This document shows, piece after piece, positions 1 to 32,000 of a stretch of DNA of 32,000 bases (position 1 is the first letter of the stretch; every line of letters starts with the position of its first letter). A program made the position numbers and the translations under genes. The stretch covers positions 2,310,001-2,342,000 of the forward strand of contig CAWJMG010000003.1 of NCBI GenBank assembly GCA_963843975.1, given 5' to 3'. This DNA comes from an uncultured Actinomycetes bacterium. GTDB taxonomy: Bacteria > Actinomycetota > Actinomycetes > S36-B12 > CAIYMF01. Below the pieces are notes generated by a model. It saw only the letters and a list, made by a program, of their open reading frames with translations. It was not told where the DNA came from and did no database searches.

Positions 1-2
1 AC

Positions 3-93
3 TGCGTCATCACCGCGGTCGGCTCGTCGCCCCGCATCGTCGTGACGCTGTCGGACGGCAGGACGGCCGTGAAGGCGATCACCCTCGGCTGAG
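3..93 (+). CDS. 3' end of a CDS entering from upstream of the window (product not identifiable; ends ...VVTLSDGRTAVKAITLG)
   Basis: Frame 3 is open from the window edge to TGA at 91-93. Every codon third position is G or C, the coding signature of this genome. Confidence 0.5.
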
Positions 94-245
94 CATCCCC
101 ACCGGTCCCGGGGAGCGTCGGCGGGCAGGAACGCTGCTGTCATCTCGCGGCGCGCGGCGAGCCCCGGCCGGATCGAGTTCGGCCGGAACCTGCGGGGCGT
201 TGCGGGCGAACGTAGAGTGAACTCCTGGTACCCTTGCGGTACTTC

Positions 246-289
246 GCGGCGGGGTGACTAATGGTCGGTCACCCCGCCGCTTTCCCTTT
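246..289 (+). terminator. Intrinsic-terminator-like hairpin
   Basis: Perfect 13-bp stem GCGGCGGGGTGAC (246-258) / GTCACCCCGCCGC (268-280) with a 9-nt loop, followed by TTTCCCTTT. It lies between the upstream stop (93) and the GTG at 328. Confidence 0.55.
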
Positions 290-327
290 GCCCGCAGGCT
301 GATTGGTCCGCGCCCAGCCGCGCCCCC

Positions 328-2775
328 GTGAGCGACGCCTTCGCGGTGCCCGGCGTGCACCGTCTGTTCACGCTCCCGTCCCGATGGCCGCCTACCGTCG
401 CGCGCGTGTCCATAGTCGAGGCCCCCGTCTCCGTCACCGACGAGAGCGTGCCCGCACCCACGTCTGCGCCGTCCGGGCGCTGGTCCGACCTCGCGCTCGT
501 CGCGTTCGCCTGCCTGGTGGTCGCCCTCGGGCTGCGGCCCGAGCTGCTCCTCACCGACTCGATGCCGCTCGGCACCGACCTCGTCGGCCACGCAGTCGTC
601 GCCTGGTTCGACGGCCAGAACCTGCTCGGCTTCCTCCCGGGGTCGTGGTCGGCCGACATGTTCAACGGCTTCCCCGTGAACCAGCTCTACCCCTGGCTCC
701 CCACCTGGCTGATGGGTCTGCTGTCGCTGGTCCTTCCCCTGTCGATCGCCGTCAAGATCGGGCTCGCGATCCCGCTCGTGGCGCTCCCCTGGGCCGCCTG
801 GCGCGCAGCGAGCTGGGCCGATCTGCCCCGGCCCCTCCCCGTGATGCTGGCCATGGGCACGGTGCCCTTCCTCTACGACACCAGCTGCGGCAGCTGCGGC
901 GGCACGATCAACGCGACCGTCAACGGCGAGTACTCGTTCGCCTGGGCCATGCTCTTCGCCGTCCTGGCGCTCGGGGCGGTCGACCGGCTCGCGCGCGACG
1001 GACGCGGTGGGCCCCTCGCCGCCGTCCTCGTCACGGCCACGGCCTTCAGCCACCCGCTGCCCACCCTCTGGCTGCTCGTGGGCATCGCGACGATCGCCAT
1101 CGGCCGCGAGGTCTGGACCACGCGCCGGATCCTGGCCCGGTTCGGGATCGCCGCGGGTATCGCTGCCCTCATGTCCGCGATGTGGTGGCTGCCGTTCGCG
1201 GCGTACCAGGACTGGATGCCCGACAACCCCCTCGTCCGGGCCGGAACCTTCGACACCTGGCTGCTCCCGGCCACCGCGGCCTGGGAGGCTGGCATCGGTG
1301 CGCTGGCGCTGGGCGGCCTCGTGTGGGCGGTACGACGCCGCTCGTGGCTTCTGCTCGCCTACGCGGTCGGCGCCGCAGTCGCCGTGGCGGCGTTCTTCCG
1401 CTTCACCGACGGCGGCCCGTTCTACAGCATCCGCGTCCTTCCCTTCTGGCACCTGGGGAAGTGGACCCTCGCGGCCGTCGGCTTCGCCTGGCTCGTGCAG
1501 ACGGTCGTACGCCGGCTGCGCTCGGACCGCACCCGCCGCACCGACCCGCGCCTCGCACCGGCGCTGTGGCTGACGGCAGCGACGCTCGTGGTCGGCACCA
1601 CCTGGGGGTGGTGGGGCGTGACGACCCCGCCGACGGCGCGCACGACCGGCGTCGGGGGTCTGCTGGGCTACGAGGTGCCCGTCACCTGGGCGGCAGGCGG
1701 GGTCGAGAGCGCGCTCTCGGGCTTCGCCGCCCGCGACGACTACCCGCAGCTGCAGGCGGTCCAGGGCATGCTGCGCGAGGTCGGGCAGCGGTACGGCTGC
1801 GGCACGCTGATGTGGGACAACGGCGACGTCACCGCGGATGCGGGGCCGGCGTTCGGCGATCCGATGGTGTTCTGGCAGTCGTCGATCTGGACCGATGGCT
1901 GCGTGCCCGCCGCCGACGGCGTGCTCGTCGACTCGAGCATGACCGCACCGGGCATGGCGATGACCAAGAGCCTCGTCTCGCAGTCGGTGGAGCCGCTCCT
2001 GCCCGGCAGGCCGTCCTTCGCCCTCGACGTCGCGCAGGGCGCGCAGCGGATGCAGGCGCTCGGGATCCGCTACTACCTCACCCAGGGCGGAGCGCCCGAA
2101 GAGCAGGCGGCGAAGGTCGAGCTCCTCACCCTCGTGGCGCAGGCCGGGCCCTGGAAGGTGTGGCAGGTGGACAAGGGCGTACCGGTCGCCAGCCTGCCCT
2201 CGAAGCCGGCGGTCTTCGACCCGGCTCTCGCCGACGCCGACTGGGAGTCGGTCTCCAACGCGTACTTCACGACCAGCACCTACAACGGCATGCCGATCGT
2301 GCAGGACGGCCCGGCGTCATGGCCGCGGATCACGCTCGCCGACCTCCCCGACCCGCAGACCGTCGAGCCGGCCGGGGTGTCGGACATCCGGGTGGGCCAG
2401 GGCACGATCACCTTCAGCGTCGAGAACGTCGGCTCGCCGGTGGTCGTCAGGGTGTCGGACTTCCCCGGGTGGTCGGTGACCGGCGCAGACGGCCCGTACC
2501 GCGCGACGCCCAACTACCTCGTGGTCGTGCCGACCGGGACGACCGTCACACTCACGAAGGGCCGCACGGCGGTCGACTGGATCGCCTCGGCTGCGGGCGT
2601 AGCGGGTCTTGCGCTCCTCGTCGGCTACGGCCTCTACCGCCGGCTCGAGGGCGACGACGACCTGTCGGCCACCCACCTCGACGAGGCACCGGGATCAGGG
2701 GACGAGCCCGGCCCGGACGCCGACGGCGACGCGGACCCGGACGCAGCTGAGCCTGGCGCCACCCTGCAGAACTGA
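328..2775 (+). CDS. Large polytopic membrane protein (815 aa). It has many N-terminal TM helices, a ~330-aa extracytoplasmic domain, and a C-terminal TM helix with an acidic tail. The topology resembles GT-C/YfhO-type membrane glycosyltransferases; function not established.
   Basis: Long ORF from GTG 328 with protein-like composition. Repeated hydrophobic helices span roughly the first 440 aa. A final helix IASAAGVAGLALLVGYGLY is followed by a D/E/P-rich tail. The overlapping frames (303..2750 +, 79..1452 -) translate to Arg/Pro/Gly shadow sequence. Confidence 0.75.
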   Translation: MSDAFAVPGVHRLFTLPSRWPPTVARVSIVEAPVSVTDESVPAPTSAPSGRWSDLALVAFACLVVALGLRPELLLTDSMPLGTDLVGHAVVAWFDGQNLLGFLPGSWSADMFNGFPVNQLYPWLPTWLMGLLSLVLPLSIAVKIGLAIPLVALPWAAWRAASWADLPRPLPVMLAMGTVPFLYDTSCGSCGGTINATVNGEYSFAWAMLFAVLALGAVDRLARDGRGGPLAAVLVTATAFSHPLPTLWLLVGIATIAIGREVWTTRRILARFGIAAGIAALMSAMWWLPFAAYQDWMPDNPLVRAGTFDTWLLPATAAWEAGIGALALGGLVWAVRRRSWLLLAYAVGAAVAVAAFFRFTDGGPFYSIRVLPFWHLGKWTLAAVGFAWLVQTVVRRLRSDRTRRTDPRLAPALWLTAATLVVGTTWGWWGVTTPPTARTTGVGGLLGYEVPVTWAAGGVESALSGFAARDDYPQLQAVQGMLREVGQRYGCGTLMWDNGDVTADAGPAFGDPMVFWQSSIWTDGCVPAADGVLVDSSMTAPGMAMTKSLVSQSVEPLLPGRPSFALDVAQGAQRMQALGIRYYLTQGGAPEEQAAKVELLTLVAQAGPWKVWQVDKGVPVASLPSKPAVFDPALADADWESVSNAYFTTSTYNGMPIVQDGPASWPRITLADLPDPQTVEPAGVSDIRVGQGTITFSVENVGSPVVVRVSDFPGWSVTGADGPYRATPNYLVVVPTGTTVTLTKGRTAVDWIASAAGVAGLALLVGYGLYRRLEGDDDLSATHLDEAPGSGDEPGPDADGDADPDAAEPGATLQN

Positions 2776-2812
2776 CGCCCGCCGCCGAGCGTCGTCGACC
2801 TCGGTCAGCACG

Positions 2813-2843
2813 AGGCCCGCGAGCGCAGCGCGCCCGCGGGCCT
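2813..2843. terminator. Bidirectional hairpin between convergent genes (815-aa gene and pstB)
   Basis: AGGCCCGCG (2813-2821) pairs with CGCGGGCCT (2835-2843) around a GC-rich 13-nt loop. It sits in the 92-bp gap between two convergent stops. Confidence 0.5.
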
Positions 2844-2867
2844 GATCACGTCACGTGGCGGTGGTCG

Positions 2868-3734
2868 TCACCCGAAGCGGCCGTTGACGTAGTCGTAGGT
2901 GCGGCGGTCCTGCGGCTCGGAGAACACCGCGTCGGTCGGGCCGTGCTCCACGATGACGCCGGGCTTGCCCTGCTCGGCGAGGAAGAACGCGCACTGGTCG
3001 GAGACTCGCTGCGCCTGCTGCATGTTGTGGGTGACGATCACGATCGTCACCTCGTTGACGAGCTCGATGATCGTCTCCTCGATGCGACGCGTGGACGTCG
3101 GGTCGAGGGCCGAGCAGGGCTCGTCCATGAGGAGCACCCTGGGCTTGATCGCGAGCGAGCGCGCGATGCACAGGCGCTGCTGCTGACCGCCGGAGAGACC
3201 GCCGCCAGGGTTGCGCAGCCGGTCTCGCACCTCCTTCCAGAGGCCTGCCTTGGAGAGGCAGCTCTCGACGAGCTCGTCCTTGGTGTCCTTGCCCGCCTTG
3301 GTGCCGGTGAGCTGAAGGCCCGCGATCACGTTGTCGTAGATGGACATCGCCGGGAACGGGTTCGGCTTCTGGAAGACCATGCCGATGTGGCGGCGGGCGT
3401 CCGTGAGCCGCTTCTCCGGCGCGTAGATGTCGTCACCGTCGAGCAGCACCTGGCCCGACATCGTGGCGTTCGGGATGAGCTCGTGCATCCGGTTGAGGTT
3501 GCGCAGGAACGTCGACTTGCCGCAGCCTGACGGCCCGATGAGGGCCATGACCTCGCCGGCCTTCATGTGCAGCGAGACGCGGTCGAGCGCGTGGTGCGTG
3601 CCGAACCAGGCCGACACCTCGCGGGCGTCGAGCGTTCCGCCGTCGACCGTCGAGGGTGCCGAGGTCGGCGACGGCGCCGGCGCCGGCACCACGGTCGGCG
3701 TCTCGACAGCGGGAGACTGGGCCTCGATGGTCAT
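2868..3734 (-). CDS. pstB: Phosphate ABC transporter ATP-binding protein PstB
   Basis: Walker [10 protein letters not shown], signature [16 protein letters not shown], Walker [14 protein letters not shown]-loop VTHNMQQA. The characteristic PstB C-terminus is present ([11 protein letters not shown]), as is [13 protein letters not shown] at 3734 is preceded by AGGAAGAGA. Confidence 0.95.
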
Positions 3735-3788
3735 GGGGTCATCTCTTCCTGACGGGGGATCGCGGGGACGGTCACGGTCTCGGCCTGC

Positions 3789-4715
3789 TCACAGGAGGTT
3801 GGGCAGCAGCGCGGCGACCTGGTTGCTCACGGCCCACCCGGTCGCGAGCAGCAGCGGCACTCCGACGGTCCAGGCCTGCCAGCGCCCCCAGCGCTCGCGT
3901 GACCAGGTGAAGAAGAGGACGGCGAGCAGGAACGCCTGCGCCCAGAGCACGAGCCCGAACGCCTGCGAGCTGTCGCCCGCCATCGGCCGCTCCGCGTCGG
4001 GCAGCGAGAGCGTCGTGACCGCACGCGGGCCGGCCGGGAACGGCACCTTGTCGACCGTGGTGCCGTCGGCGCTCGATCTGACCAACGTGGCATCCACACG
4101 GACCGTCGTCTCGGCGAGGTACGGCATTCCCTCGGCACTGATGAGGGTGAGGCGTGCGCCACCGGCCGTGAGGGGCTTCGGCTGGGGGTCGCCGGCACGG
4201 CGCACCGCGTCGACCACGTACGTCGAGAAGCCCTGCCCGGTCGTGACGGTGATCTCGGTGCCGGGAGTCAGCTGCCCGATGCCGCCGAACGGTCCGCCGA
4301 ACGCGGACTGACGCCCCATGACGATCGAGACGCCCGCCTGGCCGGGGAGCACGGTGTCCCGGCGATGACCCGGGCCCGACATGGTCTGCGACGACGCCGT
4401 GCCCTCGACCACGACCAGCTCCTTGCCGAGCGAGGGAAGGGCCAGGATCGCAACCGGCGCACCGATCGCGACGGGCTGACCCTCGAACGTGAGGGCGCTG
4501 ACCGGCGCCGTCCCCTCGGCGAGGGACTTGCGCAGGTCGCTGTAGAGCACCTGCTGGTCGCGCGCGGCCTGGAAGGGGCTGCCGACCACGAGCAGGAACA
4601 CGAAGCCGAGGCAGAGCAGCGCCAGCCCGGTCGTCACCGAGATGACATAGGCCCACATCGGCGACGGCTTGCGGTGCCGCGACGGCTTGGGCTTCGGCTC
4701 GGCGTCGCGCACCAT
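3789..4715 (-). CDS. Sortase-fold (class E-like) membrane protein lacking the canonical catalytic His and Cys. It has an N-terminal TM helix and two C-terminal TM helices.
   Basis: Sortase-like blocks are present: LPSLGKELVVVEG, SGPGHRRDTVLPGQAG, IVMGRQSAFGGPFGGIGQLTPGTEITVTT and ARLTLISAEG...VRVDA. The usual GHR is GRQ (ggg cgt cag, about 4306-4314). The usual TL(V/T)TC is LISAEG (ctc atc agt gcc gag gga, about 4127-4144). An alternative GTG start at 4856 lies 2 nt after the upstream stop. This gene is the C-terminal part of the spurious 1300-aa ORF 3789..7691. Confidence 0.7.
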   Translation of the reverse strand: MVRDAEPKPKPSRHRKPSPMWAYVISVTTGLALLCLGFVFLLVVGSPFQAARDQQVLYSDLRKSLAEGTAPVSALTFEGQPVAIGAPVAILALPSLGKELVVVEGTASSQTMSGPGHRRDTVLPGQAGVSIVMGRQSAFGGPFGGIGQLTPGTEITVTTGQGFSTYVVDAVRRAGDPQPKPLTAGGARLTLISAEGMPYLAETTVRVDATLVRSSADGTTVDKVPFPAGPRAVTTLSLPDAERPMAGDSSQAFGLVLWAQAFLLAVLFFTWSRERWGRWQAWTVGVPLLLATGWAVSNQVAALLPNLL

Positions 4716-4858
4716 CAGCGTGGGGCGACGCAGCCGCGTCCCCTTCTGCTCCGCGACCCGGCGGGCGCGCCGCCCACCCTCGGTCGACGACGAGGCGACC
4801 TCCCCCGTGGCCACCGCCACGGGGGAGGCCTGCGCCTCCTGGAGATCTGCGCTCACGA

Positions 4859-6202
4859 CTACTTGACCGTGACCGCGGCGCTCGTCTTGACGGCGGTGGC
4901 GTAGCCGGTGCGCTTGACCTGGACGGTGAGCGTGAGCTTCTTGCCCTTGTCCTTCGCCGTGGCCTTGTAGGTGGTCGCCGTGGCGCCCTGCTTCACGACC
5001 GTCGTGCCGCGCTTCCAGACGTAGGTGTAGGTGTACGTCGCCGTCGGCGACCACACGCCCTTGAACGCCTTGAGCGTCTCGCCGACGTTCGCGGCCGAGC
5101 CGGAGAACGTGATCCTCGGCGCCTTGGCCGCGACCGCGGCAGAGCCGAGGGCGACCTTCGTTGCCGCCGTGGTGCTCGGGCTGCCGTCGCCGATCGGGTT
5201 GGAGCCGGTGACGCGGCACGAGAGCGTCTTGCCGGCGTCCGCAGCGGCGAGGACGACGTCGGAGTCGGTGGTGCTGGTCTGCGCGACGACGCCGTTCTTC
5301 AGGAACTCGTAGGTGTACTGCGTGGCCCCCGACCAGACACCCGGCAGGCAGACGACGCGGGCGCCGACCTTCACGGTGCCGCTGAGCGACGCGGGCGACA
5401 GCAGCGTGGGGGCTGCGAGGCTGACCGTCACGGAGGAGTCGGTGGAGGTCGAGGACGTGAACGGGTCGGTGGCACCCGGGGTGTAGACGGCGGTCAGCGT
5501 GTGCGAGCCGAGTCCGAGAAGGCCGTAGCTCGTCGCCGCCACGCCGCTCGCGTCGACGCTTGCCGTGGCGAGGACGGTGCCGCCCTCCTTGAACGCCACC
5601 GTGCCCGTCGGCTTGGCGCCGGACGGGTTGGTCGTGTTGGACACCGCCGCGCTGAGGGCCAGCTGCTGACCCCAGCCCGAGGTGGCGGCCACGGAGAGCG
5701 TCGTGCTGGTGCCGGCCTTCACGACCGGCACCTGCGGCGTGACGGTGGCACCGCTGTTGGACACCGTGAAGGTGCCGACGTAGTCGCCGAGGGTCGCGGA
5801 CTGCAGCAGCGCGCGGCAGACGAGCGTGACGGTGTAGGTGCCGTCGTCCAGCTGGGTCAGGCCGTTGTTCGTCGCGAACACGCGCAGGGTGTTCGAGACC
5901 GGGACGGTGAACGCGCTGGCGATGCCGGTGCCGATGGTGCTGCCCGCGGTGTTGCCGACGATGTTGCCGGCGTCGACCGGGACGTTGCCGCCGGAGACCT
6001 TGACCTGGAAGTTCGTCGCAGGGTTCGGGCAGCCCGCCGACGTGGTCACGCTGAACGCCGAGTCCTGGGTCGTCAGCGACGTGAAGGTCAGCGAACCGAT
6101 CTCCGCGGCCTGGGCTGCGGGGGCGACGGCCACGATCGTGAGGCCGAGCGCCGCGGCGGCGATCGCACCGACGGCTCGGGTCGAACGGGTCAGCAGGTTC
6201 AT
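4859..6202 (-). CDS. Secreted surface protein (447 aa). It has a signal peptide, the shared two-Cys N-terminal domain, one Ig-like (Big-type) domain and two Ig-like G-x-W...Y-x-(W/F) repeats. No anchor motif.
   Basis: Signal peptide MNLLTRSTRAVGAIAAAALGLTIVAVAPAAQA, with GAAGGA before the ATG at 6202. The N-domain is about 75% identical to that of the next gene. The Ig-like segment reads TGTVAFKEGGTVLATASVDASGVAATSY...HTLTAVYTPG. The protein ends ...AAVTVK with no LAxTG or TM. Confidence 0.8.
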   Translation of the reverse strand: MNLLTRSTRAVGAIAAAALGLTIVAVAPAAQAAEIGSLTFTSLTTQDSAFSVTTSAGCPNPATNFQVKVSGGNVPVDAGNIVGNTAGSTIGTGIASAFTVPVSNTLRVFATNNGLTQLDDGTYTVTLVCRALLQSATLGDYVGTFTVSNSGATVTPQVPVVKAGTSTTLSVAATSGWGQQLALSAAVSNTTNPSGAKPTGTVAFKEGGTVLATASVDASGVAATSYGLLGLGSHTLTAVYTPGATDPFTSSTSTDSSVTVSLAAPTLLSPASLSGTVKVGARVVCLPGVWSGATQYTYEFLKNGVVAQTSTTDSDVVLAAADAGKTLSCRVTGSNPIGDGSPSTTAATKVALGSAAVAAKAPRITFSGSAANVGETLKAFKGVWSPTATYTYTYVWKRGTTVVKQGATATTYKATAKDKGKKLTLTVQVKRTGYATAVKTSAAVTVK

Positions 6203-6259
6203 CGGGATCCTTCGGGACGTCGCGGGTTCGGCTGGCAGGACGTGGAACGTGGTGCGGGG

Positions 6260-7219
6260 CTAGCGGCGCTCGTGCCGACCGACGACCTGCGGCCGTCCGG
6301 CACCGAGCAGGGCGAGGCCGGCCACGAGGGCGAGGACGGCTGTGAGGCCGAGCACCGGTCCACCGGCACCCGTCTGGGCGAGTCCACCGGTCGATCCGCC
6401 GCCGGCGTTCTCCGACGCCGTGACGGTCGGGTCGGCGCTCGCGGTGTCGATCGGCGTGGCCGACTCGGTCGGTGTCTCGGACTCCGTCGGCGTGGCCGTG
6501 GCGGTCGCCGTGTCCGTGGGCGTCGCCGTCTGCGACGCGGTCGCCGTGGCCGTGGGCGTCACGGTCGGCGTGACTGTGGGCGTCACGGTCGGCGTCACCG
6601 TGGGGGTCACGGTCGGCGTGGCCGTGGGCGTCACGGTCGGCGTCACGGTTGGCGTCACCGTGGGCGTGACCGTCGGTGTCACGGTCGGCGTCACCGTGGG
6701 CGTGACGGTCGGTGTGACCGTCGGGGAGGCCGTGCTCGGGACGACCGGGGTCACCTTCGTGCCCGTGCCGCTGACCACGAACGTGCCCACGTAGTCGCCC
6801 TGCGACGCCGAGGCCAGGAGGCCGCGGCAGATCAGCGTCGTCGTGTAGGTGCCGTCGCTGAGCGCCGACAGGCCGTTGTTCGTCGCGAAGACCCGCAGCG
6901 TGTTCGACACCGGCACAGCGAAGGGCCCTGCGTTGATGCCCGTGCCGATCGTCGCGCCCGCGGTGTTGCCGACGATGTTCCCCGCCGTGGTCGGGATGTT
7001 GCCGCCGGTGACCTTGATCTGGAAGTTGGTCGCGCCGGCCGGGCAGCCCGCCGACGTCGTGACGCTGAACGGCGAGTCCTGCGTCGTCAGCGACGTGAAG
7101 GTCAGCGTTCCGATCTGGGCGGCTGACGCCGTGCCGGACAGGAGCGCGAGAGCACCCGAGGCCGCACCGAGCGCGATGAGGACCGACGCGGCAGAGCGTC
7201 GTACGAGCGACTGGGACAT
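6260..7219 (-). CDS. LAQTG cell-wall-anchored surface protein (319 aa) with the shared two-Cys N-terminal domain and a (TPTV)n stalk
   Basis: ATG at 7219 is preceded by GGAAGAGGAG, followed by a signal peptide. The C-terminal sorting signal is LAQTG, then the hydrophobic stretch AGGPVLGLTAVLALVAGLALLGAG, then the basic tail RPQVVGRHERR. The track ORF extends to 7270, which overlaps the upstream stop. Confidence 0.85.
   Translation of the reverse strand: MSQSLVRRSAASVLIALGAASGALALLSGTASAAQIGTLTFTSLTTQDSPFSVTTSAGCPAGATNFQIKVTGGNIPTTAGNIVGNTAGATIGTGINAGPFAVPVSNTLRVFATNNGLSALSDGTYTTTLICRGLLASASQGDYVGTFVVSGTGTKVTPVVPSTASPTVTPTVTPTVTPTVTPTVTPTVTPTVTPTVTPTATPTVTPTVTPTVTPTVTPTVTPTATATASQTATPTDTATATATPTESETPTESATPIDTASADPTVTASENAGGGSTGGLAQTGAGGPVLGLTAVLALVAGLALLGAGRPQVVGRHERR
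6548..6724 (-). repeat. 12-bp tandem repeat encoding (TPTV)n, about 14-15 units, within a longer T/P/A/E-rich stalk (6416-6724)
   Basis: The plus strand shows GTCACGGTCGGC/GTCACCGTGGGC-type 12-mers repeated head to tail. The translation is PTVTPTVTPTV...TPTATPTVTPTV. Confidence 0.9.
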
Positions 7220-7266
7220 GGTGCTCCTCTTCCGGACGACCGTCGTGCGACGGTCCGACGTACGGC

Positions 7267-8136
7267 TCACAGCGCATCGACCCGCTCGCGCTGGCCGACG
7301 GGCTCGTCGGCGCGACGCAGCGGACGACGGAGCGCCGTCGCGATGGCGAGGCCGACGAGCAGGACGACTCCGGCCCCCAGCAGCACGTTGCGCGCCGTGG
7401 TGTCGGCCACCGGGCGGCTGCCGGTGGAAGCTGCCGCGTCGGTCTGGTCGCCGGCCACCGGCGCCTGTGTCGAGCCGGGTGCGGCGCTCTCCCCCGGCGC
7501 CGCCGTCCCGGCGCCGCTCGGCTGCGCAGACGGGTCGCCCTGCTGGGCCGGCTCCCCCGTGGCGGCGGCGGTGGGGTCGAGGCTGCTGCCGGCCAGCGGG
7601 TCGGCGGGGTCGAGCGGCTTGAGCTCGGTGTTGAACGGCTTCGCGGTCTCGCCGAGGGCCGTGAAGGCGCCCTTGCCGTCGAGCAGCACACGACCGCTGA
7701 AGGCGCCGTACGTCAGCGACCCGCGCAGGAGGTCGCGGCAGGTGGCGGTGAGCGTGTACGTGCCGCCGGGCTTCACCTGGATCGCGTTGACGGCGAACCA
7801 GTCGCGAAAGGTGAACGACAACGGCACGAGGAGCTGACCGCTCACGGTCGGCTTGAGCGCCTTCAGCTGGGTGACACCGACGAGGTTGCCGACGGTGTTG
7901 TCGTCAGGGATGTTCGGTCCGGACAGCGTCACGACGACCGCTGTCGCCTTCGCCGGGCACGGCTCCTCGGTGAGGATGGAGGTGACGTCGGCGACCTTGG
8001 CCGACGCTGGGTCGAGGCGTACCCAGCCGAGGTCGGCCTCGGCGGCGGCCGCGGGACCCGCCGCCAACGAGAGCACCGACCCGGCGAGAAGGGTGGCGAG
8101 CGCCGCGCCGAGTGCGCGGACGACCAGGCGGGACAT
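7267..8136 (-). CDS. Membrane-anchored surface protein (289 aa). It has a divergent copy of the two-Cys N-terminal domain, a low-complexity P/A/G/S linker, and a C-terminal TM helix with an RRPLRR tail.
   Basis: ATG at 8136 is preceded by GAGGAAGGA. Signal peptide MSRLVVRALGAALATLLAGSVLSLAAGPAAAA. Cys pair in ...EEPCPAKAT... and ...LTATCRDLL.... The C-terminus reads NVLLGAGVVLLVGLAIATALRRPLRR with no LAxTG. Confidence 0.75.
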   Translation of the reverse strand: MSRLVVRALGAALATLLAGSVLSLAAGPAAAAEADLGWVRLDPASAKVADVTSILTEEPCPAKATAVVVTLSGPNIPDDNTVGNLVGVTQLKALKPTVSGQLLVPLSFTFRDWFAVNAIQVKPGGTYTLTATCRDLLRGSLTYGAFSGRVLLDGKGAFTALGETAKPFNTELKPLDPADPLAGSSLDPTAAATGEPAQQGDPSAQPSGAGTAAPGESAAPGSTQAPVAGDQTDAAASTGSRPVADTTARNVLLGAGVVLLVGLAIATALRRPLRRADEPVGQRERVDAL

Positions 8137-8159
8137 GGCGATCCTTCCTCGGGCCGATC

Positions 8160-8222
8160 GGTCCGCGAACGGACGGGAACGGTGCTGCGTCACGTGGTCA
8201 ATCCACGTGGGTGGAGGTGAAC
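8160..8222 (-). promoter_or_regulatory. Candidate regulatory cluster upstream of the 7267..8136 gene: GTTC-repeat units plus a perfect 7-5-7 palindrome
   Basis: Read on the minus strand, the order is GTTCACCTCCA (8222-8212), then CACGTGG-TCAAT-CCACGTG (8191-8209), then GTTCCCGTCC (8180-8171) and GTTCGCGGACC (8170-8160). All lie within a 160-bp intergenic gap. Confidence 0.35.
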
Positions 8223-8296
8223 GGACGGTTGCCTGAAGGCATCCGACGCGATGCGGTTCGCGGTACAGATCTGCGTCGTCCGTGCGGCCTTCTTCG

Positions 8297-8641
8297 TCAC
8301 GACAGGTCGGGGGGCGGCGCTGTGGTGACGACGGGTGCCGGCGGTGCCGGCTCCGACGCCGAGCTGGCGACGGCGAGGTAGACGCATGCTGCGACGGCCA
8401 TCAGCAGCAGGTACACCCACCAGGCGCGCCACGGGGAGGTACGGGCCCGGTGCTCGGCCTCACGCTGGGCCTCGATGCGGCGGCGCTCGACGCGCGAGGC
8501 CGCGCCCAGGGCCTCGGCCTCGCGCACGCGACGGAGCTCGGCGCGCGTCGGGCGAGGGGTCAGGTCGCCGGGACCGATGAGCGTCTGCTCCACGGCTGGT
8601 GCACTCTCCGTTCCCGGTTCGTTGTCCTTCATGGGCGGCAT
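8297..8641 (-). CDS. Small single-pass membrane protein (114 aa) with an Arg/Glu-rich N-terminal helix; unknown function
   Basis: ATG at 8641 lies 31 nt after the upstream stop. The sequence reads ...AELRRVREAEALGAASRVERRRIEAQREAEHRA..., then TM WWVYLLLMAVAACVYLAVA, then a Pro-rich tail. The rest of track ORF 8297..9010 overlaps the upstream gene and looks non-coding. Confidence 0.55.
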   Translation of the reverse strand: MPPMKDNEPGTESAPAVEQTLIGPGDLTPRPTRAELRRVREAEALGAASRVERRRIEAQREAEHRARTSPWRAWWVYLLLMAVAACVYLAVASSASEPAPPAPVVTTAPPPDLS

Positions 8642-8672
8642 GGTGTGGTCGTCGAGGTGGTCGGGGACACGG

Positions 8673-9575
8673 TCAGTGCCGGGGCACGTACGCGCGCGAC
8701 CCACCGGCCGCCGCCACGAGCAGCGCGCCGACGAGCAGCAGGAGCAGTCCGGAGCCGAGCGGGGCAAGGGGGTCGGCCCCGGTGTGCGCCAGGGTGCCCT
8801 GGGGTGTCGAGGCCGGCGACACGCGTGGCGTGGTGGTGCTCGTGCCGGGGACGACCGCTGGCGCCACCTGGGTCGCGGACGGCCCTCCCGGGGCGATGAC
8901 GTAGAAGACGGCCTGGCTGACGGCCGACCCCGCCGACGCGTCAATCGTGTAGACGCCCGGGGCGAACCCCGCGGGAAGCAGCAGCGTGAGAGACCCTGCG
9001 CCCGCTGCATCGACGCGGATGTCGGGCGTCAGCGTCTGCGTGCCGAGCCGCACGACGACCTCGGCGTACGCCGGGTAGCCCGCGACGTTCACGCGGTACG
9101 AACGGCCCGTCTGGACGGGTGCGCTGCCGGGTACGAAGGCCCCGGCGGCCGTGGTGACCCATACCGACGGCACACCGGTGACGACGAGGCCCACGGGCGA
9201 GCTCTGCGAGGACGTGAACGCCCCCGGGTCGTAGGGCACGAACGTCGCCACGACGTCGGGGGTGCCGACGGGGAGGTACAGGGCGCCGGTCGTCGCCGTC
9301 CCGTCGGCCACGTCCACCGACGCGAGGATCCGTCCGTCGCCGGTGAACCGGACGAAGCCCGTCGCACCACCGGGCGCGACCCGCGCGGAGAACGACAGCG
9401 GGGTCCTGACGGTCGCGGTCGTGGCCGGGAGCACCTGCAGAGCCGTGGTCGTGACCACCGGCTGGCCGTCCGCCGACGCGGCCGGGAGGCTGAGACCGGA
9501 CACCGACGCAGCGAGGAGCGCGACGGCGAGCACGGACACGACGCGCCGCAGCGCGGTCGACCCCGTGGCGGTCAC
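8673..9575 (-). CDS. LAHTG cell-wall-anchored Ig-like surface protein (300 aa)
   Basis: GTG at 9575 is preceded by GGGAGAG. Signal peptide ...ALRRVVSVLAVALLAASVSGLSLPAASA. Ig-like segment GFVRFTGDGRILASVDVADGTATTGALYLPVGTPDVVATFVPYD. Sorting signal LAHTG, then a hydrophobic stretch, then GGSRAYVPRH. Confidence 0.8.
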   Translation of the reverse strand: MTATGSTALRRVVSVLAVALLAASVSGLSLPAASADGQPVVTTTALQVLPATTATVRTPLSFSARVAPGGATGFVRFTGDGRILASVDVADGTATTGALYLPVGTPDVVATFVPYDPGAFTSSQSSPVGLVVTGVPSVWVTTAAGAFVPGSAPVQTGRSYRVNVAGYPAYAEVVVRLGTQTLTPDIRVDAAGAGSLTLLLPAGFAPGVYTIDASAGSAVSQAVFYVIAPGGPSATQVAPAVVPGTSTTTPRVSPASTPQGTLAHTGADPLAPLGSGLLLLLVGALLVAAAGGSRAYVPRH

Positions 9576-9717
9576 GTGCTCTCCCTGGTCAGGACGTCGG
9601 AACCTCGGTCGGTCATGCTGTCGATCCGCCACGCACTCCGGCCTGACACGGGATGACGCCTGCCCGAAGGCCCGGTGAACAGCGGGCGGCGTCCTCACTC
9701 CATCGGGTGACGCCGTC

Positions 9718-10860
9718 TCAGCGCCTGGCGCTCACGAGCGCTTCCTCCGCGGGCCCGGAGCCCCGCACCCGACGGCCGGCGGGCGGCTCGGTGAGCCGAC
9801 GGCGGCGGATGAGGAGCGCGAGCAGCAGGACCAGAAGGAGCAGGCAGCCCACGACGAGCCACGGGACCGCCCAGAACTGCGTCGTCGCGGTCACCGGCTC
9901 CGAGGGCGGGTTCGCGTCGCCCTCGGCCGCGAGCGGGAAGACCCGCACCGTCGCGGTCATGAGCAGCTGCGGCGTCACCTCGGGCACGGGGATGGTGAAC
10001 GTCGCCGTGCCTCCGGGGAGGAGCAGCGGGACGTCGGGGACCTCGGCCGCCTCCACGGCTCCCCCGAAGATGCCGGCGACTCCGACCGACTGGCGGCCGC
10101 CGAGCCGCACGTTCCCGGTGTTCCGCACCGTGTAGGTGACGACCGCGGTACCGCGCCCGAACGGGTTGAGCGTGCCGTTGTACCGGGCGGAGAGACCCTC
10201 GACCGAGAGCTCCGCCTTCAGCTCGCCGGCGACACGGACCGCCATCTTGAGGGCGACGCGCTGCTCGAGCTTGACGACCGATCCTCGGTCTCCCGGCGTC
10301 GCGCCCTTGGCCACGGTCGACACGACGATGCCCGCGAGGTGGTCGCCGACCGGGGCGCCCTTCGGGATGGTGACGCGGAACGGCACGAACAGCGTCTGCT
10401 TGGGCGCGAGCTTCACGAACGGCTTGCCGGAGGGTGTGGTGAAGACGACCCACTTCGCGGCGTCGGCGATCTTCGCGGCAGCCGGCTGCAGGCCGAGCTC
10501 GCCGTCGGGGCCGTTGACCGCGTCGACGGCGTACAGGTTCAGCGTGAGGGGGACGGTCGAGAGGTTGACGACCGCCACCTCGTCCTTGACCACTCCGCCA
10601 CGTGTGCTGAGGAGCGTGTAGCCCGTCCTCAGGTCGAGCTTGCCCTTGCTCGACGGGCCGAGCCCGTAGGTGACCGTGGTCGGTGGTGCTGAGGCCGTCG
10701 ACGAGGGCGACGGCGAGGGCGACGGGCTGGCGGCGAGCGCGGGGCCGGACGCGCCCACGAGCAGGGCCAGGGCGAGCGCGGAAGCGCTGAGCGGGGCGAG
10801 CAGGCGGCGGGCGATCACCCCCGTATCCGACCGGGTCCGTGCGACGTGCGGGCCAAGCAA
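9718..10860 (-). CDS. DUF916-like (CscA-like) cell-surface protein with a C-terminal TM anchor (380 aa)
   Basis: A signal peptide is followed by SPSPSPSPS. The pattern resembles DUF916: YGLGPSS..LDLRTGYTLLSTRGGVVKDEVAVVNLSTVPLTLNLYAVDAVNGPDGELGL and WVVFT...VKLAPKQTLFVPFRVTIPKGAPVGDHLAGIVV. C-terminal TM WLVVGCLLLLVLLLALLIRRRR. The assignment is by eye only. Confidence 0.65.
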   Translation of the reverse strand: MLGPHVARTRSDTGVIARRLLAPLSASALALALLVGASGPALAASPSPSPSPSSTASAPPTTVTYGLGPSSKGKLDLRTGYTLLSTRGGVVKDEVAVVNLSTVPLTLNLYAVDAVNGPDGELGLQPAAAKIADAAKWVVFTTPSGKPFVKLAPKQTLFVPFRVTIPKGAPVGDHLAGIVVSTVAKGATPGDRGSVVKLEQRVALKMAVRVAGELKAELSVEGLSARYNGTLNPFGRGTAVVTYTVRNTGNVRLGGRQSVGVAGIFGGAVEAAEVPDVPLLLPGGTATFTIPVPEVTPQLLMTATVRVFPLAAEGDANPPSEPVTATTQFWAVPWLVVGCLLLLVLLLALLIRRRRLTEPPAGRRVRGSGPAEEALVSARR

Positions 10861-10882
10861 GGGTGAACGCTGGACGACAAGA

Positions 10883-10912
10883 GCGGGGCGAGCCCCGAAG
10901 GACTCGCCCCGC
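10883..10912 (-). terminator. Hairpin after the WxL-type gene (possible terminator or attenuator inside the gene block)
   Basis: Perfect 10-bp stem GCGGGGCGAG (10883-10892) / CTCGCCCCGC (10903-10912) with a 10-nt loop. On the minus strand it is followed by TCTTGTCGTCC. Confidence 0.5.
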
Positions 10913-10939
10913 CCGTCGTTCAGCCCGGGGTGACCAGGG

Positions 10940-12694
10940 TCAGGCGCCGATCACCGTGAAGGTGATGACACCGGTGTAGAGACCGGCGGTGACGCTGGTG
11001 GGCGCCGTCACCGTCAGGGTGCCCTGCGCGGTCGTGGTACCGAGACCGTTGTTGGCGTGCAGGATCGAGTGCGGCGCGGTGCCGCCCAGACCCTGGTTGC
11101 CCACGTTGTTGTAGGTCAGGTACTGACCGGCGGGGTTGTCGAACGCCGAGAAGTTCGTGGCGGCGTTCGGGCTGCCCGCAGGCAGGTTCAGCGTTGCGGT
11201 GCTGTCGACGGCGTTCGTCGTGAAGGTGAGACCCGTGAGACCGACGTTGTTGCTGCTGATGGTCTCGGTCGGGCCGGCCGCACCCTTGGTGAAGGTCGAC
11301 GACAGTGCCTGGGCGGTCCAGGCGGTGTTACCGGCGCGCGTGTCGGCGACGGTGATGTTGGCGAAGGTCGCCGTGGCCGAGAAGCCGTTGACGCCGTTGA
11401 GGGTCATGGGACCCATGGCGAGCGGCGAGGCGGCGGTGTACGGCGTGTTGATGGTGATGACGCCCGCGGGGACCTCGACCGTGACGGTCTGCGGGTCCGT
11501 GTCGAGCGGCGTGAGGTTCGCCGTCACCGAGAAGGACGCAGCCGGGCTGGTCGACGCTGCGAAGGCGGTGCCACCCACGGCGCTGCCGAGGTAGTCGGCG
11601 GTGACCGAGTACGGGCCACCGGTCGGCTTGAAGACGCTCAGCGTGGCGACGCCGGAGGCGTTGACCGCGATGGGCGAACCGACGTTGGCGCCGTCGACCT
11701 TGAACTGCACCTGGCCCACGGTGACGGGCGAGGCGCCGTTGGTCACCGTCGCGGTGGCCACGACGGCAGAGCCGTTCGTGACTGACGCGGCGGACAGACC
11801 GAGGCCGGTGCTGGTCGCGACGCTGTTCTGCGTCACGGTCAGCGTGGTGCTGCCGGTGCTGTTGCCGTAGTTCGACGTCGCGTCCGATCCGCCGGTGAAG
11901 ACGGCCGAGACGGCCTTGGCGCCGGCCGCCAGCGAGGAGTACGAACCCGAGACCGCGACGCCGGCCGCGTTCACCGCGACCGGGGCGCCGAAGTTCACGC
12001 CGTCCACCTTGAACTGCACCGAGCCCGCGATCGCCGAGCCGGAGGCCGGCGAGACGGTGGCGGTGAAGGTGCTCGAGCCGAGCGTGTCGATCGAGGCGGG
12101 CGCGGCCGACACGACGGTCGTGGTGGCCACGTTCTGCAGGATCGGGCCGGCCGAGGCGACCGAGCCGTTGGCGGCGATCACGACGCGGCCGCTGAACTCG
12201 CCCAGCGTCGCCGACGAGGTCAGCGTGCGGCAGACGAGCTCGACGAGGTAGGTGCCCTGGCCGAGGGCCGCGAGGCCGTTGTTGGACGCGAACTGCTGGA
12301 GCGTCTGGGAGACCGGAGCGGTGAACGCCTGGTTGATGCCACCGGCAATGGTCGAGCCGGCGGTGTTGCCCTGGATGTTCGGCGCGGTCGGGGGCGTGGC
12401 CAGGTTGGCCGTGTTGCCCGGGACGCTCGGGTCGTTCGAGACGCGGATCTGGAAGTTCGTGGCGTTGGTCGGCGTGGTGGGGCAGCCGGCCGAGGTGGCC
12501 ACGGAGAAGGGGGCGCTCTGGGCCGAGCCGGCGGAGATGCCGGTGAAGCTCAGCGCACCGATCTGTGCGGCGGAGGCCGCCGGGGCTGCCACGAGGGCAG
12601 CCCCGGCGACGAGCGCCGCAGAAAGTCCGGCCACAGAGGCGCGGGTGAGGAGACGCTTCATGAGTGAGTCAGTCGCTTTCTGCGTTGGTGTCAC
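10940..12694 (-). CDS. Secreted surface protein (584 aa). It has the shared two-Cys N-terminal domain, two Ig-like (Big-type) domains and a C-terminal WxL-like domain (CscB/C-like).
   Basis: Signal peptide ...LSAALVAGAALVAAPAASA; the start may instead be ATG 12661 (MKRLL). Ig-like segments read GSVQFKVDGVNFGAPVAVNAAGVA and GQVQFKVDGANVGSPIAVNASGVA. The C-terminal ~190 aa reads ITVADTRAGNTAWTAQALSSTF ... GLYTGVITFTVIGA, resembling the two-motif WxL architecture. Confidence 0.7.
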   Translation of the reverse strand: MTPTQKATDSLMKRLLTRASVAGLSAALVAGAALVAAPAASAAQIGALSFTGISAGSAQSAPFSVATSAGCPTTPTNATNFQIRVSNDPSVPGNTANLATPPTAPNIQGNTAGSTIAGGINQAFTAPVSQTLQQFASNNGLAALGQGTYLVELVCRTLTSSATLGEFSGRVVIAANGSVASAGPILQNVATTTVVSAAPASIDTLGSSTFTATVSPASGSAIAGSVQFKVDGVNFGAPVAVNAAGVAVSGSYSSLAAGAKAVSAVFTGGSDATSNYGNSTGSTTLTVTQNSVATSTGLGLSAASVTNGSAVVATATVTNGASPVTVGQVQFKVDGANVGSPIAVNASGVATLSVFKPTGGPYSVTADYLGSAVGGTAFAASTSPAASFSVTANLTPLDTDPQTVTVEVPAGVITINTPYTAASPLAMGPMTLNGVNGFSATATFANITVADTRAGNTAWTAQALSSTFTKGAAGPTETISSNNVGLTGLTFTTNAVDSTATLNLPAGSPNAATNFSAFDNPAGQYLTYNNVGNQGLGGTAPHSILHANNGLGTTTAQGTLTVTAPTSVTAGLYTGVITFTVIGA

Positions 12695-12700
12695 GAACGA

Positions 12701-13729
12701 TCAGGACTGGCTGGACGTGTCGCCACAGCTCGGGTTCGCACCGAAGCCGTTGGCGGTGATGACCGACGTCTGCTGGCAGACGAGGCTGGAGCCACCCACG
12801 AAGACGGTGCTCCACGGGGCGACCGCGATCTTCGAGGTCGGGATGATGTTGAACAGGTCGCGCGAGACCGGGAAGGACGCGTTGCCGTTGACGGGCAGCG
12901 TGCCGCCGATCTGGCCGAGCACGTTCAGGGCGCCGCGGACGTCGGTGTTGTTGCCGGCGGCCTGGACGTTGTAGAGGCCGATCGAGAACGGCATGATCTC
13001 GTCGGTCTTGAGCGAGCGGCCGTCGTTCTCCTGGACGTACGGACGACCGGTGCCGGGGACGCCGTTCACCGTGGTGCCGACCGGCACGAGGCAGGGGTAG
13101 GTGCCCGCCGAGATCTGCGCCTCGGTGATGCCCATCTGCCCGATCCAGAACGCGCGCGAGCCGGAACCGGTCTGCGGGAGCACCGGCCAGATGTCGGGCG
13201 TGAAGAGGCACTTGTAGACGTTCTGGACGTCGGTGAGGCCGAGGCCGACGCGCGCCACGTTGCCGTCACCACGGGTGATGTAGGTGCTGGAGTCCTTGGC
13301 GAACGGGATGAAGGTAAGCGACGGCGTCGAGGTGAAGGTGCCCTTCGCCGACGACGAGCGCGAGAAGTCGAGGCAGCCCGACCGCGGGTCGGCGGCCTGC
13401 AGCGACTCGAGCAGGCGCGAGCGGCCTGCACCGGAGCCGTTGGCCTCGGTGCGGGTGTAGGTGCACGCCGCGTTGGCGGTGCGGGTCTGGAACGTCGCGG
13501 GCGAGCCGATGGCGTCCCACGACGCGATCTGCTTCACGCCGCCGATCTGGACCGCGTCGGCCAGGTCGTTCATGACGTTCTGCGTGGTGTCCGAGCCGAC
13601 ACCCGTGAGAGCGCGGCTGCCGCCGGCCGGGGTTCCGTTCGGGTCGGCCGAGGCCGGGGATGCCGAGAGCAGCCCCGCCGCGACCAGGCCGACGCCAGCG
13701 ACGGCGGCCAGGGTCTTCGAGATCTTCAC
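12701..13729 (-). CDS. Secreted PstS-family/PBP-like substrate-binding protein (342 aa), ligand unknown
   Basis: GTG at 13729 is preceded by GGGAGAGGA. Signal peptide MKISKTLAAVAGVGLVAAGLLSASPASA. PBP-like motifs are LTGVGSDTTQNV, NGSGAGRSRL, LDFSRSSS and QTGSGSRAFW. There are six cysteines. It lacks the RxDGSGTT phosphate-clamp motif. Confidence 0.7.
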   Translation of the reverse strand: MKISKTLAAVAGVGLVAAGLLSASPASADPNGTPAGGSRALTGVGSDTTQNVMNDLADAVQIGGVKQIASWDAIGSPATFQTRTANAACTYTRTEANGSGAGRSRLLESLQAADPRSGCLDFSRSSSAKGTFTSTPSLTFIPFAKDSSTYITRGDGNVARVGLGLTDVQNVYKCLFTPDIWPVLPQTGSGSRAFWIGQMGITEAQISAGTYPCLVPVGTTVNGVPGTGRPYVQENDGRSLKTDEIMPFSIGLYNVQAAGNNTDVRGALNVLGQIGGTLPVNGNASFPVSRDLFNIIPTSKIAVAPWSTVFVGGSSLVCQQTSVITANGFGANPSCGDTSSQS

Positions 13730-13829
13730 GATCTGGTCCTCTCCCTGAGGTGATCGACCAGCCCTGTGCCGGTCGGTCGGGTGGTGCAGCGAGCCGTGGT
13801 GCGGTGGTGCGGTGGACCGATCGCCTCCG

Positions 13830-16321
13830 TCAGGTGCGACGGGATGCGATCCACGGCAGGACGGTCCTGGCGAGCAGGGCCGACAGGCCGAGTACGAGGG
13901 CGGCCAGCAGGGCGAGACGGCTCGCCGAGGCTGGGTCCGCGGGGGTCGGCGCCGACGCGGCCACCGGCTGGGTGGACGGTGTCGAGGTCGGCGCCGGTGC
14001 CGAGGTGGTCGGGTCAGGAGTCGGGCTCTCGCCGCCGGTCGCCGGCACTCCGGCGCCGTCGTCGGGGACGACGACCGGGGTCGGCTCCGGCGTCGGGGAC
14101 GACTCCGTCGGAGTCGGGGTCGGGGTGGGCGTCGGCGTCGGTGTCGGCGCCACGTAGCTCCGCAGCGCGGCCGCCGCTGCGACCGTCTTCGCCGTGAGCG
14201 CGTCGGTCAGCGGGAGGTACCCCTCGGGCAGCTGCCCGGGAGCGGTGCCCGGCGTCTGCCCGGCACCGGCGGCGTAGGTGAGGAGCTTGGCGTAGTCCTC
14301 GCGACGGTCGGCCGTGAGCTTGGCGGGGACGGTCGCCGCGTAGCTCACGATGGTCAGCGGGTACGCAGCCGCGTTCGTCGTCGTGAGGTTCGGGAGGAGC
14401 ACGCCCTGCTTGTCCGGCGGCATGGCCGAGACGGCTGCGGACATCGAGGCCTGGTCGGGCGCGACGAAGGCGCCCGAGGCGTTCTTCAGCGCCACCGCCA
14501 CCTGGCGGTACCGCGCGGCCGACGCGGTGTCGGTCAGCCCGAGCATCGACCGCTGTCCGAGGGTCTGGTTCGGGGAGAGGCCGTACGAGTTGACCACCGC
14601 GAGCTTGGGCACGTCGCGACGGTTCGTGTCGCCGCGGCTCACCTGGCGGGCCGTGGCGTTGAAACCCGCGGCGTACGGGTAGACGTCGAGCGTGCAGTTG
14701 GCGAGGTCGAAGCCCGGCGGCGCGTTCGGCGGCACCTGGCAGCCGAGGTCCGCCCGGGGGAACGAGCTCGTGGGCAGGGTGAGCCCGACGTACTTCTCGT
14801 TGAGCTTCATGCCCCACGGGTCAGCCTTGCCGGCGAGGAACGCTGCGGCCTCGGGGTCCGACACGATGTAGCGCCACAGGAGGTCGGCGGAGTCCGACAG
14901 GCCGGCGTTCACCAGGAGCCGGCCGAGGCCACCGCCGATGAGGACCGTGTAGCCCTGCGGCTTGAAGTCCGGGTTGATGGCGAGGAAGTCGGGATCGCGC
15001 GAGATGTCGTACGGGTTCGTGCCGACGTTGGTCGCGGTGCCGTTCGCGAGGTCGAACGGGTAGCTCTGGGTCATGAGCTTGGCGAGCAGGCGCGGGGTCA
15101 GGTTGACCTGTTCGATGCGCGACCCGACCTTGCCGCGGATGTCGGCGGGGACGGAGTCCGGGCCGATCGGCTTGCCGCTGGGGTCGCGGACCGGCATCTG
15201 ACGGTCGACGTTGGCGACGAAGGTCATGGCGCTCACCGCCACCGGGGCGTAGACCACGCCCTTGGTCGACGGGTCGCTGCTGGTGACGAAAGCGAGACCC
15301 GGGTCGTCCGAGGCGATCTGCTGCCGGGTGGTGTCGTCGGACAGGCTGGTGAAGCCGTAGTTGTTGGCGCCGAGCCCGCACAGCTCGGGCTGCCACGCCG
15401 TGATCGCCTCGGTGATGAAGTCGGTGCCGAAGGTCGGGGTTTCGGGGCGGCCGAAGCTGCAGGCCGCACCGATGGGCTGGAAGGCGAGCGGGATGGTGAT
15501 CGCCTGCGTGAAGTTCGTGGTCGACAGCGGCGACGTGGAGAGCCAGTCGTCCGACCGGGTGCCGACGACCGTGCCGTCGACCTCGGTGAGACTGCGAGGC
15601 ACGATCACGAGGAAGCAGTTCGGCGTCCGGCCGTTGATGCTCTGGCCGCAGCCGAGGCCCGGGGCCTCGAGGCCGGTCTGCATCTCGAAGAACGCCTGGC
15701 CGGTGCCGTCCTGCGCCGTTCGGCCGATCGGGATCTCGTTGGTCGTCGAGCCGTCGAAGAACTGGCTGCGACGCTCGGTCTCGACCGTGCCGTCGACGCC
15801 GTGGAACTCGACGTACTTCTGGGTGAAGTCGCCCGGAGCCTGGACGTAGACCGTCTCGTTCGGGTCCTTGACCGGCTGTGTCATCTGGCGGGACGCGATG
15901 TTGGCCGAGCCGTCCGGCACGTCGACGAAGCCGCCGTACTGGCACTGCTCGCGGGTGGGCTTCTGGCCCGGCTCGGCCCAGCACTGCATGAGCTGCATGT
16001 AGTTGCCCAGCACGGTGCCGCTGCCCGTGACGAGGGAGGGGGCGGCGTTCTTCCACGTGACCGTGACCGACTGGTTGACGAGGTCGGTCGTCTGGTCGAC
16101 GGTGAACTCGACCGACGAGAACTCACCCGTGCCGGTGACCGTCACGGGCTCGTGGCCGCCGCCGCGCGCGGTGAGATCGATGCCGCCGCGTCCTCCGCCG
16201 GGCCGCCCACGAGGACGGTCGGCACGACTGCGAACGCAGCCGCCACCGCGACGGCGACGCCGCGCGCAACACGCTCGCCGGTGATCCGGCGGCGCGGCCG
16301 GGTGGTGAGGACGTGGCTCAC
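13830..16321 (-). pseudogene. Large (~830 aa) secreted PstS-family-like protein with a P/T-rich stalk and C-terminal TM anchor. An apparent 1-nt frameshift lies between the signal peptide and the mature part (or is a sequencing error).
   Basis: GTG 16321 overlaps the upstream TGA (GTGA). It encodes the signal peptide VSHVLTTRPRRRITGERVARGVAVAVAAAFAVVPTVLVGGPAEDAAA, then hits TGA after 59 codons. The body (IDLTARGGGHEPVTVTGTGEF...) reads in the -1 frame. The span is 2492 nt (3n+2). The C-terminal half has PstS-like ends: YPLTIVSYAATVP...LLTYAAGAGQ...LPEGYLPLTDAL. Then come (PT)n and TM LALLAALVLGLSALLA with tail SRRT. The 997-aa track ORF is an artefactual upstream extension. Confidence 0.7.
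13920..14150 (-). repeat. Low-complexity P/T-rich stalk-coding region, including (PT)7
   Basis: The translation is APTPTPTPTPTPTPTESSPTPEPTP...SAPAPTSTPSTQP, immediately before the C-terminal TM helix. Confidence 0.8.
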
Positions 16322-18031
16322 GAGCTACCGCCCTTACGGGCGAGGCGGGACACGACCGGCGGGGCCATGACGGCCGCGAGCAGGACGATGCCCGCGAGCA
16401 GGATGAGCGAGCCGGAGGCGCCTGAGGCAGCACCCGTGGCGGTCGAGACGGGGACTGCCGCGACCGGCACGCCGCCGTCCGTCGTCGTGTCGCCGCCCGA
16501 GGAGCCGCCGTCGGCGGGCAGACCGGTGTCGGGGTCGACGACGTCGCCGCCGGAGGAGCCGGCGCCACCGCCCGACGTGCTGCCGTCGCCCCCGGAGGTG
16601 GACCCACCTCCCGTCGAGCCGCCACTGCTGCCGCCGGAGGTCGAACCGCCGCCGGAGGAGCCGCCGCTCCCGCCGGACGAGCCACCGCTCGAGCCACCTG
16701 AGGAGCCACCGCCCGAGCCGGACCCGCCGGACGAGCCGCCCGACTTCGCGGTGCCGCACTGGAGCGGGCCGTTCTTGTCGCAGGCGGCAGGGAACGGCGC
16801 GGACTTGGCCAGGGTGTTCTCACCGGTCGCCGAGAAGGTCGGGTTGTTGCACTTCTTGATGTCGACGTTCTCGACCGTCACGCCCGGGATGCGCTTGACC
16901 TGCTTGAGGCCGGCCTGCACGAGGTTGATCGGGAGCGGCGAGAAGCCGAGGCGCGGCGCCTGCTGCTGGCCCTCGCACAGGAAGTAGTACGCGAACGCGC
17001 CGAGCGACTTGCCCTTGGCGGCGTTGAAGGTCCCCTCGACCGCGGTGGGGATGACCATGTAGCTGTAGCTCGACAGCGGGTACGCGCGGGCGTCCCCGTT
17101 GTTGTAGACCCCCGAGAGGTCCTGCGTGAGGTAGGTCGGGTCGGTCTCCGCGACCTTGTCGTTGATCTTCGCCTTGAGCAGACCCACCGCGACGTTCTGG
17201 GGGGTGGGCTCGACGTAGTAGCCGGCCTTGTTGAGCAGCTTCACGACAGGGAAGCCCGCGTTGAGCGCGTAGGAGTACTCGACGTAGGTGATCGTGCCCT
17301 CGTTCTGCTGCTGCGAGACGTATCCCGAGACGCCCAGCGATCCGGCCTGGGCGGTGAAGCCCTTGCCGGAGACCACCGGGTAGATCGACGTGGTTCCGCA
17401 AGGGGTCGGGCGGTTGGCCTGCTTGCAGTAGCTGTCCCAGAGCCCCTGGTACTGCTGGGAGAGGTACGTCGTGAACTGGGCCGTGGTACCCGAGCCGTCG
17501 CCGCGGACCACCGGCACGATCTTGCGGCCCGGCAGCACGAGGCCCGGGTTGTCCTTCTTGATCTGCGGATCGGCCCAGCTGGTGATGACCCCGGTGAAGA
17601 TCTTCGCGATCGTCTCGCCCGACAGCCGCAGCTGAGTGACGCGCTTGCCGCCGATCTTGAGGTTGTACATGAACGACGTGCCACCGGCGACGATCGGCAT
17701 GTAGGCGTACTTGCGCGACGGCGGTGAGTCGACGACGCCGGCGTCCTTGAGTCCGTAGGGGATCTCGGACACGGCGAAGTCGACGGTGCCGTTGCGGAAC
17801 TGGTTGCGGCCGTCGGAGGAGCCGGTGCCGGCGTAGTTCACGCGCAGGCCGTACTGGTTGACGTTCTTGCGCCACTGCTCGATGGCGTTCTGGCTCCAGG
17901 TGGAGCCGGCGCCGGAGATCGGGACGTACGCTCTCGGCCTGCGCAGCCCCCAAGGACACGGACAGCCCGGCGAGCGTCGCGGCGACGACGACGGAGCCTG
18001 CGCGCAGCAGTCGCGTGGCGCGACGCGTCAT
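16318..18031 (-). pseudogene. pstS: Phosphate-binding protein PstS homologue with a C-terminal Gly/Ser stalk and TM anchor. An apparent 1-nt frameshift lies just after the signal peptide (or is a sequencing error).
   Basis: The body carries the PstS phosphate-clamp motifs ISGAGSTW, YAGTGSSDG, DFAVSEIP and VVRGDGSGTTAQFTTYL. ATG 18031 (RBS GAGGCGGAGG) encodes MTRRATRLLRAGSVVVAATLAGLSVSLGAAQAES in a different frame from the body. The frames meet near 17925-17940. The span is 1714 nt (3n+1). There is no lipobox Cys. The C-terminus has 92 aa of G/S-rich sequence, then LILLAGIVLLAAVMA and SRLARK. Confidence 0.75.
16471..16746 (-). repeat. Low-complexity Gly/Ser-rich stalk-coding region
   Basis: The translation is KSGGSSGGSGSGGGSSGGSSGGSSGGSGGSSGGGSTSGG.... 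The DNA consists of degenerate GGN/AGC-type repeats. Confidence 0.8.
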
Positions 18032-18105
18032 CGCTGGCCTCCGCCTCTCGTCCACCCTCATGGCCGACCCATCGGTCGTTCCCCCGCGCTGAGCGAAGCG
18101 GAGCG

Positions 18106-19407
18106 TCATGAAGTCGTGTCTCCTTCTGAGGGGCTAACAGGTGAACTCGTGGCAGGGAGCGGTACCCGAGCGGGTGAGGCCGGTGACTCGTCGTCGTCGA
18201 CCATGCGCTGGAAGTCACGGCGGGACTGCGCGGCAGCACGGCGGCGCTGGCGGTTGCTCAGCTGGCCGGGGCCGCGGCCCCCCACGATGCGGGCAAGGAT
18301 GAACAGGATCAGGACCAGCACGAGGAGCACGGTCGCGGCGCCGAAGCCGCGCTGCTTGAAGGTCTCCTCGGACGAGCCGATGAACTTGAACGCCGCCAGC
18401 GGGAGGCTGATCATCGGGCCGTCGAGCGGGTTGAAGTTCAGCGACTGCGTGAAGCCTGCGGTCAGCAGGACGGGCGAGGTCTCACCGACGCCGCGGGCGG
18501 TGCCCAGGATGATCGCGGTCATGAGACCGGAGCGCGCCGTCGGCAGCGTCACGTGCCACACCGTGCGGATCTGGCTGGCGCCGAGCGCGTACGACGCCTC
18601 CTTGAGGTTGCCCGGCACGAGCCGGAGCACGACGTCGGACGCGCGGATGATGATCGGCAGCATCATCACGCTGATCGCGAGAGCGGCGGCGAGCCCCGAC
18701 TTGGGCCTGTCGAAGATGATGATGAACGTGGCGTAGATGAACAGGCCCGCGATGATCGAGGGCAGCGCCGTCATCGCCTCGACGATGATGCGCACGAAGC
18801 GGGAGAACCGGTTCGGCAGCTCGTTCATGAAGACCGCGGTTGTCACGCCGAGTGGGATCACGATGACCAGCGCGATGGTGATCATGATCAGCGAGCCGAC
18901 CATCGCGTGCAGGATGCCGCCGGAGTCGAGCGGGTCGAGCGGCCCGGTGTTGCTCATGTCCTCGGTGTAGAAGTTCGTGTGCTTCAAGGCCTCGATGCCG
19001 TTGATGACGACGTAGCTCACGACCCACACCAGAGCGCCGACGAGGACCGTCGCCAGCGACGTGACCACTGCTGCCACGAGCCGGTCGACGACCGCCGTGC
19101 CGTCCTCGTCCTGCCACACGACGAGTGCGTACACCGCCAGGAAGATGCCGTACGCCACGAGGACGAAGCCGACGACGCTGTTGAACGGCGCGATGAAGTT
19201 GAAGATGATCGCGGTCAGCGAGACGGCCGCGATCGCCGCCCCGAGCAGCTGCAGCACGTCGGACAGACGCACCTTCGCGATCGGTCGCTTCGCGGCCGGC
19301 GGCTGGGAGAAGTCGTGGTTGACGACCGTCGTGCGCGCCCCGTCGGCCGGCGCGGAGCCCAGGGCTACCGCGAGGAGCTCGGCGCGGTCGATCTCGGTGG
19401 TGGACAT
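18106..19407 (-). CDS. pstA: Phosphate ABC transporter permease PstA
   Basis: Motifs include ...EAMTALPSIIAGLFIY..., PGNLKEASYALGASQIRTVWHVTLPTARSGLMTAIILGTARGVGETSPVLLTAGF and multiple TM helices. The start lies 1 nt after the pstC stop. Confidence 0.9.
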   Translation of the reverse strand: MSTTEIDRAELLAVALGSAPADGARTTVVNHDFSQPPAAKRPIAKVRLSDVLQLLGAAIAAVSLTAIIFNFIAPFNSVVGFVLVAYGIFLAVYALVVWQDEDGTAVVDRLVAAVVTSLATVLVGALVWVVSYVVINGIEALKHTNFYTEDMSNTGPLDPLDSGGILHAMVGSLIMITIALVIVIPLGVTTAVFMNELPNRFSRFVRIIVEAMTALPSIIAGLFIYATFIIIFDRPKSGLAAALAISVMMLPIIIRASDVVLRLVPGNLKEASYALGASQIRTVWHVTLPTARSGLMTAIILGTARGVGETSPVLLTAGFTQSLNFNPLDGPMISLPLAAFKFIGSSEETFKQRGFGAATVLLVLVLILFILARIVGGRGPGQLSNRQRRRAAAQSRRDFQRMVDDDESPASPARVPLPATSSPVSPSEGDTTS

Positions 19408-19408
19408 G

Positions 19409-20461
19409 TCAGGCCTCCGCGCCGGCGCCGGAGCGGCTGCGCGCGACGATCGCGCCGGCCGCGAAGTTGATGATCAGCGTGAGGACGAACAGCGCGAGGC
19501 CGGCGGCGAAGAGCGCGCTCGTGGCGAACGGTGTCGACTCGCCGTACCGCAGCGCGATGAGCGCCGACACCGTGTAGCCGCTGCCGCTGTTCTGCAGGAT
19601 GTGGAAGCCGAGGTCGAACGCCGGCGCCAGGATCAGATAGACCGCGATCGTCTCGCCCAGTGCACGGCCGAGGCCGAGCATCGTGCCGCCGATGATGCCG
19701 CCGCGTCCGTAGGGCAGGACGACCGAGCGGACCATGCCCCACTTCGTCGCGCCGAGGGCGTAGGCGCCCTCGCGCTCGCCGGGAGGGGCCTGGGTGAAGA
19801 CCTCGCGCATGACCGACGTGGCGATCGGCGTGACCATCAGTGCCACCACGATGCCCGCGATGAACGCGCTCGAGGTGAAGACGCTCGCGGGCGACAGCGG
19901 GTCTGCCGGATCGGCGCCGTCCACGCGGAAGATCGGGATGAACCCGAGGTACGTCGAGATCCAACGGGCGACCGGCGCGATCTCGTACTGCAGCAGCAGG
20001 AATCCCCAGATGCCGAACACGATGGACGGCACTGCGGCCATCAGGTCGACAATCGTGATCAGAGGGCGCTTGATCCGCAGCGGTGCGTACTCCGAGATGA
20101 ACAACGCCGTGCCGAAGGCGAGCGGGAACGAGAAGAAGACCGCGACGAGGGCGACCAGGATCGTTCCGGTCAGGACCGCTGCGATGCCGAACGTCCCGGA
20201 GTCCGGATCCCACTGGGCGGTGGTGAGGAACGACCAGCCGGCAGCCTGGATCGCCTGCAGCGCACGGAATCCCAGGAAGAGGCCGACGGCCAGCATGACG
20301 AGCAGGACGAACCAGCCGCTCGCCCGGAGGACTGAGCGGAACACGCGGTCGGCGACGGTCTGGCGACCGACCGGCGGTCCCTGCTTCGGCCGCGGCCGAG
20401 GCTCGCCGATCGCGATGCCCGAGTCGACCCCGGTGCCCTGGTCCTCGATGGTCGTGGTCAT
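19409..20461 (-). CDS. pstC: Phosphate ABC transporter permease PstC (350 aa from ATG 20461)
   Basis: Motifs include FISEYAP..IKRPL..IVDLMAAVPSIVFGIWG and GEREGAYALGATKWGMVRSVVLPYGRGGIIGGTMLGLGRALGETIAV. ATG 20461 overlaps the upstream TGA (ATGA). The 67 codons further upstream in the track ORF look non-coding. Confidence 0.9.
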   Translation of the reverse strand: MTTTIEDQGTGVDSGIAIGEPRPRPKQGPPVGRQTVADRVFRSVLRASGWFVLLVMLAVGLFLGFRALQAIQAAGWSFLTTAQWDPDSGTFGIAAVLTGTILVALVAVFFSFPLAFGTALFISEYAPLRIKRPLITIVDLMAAVPSIVFGIWGFLLLQYEIAPVARWISTYLGFIPIFRVDGADPADPLSPASVFTSSAFIAGIVVALMVTPIATSVMREVFTQAPPGEREGAYALGATKWGMVRSVVLPYGRGGIIGGTMLGLGRALGETIAVYLILAPAFDLGFHILQNSGSGYTVSALIALRYGESTPFATSALFAAGLALFVLTLIINFAAGAIVARSRSGAGAEA

Positions 20462-20883
20462 GAGGCGCTCTCCGCAGGAAGGACGTCGGCCGAGAGCCGC
20501 TGCCAGGGGAACTCGGTGGTGGTGCCCGTGTCGGCCGCCGGAGCGATCGGGGCGATCTCGCGGAACTGCTCGAGGTTGTAGCGGCACTCGCGCTCGTGCC
20601 TGAACCCGCGACCTGAGGTCGCGATGACGCGACTGTCGTCGGCAAGCAGGTGCCACGCCCACGAGCCCGTGGCCGGGTCGTGCAGGATGTGCGCCGCTCC
20701 GACGGCGGCGAGCTCGCGCACGTCCGCAACTGCGGACAGGGCAGCCTCCGCGTCCGGGTACGCGATCGCGGCTCGGCCGAGCTCACGGTTGTTGGCACCG
20801 AGGAGGCGCCAGCCGACTCCCCCGGCCGCGGGCTCGTGCACCAGGCGGCCGCCCGGGACGAGCTGGAACCGGGGAGTGGACAC
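20458..20883 (-). CDS. Tandem DUF1508 (YegP-like) protein, 141 aa, translationally coupled to pstC
   Basis: There are two YegP-like repeats: GWRLLGANNRELGRAAIAYPDAEAALSAVADVRELA and WAWHLLADDSRVIATSGRGFRHERECRYNLEQFREIA. There is no signal peptide. GTG 20883 is preceded by AGAGGGG. The stop overlaps the pstC ATG. Confidence 0.65.
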   Translation of the reverse strand: MSTPRFQLVPGGRLVHEPAAGGVGWRLLGANNRELGRAAIAYPDAEAALSAVADVRELAAVGAAHILHDPATGSWAWHLLADDSRVIATSGRGFRHERECRYNLEQFREIAPIAPAADTGTTTEFPWQRLSADVLPAESAS

Positions 20884-20962
20884 GGCGTGAGCCCCTCTGC
20901 GCGCGACGAGAAGCCGCAGGAGGTCCCTGCAGCAGCGGCAGCGTGTCGAGCCGGGCCTGACG

Positions 20963-20995
20963 GAGGCCGACGGGAAGGTGAACGACCGGAGTTGG
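20963..20995 (-). promoter_or_regulatory. PHO-box-like direct repeats (candidate PhoP-type response-regulator site) upstream of the DUF1508-pstCA genes
   Basis: The minus strand reads GTTCATGTTTC CAACTCCGGTC GTTCACCTTCC, i.e. three 11-nt units with the outer two starting GTTCA. The site lies 80-112 nt upstream of GTG 20883. Confidence 0.5.
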
Positions 20996-21060
20996 AAACA
21001 TGAACGGTCCCGTCGGGCCCGAGACCTCGGGCGACGGGCAGGCGGCTCGAGCGCCCGCTG

Positions 21061-22026
21061 CTAGCCGACCCGGCGGTCGAGCCACGCGAGCGTGGCGTCT
21101 CGCCACCACGCCTGATGGCTGCGCAGGTACGGCGATCCCGGCACCTCCGGCTGTGCGGAGCACACCAGGAAGAAGCCGGCGAGAGCGGCCAGGAAGGAGA
21201 CGAGCGAGCTGTCATGGACTCCTTCGCTGAGCGGGCTCGCTGCCCACAGCGCGTCGGCGTCGAGGCCGTCGCCGTGCACCGACACGAGCAGCGACGCGAG
21301 GTCGAGCCACGCTGCCCCGAGAGTCAGGTGGTTCCAGTCGCACACGAGGACCGACCCGTCGGGCCGTACGAGGATGTTGTCGTCACGCAGGTCGAAGTGC
21401 AGCCCGGTCGTTCCCGAGCAGCGCTCGAGCCATGCCGCCTCGGCAACCGCGAGGTCGTCGACCCTGGCCACCCAGTCATCGGAGAGCGCGACGGCGAGCG
21501 CCTCGCTGTCGCCGGCGGACCGTCGCCGCCAGAACGTGAAGTCGTCGTCCCACTCGGTCAGCGGGTGCGGGGCGGGCAGGAGGCCGGGCACCGGCGTCAG
21601 CTCGTGCGCCATGAGCTCGCACGCGTCCAGCACCGCGTCCAGCTCCGCCGGGTCCCACGGACGCACCGGGTGCCGGGCCTCGACGTCCTCGAAGGCCGAC
21701 ACGAACCAGGCGCCGAGGTCTCGGGTCCAGAGCAGACGCGGTGCGGGGACGGCCTCCGGCAGCCCTCGGACGACCGCCGCCTCGCGCTCGTACGACGGCC
21801 GCGCGAACACATGCTGCTCGGACGTCGCGGCCTTCACGAACAGACGGCGTCCGTCCTCGAGCTCGAGGCGGCTCGCGAAGCCGCTCGTGAATCCACCGCC
21901 TTGCGACAACGCTTGGTGCACAGGTGATCCGGCTGCCTCCTCGATGGCTCGACGAACGTCGGGCGGCAGGTCGTCGAAGGCGGGCCGTACGGCGCTGCCC
22001 GTCTGCGGGACGCGCAGGGGGATCAC
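21061..22026 (-). CDS. Aminoglycoside/choline-kinase-type phosphotransferase (APH) family protein
   Basis: The Brenner/APH motif LHFDLRDDNILVRPDGSVLVCDWNHLTLGAAWLDLASLL is present. GTG 22026 overlaps the upstream TGA (GTGA). Confidence 0.75.
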   Translation of the reverse strand: MIPLRVPQTGSAVRPAFDDLPPDVRRAIEEAAGSPVHQALSQGGGFTSGFASRLELEDGRRLFVKAATSEQHVFARPSYEREAAVVRGLPEAVPAPRLLWTRDLGAWFVSAFEDVEARHPVRPWDPAELDAVLDACELMAHELTPVPGLLPAPHPLTEWDDDFTFWRRRSAGDSEALAVALSDDWVARVDDLAVAEAAWLERCSGTTGLHFDLRDDNILVRPDGSVLVCDWNHLTLGAAWLDLASLLVSVHGDGLDADALWAASPLSEGVHDSSLVSFLAALAGFFLVCSAQPEVPGSPYLRSHQAWWRDATLAWLDRRVG

Positions 22027-23285
22027 GGCACCGACCTGCGCCGCATGCCAGGGCTCGCGGCCAAGGCCACGAGGGCCAGCACCGGGATCGTCGCCACAGC
22101 GCACAGCACGGCGTACGACGCGCCCGCGACGATGAAGCCGGCCACCGCTCCTCCACCGGCCGCAGCGACGTTCATGGCGAGGTCGGACAGGCCCTGCACC
22201 GACGGGCGCTCGTTCTCCTCGACGTCATCCGTCACGAGGGTCGAGCCCGCGATGAGGGTGAACGACCAGCCGAGCCCGAGCAGGAAGAGGCCGACCGCGA
22301 GGGCGGGCACGTTGTCGGACGGCGCGAGGCCGGATACGACGCAGGCCACGAGCAGGATCGCCGTGCCGACGAGGATCATCGGCACGCGTCCGAAGCGGTC
22401 GACGAGCCAGCCGACGACGGGAGAGAAGGCGTACATCCCGAGCACGTGCACGGAGATGACGAGCCCGATCAGCTGCAACGAGACGTCGACGTGGCGCATG
22501 TGCACGGGCGTCATGACCATCACCATGACCATGACGACGTGCCCGAGCGACACCGAGCACACACCGAGCACCGCACGGCGGTGCCTGCGCAGGTGCTCGA
22601 GGCCGTCGCGCAGACGGGCCTTCGGCGCCACCACTCCTGTTGCCTCGTGCGTCAGCGCGCGCGAGAGGAGGTAGGGGTCTGGGCGAAGCGCGAGCTGCAG
22701 CACCGTCACGGCGATCACCAGCATCAGCGCAGCGGTGAGATAGGGACCGGTCAGCTGAGGAAGGCCCAGCGAGACTGCGGCACGACCGGAGAGCTCGAGC
22801 AGGTTGGGGCCGAGGACGGCGCCGACCGTGCCCGCCCACACGACGATCGCGAGCGCTCGGGCGCGGCGTGTCGGCAGCGCGAGATCGGTGGCCGCGTACC
22901 GCGCCTGCAGGCCGGCGGCCGAGGCGACGCCCACGAAGAAGCAGCCGACGAACACCAGGGGCAGCGACCGCGACGCACCGGCCACCACGACGACGACCGC
23001 CCCGACCGCCCCGAGGCTGTAGCCGAGGGTGAGAGCTGCGCGTCGTCCGCGGTTCAGGGCGATGCGCGCCAGCGGCAGGGCCAGGGCGGCGGCCCCGATC
23101 ACGCCGGTGGTCTGCGCCAGCCCCGCGACGGCGTCGCTGGCGAGCGATGCAGCGATGAGGGCTCCCGCCGGGATGGCCCCTGCGACGGCGATGCCGCCGG
23201 CCACGGCCGCCGCAGACAGAGTCCGCACGCTTCGACGCTGGGTCACCGCGACCGCCTCAGGGCTGGTCCTCACCGCGGTGCTCAC
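22023..23285 (-). CDS. MFS transporter
   Basis: About 12 hydrophobic helices. The loop 2-3 motif reads LARIALNRGRRAAL. The composition is typical of MFS transporters. The start codon is uncertain. Confidence 0.75.
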   Translation of the reverse strand: MSTAVRTSPEAVAVTQRRSVRTLSAAAVAGGIAVAGAIPAGALIAASLASDAVAGLAQTTGVIGAAALALPLARIALNRGRRAALTLGYSLGAVGAVVVVVAGASRSLPLVFVGCFFVGVASAAGLQARYAATDLALPTRRARALAIVVWAGTVGAVLGPNLLELSGRAAVSLGLPQLTGPYLTAALMLVIAVTVLQLALRPDPYLLSRALTHEATGVVAPKARLRDGLEHLRRHRRAVLGVCSVSLGHVVMVMVMVMTPVHMRHVDVSLQLIGLVISVHVLGMYAFSPVVGWLVDRFGRVPMILVGTAILLVACVVSGLAPSDNVPALAVGLFLLGLGWSFTLIAGSTLVTDDVEENERPSVQGLSDLAMNVAAAGGGAVAGFIVAGASYAVLCAVATIPVLALVALAASPGMRRRSVP

Positions 23286-23397
23286 CCCGCGACGTTAGCG
23301 GTCCTCCCCACGCACGGCGACGAGGTTGTCGCCCTGCGTCGAGCTTCTGACCGTCGAGACATCGAGCCGCGGCACGAGCGACGTCCCGCCGTCCGGC

Positions 23398-23419
23398 GTT
23401 CGCTCCCCGTTCACCCGTC
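23398..23419 (+). promoter_or_regulatory. Tandem PHO-box-like repeat upstream of the 498-aa secreted protein gene
   Basis: GTTCGCTCCCC (23398-23408) is directly followed by GTTCACCCGTC (23409-23419). A TAACGT (TANNNT, 23425-23430) lies downstream. The GTG start is at 23462 with GGGAGA before it. Confidence 0.5.
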
Positions 23420-23461
23420 CGGCCTAACGTCCCCGACGAACGGACGAGGCAGGGAGACGAC

Positions 23462-24958
23462 GTGCAGCACGCACGCCACTCGGCGGAGACGCGAGGGCGC
23501 CACCAGGCGACCCCCGGTCGCGGACTGCACGAGCGCGTCCACGCGCCGCGGCACGCGGCGGCCAGCCGTCGTCCGGTCGGCACCGTCCCCGTCGTCGTCT
23601 GCCTCACCGCCCTCGGGCTCGCGATCGTGGCGGCGCCCGTGCTGCGCGACGGAGGCGCAGAGGCCGCCCGCGCCCTCGGATTCACGCACCCGCTCCTCGG
23701 GACACCGTCCAGCGGCCGGTCGGGTGGCGGCACCCCGGGAGCCGTCAACACCGTCATCGACCCCGTCACTGGCAAGGCCCGGCAGGTCGACGCCGGCGCG
23801 GACCCGATCCAGGTGACCACCTCCGAGACCGGCGCCGTCATCGTGACCGGGCTCGACGTGCCGATCGACGCCGCGCGCGTGTCGGCGCTGACGCCGTGGT
23901 TCCCACCGGTGGACGCGCACGGCACGCCGACGTCGTCCACCAGCACCGGGGCGTCGAGCAGCGACGTGCCCGTCGAGATCCCACCGGTCCCGGTCGAGTG
24001 GACGTCGTCGCCGACCCCGCCACCCACGCAGGACCCGACCCCCGAGCCGACGCCGACCTTCGATCCGGCCACGCCGTCGCCCGAGCTCACCCCCGGTCCG
24101 ACGCCTGAGCCGACGACGCCCGACCCCACGACGCCGATCCCGGTCCCGACGACATCGGCTCCGTACACGCCTCCCCCCTACACGCCGCCGCCCGCGAGCA
24201 CCTCCGCGCTGCGCTTCTCCCCGCCCGCGCTGAGCAACCCGCTCGTCGTCGCCTTCCCCGAGGGCTCGGCCAGGCTCACGCTCGACGTCAATCGCGACTA
24301 CGTCGTGACGCTGCCCGCCGACCGGCCGCTGCGGAACGCGCTCGGCCTCACCATCGTCGGCGGCCGCAACGTCGTGATCATCGGCGGCACAGTGGATGTC
24401 GGCGACGGCGACGCCGGGATAAGGCGCGGCATGTACCTCAAGGACGCGACGCCGAACGGCACGACGTACGTCGAGGGCGTGCGCTTCATCTCCTCGACGA
24501 CGAATGCGCTCACCGAGGGGATCGACATCGCCTCACCGGGGGCGAAGGTCGTGCTGCAGAACATCGCGATCAACGGCACGCTCACCGGCTCGTACGCCAC
24601 GAACCACGCCGACATCATCCAGGCGTGGGCCGGCCCCGCGGTCCTGCAGGTGGACGGCCTGTCGGCGAGCACGCACTACCAGGGCATGTTCCTGCTGCCG
24701 AACCAGCACGACAGCGCCCCGGTCTACGACTGGTCGCTGAACCGTATGTCGATCACCGGCGACGGCGTCTACCTCGCCTGGCGCGACGGCGGGTCGTACT
24801 CCATCCGTACCAGCGACATCTACGTCTCGGGCTCGAGAATCAGCAACGGCGGGCTCTGGCCCAGCGCCGGTGCCTGGCCCGGAGTGACCGTCGGGCGCGC
24901 CCCCGAGGCGTACGGCCAGAGCGCAGGCCTCGGCTACACCTCGCCCGGTTACGTGTAG
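23462..24958 (+). CDS. Membrane-anchored or secreted protein with a P/T-rich linker and a C-terminal right-handed beta-helix-like domain; unknown function
   Basis: N-terminal TM or signal anchor VPVVVCLTALGLAIVAAPVL. The linker reads PTPPPTQDPTPEPTPTFDPATPSPELTPGPTPEPTTPDPTTP. The C-terminal ~240 aa contain short repeated beta-strand motifs (LTIVGGRNVVIIGGTV, VVLQNIAINGT, MSITGDG). Confidence 0.7.
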   Translation: MQHARHSAETRGRHQATPGRGLHERVHAPRHAAASRRPVGTVPVVVCLTALGLAIVAAPVLRDGGAEAARALGFTHPLLGTPSSGRSGGGTPGAVNTVIDPVTGKARQVDAGADPIQVTTSETGAVIVTGLDVPIDAARVSALTPWFPPVDAHGTPTSSTSTGASSSDVPVEIPPVPVEWTSSPTPPPTQDPTPEPTPTFDPATPSPELTPGPTPEPTTPDPTTPIPVPTTSAPYTPPPYTPPPASTSALRFSPPALSNPLVVAFPEGSARLTLDVNRDYVVTLPADRPLRNALGLTIVGGRNVVIIGGTVDVGDGDAGIRRGMYLKDATPNGTTYVEGVRFISSTTNALTEGIDIASPGAKVVLQNIAINGTLTGSYATNHADIIQAWAGPAVLQVDGLSASTHYQGMFLLPNQHDSAPVYDWSLNRMSITGDGVYLAWRDGGSYSIRTSDIYVSGSRISNGGLWPSAGAWPGVTVGRAPEAYGQSAGLGYTSPGYV

Positions 24959-24966
24959 GGATTCGA

Positions 24967-24982
24967 ACGAGCTCGGAGCCGG
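24967..24982. repeat. Left copy of the 16-bp direct repeat ACGAGCTCGGAGCCGG flanking the IS pile
   Basis: Identical to 28893-28908 and immediately followed by the IS481-type end TGTAGGCC. Confidence 0.9.
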
Positions 24983-25047
24983 TGTAGGCCTTCGGGTGAT
25001 GCTTGACGGAGCTAGGTCGGTTGATCCTTGACACTCCGTTCCTGTAT

Positions 25048-26226
25048 TCAACGCCGGGGACTGGTTCCCGCGGCGCGCTTCTTGCGGATCGGTCGGGGGT
25101 CGGTGCGGGCGGCGGCCTTCACGAGTTGGTCACCGATCCAGAACTGCAGCAGGCCCTCGCTGACCAGGACGTCGCAGTGCGAGCCGGAGAAGTTCTTCCC
25201 GACGCTGACCTGCTGCGCCCCGACGCAGACGACCCCGTTCGCGGTCACCTTGCGCGCCACCCACTCCTGACCGGCGGCGGACTCCCGTGCCGGACGTTCC
25301 ATCACCGCCCGCGGCCGCGGTGCCCGCTCACCGTGGAACCGGGCCGCCGGCGTCGCGTCGTCCAGGGACTGATGCGGGCGCTCGTCGTTGTAGTAGGCCA
25401 CCCACTCGTCCAACGCCCCCTGCGCCAGTGCCAACGACCCGAACACCTGGCTGGTGTCCAGCTCCAGGCGCAGGGTCCGGTGGAACCGCTCCACCTTCCC
25501 TGTCGTGGTCGGCGACCGGGGCGCGGTCAGCAGATGCTCCACCCCGTTCTCCCGACAGATCCGGTCGAACAGCACCTCCACCGGCGGGTGATGGAACCGG
25601 CCCGTGAACACCTTCCCGTTGTCGGTCAGGATCTGCTCCGGGACACCATGAGCGCGCATCGCCGCCGCCAACCCGTCACACACCGCCTGCGTGCGCTCCC
25701 GCGGCATCAACCGCGCCGACACGCAGAACCTCGAGTGGTCATCGACCCCGGTCAGAGCCTTGGCCGTGGACCCGTCCGCGAGATGGAACCCACCCACCAC
25801 ATCCATCTGCCACAGCTCCATCGGCGCGGCCCGCTCCCACCGCTTGAACGCCTCGCTGCGACGCTGGCGACGCACCGGCGCGATCACCCCCGCCCGCACC
25901 AGGCACCGGTAGACCGCCGACTCGCTCGGCACCGGATCCACCCCCGCCCGCACCAACTCGACCAGGATCCGCCGCGGACCCCAGAACGGATGCACCCGCC
26001 GCATCTCCAGCACCCGCGCCTCGACCGACGCCGGCATCTGATGCGGACACCCCACCGGACGATGCGAACGATCGACCAGGCCCTCCAGGCCCTCGACCTC
26101 ATAGCGCGCCAGCCACGCATGCAGCGTCTGCCGGGACACCTTCCACTGCGCGGCCACCTCGGTGACCGACCGGCCCTCCGCGATCACCGCCAGAACGGCC
26201 TGATACCGCTGCTCAGCCACACTCAT
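25048..26226 (-). CDS. IS481-family DDE transposase
   Basis: The sequence reads MSVAEQRYQAVLAVIAEGRSVTEVAAQWKVSRQTLHAWLARY..., WQMDV, TDNGKVFTG and YNDERPHQSL, i.e. an rve-type integrase core. Confidence 0.9.
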   Translation of the reverse strand: MSVAEQRYQAVLAVIAEGRSVTEVAAQWKVSRQTLHAWLARYEVEGLEGLVDRSHRPVGCPHQMPASVEARVLEMRRVHPFWGPRRILVELVRAGVDPVPSESAVYRCLVRAGVIAPVRRQRRSEAFKRWERAAPMELWQMDVVGGFHLADGSTAKALTGVDDHSRFCVSARLMPRERTQAVCDGLAAAMRAHGVPEQILTDNGKVFTGRFHHPPVEVLFDRICRENGVEHLLTAPRSPTTTGKVERFHRTLRLELDTSQVFGSLALAQGALDEWVAYYNDERPHQSLDDATPAARFHGERAPRPRAVMERPARESAAGQEWVARKVTANGVVCVGAQQVSVGKNFSGSHCDVLVSEGLLQFWIGDQLVKAAARTDPRPIRKKRAAGTSPRR

Positions 26227-26421
26227 CTCCCTCATACAAGGGAGTGTCAAGAATCAGCCGAAGTAGCTGTCAACCATCAGCCGAAGACATGTAAAGCCTC
26301 AGCCGAAACCCAACTGTCAGGCATCAACCGAGGGGCGTTCTCAACTGGTAGTTGCACGTGGTCTTGTGCAGCTTGGAGGTTGGGATGCCTGGAGCGAGGT
26401 TGACCGAGCACGACCGTGGGG

Positions 26422-27858
26422 GGTCACGTCCCGTCGAGTGGTGTAACTCCGGGCCTGCCTCCTGAGCGTTGAGGGGCCATCGTGTGAGGCTTCGTGAGAA
26501 CCCGCCAAGGAACTCGCGAAGGGAACACACACGATGGCCCTGTCCCAGTCTGCCCTGCTCGACCTGCTCTCTGCTCTGGACGCCGCTGATGGCGTGGAGC
26601 GGGTCCGGCTGTCGTTGCAGCGGATGTATCAGGAGTTGATCGAGGCCGAGGCCACCGAGCACATCGGCGCCGGTCCGCACGAGCGCACCGATGCCCGGGT
26701 CGTGCAGCGCAACGGGCACCGGCCGCGGACGTTGTCCACGACCGCGGGGGATCTGGAGCTGGCGATCCCCAAGCTGCGGGCGGGGTCGTTCTTCCCCAGC
26801 CTGCTCGAGCGCCGCCGCCGGGTCGATCAGGCGTTGTTCGCGGTCGTGATGGAGGCCTACGTCACCGGCACGAGCGTTCGCAAGGTCGACGACCTGGTGA
26901 AGGCGTTGGGCGCGGACTCGGGGATCTCCAAGTCCGAGGTGTCGCGGATCTGCGCCGACCTCGATGCGGAGGTCGCCGCGTTCGCCGACCGGGACCTGTC
27001 CGAGCAGGCGTTCCCCTACGTCTTCCTCGACGCGACCTACTGCAAGGCCCGCATCGGTGGCGGGAAGGGCGGCAAGGGATCGCGGGTGGCGTCCCAGGCG
27101 GTCGTGGTCGCCACCGGCGTGAGCGCGGACGGGAGAAGGGAAGTCCTCGGGTTTGCCGTCGGAGACTCCGAGGACGGGGCGTTCTGGACCGCGTTCCTGC
27201 GCTCGCTCAAGGCCCGCGGCCTGCACGGCACCGCGCTGGTCATCTCCGACGCCCACACCGGTCTGAAGGCCGCGATCGCGGCGGTGATGATCGGCTCGTC
27301 CTGGCAGCGGTGCCGGGTCCACTTCCTGCGCAACGTCCTGGCCGCTGTCCCCAAGGCGTCCGGGGAGATGGTCGCCGCGGCGATCCGCACGATCTTCGCC
27401 CAGCCCGACGCCGAGCATGTCCGCGACCAGCTCGACGTCATCGCCGCCATGCTGGGCCGCCAGTTCCCCAAGGTCGAGGAGATGCTGCGCGAGGCCGCTG
27501 ACGACCTGACCGCGTTCGCGGACTTCCCCGTCGCGCACTGGAAGAAGATCTGGTCGACCAACCCGTTGGAGCGGGTGAACAAGGAGATCAAGCGCCGCAC
27601 CGACGTCGTCGGGGTGTTCCCGAACCCGGCCGCGCTGCTGCGCCTGGCCGGCGCGGTCCTGATCGAGACCCACGACGAATGGCAGGTCTCCGACCGCCGC
27701 TACCTCTCCGAAGGATCCATGGCCCAGATCGGCGCCCTCACCACCGACTCGACCAAGGAGGTGGCGGTCCCCGAACTCATGGCCTCATGATCTGAACCAG
27801 CACCACCGCGAAGCCGATCACGACCGGCTCGAGTTACACCACACGGTGGGACGTGACC
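26422..27858 (+). mobile_element. IS256-family insertion sequence (1437 bp) with an 8-bp target-site duplication
   Basis: The left IR is GGTCACGTCCCGTCGAGTGGTGTAACTC (from 26422). The right IR, read as reverse complement from 27858, is GGTCACGTCCCACCGTGTGGTGTAACTC. The duplication CCGTGGGG occurs at 26414-26421 and 27859-27866. Confidence 0.9.
26534..27790 (+). CDS. IS256-family (mutator-type) transposase
   Basis: Motifs include ...HERTDARVVQRNGHRPRTLSTTAGDLELAIPKLRAGSFFPSLLERRRR..., VFLDATYCKAR, VISDAHTGLKAAI, WQRCRVHFLRN and STNPLERVNKEIKRRT. Confidence 0.95.
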   Translation: MALSQSALLDLLSALDAADGVERVRLSLQRMYQELIEAEATEHIGAGPHERTDARVVQRNGHRPRTLSTTAGDLELAIPKLRAGSFFPSLLERRRRVDQALFAVVMEAYVTGTSVRKVDDLVKALGADSGISKSEVSRICADLDAEVAAFADRDLSEQAFPYVFLDATYCKARIGGGKGGKGSRVASQAVVVATGVSADGRREVLGFAVGDSEDGAFWTAFLRSLKARGLHGTALVISDAHTGLKAAIAAVMIGSSWQRCRVHFLRNVLAAVPKASGEMVAAAIRTIFAQPDAEHVRDQLDVIAAMLGRQFPKVEEMLREAADDLTAFADFPVAHWKKIWSTNPLERVNKEIKRRTDVVGVFPNPAALLRLAGAVLIETHDEWQVSDRRYLSEGSMAQIGALTTDSTKEVAVPELMAS

Positions 27859-28892
27859 CCGTGGGGTGATCGAGCGGGCCATGCGGCAGGGGTTGTCTGT
27901 GCCGCAGATCGCCGAACTGGTGGGCAAGCACCGCACCACCGTGGCGCGTGAGTTGTCGCAAGGCTCTGGGTCGCGCCCCAATCGCAGGCCCAAGCATCCG
28001 GCGGGGTCGGCGCGCCGCGGGACCCGAGGACGCTCTGCGGTCTATCACGCCTGGGTCGCTCAGGCCCGGGCCACGGAGTCGGCTCGGCGGCCGAAGGGTT
28101 TCAAGCTCGCCGGGGACCTGGGGCTGGTGGTGTCGGGGCTGCTTCAGGCGAACTGGTCCCCGCAGCAGATTGCCCAGCGGTTGCCCGAGCTCTATCCCGA
28201 CCAGGACGGTATGAGGGTGAGCCACGAGACGATCTATCGGTCACTGTTCGTGCAGGCTCGCGGCGAGCTTCGCCGCGAGCTGGCCAAGCATCTGCGCACC
28301 GGGCGGACCAGCCGCAAGCCGCAGGGACGTAAGGAGACCCGCGGCAAGCTGGTCGGCACCATCCCGATCAGCGCTCGGCCGGCTGAGGCCGCTGACCGTG
28401 CCGTTCCGGGCCATTGGGAGGGCGACCTGCTGATGGGCGGGATCGGCAAGGGCGCTGTGATCACTCTGGTCGAGCGGTCGACCAGGTTCGTGCTGCTCGC
28501 TCCGCTGCCCGACACCCACAAGGCGATCGACCTCCAAGAGGTCCTCACCCCGTTGATCGCCTCACTGCCCGACCAGATCCGCAAGACCCTGACCTGGGAC
28601 CGGGGCAAGGAGATGGCCCAGCACGCGGCGATCGCCATCGAAGCGGACATCGACATCTACTTCGCCGACCCGCACTCACCCTGGCAACGAGGCAGCAACG
28701 AGAACACCAACGGGCTGCTGCGTCAGTACTGGCCCAAGGGCGCCGACATGCGCGGACTGACCCAGGCCGACTGCGACGCCGTCGCCCTCAGCCTCAACAC
28801 CCGACCGCGCATGACCCTGGACTGGAAGACTCCCCGCGAGGCCCTCACCGAGGTCCTCGGTGCAACAGCCGCTTGAGACCGCCAGGCAATAC

Positions 28893-28908
28893 ACGAGCTC
28901 GGAGCCGG
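28893..28908. repeat. Right copy of the 16-bp direct repeat; includes the last 6 nt of tRNA-Thr
   Basis: ACGAGCTCGGAGCCGG is identical to 24967-24982. Positions 28903-28908 are the tRNA 3' end. Confidence 0.9.
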
Positions 28909-28975
28909 CGAGGGGACTCGAACCCCTAACCCCCGCTTTACAAGAGCGGTGCGCTGCCAGTTGCGCCACGCCGGC
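28903..28975 (-). tRNA. tRNA-Thr (anticodon UGU), 73 nt, CCA not encoded
   Basis: A hand-folded cloverleaf fits. Acceptor GCCGGCG/CGCCGGC. D stem GCGC/GCGC. Anticodon stem CCGCT/AGCGG with loop CTTGTAA. T arm AGGGG-TTCGAGT-CCCCT. Confidence 0.9.
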
Positions 28976-29034
28976 GTGCGCCCTCGCGGACGCCGGACCA
29001 GGGTAGTCGCTCGATCCGGGCGCTCGACGCGCGC

Positions 29035-29709
29035 TCAGGCGGGGGCGAGCAGGACACCCAGTGCCACGAGCCAGATGGACCAGGCGATGTAGACGAACGG
29101 AGTGGCTGCCTCGGCCGCCCGCCAGCCGTGCTCGCCCGGCCGGGCCACGAACTCGAGCGAGCAGAGCACCAGCAGGACGCCGAGCGCGAGGCCCGAGAGG
29201 CCGAGCGCCAACGGCAGCGTCGTGGTGATCAGGCCGAGCCCGAGCGCGAACGTCCAGGCGCCGGTGAGCAGGTAGCCGAGGTGCTCGCCGATGGCGACGC
29301 CCAGCAGCCTGTTGAGCAGCGCGAGCTCCGACTCGAGGACGGCCTTGCCCGCGTCGTCGGCCTCCTCGTGCCGGCGGGCCAGCCACGGCACGACCTGCAC
29401 CCAGCGCACGAGGCCGAGCACCTGCACGAGCGCTGCCAGGACACCGAGCGTCGTGACGAGCTGGCCGGGACCGCCGGTCAGCCCGAGGGCGTCCGTGGTG
29501 AGGACCGCGAGCGGCACCATCAGCAGGGCCGAGAGCAGGAAGGCCCACCAGCGCACGGTGAGCGCGGCTCCGCCGTCGAGCACCCGTTGGAGCACCTCGG
29601 CCGCGGGGCGCCGCAGGACGTCGGGGTAGGAGAAGGTGCGACCGAGCTCGGCGAAGGCGAGGTTGAACAGGACCGGCACGGCGACGAGCAGGAAGACTGC
29701 GGCGTTCAT
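29035..29709 (-). CDS. Integral membrane protein, DUF4386-like (224 aa)
   Basis: ATG 29709 overlaps the upstream TGA (ATGA). There are six hydrophobic helices. The N-terminal FSYPDVLRRPAAEVLQRVLDGG motif is recalled from DUF4386-type proteins; this is a by-eye assignment. Confidence 0.6.
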   Translation of the reverse strand: MNAAVFLLVAVPVLFNLAFAELGRTFSYPDVLRRPAAEVLQRVLDGGAALTVRWWAFLLSALLMVPLAVLTTDALGLTGGPGQLVTTLGVLAALVQVLGLVRWVQVVPWLARRHEEADDAGKAVLESELALLNRLLGVAIGEHLGYLLTGAWTFALGLGLITTTLPLALGLSGLALGVLLVLCSLEFVARPGEHGWRAAEAATPFVYIAWSIWLVALGVLLAPA

Positions 29710-30233
29710 GCGGCCACCTCGACGGCCGCACGGCGGGAGGACGTCGCGAGCACGCCGGCCAGCGAGGCCGCGAACACGAGCGCACCGGATGCGCCGAAGA
29801 CGGCCCAGCCCTGCGTGAGATCGACACCCACCACTGCGGTGACCTGCCACGCGATCGTCCAGAGCAGCGACACGGCCACGGCCCAGCGGACCCGGAGCGA
29901 CGTCGGCATCAGGAACGACTGCGCCACACCGACGACGACGCCGACCACCGCGCCGATGGCGAGCAGGTCGCCCCGCTCGGTGCTGACGAGTCCCAGCGCC
30001 GTCGTCGCGGCAAGGCCGACGGAGACGGCGGCTGCAGTCACGACGATCCACCAGGCGCGGACGATCTCACGGAGCACCGCCCACTGGGCGAGACCGACGA
30101 CACCCCCGACGAGCGCGCCGCCGACCAGCCCCGCGACGACCGAGTCGACCGGGCCGACGACCGCGCGGGCCACGAGGCCGGCCGGCGGGAACGCCAGGAA
30201 CGTCAGGGTGAAGAGCCAGGGCCTGCTGATCAT
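29706..30233 (-). CDS. Integral membrane protein (175 aa), unknown function
   Basis: From ATG 30233 the sequence is MISRPWLFTLTFLAFPPAG... with about 6 Gly/Val/Ala-rich helices. It is translationally coupled to the downstream gene. Confidence 0.6.
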   Translation of the reverse strand: MISRPWLFTLTFLAFPPAGLVARAVVGPVDSVVAGLVGGALVGGVVGLAQWAVLREIVRAWWIVVTAAAVSVGLAATTALGLVSTERGDLLAIGAVVGVVVGVAQSFLMPTSLRVRWAVAVSLLWTIAWQVTAVVGVDLTQGWAVFGASGALVFAASLAGVLATSSRRAAVEVAA

Positions 30234-30254
30234 GTCGAGCTCCTTCGAATTCGA

Positions 30255-30271
30255 TGTGTACGGCGTACACA
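30255..30271. promoter_or_regulatory. Candidate TetR operator 1 (perfect 7-3-7 palindrome)
   Basis: TGTGTAC-GGC-GTACACA lies in the 74-bp divergent intergenic region. Confidence 0.6.
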
Positions 30272-30291
30272 TTCACCTGCGGCGAGTGTGA

Positions 30292-30308
30292 GGTGTACGG
30301 TGTACACA
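30292..30308. promoter_or_regulatory. Candidate TetR operator 2 (near-perfect copy, overlaps the TetR ATG)
   Basis: GGTGTAC-GGT-GTACACA is a 6-3-6 perfect palindrome, 37 bp from operator 1. Confidence 0.55.
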
Positions 30309-30949
30309 TGTCAAGCGCACCCCGGAAGACGAGGCCCACGCTGACGCGCGAGCGCGTCCTCGACGAGGCCTGGGAGCTCATCCGCGCCGAGGGCACCGAC
30401 GGGCTGTCGATGCGCGCCCTGTCGCAGCGGCTCGGAGTCGTCCCGATGGCGCTGTACCGGCACGTGCAGGACAAGGACGACCTGCTCGACGGACTGCTCG
30501 ACCGGCTCACCGCGCGCGTGCCGATCCCCGGACCTCGGGTGGCACCACGCACGGCCGTCGAGCGCATCGCGCGCGGCATCCGGGACGAGGTCGTCGACAA
30601 CCCGGCCCTGGTGCCGGCCCTCGTCCTGCGGCCGTCGCTCGGACCCAGCGCCTACCGCATGGGCGAGCGCGTGCTGGGCGCGTTCGTCGCGCTCGGCCTC
30701 GAGGTGGACGACGCCGTCCGCGCGTGGAACGCCGTGTCGGTCTACGCGCTCGGGTTCGGCGTCTTCGCCGCCCCGCGCCGCGTCGACGGCGGGTTCCCCG
30801 GGAGCCTCGGCGCGTTCGCGGAGCGGGTCGCGCCCGACGCCGAGACCCTCGCTGCCGCAAGCGATGTCGGCCGGACCGAGTGGGTCAGCGACGCCCAGTT
30901 CGACCTCGGCCTGCGCGCTCTGCTCGACGGCCTGCTGGCCGAGGCCTGA
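30308..30949 (+). CDS. TetR-family transcriptional regulator
   Basis: The N-terminal HTH reads TRERVLDEAWELIRAEGTDGLSMRALSQRLGVVPMALYRHVQDKDDLL. ATG 30308 is preferred over the track start at 30254. Confidence 0.85.
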   Translation: MSSAPRKTRPTLTRERVLDEAWELIRAEGTDGLSMRALSQRLGVVPMALYRHVQDKDDLLDGLLDRLTARVPIPGPRVAPRTAVERIARGIRDEVVDNPALVPALVLRPSLGPSAYRMGERVLGAFVALGLEVDDAVRAWNAVSVYALGFGVFAAPRRVDGGFPGSLGAFAERVAPDAETLAAASDVGRTEWVSDAQFDLGLRALLDGLLAEA

Positions 30950-31048
30950 GCGCCCGGGCCGGGATCATCTGCAACTCGGGGGTTGCACTCTCCGGACCAG
31001 AGTGCAATCGTACGGTTGCAGGTGGCCGCGACGCGGCCCGACGAGAGG

Positions 31049-31534
31049 ATGACCATGACCGTCCAGCACAGCCAGCCGTCCGTCATCGACGCCGCGGCGT
31101 TCACCGTCCGGCGCACGATCTCTATCGCCGCCCCCGTCGAGAAGGTCTGGGCAGCGGTCACGGAGCCCGAGCACATCTCGCGCTGGTTCGGGAAGGCCAC
31201 CTTCGACGGGTCGGGCGCCGGCGCGATCGGCACGCTCTTCTGGGAGGGCTACGGCGCTGTTCCGGTGCGCATCGAGGAGATCGATCCGCTGCGGCTCGTC
31301 TCCTACCGCTGGAGCAACGACGACGCGGCGGGCAGCCTGCCAGCGGCCGTCGACGAGGCCACCTCGACGGTGTTCACGTTCACGCTCGAGCCGACGGCCG
31401 ACGGCACGCAGCTCACGGTCGTGGAGACGGGCTTCGACCGCACGTCCGACCCGATGGGCAACCTCGAGAGCCACCGCGAGGGCTGGGACGGCGAGCTCGA
31501 CAAGCTGATCGCGCTCGTCGAGGCCGCGGCGTGA
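31049..31534 (+). CDS. SRPBCC/AHSA1-like (Aha1 domain) protein
   Basis: Motifs include FTVRRTISIAAPVEKVWAAVTEPEHISRWF... and SHREGWDGELDKL. The start may instead be ATG 31055, which has better spacing from GAGAGGA. Confidence 0.75.
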   Translation: MTMTVQHSQPSVIDAAAFTVRRTISIAAPVEKVWAAVTEPEHISRWFGKATFDGSGAGAIGTLFWEGYGAVPVRIEEIDPLRLVSYRWSNDDAAGSLPAAVDEATSTVFTFTLEPTADGTQLTVVETGFDRTSDPMGNLESHREGWDGELDKLIALVEAAA

Positions 31535-31845
31535 CTCCAACCCTCGTCCCCGTGTTCGCCGCCCTCGGCGACGAGACGCGCTGGAGCATCCTCGCGGCGC
31601 TGGGCGAGGGCGAGGCCTCGGCGTCGGCGCTCGCCGGCCGTCTGCCGGTGTCCCGCCAGGCGATCGCCCGGCACCTTGCCGTGCTGCACGAGGTCGGTCT
31701 CGTCGAGCCGGTGCGGTCCGGCCGCGAGGTGCAGTACCGCGTGCTCGGCAGCAGGCTCAGCGCCACGGCCCGGCGGCTCGACGCGCTCGGCGCCGAGTGG
31801 GACCGCCGCCTCGCCGCCATCAAGGACCTCGCCGAGGGGCTCTAG
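31531..31845 (+). CDS. ArsR/SmtB-family transcriptional regulator
   Basis: GTG 31531 overlaps the upstream TGA (GTGA). The winged HTH reads FAALGDETRWSILAALGEGEASASALAGRLPVSRQAIARHLAVLHEVGLV. Confidence 0.8.
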   Translation: MTPTLVPVFAALGDETRWSILAALGEGEASASALAGRLPVSRQAIARHLAVLHEVGLVEPVRSGREVQYRVLGSRLSATARRLDALGAEWDRRLAAIKDLAEGL

Positions 31846-31849
31846 ACGC

Positions 31850-31879
31850 CGACGGGGCCGGCGCGCAGGCCGGCCCCGT
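31850..31879 (+). terminator. Hairpin terminator after the ArsR-family gene
   Basis: Perfect 12-bp stem GACGGGGCCGGC / GCCGGCCCCGTC with a 6-nt loop, starting 5 nt after the stop. There is no U-tract, which is common in high-GC actinobacteria. Confidence 0.55.
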
Positions 31880-31954
31880 CTCGTCACCCATCGGTCACCT
31901 GTCCTTCAGCCGCGGGCTGCACGCAGGTCGTGGCGGTACGAGGGGATAGGGCAC

Positions 31955-32000
31955 GTGCTCGCCCGCCCCCGTCTCGCTGTCGTCGTGGTCGCCTGCGCGG
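31955..32000 (+). CDS. Possible 5' end of a CDS leaving the window (signal-peptide-like VLARPRLAVVVVACA...)
   Basis: The GTG is preceded by GAGGGGA 8 nt upstream, and third codon positions are GC-rich. Only 15 codons are visible. Confidence 0.3.
   Translation, partial: MLARPRLAVVVVACA

Follow-up and report, generated by a model that had tools for sequence, protein, structure and literature searches.

Does a Pst locus in which pstC and pstA lie far from pstB represent a broken canonical operon or an arrangement of its own? The question is raised by a stretch of 32,000 nucleotides from an uncultured Actinomycetes bacterium (the window), in which the first-pass annotation had described a canonical pstSCAB split open by 11 surface-protein genes. 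pstA and pstB are 14.4 kb apart in the window, and the spacing ranges over 8.0-14.4 kb among 60 related loci. On balance, gene content and synteny favor reading the region as one conserved operon that encodes an accessory Pst system integrated into the envelope, with no disrupted pstSCAB, and we hold this reading with some confidence.

Layout of the row and its putative upstream operator

The features of the row are listed below, each with its coordinates, its strand and the basis of its assignment.

20973..21005, minus: PHO-box-like operator, 11-nt direct-repeat units GTTCATGTTTC / CAACTCCGGTC / GTTCACCTTCC (sequence read)
20458..20883, minus: DUF1508 (YegP-like) protein, cytoplasmic, two repeats, first gene of the row (Pfam PF07411, E 1.2e-8)
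19409..20461, minus: pstC permease (NCBIfam TIGR02138, 255.8 bits, cut-off 196.45)
18106..19407, minus: pstA permease, 433 aa, extended at the N- and C-terminus (TIGR00974, 224.7 versus 193.45 bits)
16318..18109, minus: pstS (TIGR00975, 208.3, cut-off 205)
13830..16321, minus: "big" protein, PstS-fold (AF2 and Foldseek, PDB profile match, hhalign)
12701..13729, minus: PBP2, a divergent member of the PstS family of binding proteins, secreted, six invariant Cys (homolog families, motif alignment)
10940..12694, minus: large WxL-type protein (Pfam Big_3_5; AF2 model, pLDDT 87)
9718..10860, minus: WxL-interacting-protein-like (DUF916) protein, C-terminal TM (20.7 bits, cut-off 27.3)
8673..9698, minus: LAHTG sorting-signal protein, lineage-specific (C-terminal LAHTG, hydrophobic stretch, basic tail)
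8297..8641, minus: small single-TM protein, lineage-specific (translation)
7267..8193, minus: N-domain paralog with C-terminal TM anchor (blastp, 36% identity to the N-domains of the LAQTG protein and surfA)
6260..7270, minus: N-domain paralog with (TPTV)n linker and LAQTG wall-sorting signal (translation; N-domain 76% identical to that of surfA by blastp)
4859..6202, minus: surfA, secreted N-domain paralog with Big_3_5 and conserved C-terminal repeats (Pfam, blastp)
3789..4856, minus: pseudo-sortase (Pfam Sortase PF04203, 40.1 versus 26.6 bits)
2868..3734, minus: pstB ATPase, closing the row (TIGR00972, 339 bits, cut-off 343.2)

The minus-strand order in the first-pass annotation, running from the PHO-box-like repeats through the DUF1508 gene, pstC, pstA and 11 envelope-protein genes to pstB, was verified. 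The translations bore out the count of 11 and a signal peptide, TM segment or LAxTG signal in every one (11/11), and no opposite-strand gene lies in the row. What did not stand is the description of the first of the 11 as another surface-protein gene: it is a genuine pstS by TIGR00975, so the transporter's binding protein sits directly after pstA. The contiguous pstS-pstC-pstA-pstB order is absent, and the order observed is pstC-pstA-pstS-[10 genes]-pstB.

The row comprises 16 genes on one strand, with many tight or overlapping junctions. Those already named were all found: an ATGA at 20461-20458 (DUF1508 gene stop/pstC start), a 1-nt gap at 19408 (pstC/pstA), a GTGA at 16321-16318 whose GTG starts a good signal peptide of the "big" gene, a 6-nt gap at 12695-12700 (PBP2/WxL-type gene) and a 2-nt gap at 4857-4858, followed by a GTG at 4856 with an encoded N-terminus that is kept in L002, the related locus most used for comparison below. 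Two more can be added: pstA and pstS overlap by an ATGA (18109-18106), and a GTGA is possible at 7270-7267. No terminator-like site above chance was detected within the row. Co-expression of the surface genes with the Pst genes, as first proposed, is plausible given the single strand, the coupled junctions and the lack of such signals. Gaps of ~100 nt ahead of PBP2 and of the TM-anchored paralog could leave room for internal promoters.

The PHO-box-like repeats reported upstream are present at 21005-20973 as three 11-nt units. They fit the direct-repeat consensus for PhoP, G(G/T)TCAYYYR(G/C)G, which was defined in Streptomyces (PMC2275107); the middle unit, CAACTCCGGTC, is a poor match. A GTTCAY-N16-[GC]TTC motif occurs within 260 nt 5' of the first gene in 40/63 related loci (background, 0.006 per 260 nt), and this strict motif is absent from the scanned 260 nt in 23/63. 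By the Streptomyces consensus, the GTTCA direct repeats would be putative PhoP sites. The DUF1508 gene lies 5' of pstC in 64 related loci.

Transporter, binding proteins and wall module

Judged by curated protein models, PstC and PstA are orthodox components of a phosphate ABC importer, and PstB probably is one too. For PstB, TIGR00972 is the best match by far (E 1.4e-101), with a score 4 bits below the cut-off. PstS is composed of a type I signal peptide for export, a phosphate-binding domain, a disordered Gly/Ser-rich tether of ~130 aa containing VDPDTG, and a C-terminal TM anchor, and the tether and TM were found in 67/68 orthologs. Phosphate ligands are given in the numbering of E. coli PstS. 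Alignment with solved PstS structures (8ODS, 2Z22) showed that the equivalents of T10, S38, R135, S139, G140 and T141 are kept, with F11 replaced by W and D56 by E (E. coli has Asp56).

PstS is one of three PstS-fold proteins in the row. The "big" protein consists of a signal peptide, an N-terminal beta domain, a PstS-fold domain, a Pro/Thr linker and a C-terminal TM, the last found in 68/74 orthologs. Its AF2 model (pLDDT 85) was compared with the PDB by Foldseek, and the top 20 matches were all PstS/PhoX phosphate-binding proteins (TM-target, 0.69-0.78); comparison with PDB profiles gave E 5.9e-9. The R..SGT anion motif was absent from its PstS-fold domain by hhalign, and "big", without the canonical anion-binding motif, may not bind phosphate at all. 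PBP2 has 282 homologs, many of them with PF12849, and its invariant motifs GSDTT, GSG.GR, RSSS and GSG.R line up with the PstS ligand motifs.

In the window, pstS and "big" are each frameshifted just past the signal peptide, pstS by a 1-nt insertion near 17929 and "big" by a 1-nt shift at ~16150 (16137-16160). Both genes are intact in L002, a 90%-identical relative, and the single-base frameshifts are probably assembly errors; if they were real, the window copy of the cluster would be decaying.

The WxL-type protein, the only one of its kind per locus, combines an N-domain and two Ig-like domains (Big_3_5) with a WxL-like domain at the C-terminus; Pfam WxL gave no match to the window copy and 21-26.9 bits for orthologs (cut-off, 25). 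Orthologs of the DUF916 protein (WxLIP) scored 33.5-37.3 bits, above the 27.3 cut-off, and carry the C-terminal TM, and DUF3324 was never detected. The N-domain paralogs number 1-4 per locus and carry alternative anchors (WxL, LAxTG, TM or none), and no Pfam or PDB relatives of the shared N-domain were found. In the Streptomyces (L016) and Acidothermaceae (L059) loci examined, surfA is the last called gene before the pseudo-sortase, and its C-terminus is conserved there. The LAHTG protein is 43% identical to its L002 counterpart, and the small single-TM gene occurs only in the nearest relatives, L002 and L003. The wall module is variable, since LAxTG proteins occur in just 23/68 loci and WxLIP is missing from the smallest cluster versions, L020 and L064. 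The conserved core contains no hydrolase genes.

The gene previously called sortase-like does encode a sortase fold but not a working enzyme: the protein lacks the catalytic Cys and His. It has an N-terminal TM, the sortase-fold domain and two conserved C-terminal TM helices. Its PDB matches are sortases (E 4e-10), the best ones actinobacterial, and it scored 59.6 bits on the class E model NF033747, below the cut-off of 160. In 69/69 cluster copies the catalytic Cys is changed to Ala or Gly and the His to Arg, with motifs reading LTL[IVM]T[AG]xG and [ML]GRQ. None of 150 further representatives has Cys at the catalytic position; across the family the Cys of TLxTC is replaced by Ala, Gly or Ser, the His by Arg or Lys in all but one of 151 aligned sequences, and the catalytic Arg is often lost. 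The tail, RERWGRWQAW...LLPNLL, is highly conserved. With its catalytic residues gone, the pseudo-sortase cannot be what anchors the LAxTG proteins.

Conservation across actinobacteria and competing readings

A synteny search, as the first-pass annotation had proposed, recovered the pstA-[surface block]-pstB order in >60 genomes, complete chromosomes among them. Carriers include Streptomyces, Kitasatospora, Streptacidiphilus, Actinoplanes, Amycolatopsis, Motilibacter, Acidothermaceae, Catenulispora, Frankiales and "Nanopelagicales" MAGs, and called-gene tables confirmed the row order in Actinoplanes and Amycolatopsis. The order is kept upstream in 65/66 loci and downstream in 62/63, which argues against a chance arrangement. 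No canonical pstSCAB was split open here: pstC-pstA-pstS-...-pstB is a stable architecture in its own right, which in Streptomyces must exist besides the canonical pstSCAB supercluster (PMC7866108). The literature search returned no description of a pstC-pstA-pstS-[surface genes]-pstB arrangement, in agreement with the earlier impression, and the locus is apparently a conserved actinobacterial operon undescribed so far.

By its predicted products, the operon combines a Pst importer, three phosphate-binding-type proteins, wall scaffold proteins and a dead sortase, and its purpose is probably phosphate capture through the thick cell wall under starvation. It is best read as an importer for phosphate starvation that brings along a wall-associated capture module, for which we infer a relay mechanism. 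Phosphate starvation would lead PhoP to activate the promoter, and the whole row would be transcribed together. The long tether would let PstS sample the wall zone and hand Pi over to PstCAB for import. PBP2, "big" and the wall-bound N-domain, WxL and WxLIP proteins may form a wall-associated assembly that concentrates phosphate or relays it toward the membrane. The pseudo-sortase may serve as an adaptor without catalysis, with either the conserved DPxTG motif in the PstS tether or the surfA C-terminus as its possible docking partner.

A less likely account, though one that deserves weight, is that a second Pst importer is co-regulated with a functionally separate starvation surface program, for example in adhesion to particles or minerals that bear phosphate, in wall remodeling or in cell-cell contact, and that the surface part neither binds nor relays phosphate. 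Firmicutes WxL/WxLIP clusters have been read as adhesion or surface complexes (PMC10599100, PMC9772566), and the string-of-beads Ig-like architecture is adhesin-like. The surface genes also diverge much more quickly than the pst genes do (43-81% versus 89-95% identity to L002) and differ in number between loci, and the anion-binding motif is missing in "big". Against this account, three PstS-fold proteins lie inside the surface block, PBP2 retains its anion-binding motifs, and no adhesin ligand-binding domains are recognizable in the surface proteins. Moreover, pstB stays at the far end, directly 3' of the pseudo-sortase gene, in 62/63 loci, which means that expressing the transporter entails transcribing through the surface genes, or at the least along with them.

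It is improbable that the substrate is not free orthophosphate but, for example, a fragment of a phosphorylated polymer, polyphosphate, phosphite, arsenate or another oxyanion, with PBP2 and "big" as specificity determinants. PBP2 is very divergent from characterized PstS (best PDB profile match, E 0.0057), "big" has a remodeled site and an extra N-terminal domain, and the D56 substitution in PstS and the slightly sub-threshold equivalog score of PstB point the same way. However, PstS, PstC and PstA score above the NCBIfam equivalog cut-offs for the phosphate system, 7/8 PstS phosphate ligands are conserved, the upstream operator is PHO-box-like, and a hydrolase is lacking from the conserved core.

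Finally, a canonical pstSCAB broken by a strain-specific insertion, or an assembly chimera, is refuted by the shared order in >60 independent genomes. In its favor, a tRNA and three transposase genes (25048-28876, starting ~4 kb away) lie 4-8 kb upstream of the operon, and the sequence apparently comes from a metagenome-assembled genome that contains indel errors. Against it, the block is not flanked by the transposases, GC content is uniform, no plasmid relatives of the block were found, and the downstream neighbor is common to the close relatives L003 and L005. The first-pass view that the block is no recent mobile insertion is upheld by the same uniformity, the lack of plasmid relatives and conservation across several actinobacterial orders.

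Comparison with known systems

The preferred reading, an accessory Pst operon with a capture module, sets the locus beside several described systems. Canonical PstSCAB (E. coli, Streptomyces) shares with it orthologous PstC, PstA and PstS, and probably PstB, by curated models, the conserved PstS phosphate ligands and a PHO-box-type direct-repeat operator upstream. In contrast to the canonical pstS-C-A-B order, the cluster operon is led by a DUF1508 gene and places pstS after pstA and pstB last. PstS in Gram-positive bacteria is normally a lipoprotein, whereas the cluster PstS has a long tether and a C-terminal TM anchor. The lipoprotein nature of Gram-positive PstS is also described in PMC7866108, which places Streptomyces pstSCAB under PhoP control. 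The cluster operon further adds two PstS-fold proteins and a wall module.

The pst region of Mycobacterium tuberculosis has three PstS paralogs, with pstB apart from some pstCA pairs. PstS1-3 of this species are cited in PMC7866108. The likeness lies in the actinobacterial host, the several PstS-type binding proteins and the non-canonical gene order; however, the M. tuberculosis PstS proteins are lipoproteins, and the locus of this species is not known to encode WxL, WxLIP, Ig-like or sortase-fold proteins or a tethered PstS. No mycobacterial copy of the cluster turned up in our searches.

Csc/WxL clusters of Lactobacillales and Enterococcus (PMC1534035, PMC9772566, PMC10599100) contain adjacent WxL, WxLIP and often LPxTG-type genes, and share with the cluster a large WxL protein whose N-terminal part is Ig-like and a probable DUF916-type WxLIP with a C-terminal TM. 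Known WxL proteins are >91% in Firmicutes, whereas the present one is actinobacterial. A WxL cluster is defined by two WxL proteins, and the phosphate cluster has one; a WxL-interacting protein is defined by a DUF916 PGBD, a DUF3324 HBD and a TM, of which DUF3324 was undetected here. Unlike Csc loci, the cluster has its WxL and WxLIP genes embedded in a phosphate transporter operon.

In the Isd-type heme acquisition loci of Firmicutes, genes for wall-anchored receptors and for a dedicated sortase lie together with those for an ABC importer. In outline the cluster is similar, since its surface and wall-anchored proteins are co-encoded with a member of the sortase family and with an ABC importer that takes up a scarce nutrient by means of a binding protein, but it has no NEAT domains, its ligand is an anion instead of heme, its sortase homolog is dead, and a relay of ligand between its proteins is hypothetical. 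Class E/F sortases (SrtE1, PDB 5CUW; PMC5148588, PMC13251363) share the sortase fold and the N-terminal membrane anchor with the pseudo-sortase, and their class E signal, LAxTG, is the one carried by its neighboring proteins. In contrast to these enzymes, the pseudo-sortase has dispensed with the catalytic Cys and His and has two extra C-terminal TM helices.

Structure and conservation of the gene row

The G+C content of the window is ~71%, and because of this the raw ORF lists were full of shadow frames. The genes were resolved by third-position GC, translations and family scans, which revealed a single, uninterrupted row on the minus strand, as follows.

Genes of the operon
20883-20458, minus strand: DUF1508/YegP-like gene, first gene of the row
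20461-19409, minus strand: pstC (NCBIfam equivalog cut-off passed)
19407-18106, minus strand: pstA (NCBIfam equivalog cut-off passed)
18109-16318, minus strand: pstS (NCBIfam equivalog cut-off passed)
16321-13830, minus strand: 'big', large protein
13729-12701, minus strand: PBP2, divergent PstS-family protein
12694-10940, minus strand: WxL-type Ig-like protein
10860-9718, minus strand: DUF916/WxL-interacting-like protein
9698-8673, minus strand: LAHTG protein
8641-8297, minus strand: small transmembrane (TM) protein
8193-7267, minus strand: TM-anchored protein
7270-6260, minus strand: LAQTG protein
6202-4859, minus strand: surfA, secreted Ig-like protein
4856-3789, minus strand: sortase-fold protein
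3734-2868, minus strand: pstB (4 bits under the NCBIfam equivalog cut-off)

The coupled or tight junctions reported in the first-pass annotation were real (ATGA at 20461-20458, a 1-nt gap at 19408, GTGA at 16321-16318, a 6-nt gap at 12695-12700 and a 2-nt gap at 4857-4858), and two further junctions, ATGA at 18109-18106 and a possible GTGA at 7270-7267, were detected. No terminator-like site above chance was found inside the gene row. A 96-nt 'tRNA-Val' called by ARAGORN within pstA (19003-19098, minus strand) was unconfirmed by Rfam and is almost certainly a false positive. Two genes carry a single-base frameshift just past the signal peptide, pstS through an extra G at ~17929 (window 17917-17938) and the 'big' gene at 16137-16160. 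Since both genes are intact in L002, a 90%-identical relative, and the source is apparently a long metagenome-assembled contig, the frameshifts are probably long-read assembly errors or, otherwise, early pseudogenisation. Programmed frameshifting was rejected, as the two are unrelated single-base indels, both absent from L002.

Related loci were retrieved with an alignment of PBP2 homologues, with one genome per species. This yielded 314 relatives; 80 loci with 10-kb flanks were retained, and all window proteins were mapped onto these. The locus had been interpreted as a canonical pstSCAB split open, which was not borne out: the row is itself conserved, with the order pstC-pstA-pstS-big-PBP2 in 65/66 loci (the lone exception is broken up by frameshifts) and pstB directly after the sortase-fold gene in 62/63. 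The distance between pstA and pstB in the related loci ranges from 8.0 to 14.4 kb (median 12.4 kb). Carriers include Streptomyces, Kitasatospora, Streptacidiphilus, Actinacidiphila, Motilibacter, Catenulispora and Actinocrinis, an Acidothermaceae isolate, and MAGs of Frankiales, Streptosporangiaceae and 'Nanopelagicales'. The same 12-gene row, with 4-nt overlaps, is present in the independent gene calls of Actinoplanes tereljensis and Amycolatopsis cynarae. Altogether the operon has at least about 300 carriers among species representatives, including cultivable Streptomyces, Actinoplanes and Amycolatopsis, and no plasmid relatives were found. The gene order shared across many actinobacterial genera excludes a strain-specific insertion or chimera. 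Streptomyces species possess a canonical pstSCAB within a conserved phosphate 'supercluster' (PMC7866108), and the operon is thus an additional system in that genus.

Several variant loci were observed. L020 and L064 ('Nanopelagicales', Actinomycetota MAGs) contain a minimal cluster, with only ~2.7 kb from PBP2 to pstB and without the DUF916/WxLIP gene, and these versions define a smaller core. In Streptomyces sp. NPDC057617 (L032, 18495-20986) and S. odonnellii (L051, 8748-11502), a second DUF1508-pstC-pstA set lies right behind pstB, which suggests two cluster copies in tandem, as seen up to the locus ends. Two contigs with this high-GC cluster, L014 and L048, are labelled Bifidobacterium breve and Actinomyces sp. 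MAGs, probably through mis-binning or mislabelling.

As had been proposed, no insertion sequences bound the block; an IS-rich patch (25048-28975) is located upstream, at a distance of ~4 kb from the operon, which it does not flank. The features outside the operon are as follows.

Other features of the window
328-2775, plus strand: 815-aa polytopic membrane protein, convergent with pstB
21061-23285, minus strand: aminoglycoside-phosphotransferase-like kinase gene and MFS transporter gene, overlapping by 82 nt, upstream of the operon
23462-24958, plus strand: divergently oriented gene for a 498-aa secreted Pro/Thr-rich protein, no family match
25048-26250, minus strand: IS481-like transposase gene
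26498-27790, plus strand: IS256 transposase gene
27866-28876, plus strand: rve/IS30-like transposase gene
28901-28975, minus strand: tRNA-Thr, adjoining the transposase genes

The 815-aa membrane protein, which had no Pfam or NCBIfam match, is also the downstream neighbour in the related loci L003 and L005.

Upstream repeats, PstS-fold proteins and wall module

Three 11-nt units, GTTCATGTTTC-CAACTCCGGTC-GTTCACCTTCC, lie at 21005-20973, upstream of the first gene, in agreement with the PHO-box-like repeats noted in the first-pass annotation. The direct-repeat unit of Streptomyces PhoP is G(G/T)TCAYYYR(G/C)G, also of 11 nt, and poorly conserved units often occur between core units (PMC2275107). 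The pattern GTTCAY-N16-[GC]TTC was present in the 260 nt preceding the first gene in 40/63 related loci, against a background of 0.006 per 260 nt in all locus DNA. The PhoP-type unit and its recurrence make phosphate-starvation control of the operon a well-founded inference, made with the Streptomyces PhoP consensus.

Three proteins of the PstS fold are encoded. Alignment of PstS to solved PstS structures showed that the phosphate ligands are retained except for Asp56 to Glu and Phe11 to Trp (E. coli PstS numbering); a substrate other than phosphate is a minor alternative for the importer. PstS is without a lipobox, and in 67/68 orthologues the binding domain is continued by a linker rich in Gly, Ser and Thr (some 100-150 residues), which leads to a TM helix at the C-terminus. 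Inside this tether (the PstS tail is encoded at 16318-16800), which is otherwise low-complexity Gly/Ser, a [VIL]DPxTG motif lies ~40 residues ahead of the TM helix in 56/61 loci with both the pstS and the sortase-fold gene. The AlphaFold model of 'big' was confident (pLDDT 85), and every one of its top 20 PDB neighbours was a phosphate-binding protein of the PstS type (TM-scores on target, 0.69-0.78). 'Big' has, in addition, a beta domain at its N-terminus, a Pro/Thr linker and, at its C-terminus, a TM helix, and profile alignment indicated that its R...SGT anion motif is lost. PBP2 is secreted, has six invariant cysteines and keeps the motifs GSDTT, GSG.GR, RSSS and GSG.R, which align with PstS ligand motifs. 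Low-complexity tethers of three kinds occur in the one operon: (GGS)n in PstS, (PT)n in 'big' and, as a long repeat stalk encoded at 6480-6700, (TPTV)n in the LAQTG protein.

An N-terminal domain (N-domain) of ~130 residues with two conserved cysteines is common to four window proteins, with a pairwise identity of 76% to 27%; related loci contain one to four copies. Its profile matched nothing among PDB sequences and Pfam, and a Foldseek search with the model of the WxL-type protein returned generic Ig-like strings only, uninformative on the N-domain. The N-domain paralogues are anchored in different ways, by an LAxTG signal, by a TM helix or by a C-terminal domain of WxL-like type, or have no anchor. 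Orthologues of the WxL-type protein score at or near the Pfam WxL cut-off and those of the DUF916 protein above the WxLIP_PGBD cut-off. In Firmicutes, which contain >91% of known WxL proteins, WxL proteins and a WxL-interacting protein (WxLIP) form a peptidoglycan-bound surface complex (PMC10599100). LAxTG/LPxTG substrates occur in just 23/68 loci, and the smallest cluster versions lack the WxLIP gene.

The sortase-fold protein

The sortase-fold protein scored above the Pfam Sortase cut-off and below that of the class E model. Alignment to solved sortases showed Arg at the catalytic His position and Ala or Gly in place of the TLxTC cysteine, both replacements being found in 69/69 cluster copies. 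A search of 1.84 billion representatives yielded 250 clusters (50% identity) at E<=1e-30. In the best 150 of the 250, the Cys position was occupied by A/S/T/G/V/L/E and never by Cys, and the His position was Arg or Lys in every aligned sequence except one. Two extra C-terminal TM helices are strongly conserved in the family. With the catalytic residues missing, an active, dedicated anchoring sortase was rejected, and this pseudo-sortase cannot be the anchoring enzyme; as judged from sequence, any LAxTG proteins must be anchored by a housekeeping class E sortase encoded elsewhere. The DPxTG motif in the tether of PstS looks like a recognition pentapeptide for a sortase, yet the neighbouring sortase homologue is dead. 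Loss of this motif did not correlate cleanly with loss of the sortase-type Arg of the pseudo-sortase, the motif occurring with R, Q and H, and the covariation test neither supported nor excluded gripping of DPxTG by the pseudo-sortase. The literature searched gave no description of pseudo-sortases of this kind, and the present protein is absent from the Actinoplanes missouriensis sortase paper.

Possible function and relation to known systems

Built on the observed parts list, gene order, conservation, export and anchoring signals and operator-like motif, a working model would have the operon co-transcribed in a PhoP-dependent manner, with the tethered PstS serving PstCAB through a linker whose length may allow it to extend into the wall. 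Local phosphate capture or hand-over could be boosted by PBP2 together with the wall-fixed proteins, and the pseudo-sortase may be a non-catalytic adaptor; that it grips the sortase-signal-like DPxTG of the PstS tether is an attractive but unproven idea. At its fullest, the model is a wall-spanning phosphate-capture apparatus, in which PstS on its ~130-residue tether would 'fish' phosphate out of the peptidoglycan and the space beyond it, the secreted PstS-like protein and the wall-fixed new-domain scaffolds would hold or hand on the anion, and a large dead-sortase family would have been repurposed as a membrane receptor that grips [VIL]DPxTG without cutting it. We regard this full version as rather unlikely. 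The main alternative is that the surface proteins are merely co-regulated with the importer without feeding it, and serve adhesion or wall remodelling.

Actinomycetes of soil and fresh water are often limited by phosphate, and antibiotic production is turned on when phosphate is scarce. To our knowledge, how a scarce anion passes the polyanionic wall of a thick-walled cell has hardly been addressed. The operon, an importer packaged with its own envelope hardware, represents a genetically tractable candidate answer to this problem. If the wall-spanning apparatus is real, a nutrient-anion relay through a Gram-positive wall would be known for the first time, as would a function for a pseudo-sortase. 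Three unstudied components are exposed: a PstS tethered at its C-terminus, a new family of extracellular domains and a family of dead sortases that is widespread (~250 clusters at 50% identity). Annotations of 'pstCA without adjacent pstB' and of 'sortase' are misleading in these genomes.

The suspicion that the arrangement is undescribed held up: literature on WxL with Streptomyces, sortase with pst, class F sortase, pseudo-sortase and DUF1508 with phosphate gave nothing on the cluster, and several of its components are likewise rated as undescribed. Compared with known systems, the operon is predicted to work like a Pst importer and is a Pst family member by its four core proteins, with PstB just under its model cut-off, but its gene order differs from that of canonical Pst, as does its anchoring, which in the latter is by lipoprotein. 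The published definition of a WxL cluster requires two WxL proteins, which the operon does not have, so it resembles such a cluster but is none. By its catalytic residues, its sortase homologue is no sortase, and in outline the operon resembles nutrient loci linked to a sortase, Isd for example.

Follow-up and report, generated by a model that had tools for sequence, protein, structure and literature searches.

What does a protein with the fold of a sortase do once the residues of sortase chemistry are gone? Sortases are defined by transpeptidation with a Cys/His/Arg triad. The gene studied here lies in a 32,000-nucleotide stretch of DNA from an uncultured Actinomycetes bacterium (the window) and encodes a sortase-like protein, hereafter the pseudo-sortase, that lacks two of the three residues. 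Its GTG start follows the upstream stop codon by 2 nt, and its product is 100% identical to a 355-aa protein (P0001) in a public collection. Table 1 lists the parts of the gene together with its operon partners.

Table 1. Operon genes and elements of the pseudo-sortase, in window coordinates
Feature	Position	Strand	Remarks
pstB-like ABC ATPase	2868..3734	(-)	54 nt downstream of the pseudo-sortase
Pseudo-sortase ORF	3789..4856	(-)	355 aa from GTG 4856; 308 aa if the start is ATG 4715
Pseudo-sortase, C-terminal TM hairpin	3807..3965	(-)	cytoplasmic loop RWGRWQAW, extracellular LLPNLL end
Pseudo-sortase, ectodomain (sortase-fold beta-barrel)	4071..4466	(-)	
Pseudo-sortase, Arg codon CGT at sortase catalytic-Arg position	4098..4100	(-)	retained in the window
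Pseudo-sortase, Ser-Ala codons AGT GCC replacing Thr-Cys of TLxTC	4134..4139	(-)	Ser AGT 4137-4139; Ala GCC 4134-4136
Pseudo-sortase, Arg codon CGT at catalytic-His position	4311..4313	(-)	
Pseudo-sortase, N-terminal TM helix	4581..4655	(-)	WAYVISVTTGLALLCLGFVFLLVVG
Secreted protein, shared Cys-containing N-domain and Big_3_5 domain	4859..6202	(-)	no anchor
Surface protein, TPTV-repeat stalk	6260..7219	(-)	LAQTG sorting signal
Protein with stalk, TM and basic tail	7267..8193	(-)	no LAxTG
Surface protein	8673..9575	(-)	LAHTG sorting signal
DUF916/WxLIP_PGBD-like protein (weak match)	9718..10860	(-)	C-terminal TM and RRRR tail
Large secreted protein, shared N-domain and two Big_3_5 domains	10940..12694	(-)	
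Third PstS-like binding protein, P347 type	12701..13729	(-)	no TM tail
X810-type protein	13830..16324	(-)	N-terminal beta domain, PstS-fold domain, disordered stalk, TM tail
PstS (S1)	16318..18031	(-)	Gly/Ser stalk, DPDTG island, C-terminal TM-GPP-basic tail
PstA permease	18106..19407	(-)	N-terminal extension of ~110 aa
PstC permease	19409..20461	(-)	first gene of the operon

A class-E-like sortase fold without its catalytic residues

The pseudo-sortase has a class-E-like sortase fold minus the catalytic residues, and it is kept under selection. The Pfam family PF04203 (Sortase) matches it with 40.5 bits (gathering score 26.6, E 2.7e-10). The best NCBIfam family is class_E_sortase (NF033747; 60 bits, E 2.8e-16), far short of the cut-off of 160 bits. 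A phmmer search of the PDB retrieves the class E sortases 5go5/5go6 at E 3.7e-10. The AlphaFold2 model (pLDDT 92.3, pTM 0.86) finds sortases throughout the best 50 Foldseek matches listed from the PDB, with target-normalised TM scores of up to 0.77; among them, SrtE1 (5cuw) reaches 0.73 and 5go5 is 28% identical in sequence. The resemblance to class E sortases that the first-pass annotation had recognised by eye is borne out, at the level of the sortase family by the Pfam score above threshold, and at the level of the class by the top PDB matches. That annotation had also pointed to two extra C-terminal TM helices, and the prediction places these at residues 251-276 and 278-303 (numbered on the 308-aa form); the RWGRWQAW and LLPNLL motifs of this region are near-invariant among homologues. 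The N-terminal TM helix runs on into a conserved juxtamembrane helix, RDQQ..Y..R..LA.

Three independent alignments agree on the register of the catalytic positions. In the phmmer alignment, vaGHRrtyG of SrtE pairs with vmGRQsafG of the pseudo-sortase. The family profile pairs gRLtLvtAe with LLTLVTCT of the class C sortase 8t28. An HMM alignment to the genuine class E sortase found at another locus of the family (L005) gives the pairs GHY/GHR, AGHR/MGRQ, LTLTTCN/LTLISAE and ERLIV/VRVDA. His or Cys is restored in none of them, and the changes previously read by eye, His to Arg (GHR to GRQ) and Cys to Ala preceded by Ser (TLxTC to LISAEG), hold.

The substitutions are shared by all family members examined. 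Each of the 84 species loci has Arg in place of the catalytic His, and among about 150 (150-151) diverse cluster representatives the position is Arg in 148 and Lys in 3. The Cys position is Ala in 72, Gly in 8, Thr in 3 and Val in 1 of the 84 loci; it is never Cys among the representatives, where the family states are A, G, S, T, V and L. In 83 of the 84 loci the domain contains no Cys at all. The catalytic-Arg position is retained in 73/84 loci but in only 54 of the 151 representatives, which have Tyr in 55, Phe in 11 and other residues besides; Tyr, Phe, Leu, His or Trp occupies it in about two thirds. The survey of orthologues proposed in the first-pass annotation thus finds His and Cys retained in none.

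A decaying class E pseudogene, or an alignment error behind which His and Cys are still present, is an explanation to which we give next to no weight. Decay might be suspected from two other operon genes in the window that look frameshifted and from nearby IS elements. Against it stand the intact ORF, a dN/dS of 0.20 relative to the closest relative (78% identical), 20 invariant columns in the family, the Arg at the His position among them, the recurrence of the same substitutions across loci and representatives, and the lack of any Cys in nearly all domains of the 84 loci. Conservation and dN/dS rule out a decaying pseudogene, and the concordant alignments rule out a wrong register, the two outcomes that the first-pass annotation had named as refuting it.

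The family comprises 674 clusters at 50% identity (E<=1e-30) and is present in at least 479 species genomes of Actinomycetota, where public annotations name its members 'sortase' or 'class E sortase'; the profile search gave 9,315 hits in all. Domain fusions offer no clue to function: ten unusually long members contain the sortase domain alone. Literature searches on pseudo-, inactive or Cys-less sortases, and on sortase together with pst, returned nothing relevant, and among the candidates listed in a study of five sortases in Actinoplanes none has this size or belongs to this type (PMC13251363). In the literature searched, this large, strictly conserved, triad-less sortase branch is without a description.

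A Pst-type transporter operon

The gene block that contains the pseudo-sortase is a Pst-type ABC transporter operon, a point missed in the first-pass annotation. PstS of the window scores 208.3 bits with TIGR00975 (cut-off 205), PstA 224.7 bits with TIGR00974 (cut-off 193.45) and PstC 256.6 bits with TIGR02138 (cut-off 196.45). PstB reaches 339 bits in the window and 342 in a Streptomyces locus, compared to an equivalog cut-off of 343.2. By eye, S1 carries PstS hallmark motifs (RSDGSGTT), with Glu as the equivalent of Asp56. The X810-type protein has a PstS fold (Foldseek TM 0.75-0.79), and in an alignment of P347 to PstS the hallmark motifs fall in register, although P347, again by eye, has no equivalents of PstS Arg135 and Asp56. 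In the window, the X810-type and PstS genes both look frameshifted past the signal peptide, at 16170-16200 and 17930-17940, respectively. IS elements lie near the operon.

The order pstC-pstA-PstS (S1)-X810-P347-[variable L(A/P)xTG surface proteins]-pseudo-sortase-pstB recurs from Streptomyces to Acidimicrobiales, and pstB directly adjoins the pseudo-sortase on its downstream side in 81 of 84 loci. The surface proteins are variable accessories: some loci (for example L062 and L072) have no L(A/P)xTG gene and place P347 directly upstream of the pseudo-sortase, and in Nanopelagicales-type loci the upstream gene encodes no anchor. The DUF916/WxLIP_PGBD-like gene is likewise accessory (34/84 loci). 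What accompanies the pseudo-sortase universally is the transporter, together with the tail-anchored PstS paralogues. Phosphate is presumably the imported substrate. Other loci have phosphorus-acquisition neighbours (phosphoesterase, phytase-like and phosphonate ABC genes), and a simple PHO-box scan upstream of pstC gave one match in 31 loci, most of which have too little upstream sequence.

The operon resembles canonical PstSCAB in that PstS, PstC and PstA exceed their NCBIfam equivalog cut-offs, with PstB just below. It differs in its gene order (C-A-S...B), in the anchor of PstS, which here is a C-terminal stalk and TM helix rather than a lipid, and in the two additional PstS-fold paralogues, the surface proteins and the pseudo-sortase that lie between pstS and pstB.

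C-terminal tails and the putative role of the pseudo-sortase

The two LAxTG tails and the four sorting-signal-like tails without LAxTG that had been described for this block are all present, the latter in 7267..8193, 9718..10860, the PstS gene and the X810-type gene. S1 and X810 share a tail organization in which a conserved motif, PVSL..GW in S1 and TPxxxxGxxR[WY] in X810, lies just outside a conserved TM helix ending in GP(P) and basic residues. S1 carries in addition a [VI]DP[DE]TG island at a fixed distance of -72 to -75 from the C-terminus. This island is missing in about 10% of loci, is flanked by Cys in some lineages (CDPDTGIC), and may simply have a structural role as a turn, or be a Ca-binding-like loop. 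In a column-by-column comparison of the pseudo-sortase with the island, the strongest functional-site signal comes from the former catalytic Arg, although the association is weak and not strict, and is confounded by phylogeny. Arg occurs with the island in 50 cases and without it in 2, and residues other than Arg occur with it in 6+2 and without it in 5+2, where the second figures are the 2:2 split of four additional diverse loci.

The loss of the triad, combined with strict conservation as a member of the operon, makes it probable that the pseudo-sortase is a binding or scaffolding subunit and not an enzyme. We give nearly an even chance to the reading that it is a non-catalytic adaptor that grips the binding proteins of the operon by their C-terminal anchor regions and holds these at the Pst-type importer. 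In this reading it descends from class-E-type sortases, from which it kept the beta-barrel and the N-terminal membrane anchor, losing the Cys/His chemistry and often the Arg, and gaining the C-terminal two-helix membrane hairpin. It is a core, co-inherited component of a specialised Actinomycetota Pst-type importer operon. Through its three TM helices and the conserved cytoplasmic loop it would be tied to the transporter within the membrane. The membrane-proximal sortase-like groove would bind, without cleavage, the conserved motifs in the juxtamembrane region or stalk of the tail-anchored binding proteins, and likewise the L(A/P)xTG signal of the adjacent surface protein in operons that have one. 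It would so keep these proteins assembled at the importer. Both the binding of tails and the contact with the transporter are steps that we infer. A further reading, possible if rather doubtful, is that the dead sortase is the recognition subunit of a hitherto unrecognised C-terminal-anchor system. It would permanently bind PVSL..GW, TPxxxxGxxR[WY], [VI]DP[DE]TG and L(A/P)xTG, and build an envelope-spanning phosphate-capture complex on the importer.

The surface proteins carry client-like signals that speak for the adaptor and also for a rival reading. The gene directly upstream of the pseudo-sortase encodes an L[AP]xTG signal in most loci (LASTG 32 times, in addition to LPVTG, LPRTG and others), and a true SrtE is encoded about 4 kb away in L005. 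In Streptomyces, the cytoplasmic tail RRxGLLxF of these upstream proteins is as conserved as LASTG itself, which is unexpected because a cleaved tail would be discarded; the uncleaved form may thus matter. The pseudo-sortase might accordingly serve as a regulator or holdase of the housekeeping class E sortase, binding the L(A/P)xTG of the operon's surface protein and either presenting it to SrtE or shielding it from cleavage, so that the protein stays membrane-anchored beside the transporter. We consider this unlikely: the signal is absent from the loci described above that have no L[AP]xTG gene or an anchorless upstream protein, Arg or Lys stands where class E sortases have the Tyr for reading Ala at P3, and the TM hairpin, the cytoplasmic loop and the adjacency to pstB point to the transporter, not to SrtE.

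The tails of the PstS paralogues are tripartite (motif, TM helix, basic cluster) like known sorting signals, and the pseudo-sortase could instead be a dedicated sorting enzyme that processes these new tails with a different nucleophile. Alternative chemistry may reside at the residue preceding the former Cys, which is Thr or Ser in 150/151 representatives, at Thr159, which is invariant in the family alignment together with Asp208 and Arg135, or at the Cys position itself where this is Ser (17/151). This possibility appears quite unlikely, however, as no pair of nucleophile and base stands out as conserved. In sortases the Thr of TLxTC has an ancestral, structural role, only a minority of members have Ser at the Cys position where Ala, Gly or Val are the rule, and the catalytic Arg is dispensable within the family.

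What an adaptor of this kind would hold depends on the groove, which may bind something other than a sorting-signal-like peptide, as judged from the alignment, because groove residues of SrtE1 are here replaced by charged ones. In 115/120 homologues, Arg or Lys takes the place of the class E Tyr that follows GH in the beta3/beta4 loop (SrtE1 Tyr229), a residue proposed to select Ala at P3, as where GHY of the L005 SrtE aligns with GHR of the pseudo-sortase. SrtE1 Ile331 aligns with an invariant Asp two residues past the Arg position, and a GHRRD motif is conserved. Sortases naturally bind lipid II. With a basic residue always at the His position and phosphate uptake as the operon context, the former active site might be an Arg-lined pocket for an anion or ligand (phosphate, a phosphorylated wall polymer or a lipid-linked pyrophosphate), and the protein a sensor or capture module of the transporter rather than a peptide-binding adaptor. 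This proposal is drawn from sequence, and we regard it as distinctly improbable; the Arg and Asp may simply fill the dead site with a salt bridge.

Relation to known systems and implications

Among known systems, the closest are the class E sortases Streptomyces coelicolor SrtE1/SrtE2 (PDB 5cuw), S. avermitilis SrtE (5go5) and Thermobifida fusca SrtE. The pseudo-sortase shares with class E sortases the beta-barrel fold (TM 0.73; 22-28% identity), an N-terminal TM anchor, an actinobacterial distribution and LAxTG proteins nearby (PMC5148588). Common sequence elements are GxGH..T.LPGQ.G, G(H/R)..x.G.PF, (L)TL.T. and an R on beta8. The pseudo-sortase differs in lacking Cys and His, in the frequent loss of Arg, in the replacement of the Tyr after GH by Arg or Lys, in the C-terminal addition of two TM helices joined by a conserved cytoplasmic loop, and in its fixed place beside the pstB of a Pst-type operon.

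A parallel is offered by the staphylococcal isd locus (isdC-D-E-F-srtB-isdG), which places a sortase gene inside an ABC-importer operon with surface-displayed and membrane-anchored proteins that bind the transported nutrient. By analogy, a sortase-family gene is embedded in an importer operon in both cases. SrtB anchors IsdC and works as an active Cys transpeptidase, whereas the pseudo-sortase is catalytically dead, its cargo system is of the Pst type and TM tails hold the binding proteins in place. EnvC is a degenerate LytM protein that acts as a catalytically inactive extracytoplasmic partner of the ABC system FtsEX. The likeness is one of concept, not of homology, and FtsEX belongs with the mechanotransmission-type ABC systems rather than with the type I importers. 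The exosortase/PEP-CTERM, archaeosortase/PGF-CTERM and rhombosortase/GlyGly-CTERM pairs also combine tripartite tails with a dedicated multi-TM partner encoded nearby. Their partners are active proteases or transpeptidases of unrelated folds, whereas here the fold is that of a triad-less sortase and processing is not indicated.

Because an annotated family member cannot perform sortase chemistry, sortase counts and predicted substrate pairings are inflated in hundreds of actinobacterial genomes, including many of Streptomyces, Micromonospora and Actinoplanes. The family is also the marker of a second, uncharacterised Pst-type system. Of its three PstS-fold proteins, two are held by C-terminal TM tails on long stalks, a new architecture of nutrient capture across the thick Gram-positive wall. 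It also provides a tractable case for the evolution of a peptide-recognising enzyme fold into a scaffold. If the pseudo-sortase is indeed the recognition subunit of a C-terminal-anchor system, it would be the first case of a sortase fold that has passed from 'cut and attach' to the new purpose of 'hold'.

Sortase fold and catalytic positions

The window has a GC content of ~71%, typical of high-GC actinobacterial DNA. The pseudo-sortase ORF is intact (table); its stop codon is followed after 54 nt by the ATG of the next gene, which is preceded by a ribosome-binding site, and its product is identical to a public protein of 355 aa (P0001). This protein scores 40.5 bits against the Pfam Sortase model (gathering score 26.6) and matches class E sortases in the PDB with an E-value of 4e-10 (phmmer), and is thus a sortase homologue on statistical grounds. 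The AlphaFold2 model, which rests on 67 homologues (pLDDT 92.3, pTM 0.86), predicts a long N-terminal helix, a β-barrel and two C-terminal helices. All top Foldseek matches in the PDB are sortases, the best relative to the target being SrtE1 (5cuw, TM 0.73) and S. avermitilis SrtE (5go5, 28% identity). Fold and Pfam score place the protein in the sortase superfamily. Judged by the positive-inside distribution and the structure model, the N-terminus and the RWGRWQAW loop would be cytoplasmic, with the C-terminus and a membrane-close ectodomain outside.

The first-pass annotation had read by eye that the catalytic His is replaced by Arg and the catalytic Cys by Ala, preceded by Ser. Three independent alignments reproduce this register, and the codons agree. 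SrtE AGHRRTYG lies opposite MGRQSAFG in the phmmer alignment, the family profile places RLTLVTAE opposite LLTLVTCT of a class C sortase, and comparison with a class E sortase from another locus (L005) pairs GHY/GHR, AGHR/MGRQ, LTLTTCN/LTLISAE and ERLIV/VRVDA. With its GHY, AGHR, LTLTTCN and R, the L005 enzyme is a true member of class E; it is encoded ~4 kb downstream of a pseudo-sortase in one MAG, so active and dead paralogues coexist in one genome. In contrast to active class E sortases, the pseudo-sortase lacks the His, the Cys and the class-E Tyr, and reaches only 60 bits with its top NCBIfam model, class E sortase (cut-off 160). It is not a member of that group and works unlike it.

Coordinates of features in the window and in homologous loci (L numbers)
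Feature	Sequence	Position	Strand	Remark
Pst-type operon block	window	20461 to 2868	-	
Pseudo-sortase ORF	window	3789..4856	-	GTG start 2 nt past stop of upstream gene
His position	window	4311-4313	-	Arg, CGT
Cys position of TLxTC	window	4134-4139	-	Ser-Ala, AGT-GCC
Retained sortase Arg	window	4098-4100	-	CGT
S1	window	16318..18031	-	apparent frameshift 17930-17940
X810	window	13830..16324	-	apparent frameshift 16170-16200
P347	window	12701-13729	-	
P347	L003	7302-8345		
Two-Cys N-domain carriers	window	4859-6202, 6260-7219, 10940-12694	-	
Two-Cys N-domain carrier	L003	8458-9912		Streptomyces-type gene upstream of pseudo-sortase
WxLIP_PGBD/DUF916-like protein	window	9718-10860	-	tail-anchored
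TPTV stalk	window	6400-6800	-	LAQTG protein
815-aa membrane protein	window	328-2775	+	
Transposase cluster	window	25048-28876		three genes
Class E sortase	L005	6591-7760		
Phosphoesterase to phosphonate-type transporter	L087	13097-18970		
Phytase-like protein	L086	4609-5622		

Family size, conservation and selection

Word-indexed searching gave more than 2,000 relatives. Identity is 46-100% in the 120 best, which carry the source labels "sortase", "class E sortase" or "LPXTG-site transpeptidase". An exhaustive profile search gave 674 clusters (50% identity) at E≤1e-30. In a scan of one genome per species the family occurs in at least 479 species, with the nearest relative in a Nanopelagicales MAG (78%) and every named host in the Actinomycetota: Streptomyces, Kitasatospora, Micromonospora, Actinoplanes, Dactylosporangium, Jiangella, Kineosporia, Nakamurella, Microbacteriaceae, Propionibacteriaceae, Pseudonocardiaceae, Acidimicrobiales and Nanopelagicales.

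Residues were tallied in 84 species loci and, separately, in 150 representatives plus the window query. The His position is Arg in 84/84 loci (R148/K3 in the second set), the Cys position is A72/G8/T3/V1 (A115/S17/T8/G5/V5/L1), and the Arg position is Arg in 73 loci and another residue in 11 (Y55/R54/F11 and others). These tallies, together with the absence of any Cys from the domain in 83 of the 84 loci, indicate at the sequence level that the complete Cys/His/Arg triad is dispensable in the family. The Arg that stands in for the His is invariant or nearly so, as are an Asp located two residues beyond the Arg position, the stretches GPGHRRDT.LPGQ.G and TTGQG, the RWGRWQAW loop joining the two C-terminal helices, and a C-terminal LLPNLL.

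Measured against the 78%-identical relative, dN/dS amounts to 0.20; for remoter relatives the values are saturated. The first-pass annotation had named two outcomes that would count against it: an alignment restoring His and Cys, or relatives that keep them while this copy is under relaxed selection. Neither was found, given the invariant positions, the family-wide substitutions and the dN/dS. A pseudogene is rejected by the large family, the conserved substitutions and the same ratio.

A Pst-type operon

The gene lies in a minus-strand block that forms a Pst-type ABC transporter operon interrupted by insertions, a context that the first-pass annotation did not notice. The block encodes PstC (TIGR02138, 256.6 against a cut-off of 196.45), PstA (TIGR00974, 224.7 against 193.45), a PstS with a long Gly/Ser stalk and C-terminal TM helix (S1; TIGR00975, 208 against 205), an 810-aa-type hypothetical protein (X810), a 342-aa protein (P347 type), six surface or secreted proteins and a PstB-like ATPase (339 bits against 343.2). 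With tblastn onto 83 fetched loci, the order pstC-pstA-S1-X810-P347-[variable]-pseudo-sortase-pstB is shared nearly everywhere, and gene calls give the same order in one Streptomyces, on a MAG contig of 708 kb and in three other diverse members. The gene directly downstream of the pseudo-sortase is pstB in 81 of 84 loci. L(A/P)xTG/Big_3_5 proteins and a DUF916-like protein vary in number, are missing from some loci and are accessory to the operon.

From S1, the modelled fold of X810 and the P347 alignment, the system has three PstS-fold proteins. No Pfam domain was found in X810; "hypothetical protein" is the usual label of its homologues, and a few are called "PBP domain-containing protein". 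In the AlphaFold model of X810 (pLDDT 81.7), an N-terminal β domain precedes a domain with the PstS fold, which matches PstS structures in Foldseek with TM 0.75-0.79; the rest is a disordered stalk and a TM helix. P347 has no Pfam or NCBIfam match; profile-profile alignment brings its GSDTT, NGSSAG, DFARSS and AGSGTR into register with the phosphate-site motifs of PstS, with the Arg135 and Asp56 equivalents altered. It appears to be a divergent PstS-like binding protein, and its ligand may be other than orthophosphate.

The S1 and X810 genes appear frameshifted just past their signal peptides. In S1, MTRRATRLL...GAAQAES is out of frame with the mature AYVPISGAGSTW, as would be expected from a 1-nt insertion; in X810, ...AFAVVPTVLVGGPAEDAAA is out of frame with the mature IDLTARGGGHEPVTV, and this gene is also split in a related MAG locus (L001). 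Assembly indel errors are the probable cause, with real inactivation the less likely one.

At one locus the operon adjoins a phosphoesterase (PF04185, with a faint match to the choice-of-anchor I domain), a HAD hydrolase and an ABC transporter of the phosphonate type; at another a phytase-like gene flanks it. These neighbours agree with a role in phosphorus acquisition. In the window, an 815-aa multi-pass membrane protein adjoins pstB convergently; it has no match in Pfam or NCBIfam and is kept only in the closest relatives (L001, L004). The transposases (IS481-like, rve/HTH_32; Mutator-family, PF00872, 439 bits; IS30-like, rve/HTH_38) suggest that the region right of the operon is rearranged or rich in mobile elements.

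Surface proteins and a possible adaptor role

As the first-pass annotation described, two neighbours carry LAQTG and LAHTG signals, and four further proteins are tail-anchored but lack LAxTG. Several paralogous surface proteins share an N-terminal domain of ~140 aa with two conserved Cys (IG.LTFTS...SAGCP...DGTY...CR) and no Pfam or NCBIfam match. Behind it lie Big_3_5 Ig domains and, in many cases, an L[AP]xTG signal. The LAQTG protein has a stalk made of a long, near-perfect TPTV tetrapeptide repeat (12-nt DNA period), likely length-variable. Another tail-anchored protein, with homologues in 34/84 loci, matches WxLIP_PGBD/DUF916 weakly (E 4e-4, below threshold), a family known from Firmicutes WxL/Csc surface-complex loci.

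As a rule, the gene directly upstream of the pseudo-sortase has an L[AP]xTG signal at its end, which reads LASTG in 32 Streptomyces-type loci and LPVTG/LPRTG in Micromonosporaceae. In the Streptomyces type the cytoplasmic extension beyond the basic residues, RRxGLLxF (RRxGLLxFGEPR), equals LASTG in conservation, which is odd for a segment normally cleaved off by sortase and discarded. The universal tail-anchored proteins S1 and X810, candidate clients of the pseudo-sortase, have stalks of low complexity except for short conserved motifs. In S1, [VI]DP[DE]TG lies at -72 to -75 relative to the C-terminus in ~56/63 loci, and after it come PVSL..GW, a conserved TM helix with a GPP end and basic residues; in X810, TPxxxxGxxR[WY] immediately precedes a TM helix with a GP end and basic residues.

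In genuine sortases the Arg hydrogen-bonds the signal backbone (PMC5148588). Here, retention of the Arg goes together with the S1 DPxTG island (four extra loci included: 50 with both, 2 with Arg only, 8 with the motif only, 7 with neither), a co-occurrence that is confounded by phylogeny and a weak hint of an adaptor. Against reading the island simply as an LPXTG mimic stand its flanking Cys in some lineages (CDPDTGIC) and the alignment of SrtE1 groove residues with charged ones (Tyr229 with Arg/Lys, Ile331 with the invariant Asp); the island may instead be a turn or Ca-binding-like loop. Given these charged replacements, the former active site could also form a pocket that binds an anion or ligand, or be a dead site closed by a salt bridge. 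Alternative chemistry through a conserved Thr/Ser may occur but has no positive support.

The open-access full texts searched yielded no account of a sortase family without the Cys, nor of any sortase gene within a pst operon. The nearest functional analogue is SrtB of the isd ABC-importer operon, which unlike the pseudo-sortase is itself active; in concept the pseudo-sortase is comparable to dead enzymes that partner ABC systems and to dedicated pairs of signal and partner, exosortase/PEP-CTERM for example. The existence and operon context of the family are firmly established. We favor, as an inference, a non-catalytic adaptor, since the sortase groove would be placed to reach a motif lying immediately outside a TM helix: the pseudo-sortase would hold the operon's binding proteins by their anchor regions and couple them to PstCA(B).

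What the first reader, a model, noticed from the sequence alone, without database searches (positions are those of the whole stretch)
12701..18031. Three tandem PstS-family paralogues, two anchored by C-terminal stalk plus TM instead of an N-terminal lipid
Directly after pstA lie three binding-protein homologues. The first is a true PstS by motif (ISGAGSTW, DFAVSEIP, RGDGSGTT) with no lipobox Cys. It ends in a 92-aa Gly/Ser stalk, a TM helix and a basic tail. The second is an ~830-aa protein whose C-terminal part has PstS-like termini but large insertions and a ~250-aa N-terminal extra domain. It ends in a (PT)n stalk, a TM helix and the tail SRRT. The third is a 342-aa secreted PBP-like protein with six Cys and no RxDGSGTT clamp. 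Actinobacterial PstS proteins are normally N-terminally lipidated. A C-terminal tail anchor with a long flexible stalk would place the binding domain far from the membrane, perhaps within or beyond the wall. The graded divergence suggests different ligands (Pi versus phosphorylated polymers or esters) or a relay.
Basis: partly seen in the sequence, partly recalled or inferred. Interest (0 to 1): 0.7.

Follow-up and report, generated by a model that had tools for sequence, protein, structure and literature searches.

The report
Tail-anchored phosphate-binding proteins in a surface-protein operon
The three proteins really are relatives of the phosphate-binding protein PstS, two of them tethered to the membrane by a long C-terminal stalk. 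They sit in a large, apparently undescribed operon, conserved across hundreds of actinobacterial species, that joins a phosphate importer to sortase-attached wall proteins.

Summary
On the minus strand after pstC-pstA lie P1, P2 and P3.

- **P1** is a PstS with an intact phosphate site, no lipobox, a 112-aa Gly/Ser-rich stalk, a TM helix and a basic tail.
- **P2** is ~830 aa. It has a family-specific ~235-aa N-terminal beta domain and a PstS-fold domain that has lost all eight canonical phosphate ligands. It ends in a Pro/Thr stalk, a TM helix and SRRT.
- **P3** is a secreted 342-aa PstS-fold protein with six invariant Cys.

AlphaFold models (pLDDT 95 and 90.5) match PstS structures best.

There are three corrections:
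1. In this window P1 and P2 each carry a 1-nt frameshift just after the signal peptide. Orthologues are intact, so assembly error or pseudogenes are both possible.
2. P3's missing Arg/Asp "clamp" matches the known S-type PstS class, which still binds phosphate. It does not argue for a different ligand.
3. The trio is part of a ~18-kb operon: yegP-pstC-pstA-P1-P2-P3, then Ig-like/WxL-like surface proteins, a sortase and pstB. A PHO-box-like element lies upstream. The gene order is conserved in nearly all 80 genomes examined, and relatives occur in at least 562 species.

The most likely function is a phosphate-starvation-induced second Pst importer with a wall-associated capture apparatus. This is a new variant of a known kind, and I found no prior description.

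The parts
20979..21005 (-). PHO-box-like element: three 11-nt units, GTTCATGTTTC CAACTCCGGTC GTTCACCTTCC, about 120 nt upstream of yegP
   Evidence: One match against 0.02 expected by chance. It is identical in L001 and differs by one base in L002, while the flanks diverge. A TTCA-N18-TTCA element occurs in 25/56 upstream regions against 0.6% background. It fits the published DRu consensus G(G/T)TCAYYYR(G/C)G (PMC2275107). PhoP binding was not tested.
20461..20883 (-). yegP-like small protein (141 aa), the first gene of the operon; its end overlaps the pstC start
   Evidence: PF07411 DUF1508 at E 1.2e-8, two repeats. Present upstream of pstC in 51/64 loci.
19409..20461 (-). pstC permease (350 aa)
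   Evidence: TIGR02138 at 255.8 bits, cutoff 196. 95% identical to the L001 orthologue.
18106..19407 (-). pstA permease (433 aa, with N- and C-terminal extensions)
   Evidence: TIGR00974 at 224.7 bits, cutoff 193. Its stop overlaps the P1 ATG (ATGA). It is fused to P1 in other genomes.
16318..18109 (-). P1: D-type PstS with a signal peptide (AQA|ES). PBP domain 16867..17931, 4-Cys module 16744..16866, Gly/Ser stalk 16408..16743, TM 16351..16407, basic tail 16321..16350. A 1-nt insertion at about 17929 breaks the frame.
   Evidence: TIGR00975 at 208.3 bits (cutoff 205) and PF12849 at 1.5e-40. Ligand mapping to E. coli/Y. pestis PstS is. The frameshift is shown.
13830..16321 (-). P2: ~830-aa tail-anchored protein. 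Signal peptide, N-terminal beta domain 15435..16145, PstS-fold domain with insertions 14151..15434, Pro/Thr stalk 13917..14150, TM 13845..13916, tail SRRT. A 1-nt deletion at about 16146-16148 breaks the frame.
   Evidence: AF2 pLDDT 95, pTM 0.93. Foldseek finds PstS-1 1pc3 at E 2.4e-13. hhalign against the long-PstS family gives 97.2%, E 3e-11. The N-domain occurs only in this family. The frameshift is shown.
12701..13729 (-). P3: secreted 342-aa S-type PstS-like protein with six invariant Cys and no anchor
   Evidence: AF2 pLDDT 90.5. Foldseek top hits are short PstS proteins (9l8j, 1twy, 4q8r; E 3.5e-8). 38/75 family members hit PF12849.
10940..12694 (-). Secreted Ig-like protein (584 aa): N-terminal two-Cys domain, two Big_3_5 domains and a WxL-like C-terminus
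   Evidence: PF16640 at 3.5e-18. PF13731 WxL at E 0.017, 15.5 bits, below the cutoff of 25. Syntenic in 59/63 loci.
9718..10860 (-). WxL-interacting-protein-like surface protein with a C-terminal TM and an RRRR tail
   Evidence: PF06030 WxLIP_PGBD at E 4.3e-4, 20.7 bits, below the cutoff of 27.3. Syntenic in 52/57 loci.
8673..9698 (-). Secreted protein with an LAHTG sortase signal, a TM and a basic tail
   Evidence: The sequence ends ...GTLAHTGADPLAPLGSGLLLLLVGALLVAAAGGSRAYVPRH. There is a weak NF058583 LAXTG match.
7267..8193 (-). Surface protein (308 aa) with a signal peptide, a two-Cys domain and a C-terminal TM with a basic tail
   Evidence: Translation. The L001 orthologue is 60% identical.
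6260..7270 (-). Surface protein (336 aa): two-Cys domain, (TPTV)n repeat and an LAQTG sortase signal
   Evidence: Translation. The tandem DNA repeat is at 6486..6724.
4859..6202 (-). Secreted Ig-like protein (447 aa): two-Cys domain plus Big_3_5
   Evidence: PF16640 at 5e-12.
3789..4715 (-). Membrane-bound sortase (308 aa)
   Evidence: PF04203 at E 2.7e-10. Syntenic in 47/49 loci.
2868..3734 (-). pstB-like ATPase (288 aa), the last gene of the operon
   Evidence: TIGR00972 at E 1.4e-101, 339 bits, just under the cutoff of 343.2. Syntenic in 47/49 loci.

Best explanation
The three genes belong to a conserved actinobacterial operon that most likely encodes a second, phosphate-starvation-induced Pst-type phosphate importer built for a thick cell wall.

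Shown:
- PstC, PstA and a PstB-like ATPase form a complete ABC importer.
- P1 is its cognate binding protein. It is a D-type PstS with an intact phosphate site. It is translationally coupled to PstA here and fused to PstA in other species.
- P1 is exported with a cleavable signal peptide and carries a C-terminal TM helix behind a flexible stalk of about 110 residues. It has no N-terminal lipid.

Inferred:
- The long tether lets the binding domain sample the wall zone and return to the permease.
- P3 is a freely secreted S-type PstS that probably still binds phosphate or a simple phosphate ester, with lower affinity.
- P2 is a PstS-derived, tail-anchored protein that has lost the phosphate site and gained an N-terminal beta domain. 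It most likely acts as a scaffold or adaptor rather than a phosphate carrier.
- P1-P3 work together with the co-encoded Ig-like/WxL-like proteins and the sortase as a wall-associated assembly. This assembly would capture phosphate in or beyond the wall and pass it inward. The heme (Hta/Hmu) and zinc (Znu) systems of Corynebacterium work in a comparable way.
For: Transporter and P1:
- PstC and PstA score above the curated cutoffs and PstB scores 339 against a cutoff of 343.
- P1 passes TIGR00975. It keeps 7 of 8 E. coli PstS ligands; the eighth, Asp56, is an invariant Glu.
- pstA and P1 overlap by ATGA, and at least 10 relatives are single PstA-PstS polypeptides that keep the AxA site and the C-terminal TM.

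Anchors and folds:
- The anchor and stalk are conserved family-wide.
- P2 and P3 have PstS folds.
- P3 carries the S-type signature (against PMC13614923).

Context:
- In 80 species genomes the neighbours are P1 67/69, PstC 67/67, P3 74/74, sortase 47/49 and PstB 47/49.
- The PHO-box-like element is enriched upstream: 25/56 regions against 0.6% background.

Precedents:
- C-terminal-TM receptors plus sortase-anchored proteins next to ABC importers occur in C. diphtheriae (PMC11725911; PMC12445094).
- An S-type and a D-type PstS share one pst cluster in Synechocystis.
Against: - No experiment exists on any member. I found none in the searched literature.
- P2 keeps none of the canonical ligands, so it cannot carry phosphate in the known way.
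- No phosphatase, nuclease or other hydrolase is encoded in the operon.
- The PHO-like element was not detected in Actinoplanes, Amycolatopsis or Pseudonocardiales loci.
- Assigning Arg290 as the S-type triad arginine rests on motif resemblance only (one search found nothing).
- In this window P1 and P2 are frameshifted, so the system may be inactive in this strain.
- The WxL and WxLIP matches are below the Pfam thresholds.
Confidence: 0.5

Rival explanations
1. P2 and/or P3 recognise phosphorus-containing compounds other than free phosphate. Candidates are wall teichoic-type polymers, polyphosphate, extracellular DNA and phosphate esters. They would concentrate these at the surface for hydrolysis by enzymes encoded elsewhere, and only P1 would feed the transporter.
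For: P2's pocket is remodelled: acidic residues replace Thr10 and Ser38, and the S-G-T loop is deleted. It has a conserved extra domain found nowhere else. The S-type protein SphX also responded to beta-glycerophosphate.
Against: P3 keeps the full S-type phosphate signature. An acidic P2 pocket fits anionic polymers poorly. No hydrolase is encoded in the operon.
Confidence: 0.2
2. The surface proteins, with P2 and P3, form a Csc/WxL-like adhesion or wall-organising complex. Its function would be unrelated to phosphate transport and it would merely be co-transcribed with a Pst paralogue. The PstS folds of P2 and P3 would then serve as structural or wall-binding modules.
For: The operon contains WxL-like and WxLIP-like proteins, LAxTG substrates and a sortase, much as Firmicute csc clusters do. 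P2 has lost the phosphate site.
Against: The surface genes are always nested between pstA/P1 and pstB, never separate. P3 keeps phosphate-type residues. P1 is tightly coupled to PstA.
Confidence: 0.15
3. In this particular organism P1 and P2 are pseudogenes. The two frameshifts would be real mutations and the system would be decaying.
For: Both indels are specific to the window. P1's is absent from three relatives (L001, L002, L088). P2's is seen relative to L088, and L001 encodes an intact 830-aa P2. The P1 insertion is not in a homopolymer. Both hit the same place, just after the signal peptide.
Against: No further stops or indels occur in about 4.3 kb of the two genes, and 14 neighbouring genes are intact. 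The source is a 2.76-Mb contig. Related assemblies from this clade show split hits or truncated gene calls consistent with indel errors (L036; L088). The P2 deletion lies in a C run.
Confidence: 0.25
4. The C-terminal hydrophobic segment plus basic tail of P1 and P2 is a cleaved sorting signal, not a permanent membrane anchor. It would lead to covalent wall attachment, as reported for ZnuF, which lacks an LPXTG motif.
For: ZnuF has the same signal layout, is wall-attached, and needs none of the sortases SrtA-F tested. A dedicated sortase is encoded in the operon. Short conserved motifs precede the TM: AAVPVST in P1 and TPxxPxGxxR in P2.
Against: Neither P1 nor P2 has an LPXTG or LAXTG motif. 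The true LAHTG and LAQTG substrates are present in the same operon. A binding protein fixed in the wall could not dock on PstCA. The PstA-P1 fusions argue for a membrane location.
Confidence: 0.15

Closest known systems
Canonical PstSCAB high-affinity phosphate importer (E. coli; the pstSCAB systems of Streptomyces and Mycobacterium, with lipoprotein PstS)
   Same: It has PstC, PstA, a PstB-like ATPase and a D-type PstS with the same ligand set. A PHO-box-like sequence lies upstream, as at Streptomyces pstS.
   Different: - The gene order is pstC-pstA-pstS...pstB, with about 12.6 kb of surface-protein genes inserted.
- PstS has no lipobox and is anchored by a C-terminal stalk and TM.
- The low-barrier-hydrogen-bond Asp is an invariant Glu.
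- There are two extra PstS-fold proteins.
- P1 scores only just above the TIGR00975 cutoff, and PstB scores just below its cutoff.
Synechocystis pst1 cluster, with S-type SphX next to D-type PstS1 (PMC13614923)
   Same: One pst locus encodes both a D-type binder (P1) and an S-type binder (P3). P3 shares SphX's Asp->Ser and Arg->Pro substitutions.
   Different: The Synechocystis proteins are the binding proteins of a Gram-negative cyanobacterium. That cluster has no tail anchors, no P2-like protein and no sortase or surface proteins. Phosphate binding by P3 is untested.
Corynebacterium diphtheriae surface-receptor/ABC-importer loci: HtaA/HtaB-HmuTUV for heme, and ZnuAECB with ZnuF/ZnuG for zinc
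   Same: Actinobacterial ABC importers are co-encoded with secreted ligand-binding proteins held by a C-terminal TM plus a basic tail, and with sortase-signal proteins. For heme, a relay across the wall has been proposed.
   Different: The ligands and folds differ (CR domains, HxD/HxH motifs). In those systems the transporter's own binding protein is still an N-terminal lipoprotein. Here the transporter's binding protein is itself tail-anchored, and the accessory proteins are its own paralogues.
Crenarchaeal oligopeptide-class binding proteins (Sulfolobus, Aeropyrum)
   Same: They have an SPase-I signal peptide, a C-terminal TM segment and a preceding Ser/Thr-rich stretch (PMC3387779).
   Different: They come from a different domain of life, a different binding-protein class and a different substrate. 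No equivalent has been reported for PstS, as far as my searches show.
Firmicute Csc / WxL cell-surface-complex gene clusters
   Same: They combine a WxL-type C-terminal domain protein, a DUF916/WxLIP-type protein with a C-terminal TM, and a sortase-signal protein. That these co-occur in Firmicute csc clusters is recalled from the literature and was not checked here.
   Different: Both Pfam matches here are below threshold. Firmicute clusters are not nested inside a pst operon and contain no PstS-fold proteins.
Binding proteins fused to their permease (OpuA and GlnPQ type)
   Same: In some relatives PstA and P1 are one polypeptide.
   Different: The fusion keeps a signal-peptidase site and a second, C-terminal TM. 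In the window the two are separate, overlapping genes. Knowledge of OpuA/GlnPQ is recalled and was not checked here.

Membership tests
PstS, D-type (TIGR00975 / PF12849), for P1 | Profile score above the curated cutoff | tested here: met
   TIGR00975 at 208.3 bits against 205; PF12849 at 140.1 bits against 27. The margin over the TIGR cutoff is small.
PstS, D-type (TIGR00975 / PF12849), for P1 | Eight phosphate ligands of E. coli PstS (T10, F11, S38, D56, R135, S139, G140, T141) plus D137 | tested here: met
   The alignment to 2z22/1ixh gives T, W, S, E, R, S, G, T and D137=D. All are invariant in 42 relatives. D56 is Glu, a conservative change of unknown effect.
PstS, D-type (TIGR00975 / PF12849), for P1 | Encoded next to pstC/pstA/pstB | tested here: met
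   It overlaps the pstA stop. pstB is in the same operon, 12.6 kb downstream.
PstS, D-type (TIGR00975 / PF12849), for P1 | N-terminal lipoprotein signal, usual for Gram-positive PstS | tested here: not met
   No lipobox in P1 or in any of 120 relatives. PstS of S. lividans is described as a lipoprotein (PMC2605767 abstract).
PstS, D-type (TIGR00975 / PF12849), for P1 | Binds orthophosphate with high affinity | not testable with these tools
   Needs ITC or an equivalent assay on purified protein.
PstS-type PBP fold (PBP_like_2), for P2 | Type-2 PBP fold closest to PstS | tested here: met
   Model pLDDT 95. The 44 best PDB matches are all PstS/DING, with target-normalised TM-scores up to 0.78. 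hhalign gives 97.2%, E 3e-11, over 319 columns.
PstS-type PBP fold (PBP_like_2), for P2 | Pfam/NCBIfam score above the cutoff | tested here: not met
   No Pfam hit. TIGR00975 scores 25.5 bits against 205, on residues 608-714 only.
PstS-type PBP fold (PBP_like_2), for P2 | Canonical phosphate ligands | tested here: not met
   T10->Asp/Glu, S38->Asp, D56->gap, R135->variable, and the S-G-T loop is unaligned or deleted.
S-type PstS (SphX, C. perfringens PBP-1, V. cholerae 1twy, P. aeruginosa 4omb), for P3 | PstS fold of the short type | tested here: met
   Model pLDDT 90.5. The top Foldseek hits are 9l8j, 1twy, 4q8r and 4ecf, at E 3.5e-8 to 2.8e-7. The family profile hits 1twy at E 0.0099.
S-type PstS (SphX, C. 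perfringens PBP-1, V. cholerae 1twy, P. aeruginosa 4omb), for P3 | The low-barrier-hydrogen-bond Asp is replaced by Ser | tested here: met
   The LDFSRSSS motif places invariant Ser126 at the D56 position. The definition comes from PMC13614923.
S-type PstS (SphX, C. perfringens PBP-1, V. cholerae 1twy, P. aeruginosa 4omb), for P3 | Conserved N-terminal Thr, central Asp and C-terminal Arg triad | tested here: inconclusive
   Thr48 lies in GSDTT, and the same GSDT motif occurs in 4omb. Asp146 lies in FAKD, aligned to 1twy LAFDG. Arg290 in FPVSRDLF is invariant, but its equivalence to SphX Arg231 is inferred from motif shape only, because the PDB search of that half found nothing.
S-type PstS (SphX, C. 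perfringens PBP-1, V. cholerae 1twy, P. aeruginosa 4omb), for P3 | Pfam PBP_like_2 score above the cutoff | tested here: inconclusive
   The window copy gives no hit at E<=0.1. 38 of 75 family members match PF12849, with a best E of 5.4e-11.
Sortase-dependent surface-protein locus | A sortase gene plus substrates carrying an LPXTG/LAXTG motif, a TM and a basic tail | tested here: met
   PF04203 at 2.7e-10. LAHTG (8673..9698) and LAQTG (6260..7270) are each followed by a hydrophobic segment and a basic tail.
Csc / WxL cell-surface complex cluster | WxL domain protein and DUF916/WxLIP protein above the Pfam thresholds | tested here: inconclusive
   WxL scores 15.5 bits against 25. WxLIP_PGBD scores 20.7 bits against 27.3. 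Both cover the expected regions but are sub-threshold.
PhoP (PHO) regulon | At least two consecutive 11-nt direct repeat units matching G(G/T)TCAYYYR(G/C)G near the promoter, bound by PhoP | tested here: inconclusive
   Two good units (GTTCAT..., GTTCAC...) flank a poor middle unit. The element is conserved and enriched in relatives. Binding and induction cannot be tested here.
Actinobacterial wall-spanning ligand relay (Hta/Hmu, Znu type) | Surface receptors with a C-terminal TM co-encoded with an ABC importer | tested here: met
   compared with PMC11725911 and PMC12445094.
Actinobacterial wall-spanning ligand relay (Hta/Hmu, Znu type) | Ligand transfer between the receptors and to the transporter's binding protein | not testable with these tools
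   Needs biochemical transfer assays.

The most novel reading that the evidence does not exclude
The operon encodes a previously unrecognised, sortase-assembled phosphate-harvesting apparatus of the actinobacterial cell wall. A freely diffusing S-type PstS (P3), a degenerate PstS-derived scaffold on a stalk (P2) and a long-tethered high-affinity D-type PstS (P1) would form an affinity-graded relay. This relay would carry an inorganic anion across the wall to PstCAB, held in place by Ig-like/WxL-like proteins. It would be the first relay of this kind for phosphate rather than for heme or metals.
Probability: 0.3. Interest if true: 0.8.

Novelty: new variant of a known kind. Interest (0 to 1): 0.62.

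Why it matters
Phosphate limits growth and controls antibiotic production in soil actinobacteria, yet uptake is discussed almost entirely in terms of the lipoprotein-based PstSCAB and Pit systems.

A second Pst system exists in at least 562 species, including many Streptomyces, Kitasatospora, Actinoplanes and Amycolatopsis. It has a tail-anchored binding protein, two PstS-derived accessory proteins and its own sortase and surface proteins. If it works as proposed, three things follow:
- Thick-walled bacteria would solve phosphate capture with a dedicated wall-level apparatus, as they do for heme and zinc.
- P2 would be a clear case of a binding-protein fold recruited to a non-transport role.
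- The conserved, uncharacterised P2 N-terminal domain would gain a functional context.

All of this is directly testable in culturable hosts.

Tried and rejected
Searches that led nowhere:
- Direct Pfam/NCBIfam scans of P2 and P3 gave nothing above threshold, so I moved to profile-profile and structure comparison.
- I tried to confirm the P3 Arg290 equivalence by searching PDB sequences with a family member and with a profile of the C-terminal half. Neither gave meaningful hits.
- The source record for the window's own PstA was not on record. Only the 2.76-Mb contig length was recovered.
- The promoter/terminator consensus scan was uninformative in this 71% GC DNA.
- Literature searches for a prior description of this operon, or of a tail-anchored PstS, found none. 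The library is incomplete.

Readings I considered and rejected:
- *Annotation artefact or a lipobox in homologues.* Rejected by 120/120 C-terminal TMs and 0 lipoboxes in P1 relatives.
- *Three recent tandem duplicates.* Rejected because P2 is nearest the long D-type PstS and P3 the short S-type PstS.
- *P1 and P2 as sortase substrates.* No LPXTG or LAXTG motif is present.
- *Missing ATPase.* pstB was found at the far end of the operon.

Full report
**What is in the sequence.** The window is 67-75% G+C. All the relevant genes lie on the minus strand. After pstC (19409..20461; TIGR02138 at 255.8 bits, cutoff 196) and pstA (18106..19407; TIGR00974 at 224.7 bits, cutoff 193) come three secreted proteins.

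P1 (18109..16318) matches PF12849 (E 1.5e-40) and the PstS equivalog TIGR00975 (208.3 bits against a cutoff of 205). It has a signal peptide ending AQA|ES and no lipobox. After the binding domain come a conserved four-Cys module, a 112-residue stalk (68% Gly+Ser), a 19-residue hydrophobic helix and the tail SRLARKGGSS.

P2 (16321..13830) starts at a GTG that overlaps the P1 stop. It ends with a 78-residue Pro/Thr-rich stalk, a TM helix and SRRT.

P3 (13729..12701) is 342 aa, has a signal peptide ending ASA|DP, and has no anchor.

**Two frameshifts.** As written, P1 and P2 are not intact.
- The P1 signal peptide is in a different frame from the mature protein.
- Three relatives (L001, L002, L088) lack one G that the window has at about 17929, in GAGAGC[G]TACGTC.
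- The P2 signal peptide is also out of frame.
- Relative to L088 the window lacks one base at 16146-16148, in GAGCCC-GTGACG.
- In L001 (GCA_038316965.1, about 83% nucleotide identity) both genes are intact, at 598 and 830 aa.
- The other 14 genes shared with L001 each align in a single frame.

The window comes from a 2.76-Mb contig. Related assemblies from this clade show split hits or truncated gene calls consistent with indel errors (L036; L088). I therefore think assembly error is more likely than pseudogenisation. I cannot decide between them, and it is odd that both indels fall just after a signal peptide.

**P1 is a real phosphate-type PstS, and the tail anchor is a family trait.** Alignment to the E. 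coli and Y. pestis PstS structures maps the ligands as follows: T10=T, F11=W, S38=S, D56=E, R135=R, D137=D and S139-G140-T141=S-G-T. All are invariant in 42 relatives. Among the 120 best relatives, 120 have a C-terminal TM, 119 have a basic tail and none has a lipobox. The stalk has a median of 111 residues (range 84-143) and is about 79% Gly/Ser/Thr/Pro/Ala. At least ten relatives are single PstA-PstS polypeptides. In these the former signal peptide links the two halves, and both the AxA site and the C-terminal TM are retained. With the ATGA overlap in the window, this makes P1 the cognate binding protein of PstCA.

**P2 has a PstS fold but no phosphate site.** P2 belongs to a family of about 800-1000-aa proteins annotated as hypothetical. 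The word-indexed search found 335 hits, and the exhaustive search found 476 representatives at 50% identity. An AlphaFold model of the mature core built on 85 sequences has pLDDT 95 and pTM 0.93. Its 44 best PDB matches are all PstS or DING proteins. The best is M. tuberculosis PstS-1 at E 2.4e-13, with target-normalised TM-scores up to 0.78.

Profile-profile comparison with the long-PstS family gives 97.2% probability and E 3e-11. It aligns P2 core residues 240-661. In that alignment none of the eight ligands is kept:
- T10 becomes Asp/Glu.
- S38 becomes a nearly invariant Asp.
- D56 falls in a gap.
- R135 is variable.
- The S-G-T loop is missing.

**P3 is an S-type PstS, so the missing 'clamp' is not evidence for another ligand.** The P3 model (pLDDT 90.5) matches short PstS proteins best: Sll0540 (9l8j), V. 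cholerae 1twy and C. perfringens PBP-1 (4q8r), at E 3.5e-8 to 1.5e-7. 38 of 75 family members hit PF12849, and the family profile hits 1twy at E 0.0099.

A 2026 study defines 'S-type' PstS proteins. In these the low-barrier-hydrogen-bond Asp is Ser, and in SphX the Arg is Pro. Phosphate is still bound through a Thr/Asp/Arg triad, and SphX also responds to beta-glycerophosphate (PMC13614923). P3 has the matching residues:
- Invariant Ser126 at the Asp position and Pro185 at the Arg position.
- The S-G-S/T loop (Ser189, Gly190).
- Thr48 in a GSDT motif that is also present in P. aeruginosa PstS (4omb).
- Asp146 aligned with the 1twy LAFDG Asp.
- Invariant Arg290 in FPVSRDLF.

Only the Arg290 equivalence is inferred rather than aligned. 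P3 relatives never have a C-terminal TM (0/120). It follows that P2 descends from the long D-type lineage and P3 from the short S-type lineage. They are not a graded series of recent duplicates.

Downstream of P3 the same strand encodes:
- a 584-aa protein with two Big_3_5 Ig-like domains and a WxL-like C-terminus (PF13731 at E 0.017, sub-threshold);
- a WxLIP/DUF916-like protein with a C-terminal TM (20.7 bits against a cutoff of 27.3);
- an LAHTG protein;
- three further proteins that share a two-Cys N-terminal domain, one of them with an LAQTG signal;
- a sortase (PF04203 at E 2.7e-10);
- a PstB-like ATPase (TIGR00972 at 339 bits against 343.2).

A DUF1508/YegP-like gene precedes pstC.

A pattern scan with the P2 family found relatives in at least 562 species genomes. 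They include Streptomyces, Kitasatospora, Streptacidiphilus, Actinoplanes, Amycolatopsis, Lentzea, Marmoricola and Motilibacter, and MAGs labelled Nanopelagicales and Acidimicrobiia. In the 80 loci fetched, wherever enough flank was available, the neighbours were:

| Neighbour | Loci with it / loci with enough flank |
|---|---|
| P1 | 67/69 |
| PstA | 67/68 |
| PstC | 67/67 |
| YegP | 51/64 |
| P3 | 74/74 |
| Ig-like protein | 59/63 |
| WxLIP-like protein | 52/57 |
| Sortase | 47/49 |
| PstB | 47/49 |

All are in the same order. This is one conserved operon, in which a Pst transporter brackets a set of surface proteins.

**Regulation.** About 120 nt upstream of the first gene lies GTTCATGTTTC CAACTCCGGTC GTTCACCTTCC (20979..21005). 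This is three 11-nt units, the outer two beginning GTTCAY. The spaced pattern occurs once in the window against 0.02 expected. It is identical in L001 and differs by one base in L002, while the flanks diverge. A TTCA-N18-TTCA element is present at a similar distance in 25 of 56 upstream regions, against 0.6% of random windows. It matches the published Streptomyces PhoP repeat consensus G(G/T)TCAYYYR(G/C)G, for which at least two units are needed (PMC2275107). This points to PHO control but does not prove it. The element was not seen in the Actinoplanes, Amycolatopsis or Pseudonocardiales loci.

**Mechanism.**

*Shown:* a complete Pst-type importer; a cognate D-type PstS with signal peptide, long stalk and C-terminal TM; and two further PstS-fold proteins, one with the S-type signature and one degenerate. 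All are conserved together with a sortase and surface proteins.

*Inferred:*
- The importer takes up orthophosphate under phosphate limitation.
- The stalk lets P1 reach into the wall. Fully extended, 110 residues would span roughly 40 nm (my estimate).
- P3 binds phosphate with lower affinity.
- P2 acts as a scaffold or adaptor.
- The Ig-like/WxL-like proteins hold the assembly in the wall.

Precedents exist in Corynebacterium diphtheriae. There, heme receptors HtaA and HtaB are held by C-terminal TM helices next to HmuTUV (PMC11725911). The zinc proteins ZnuE and ZnuF (C-terminal TM) and ZnuG (sortase signal) lie next to ZnuABC (PMC12445094). The anchor topology itself is known for crenarchaeal oligopeptide-binding proteins, which combine an SPase-I signal, a glycosylated Ser/Thr stretch and a C-terminal TM (PMC3387779). 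Synechocystis pairs an S-type and a D-type PstS in one pst cluster.

Against the relay idea: P2 cannot carry phosphate canonically, no hydrolase is encoded in the operon, and nothing has been tested experimentally.

**Novelty and verdict.** I found no description of this operon or of a tail-anchored PstS in the searchable literature; the library is incomplete. Each element is a known kind: Pst importer, S- and D-type PstS, C-terminal TM receptors and sortase substrates. The combination, the P2 architecture and the anchoring of the transporter's own binding protein are new variants.

Interest is moderate to high, because the system is widespread, uncharacterised and directly testable.

Noticed in passing
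window ~17929 and ~16146-16148 (minus-strand genes P1 and P2): There are two single-base indels, each a few codons after a signal-peptide cleavage site, in adjacent genes. 14 neighbouring genes are intact. It is undecided whether these are assembly errors or real inactivating mutations.
   Followed up: partly
P0261, P0264, P0274, P0286, P0312 and others; L007 10001-12748: In several genomes PstA and the long PstS are one 910-965-aa polypeptide. It keeps the AxA signal-peptidase site and the C-terminal TM. The binding domain is therefore either tethered at both ends or released by cleavage.
   Followed up: partly
P1 family alignment A6 (window 17758..17781, DFAVSEIP): The Asp that forms the low-barrier hydrogen bond in all solved D-type PstS proteins is an invariant Glu in this family. 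This might alter phosphate/arsenate discrimination or affinity.
   Followed up: no
window 10940..12694, 7267..8193, 6260..7270, 4859..6202: Four surface proteins share an N-terminal domain of about 130 aa with two conserved Cys (…TSAGCP…TY…L.CR…). It has no Pfam match. Paralogue identities are 38-52% by tblastn.
   Followed up: no
window 6486..6724: A tandem DNA repeat (periods 24/36/48) encodes (TPTV)n in the LAQTG protein. Shorter repeats underlie the (PT)n stalk of P2 (14106..14149) and the Gly/Ser stalk of P1 (16649..16719).
   Followed up: no
L038 20867..21986 and L044 ~21644: In two Streptomyces genomes a second YegP-like gene and a pstC-like gene follow directly after pstB. This suggests a tandem second copy of the system or of part of it.
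   Followed up: no
L036 (whole locus) and L088 1160..2707, 5794..6413: Related assemblies show fragmented genes consistent with indel errors: in L036 pstC, pstA, P1 and P2 are split into several pieces, and in L088 pstC and P2 are truncated.
   Followed up: partly
window 328..2775 (+) and 21064..23285 (-): Flanking the operon are an 815-aa multi-pass membrane protein with no Pfam match, an MFS transporter and a weak APH-like kinase. They are syntenic with L001 but do not appear to be part of the operon.
   Followed up: no
P1 C-terminus (16408..16450) and P2 C-terminus (13917..13950): Short conserved motifs lie just before the TM helices: AAVPVST in the P1 family and TPxxPxGxxR in the P2 family. 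A Pro-Pro/Pro-x-Leu motif lies at the cytoplasmic end. These could be a recognition signal for an unknown processing or sorting step.
   Followed up: no
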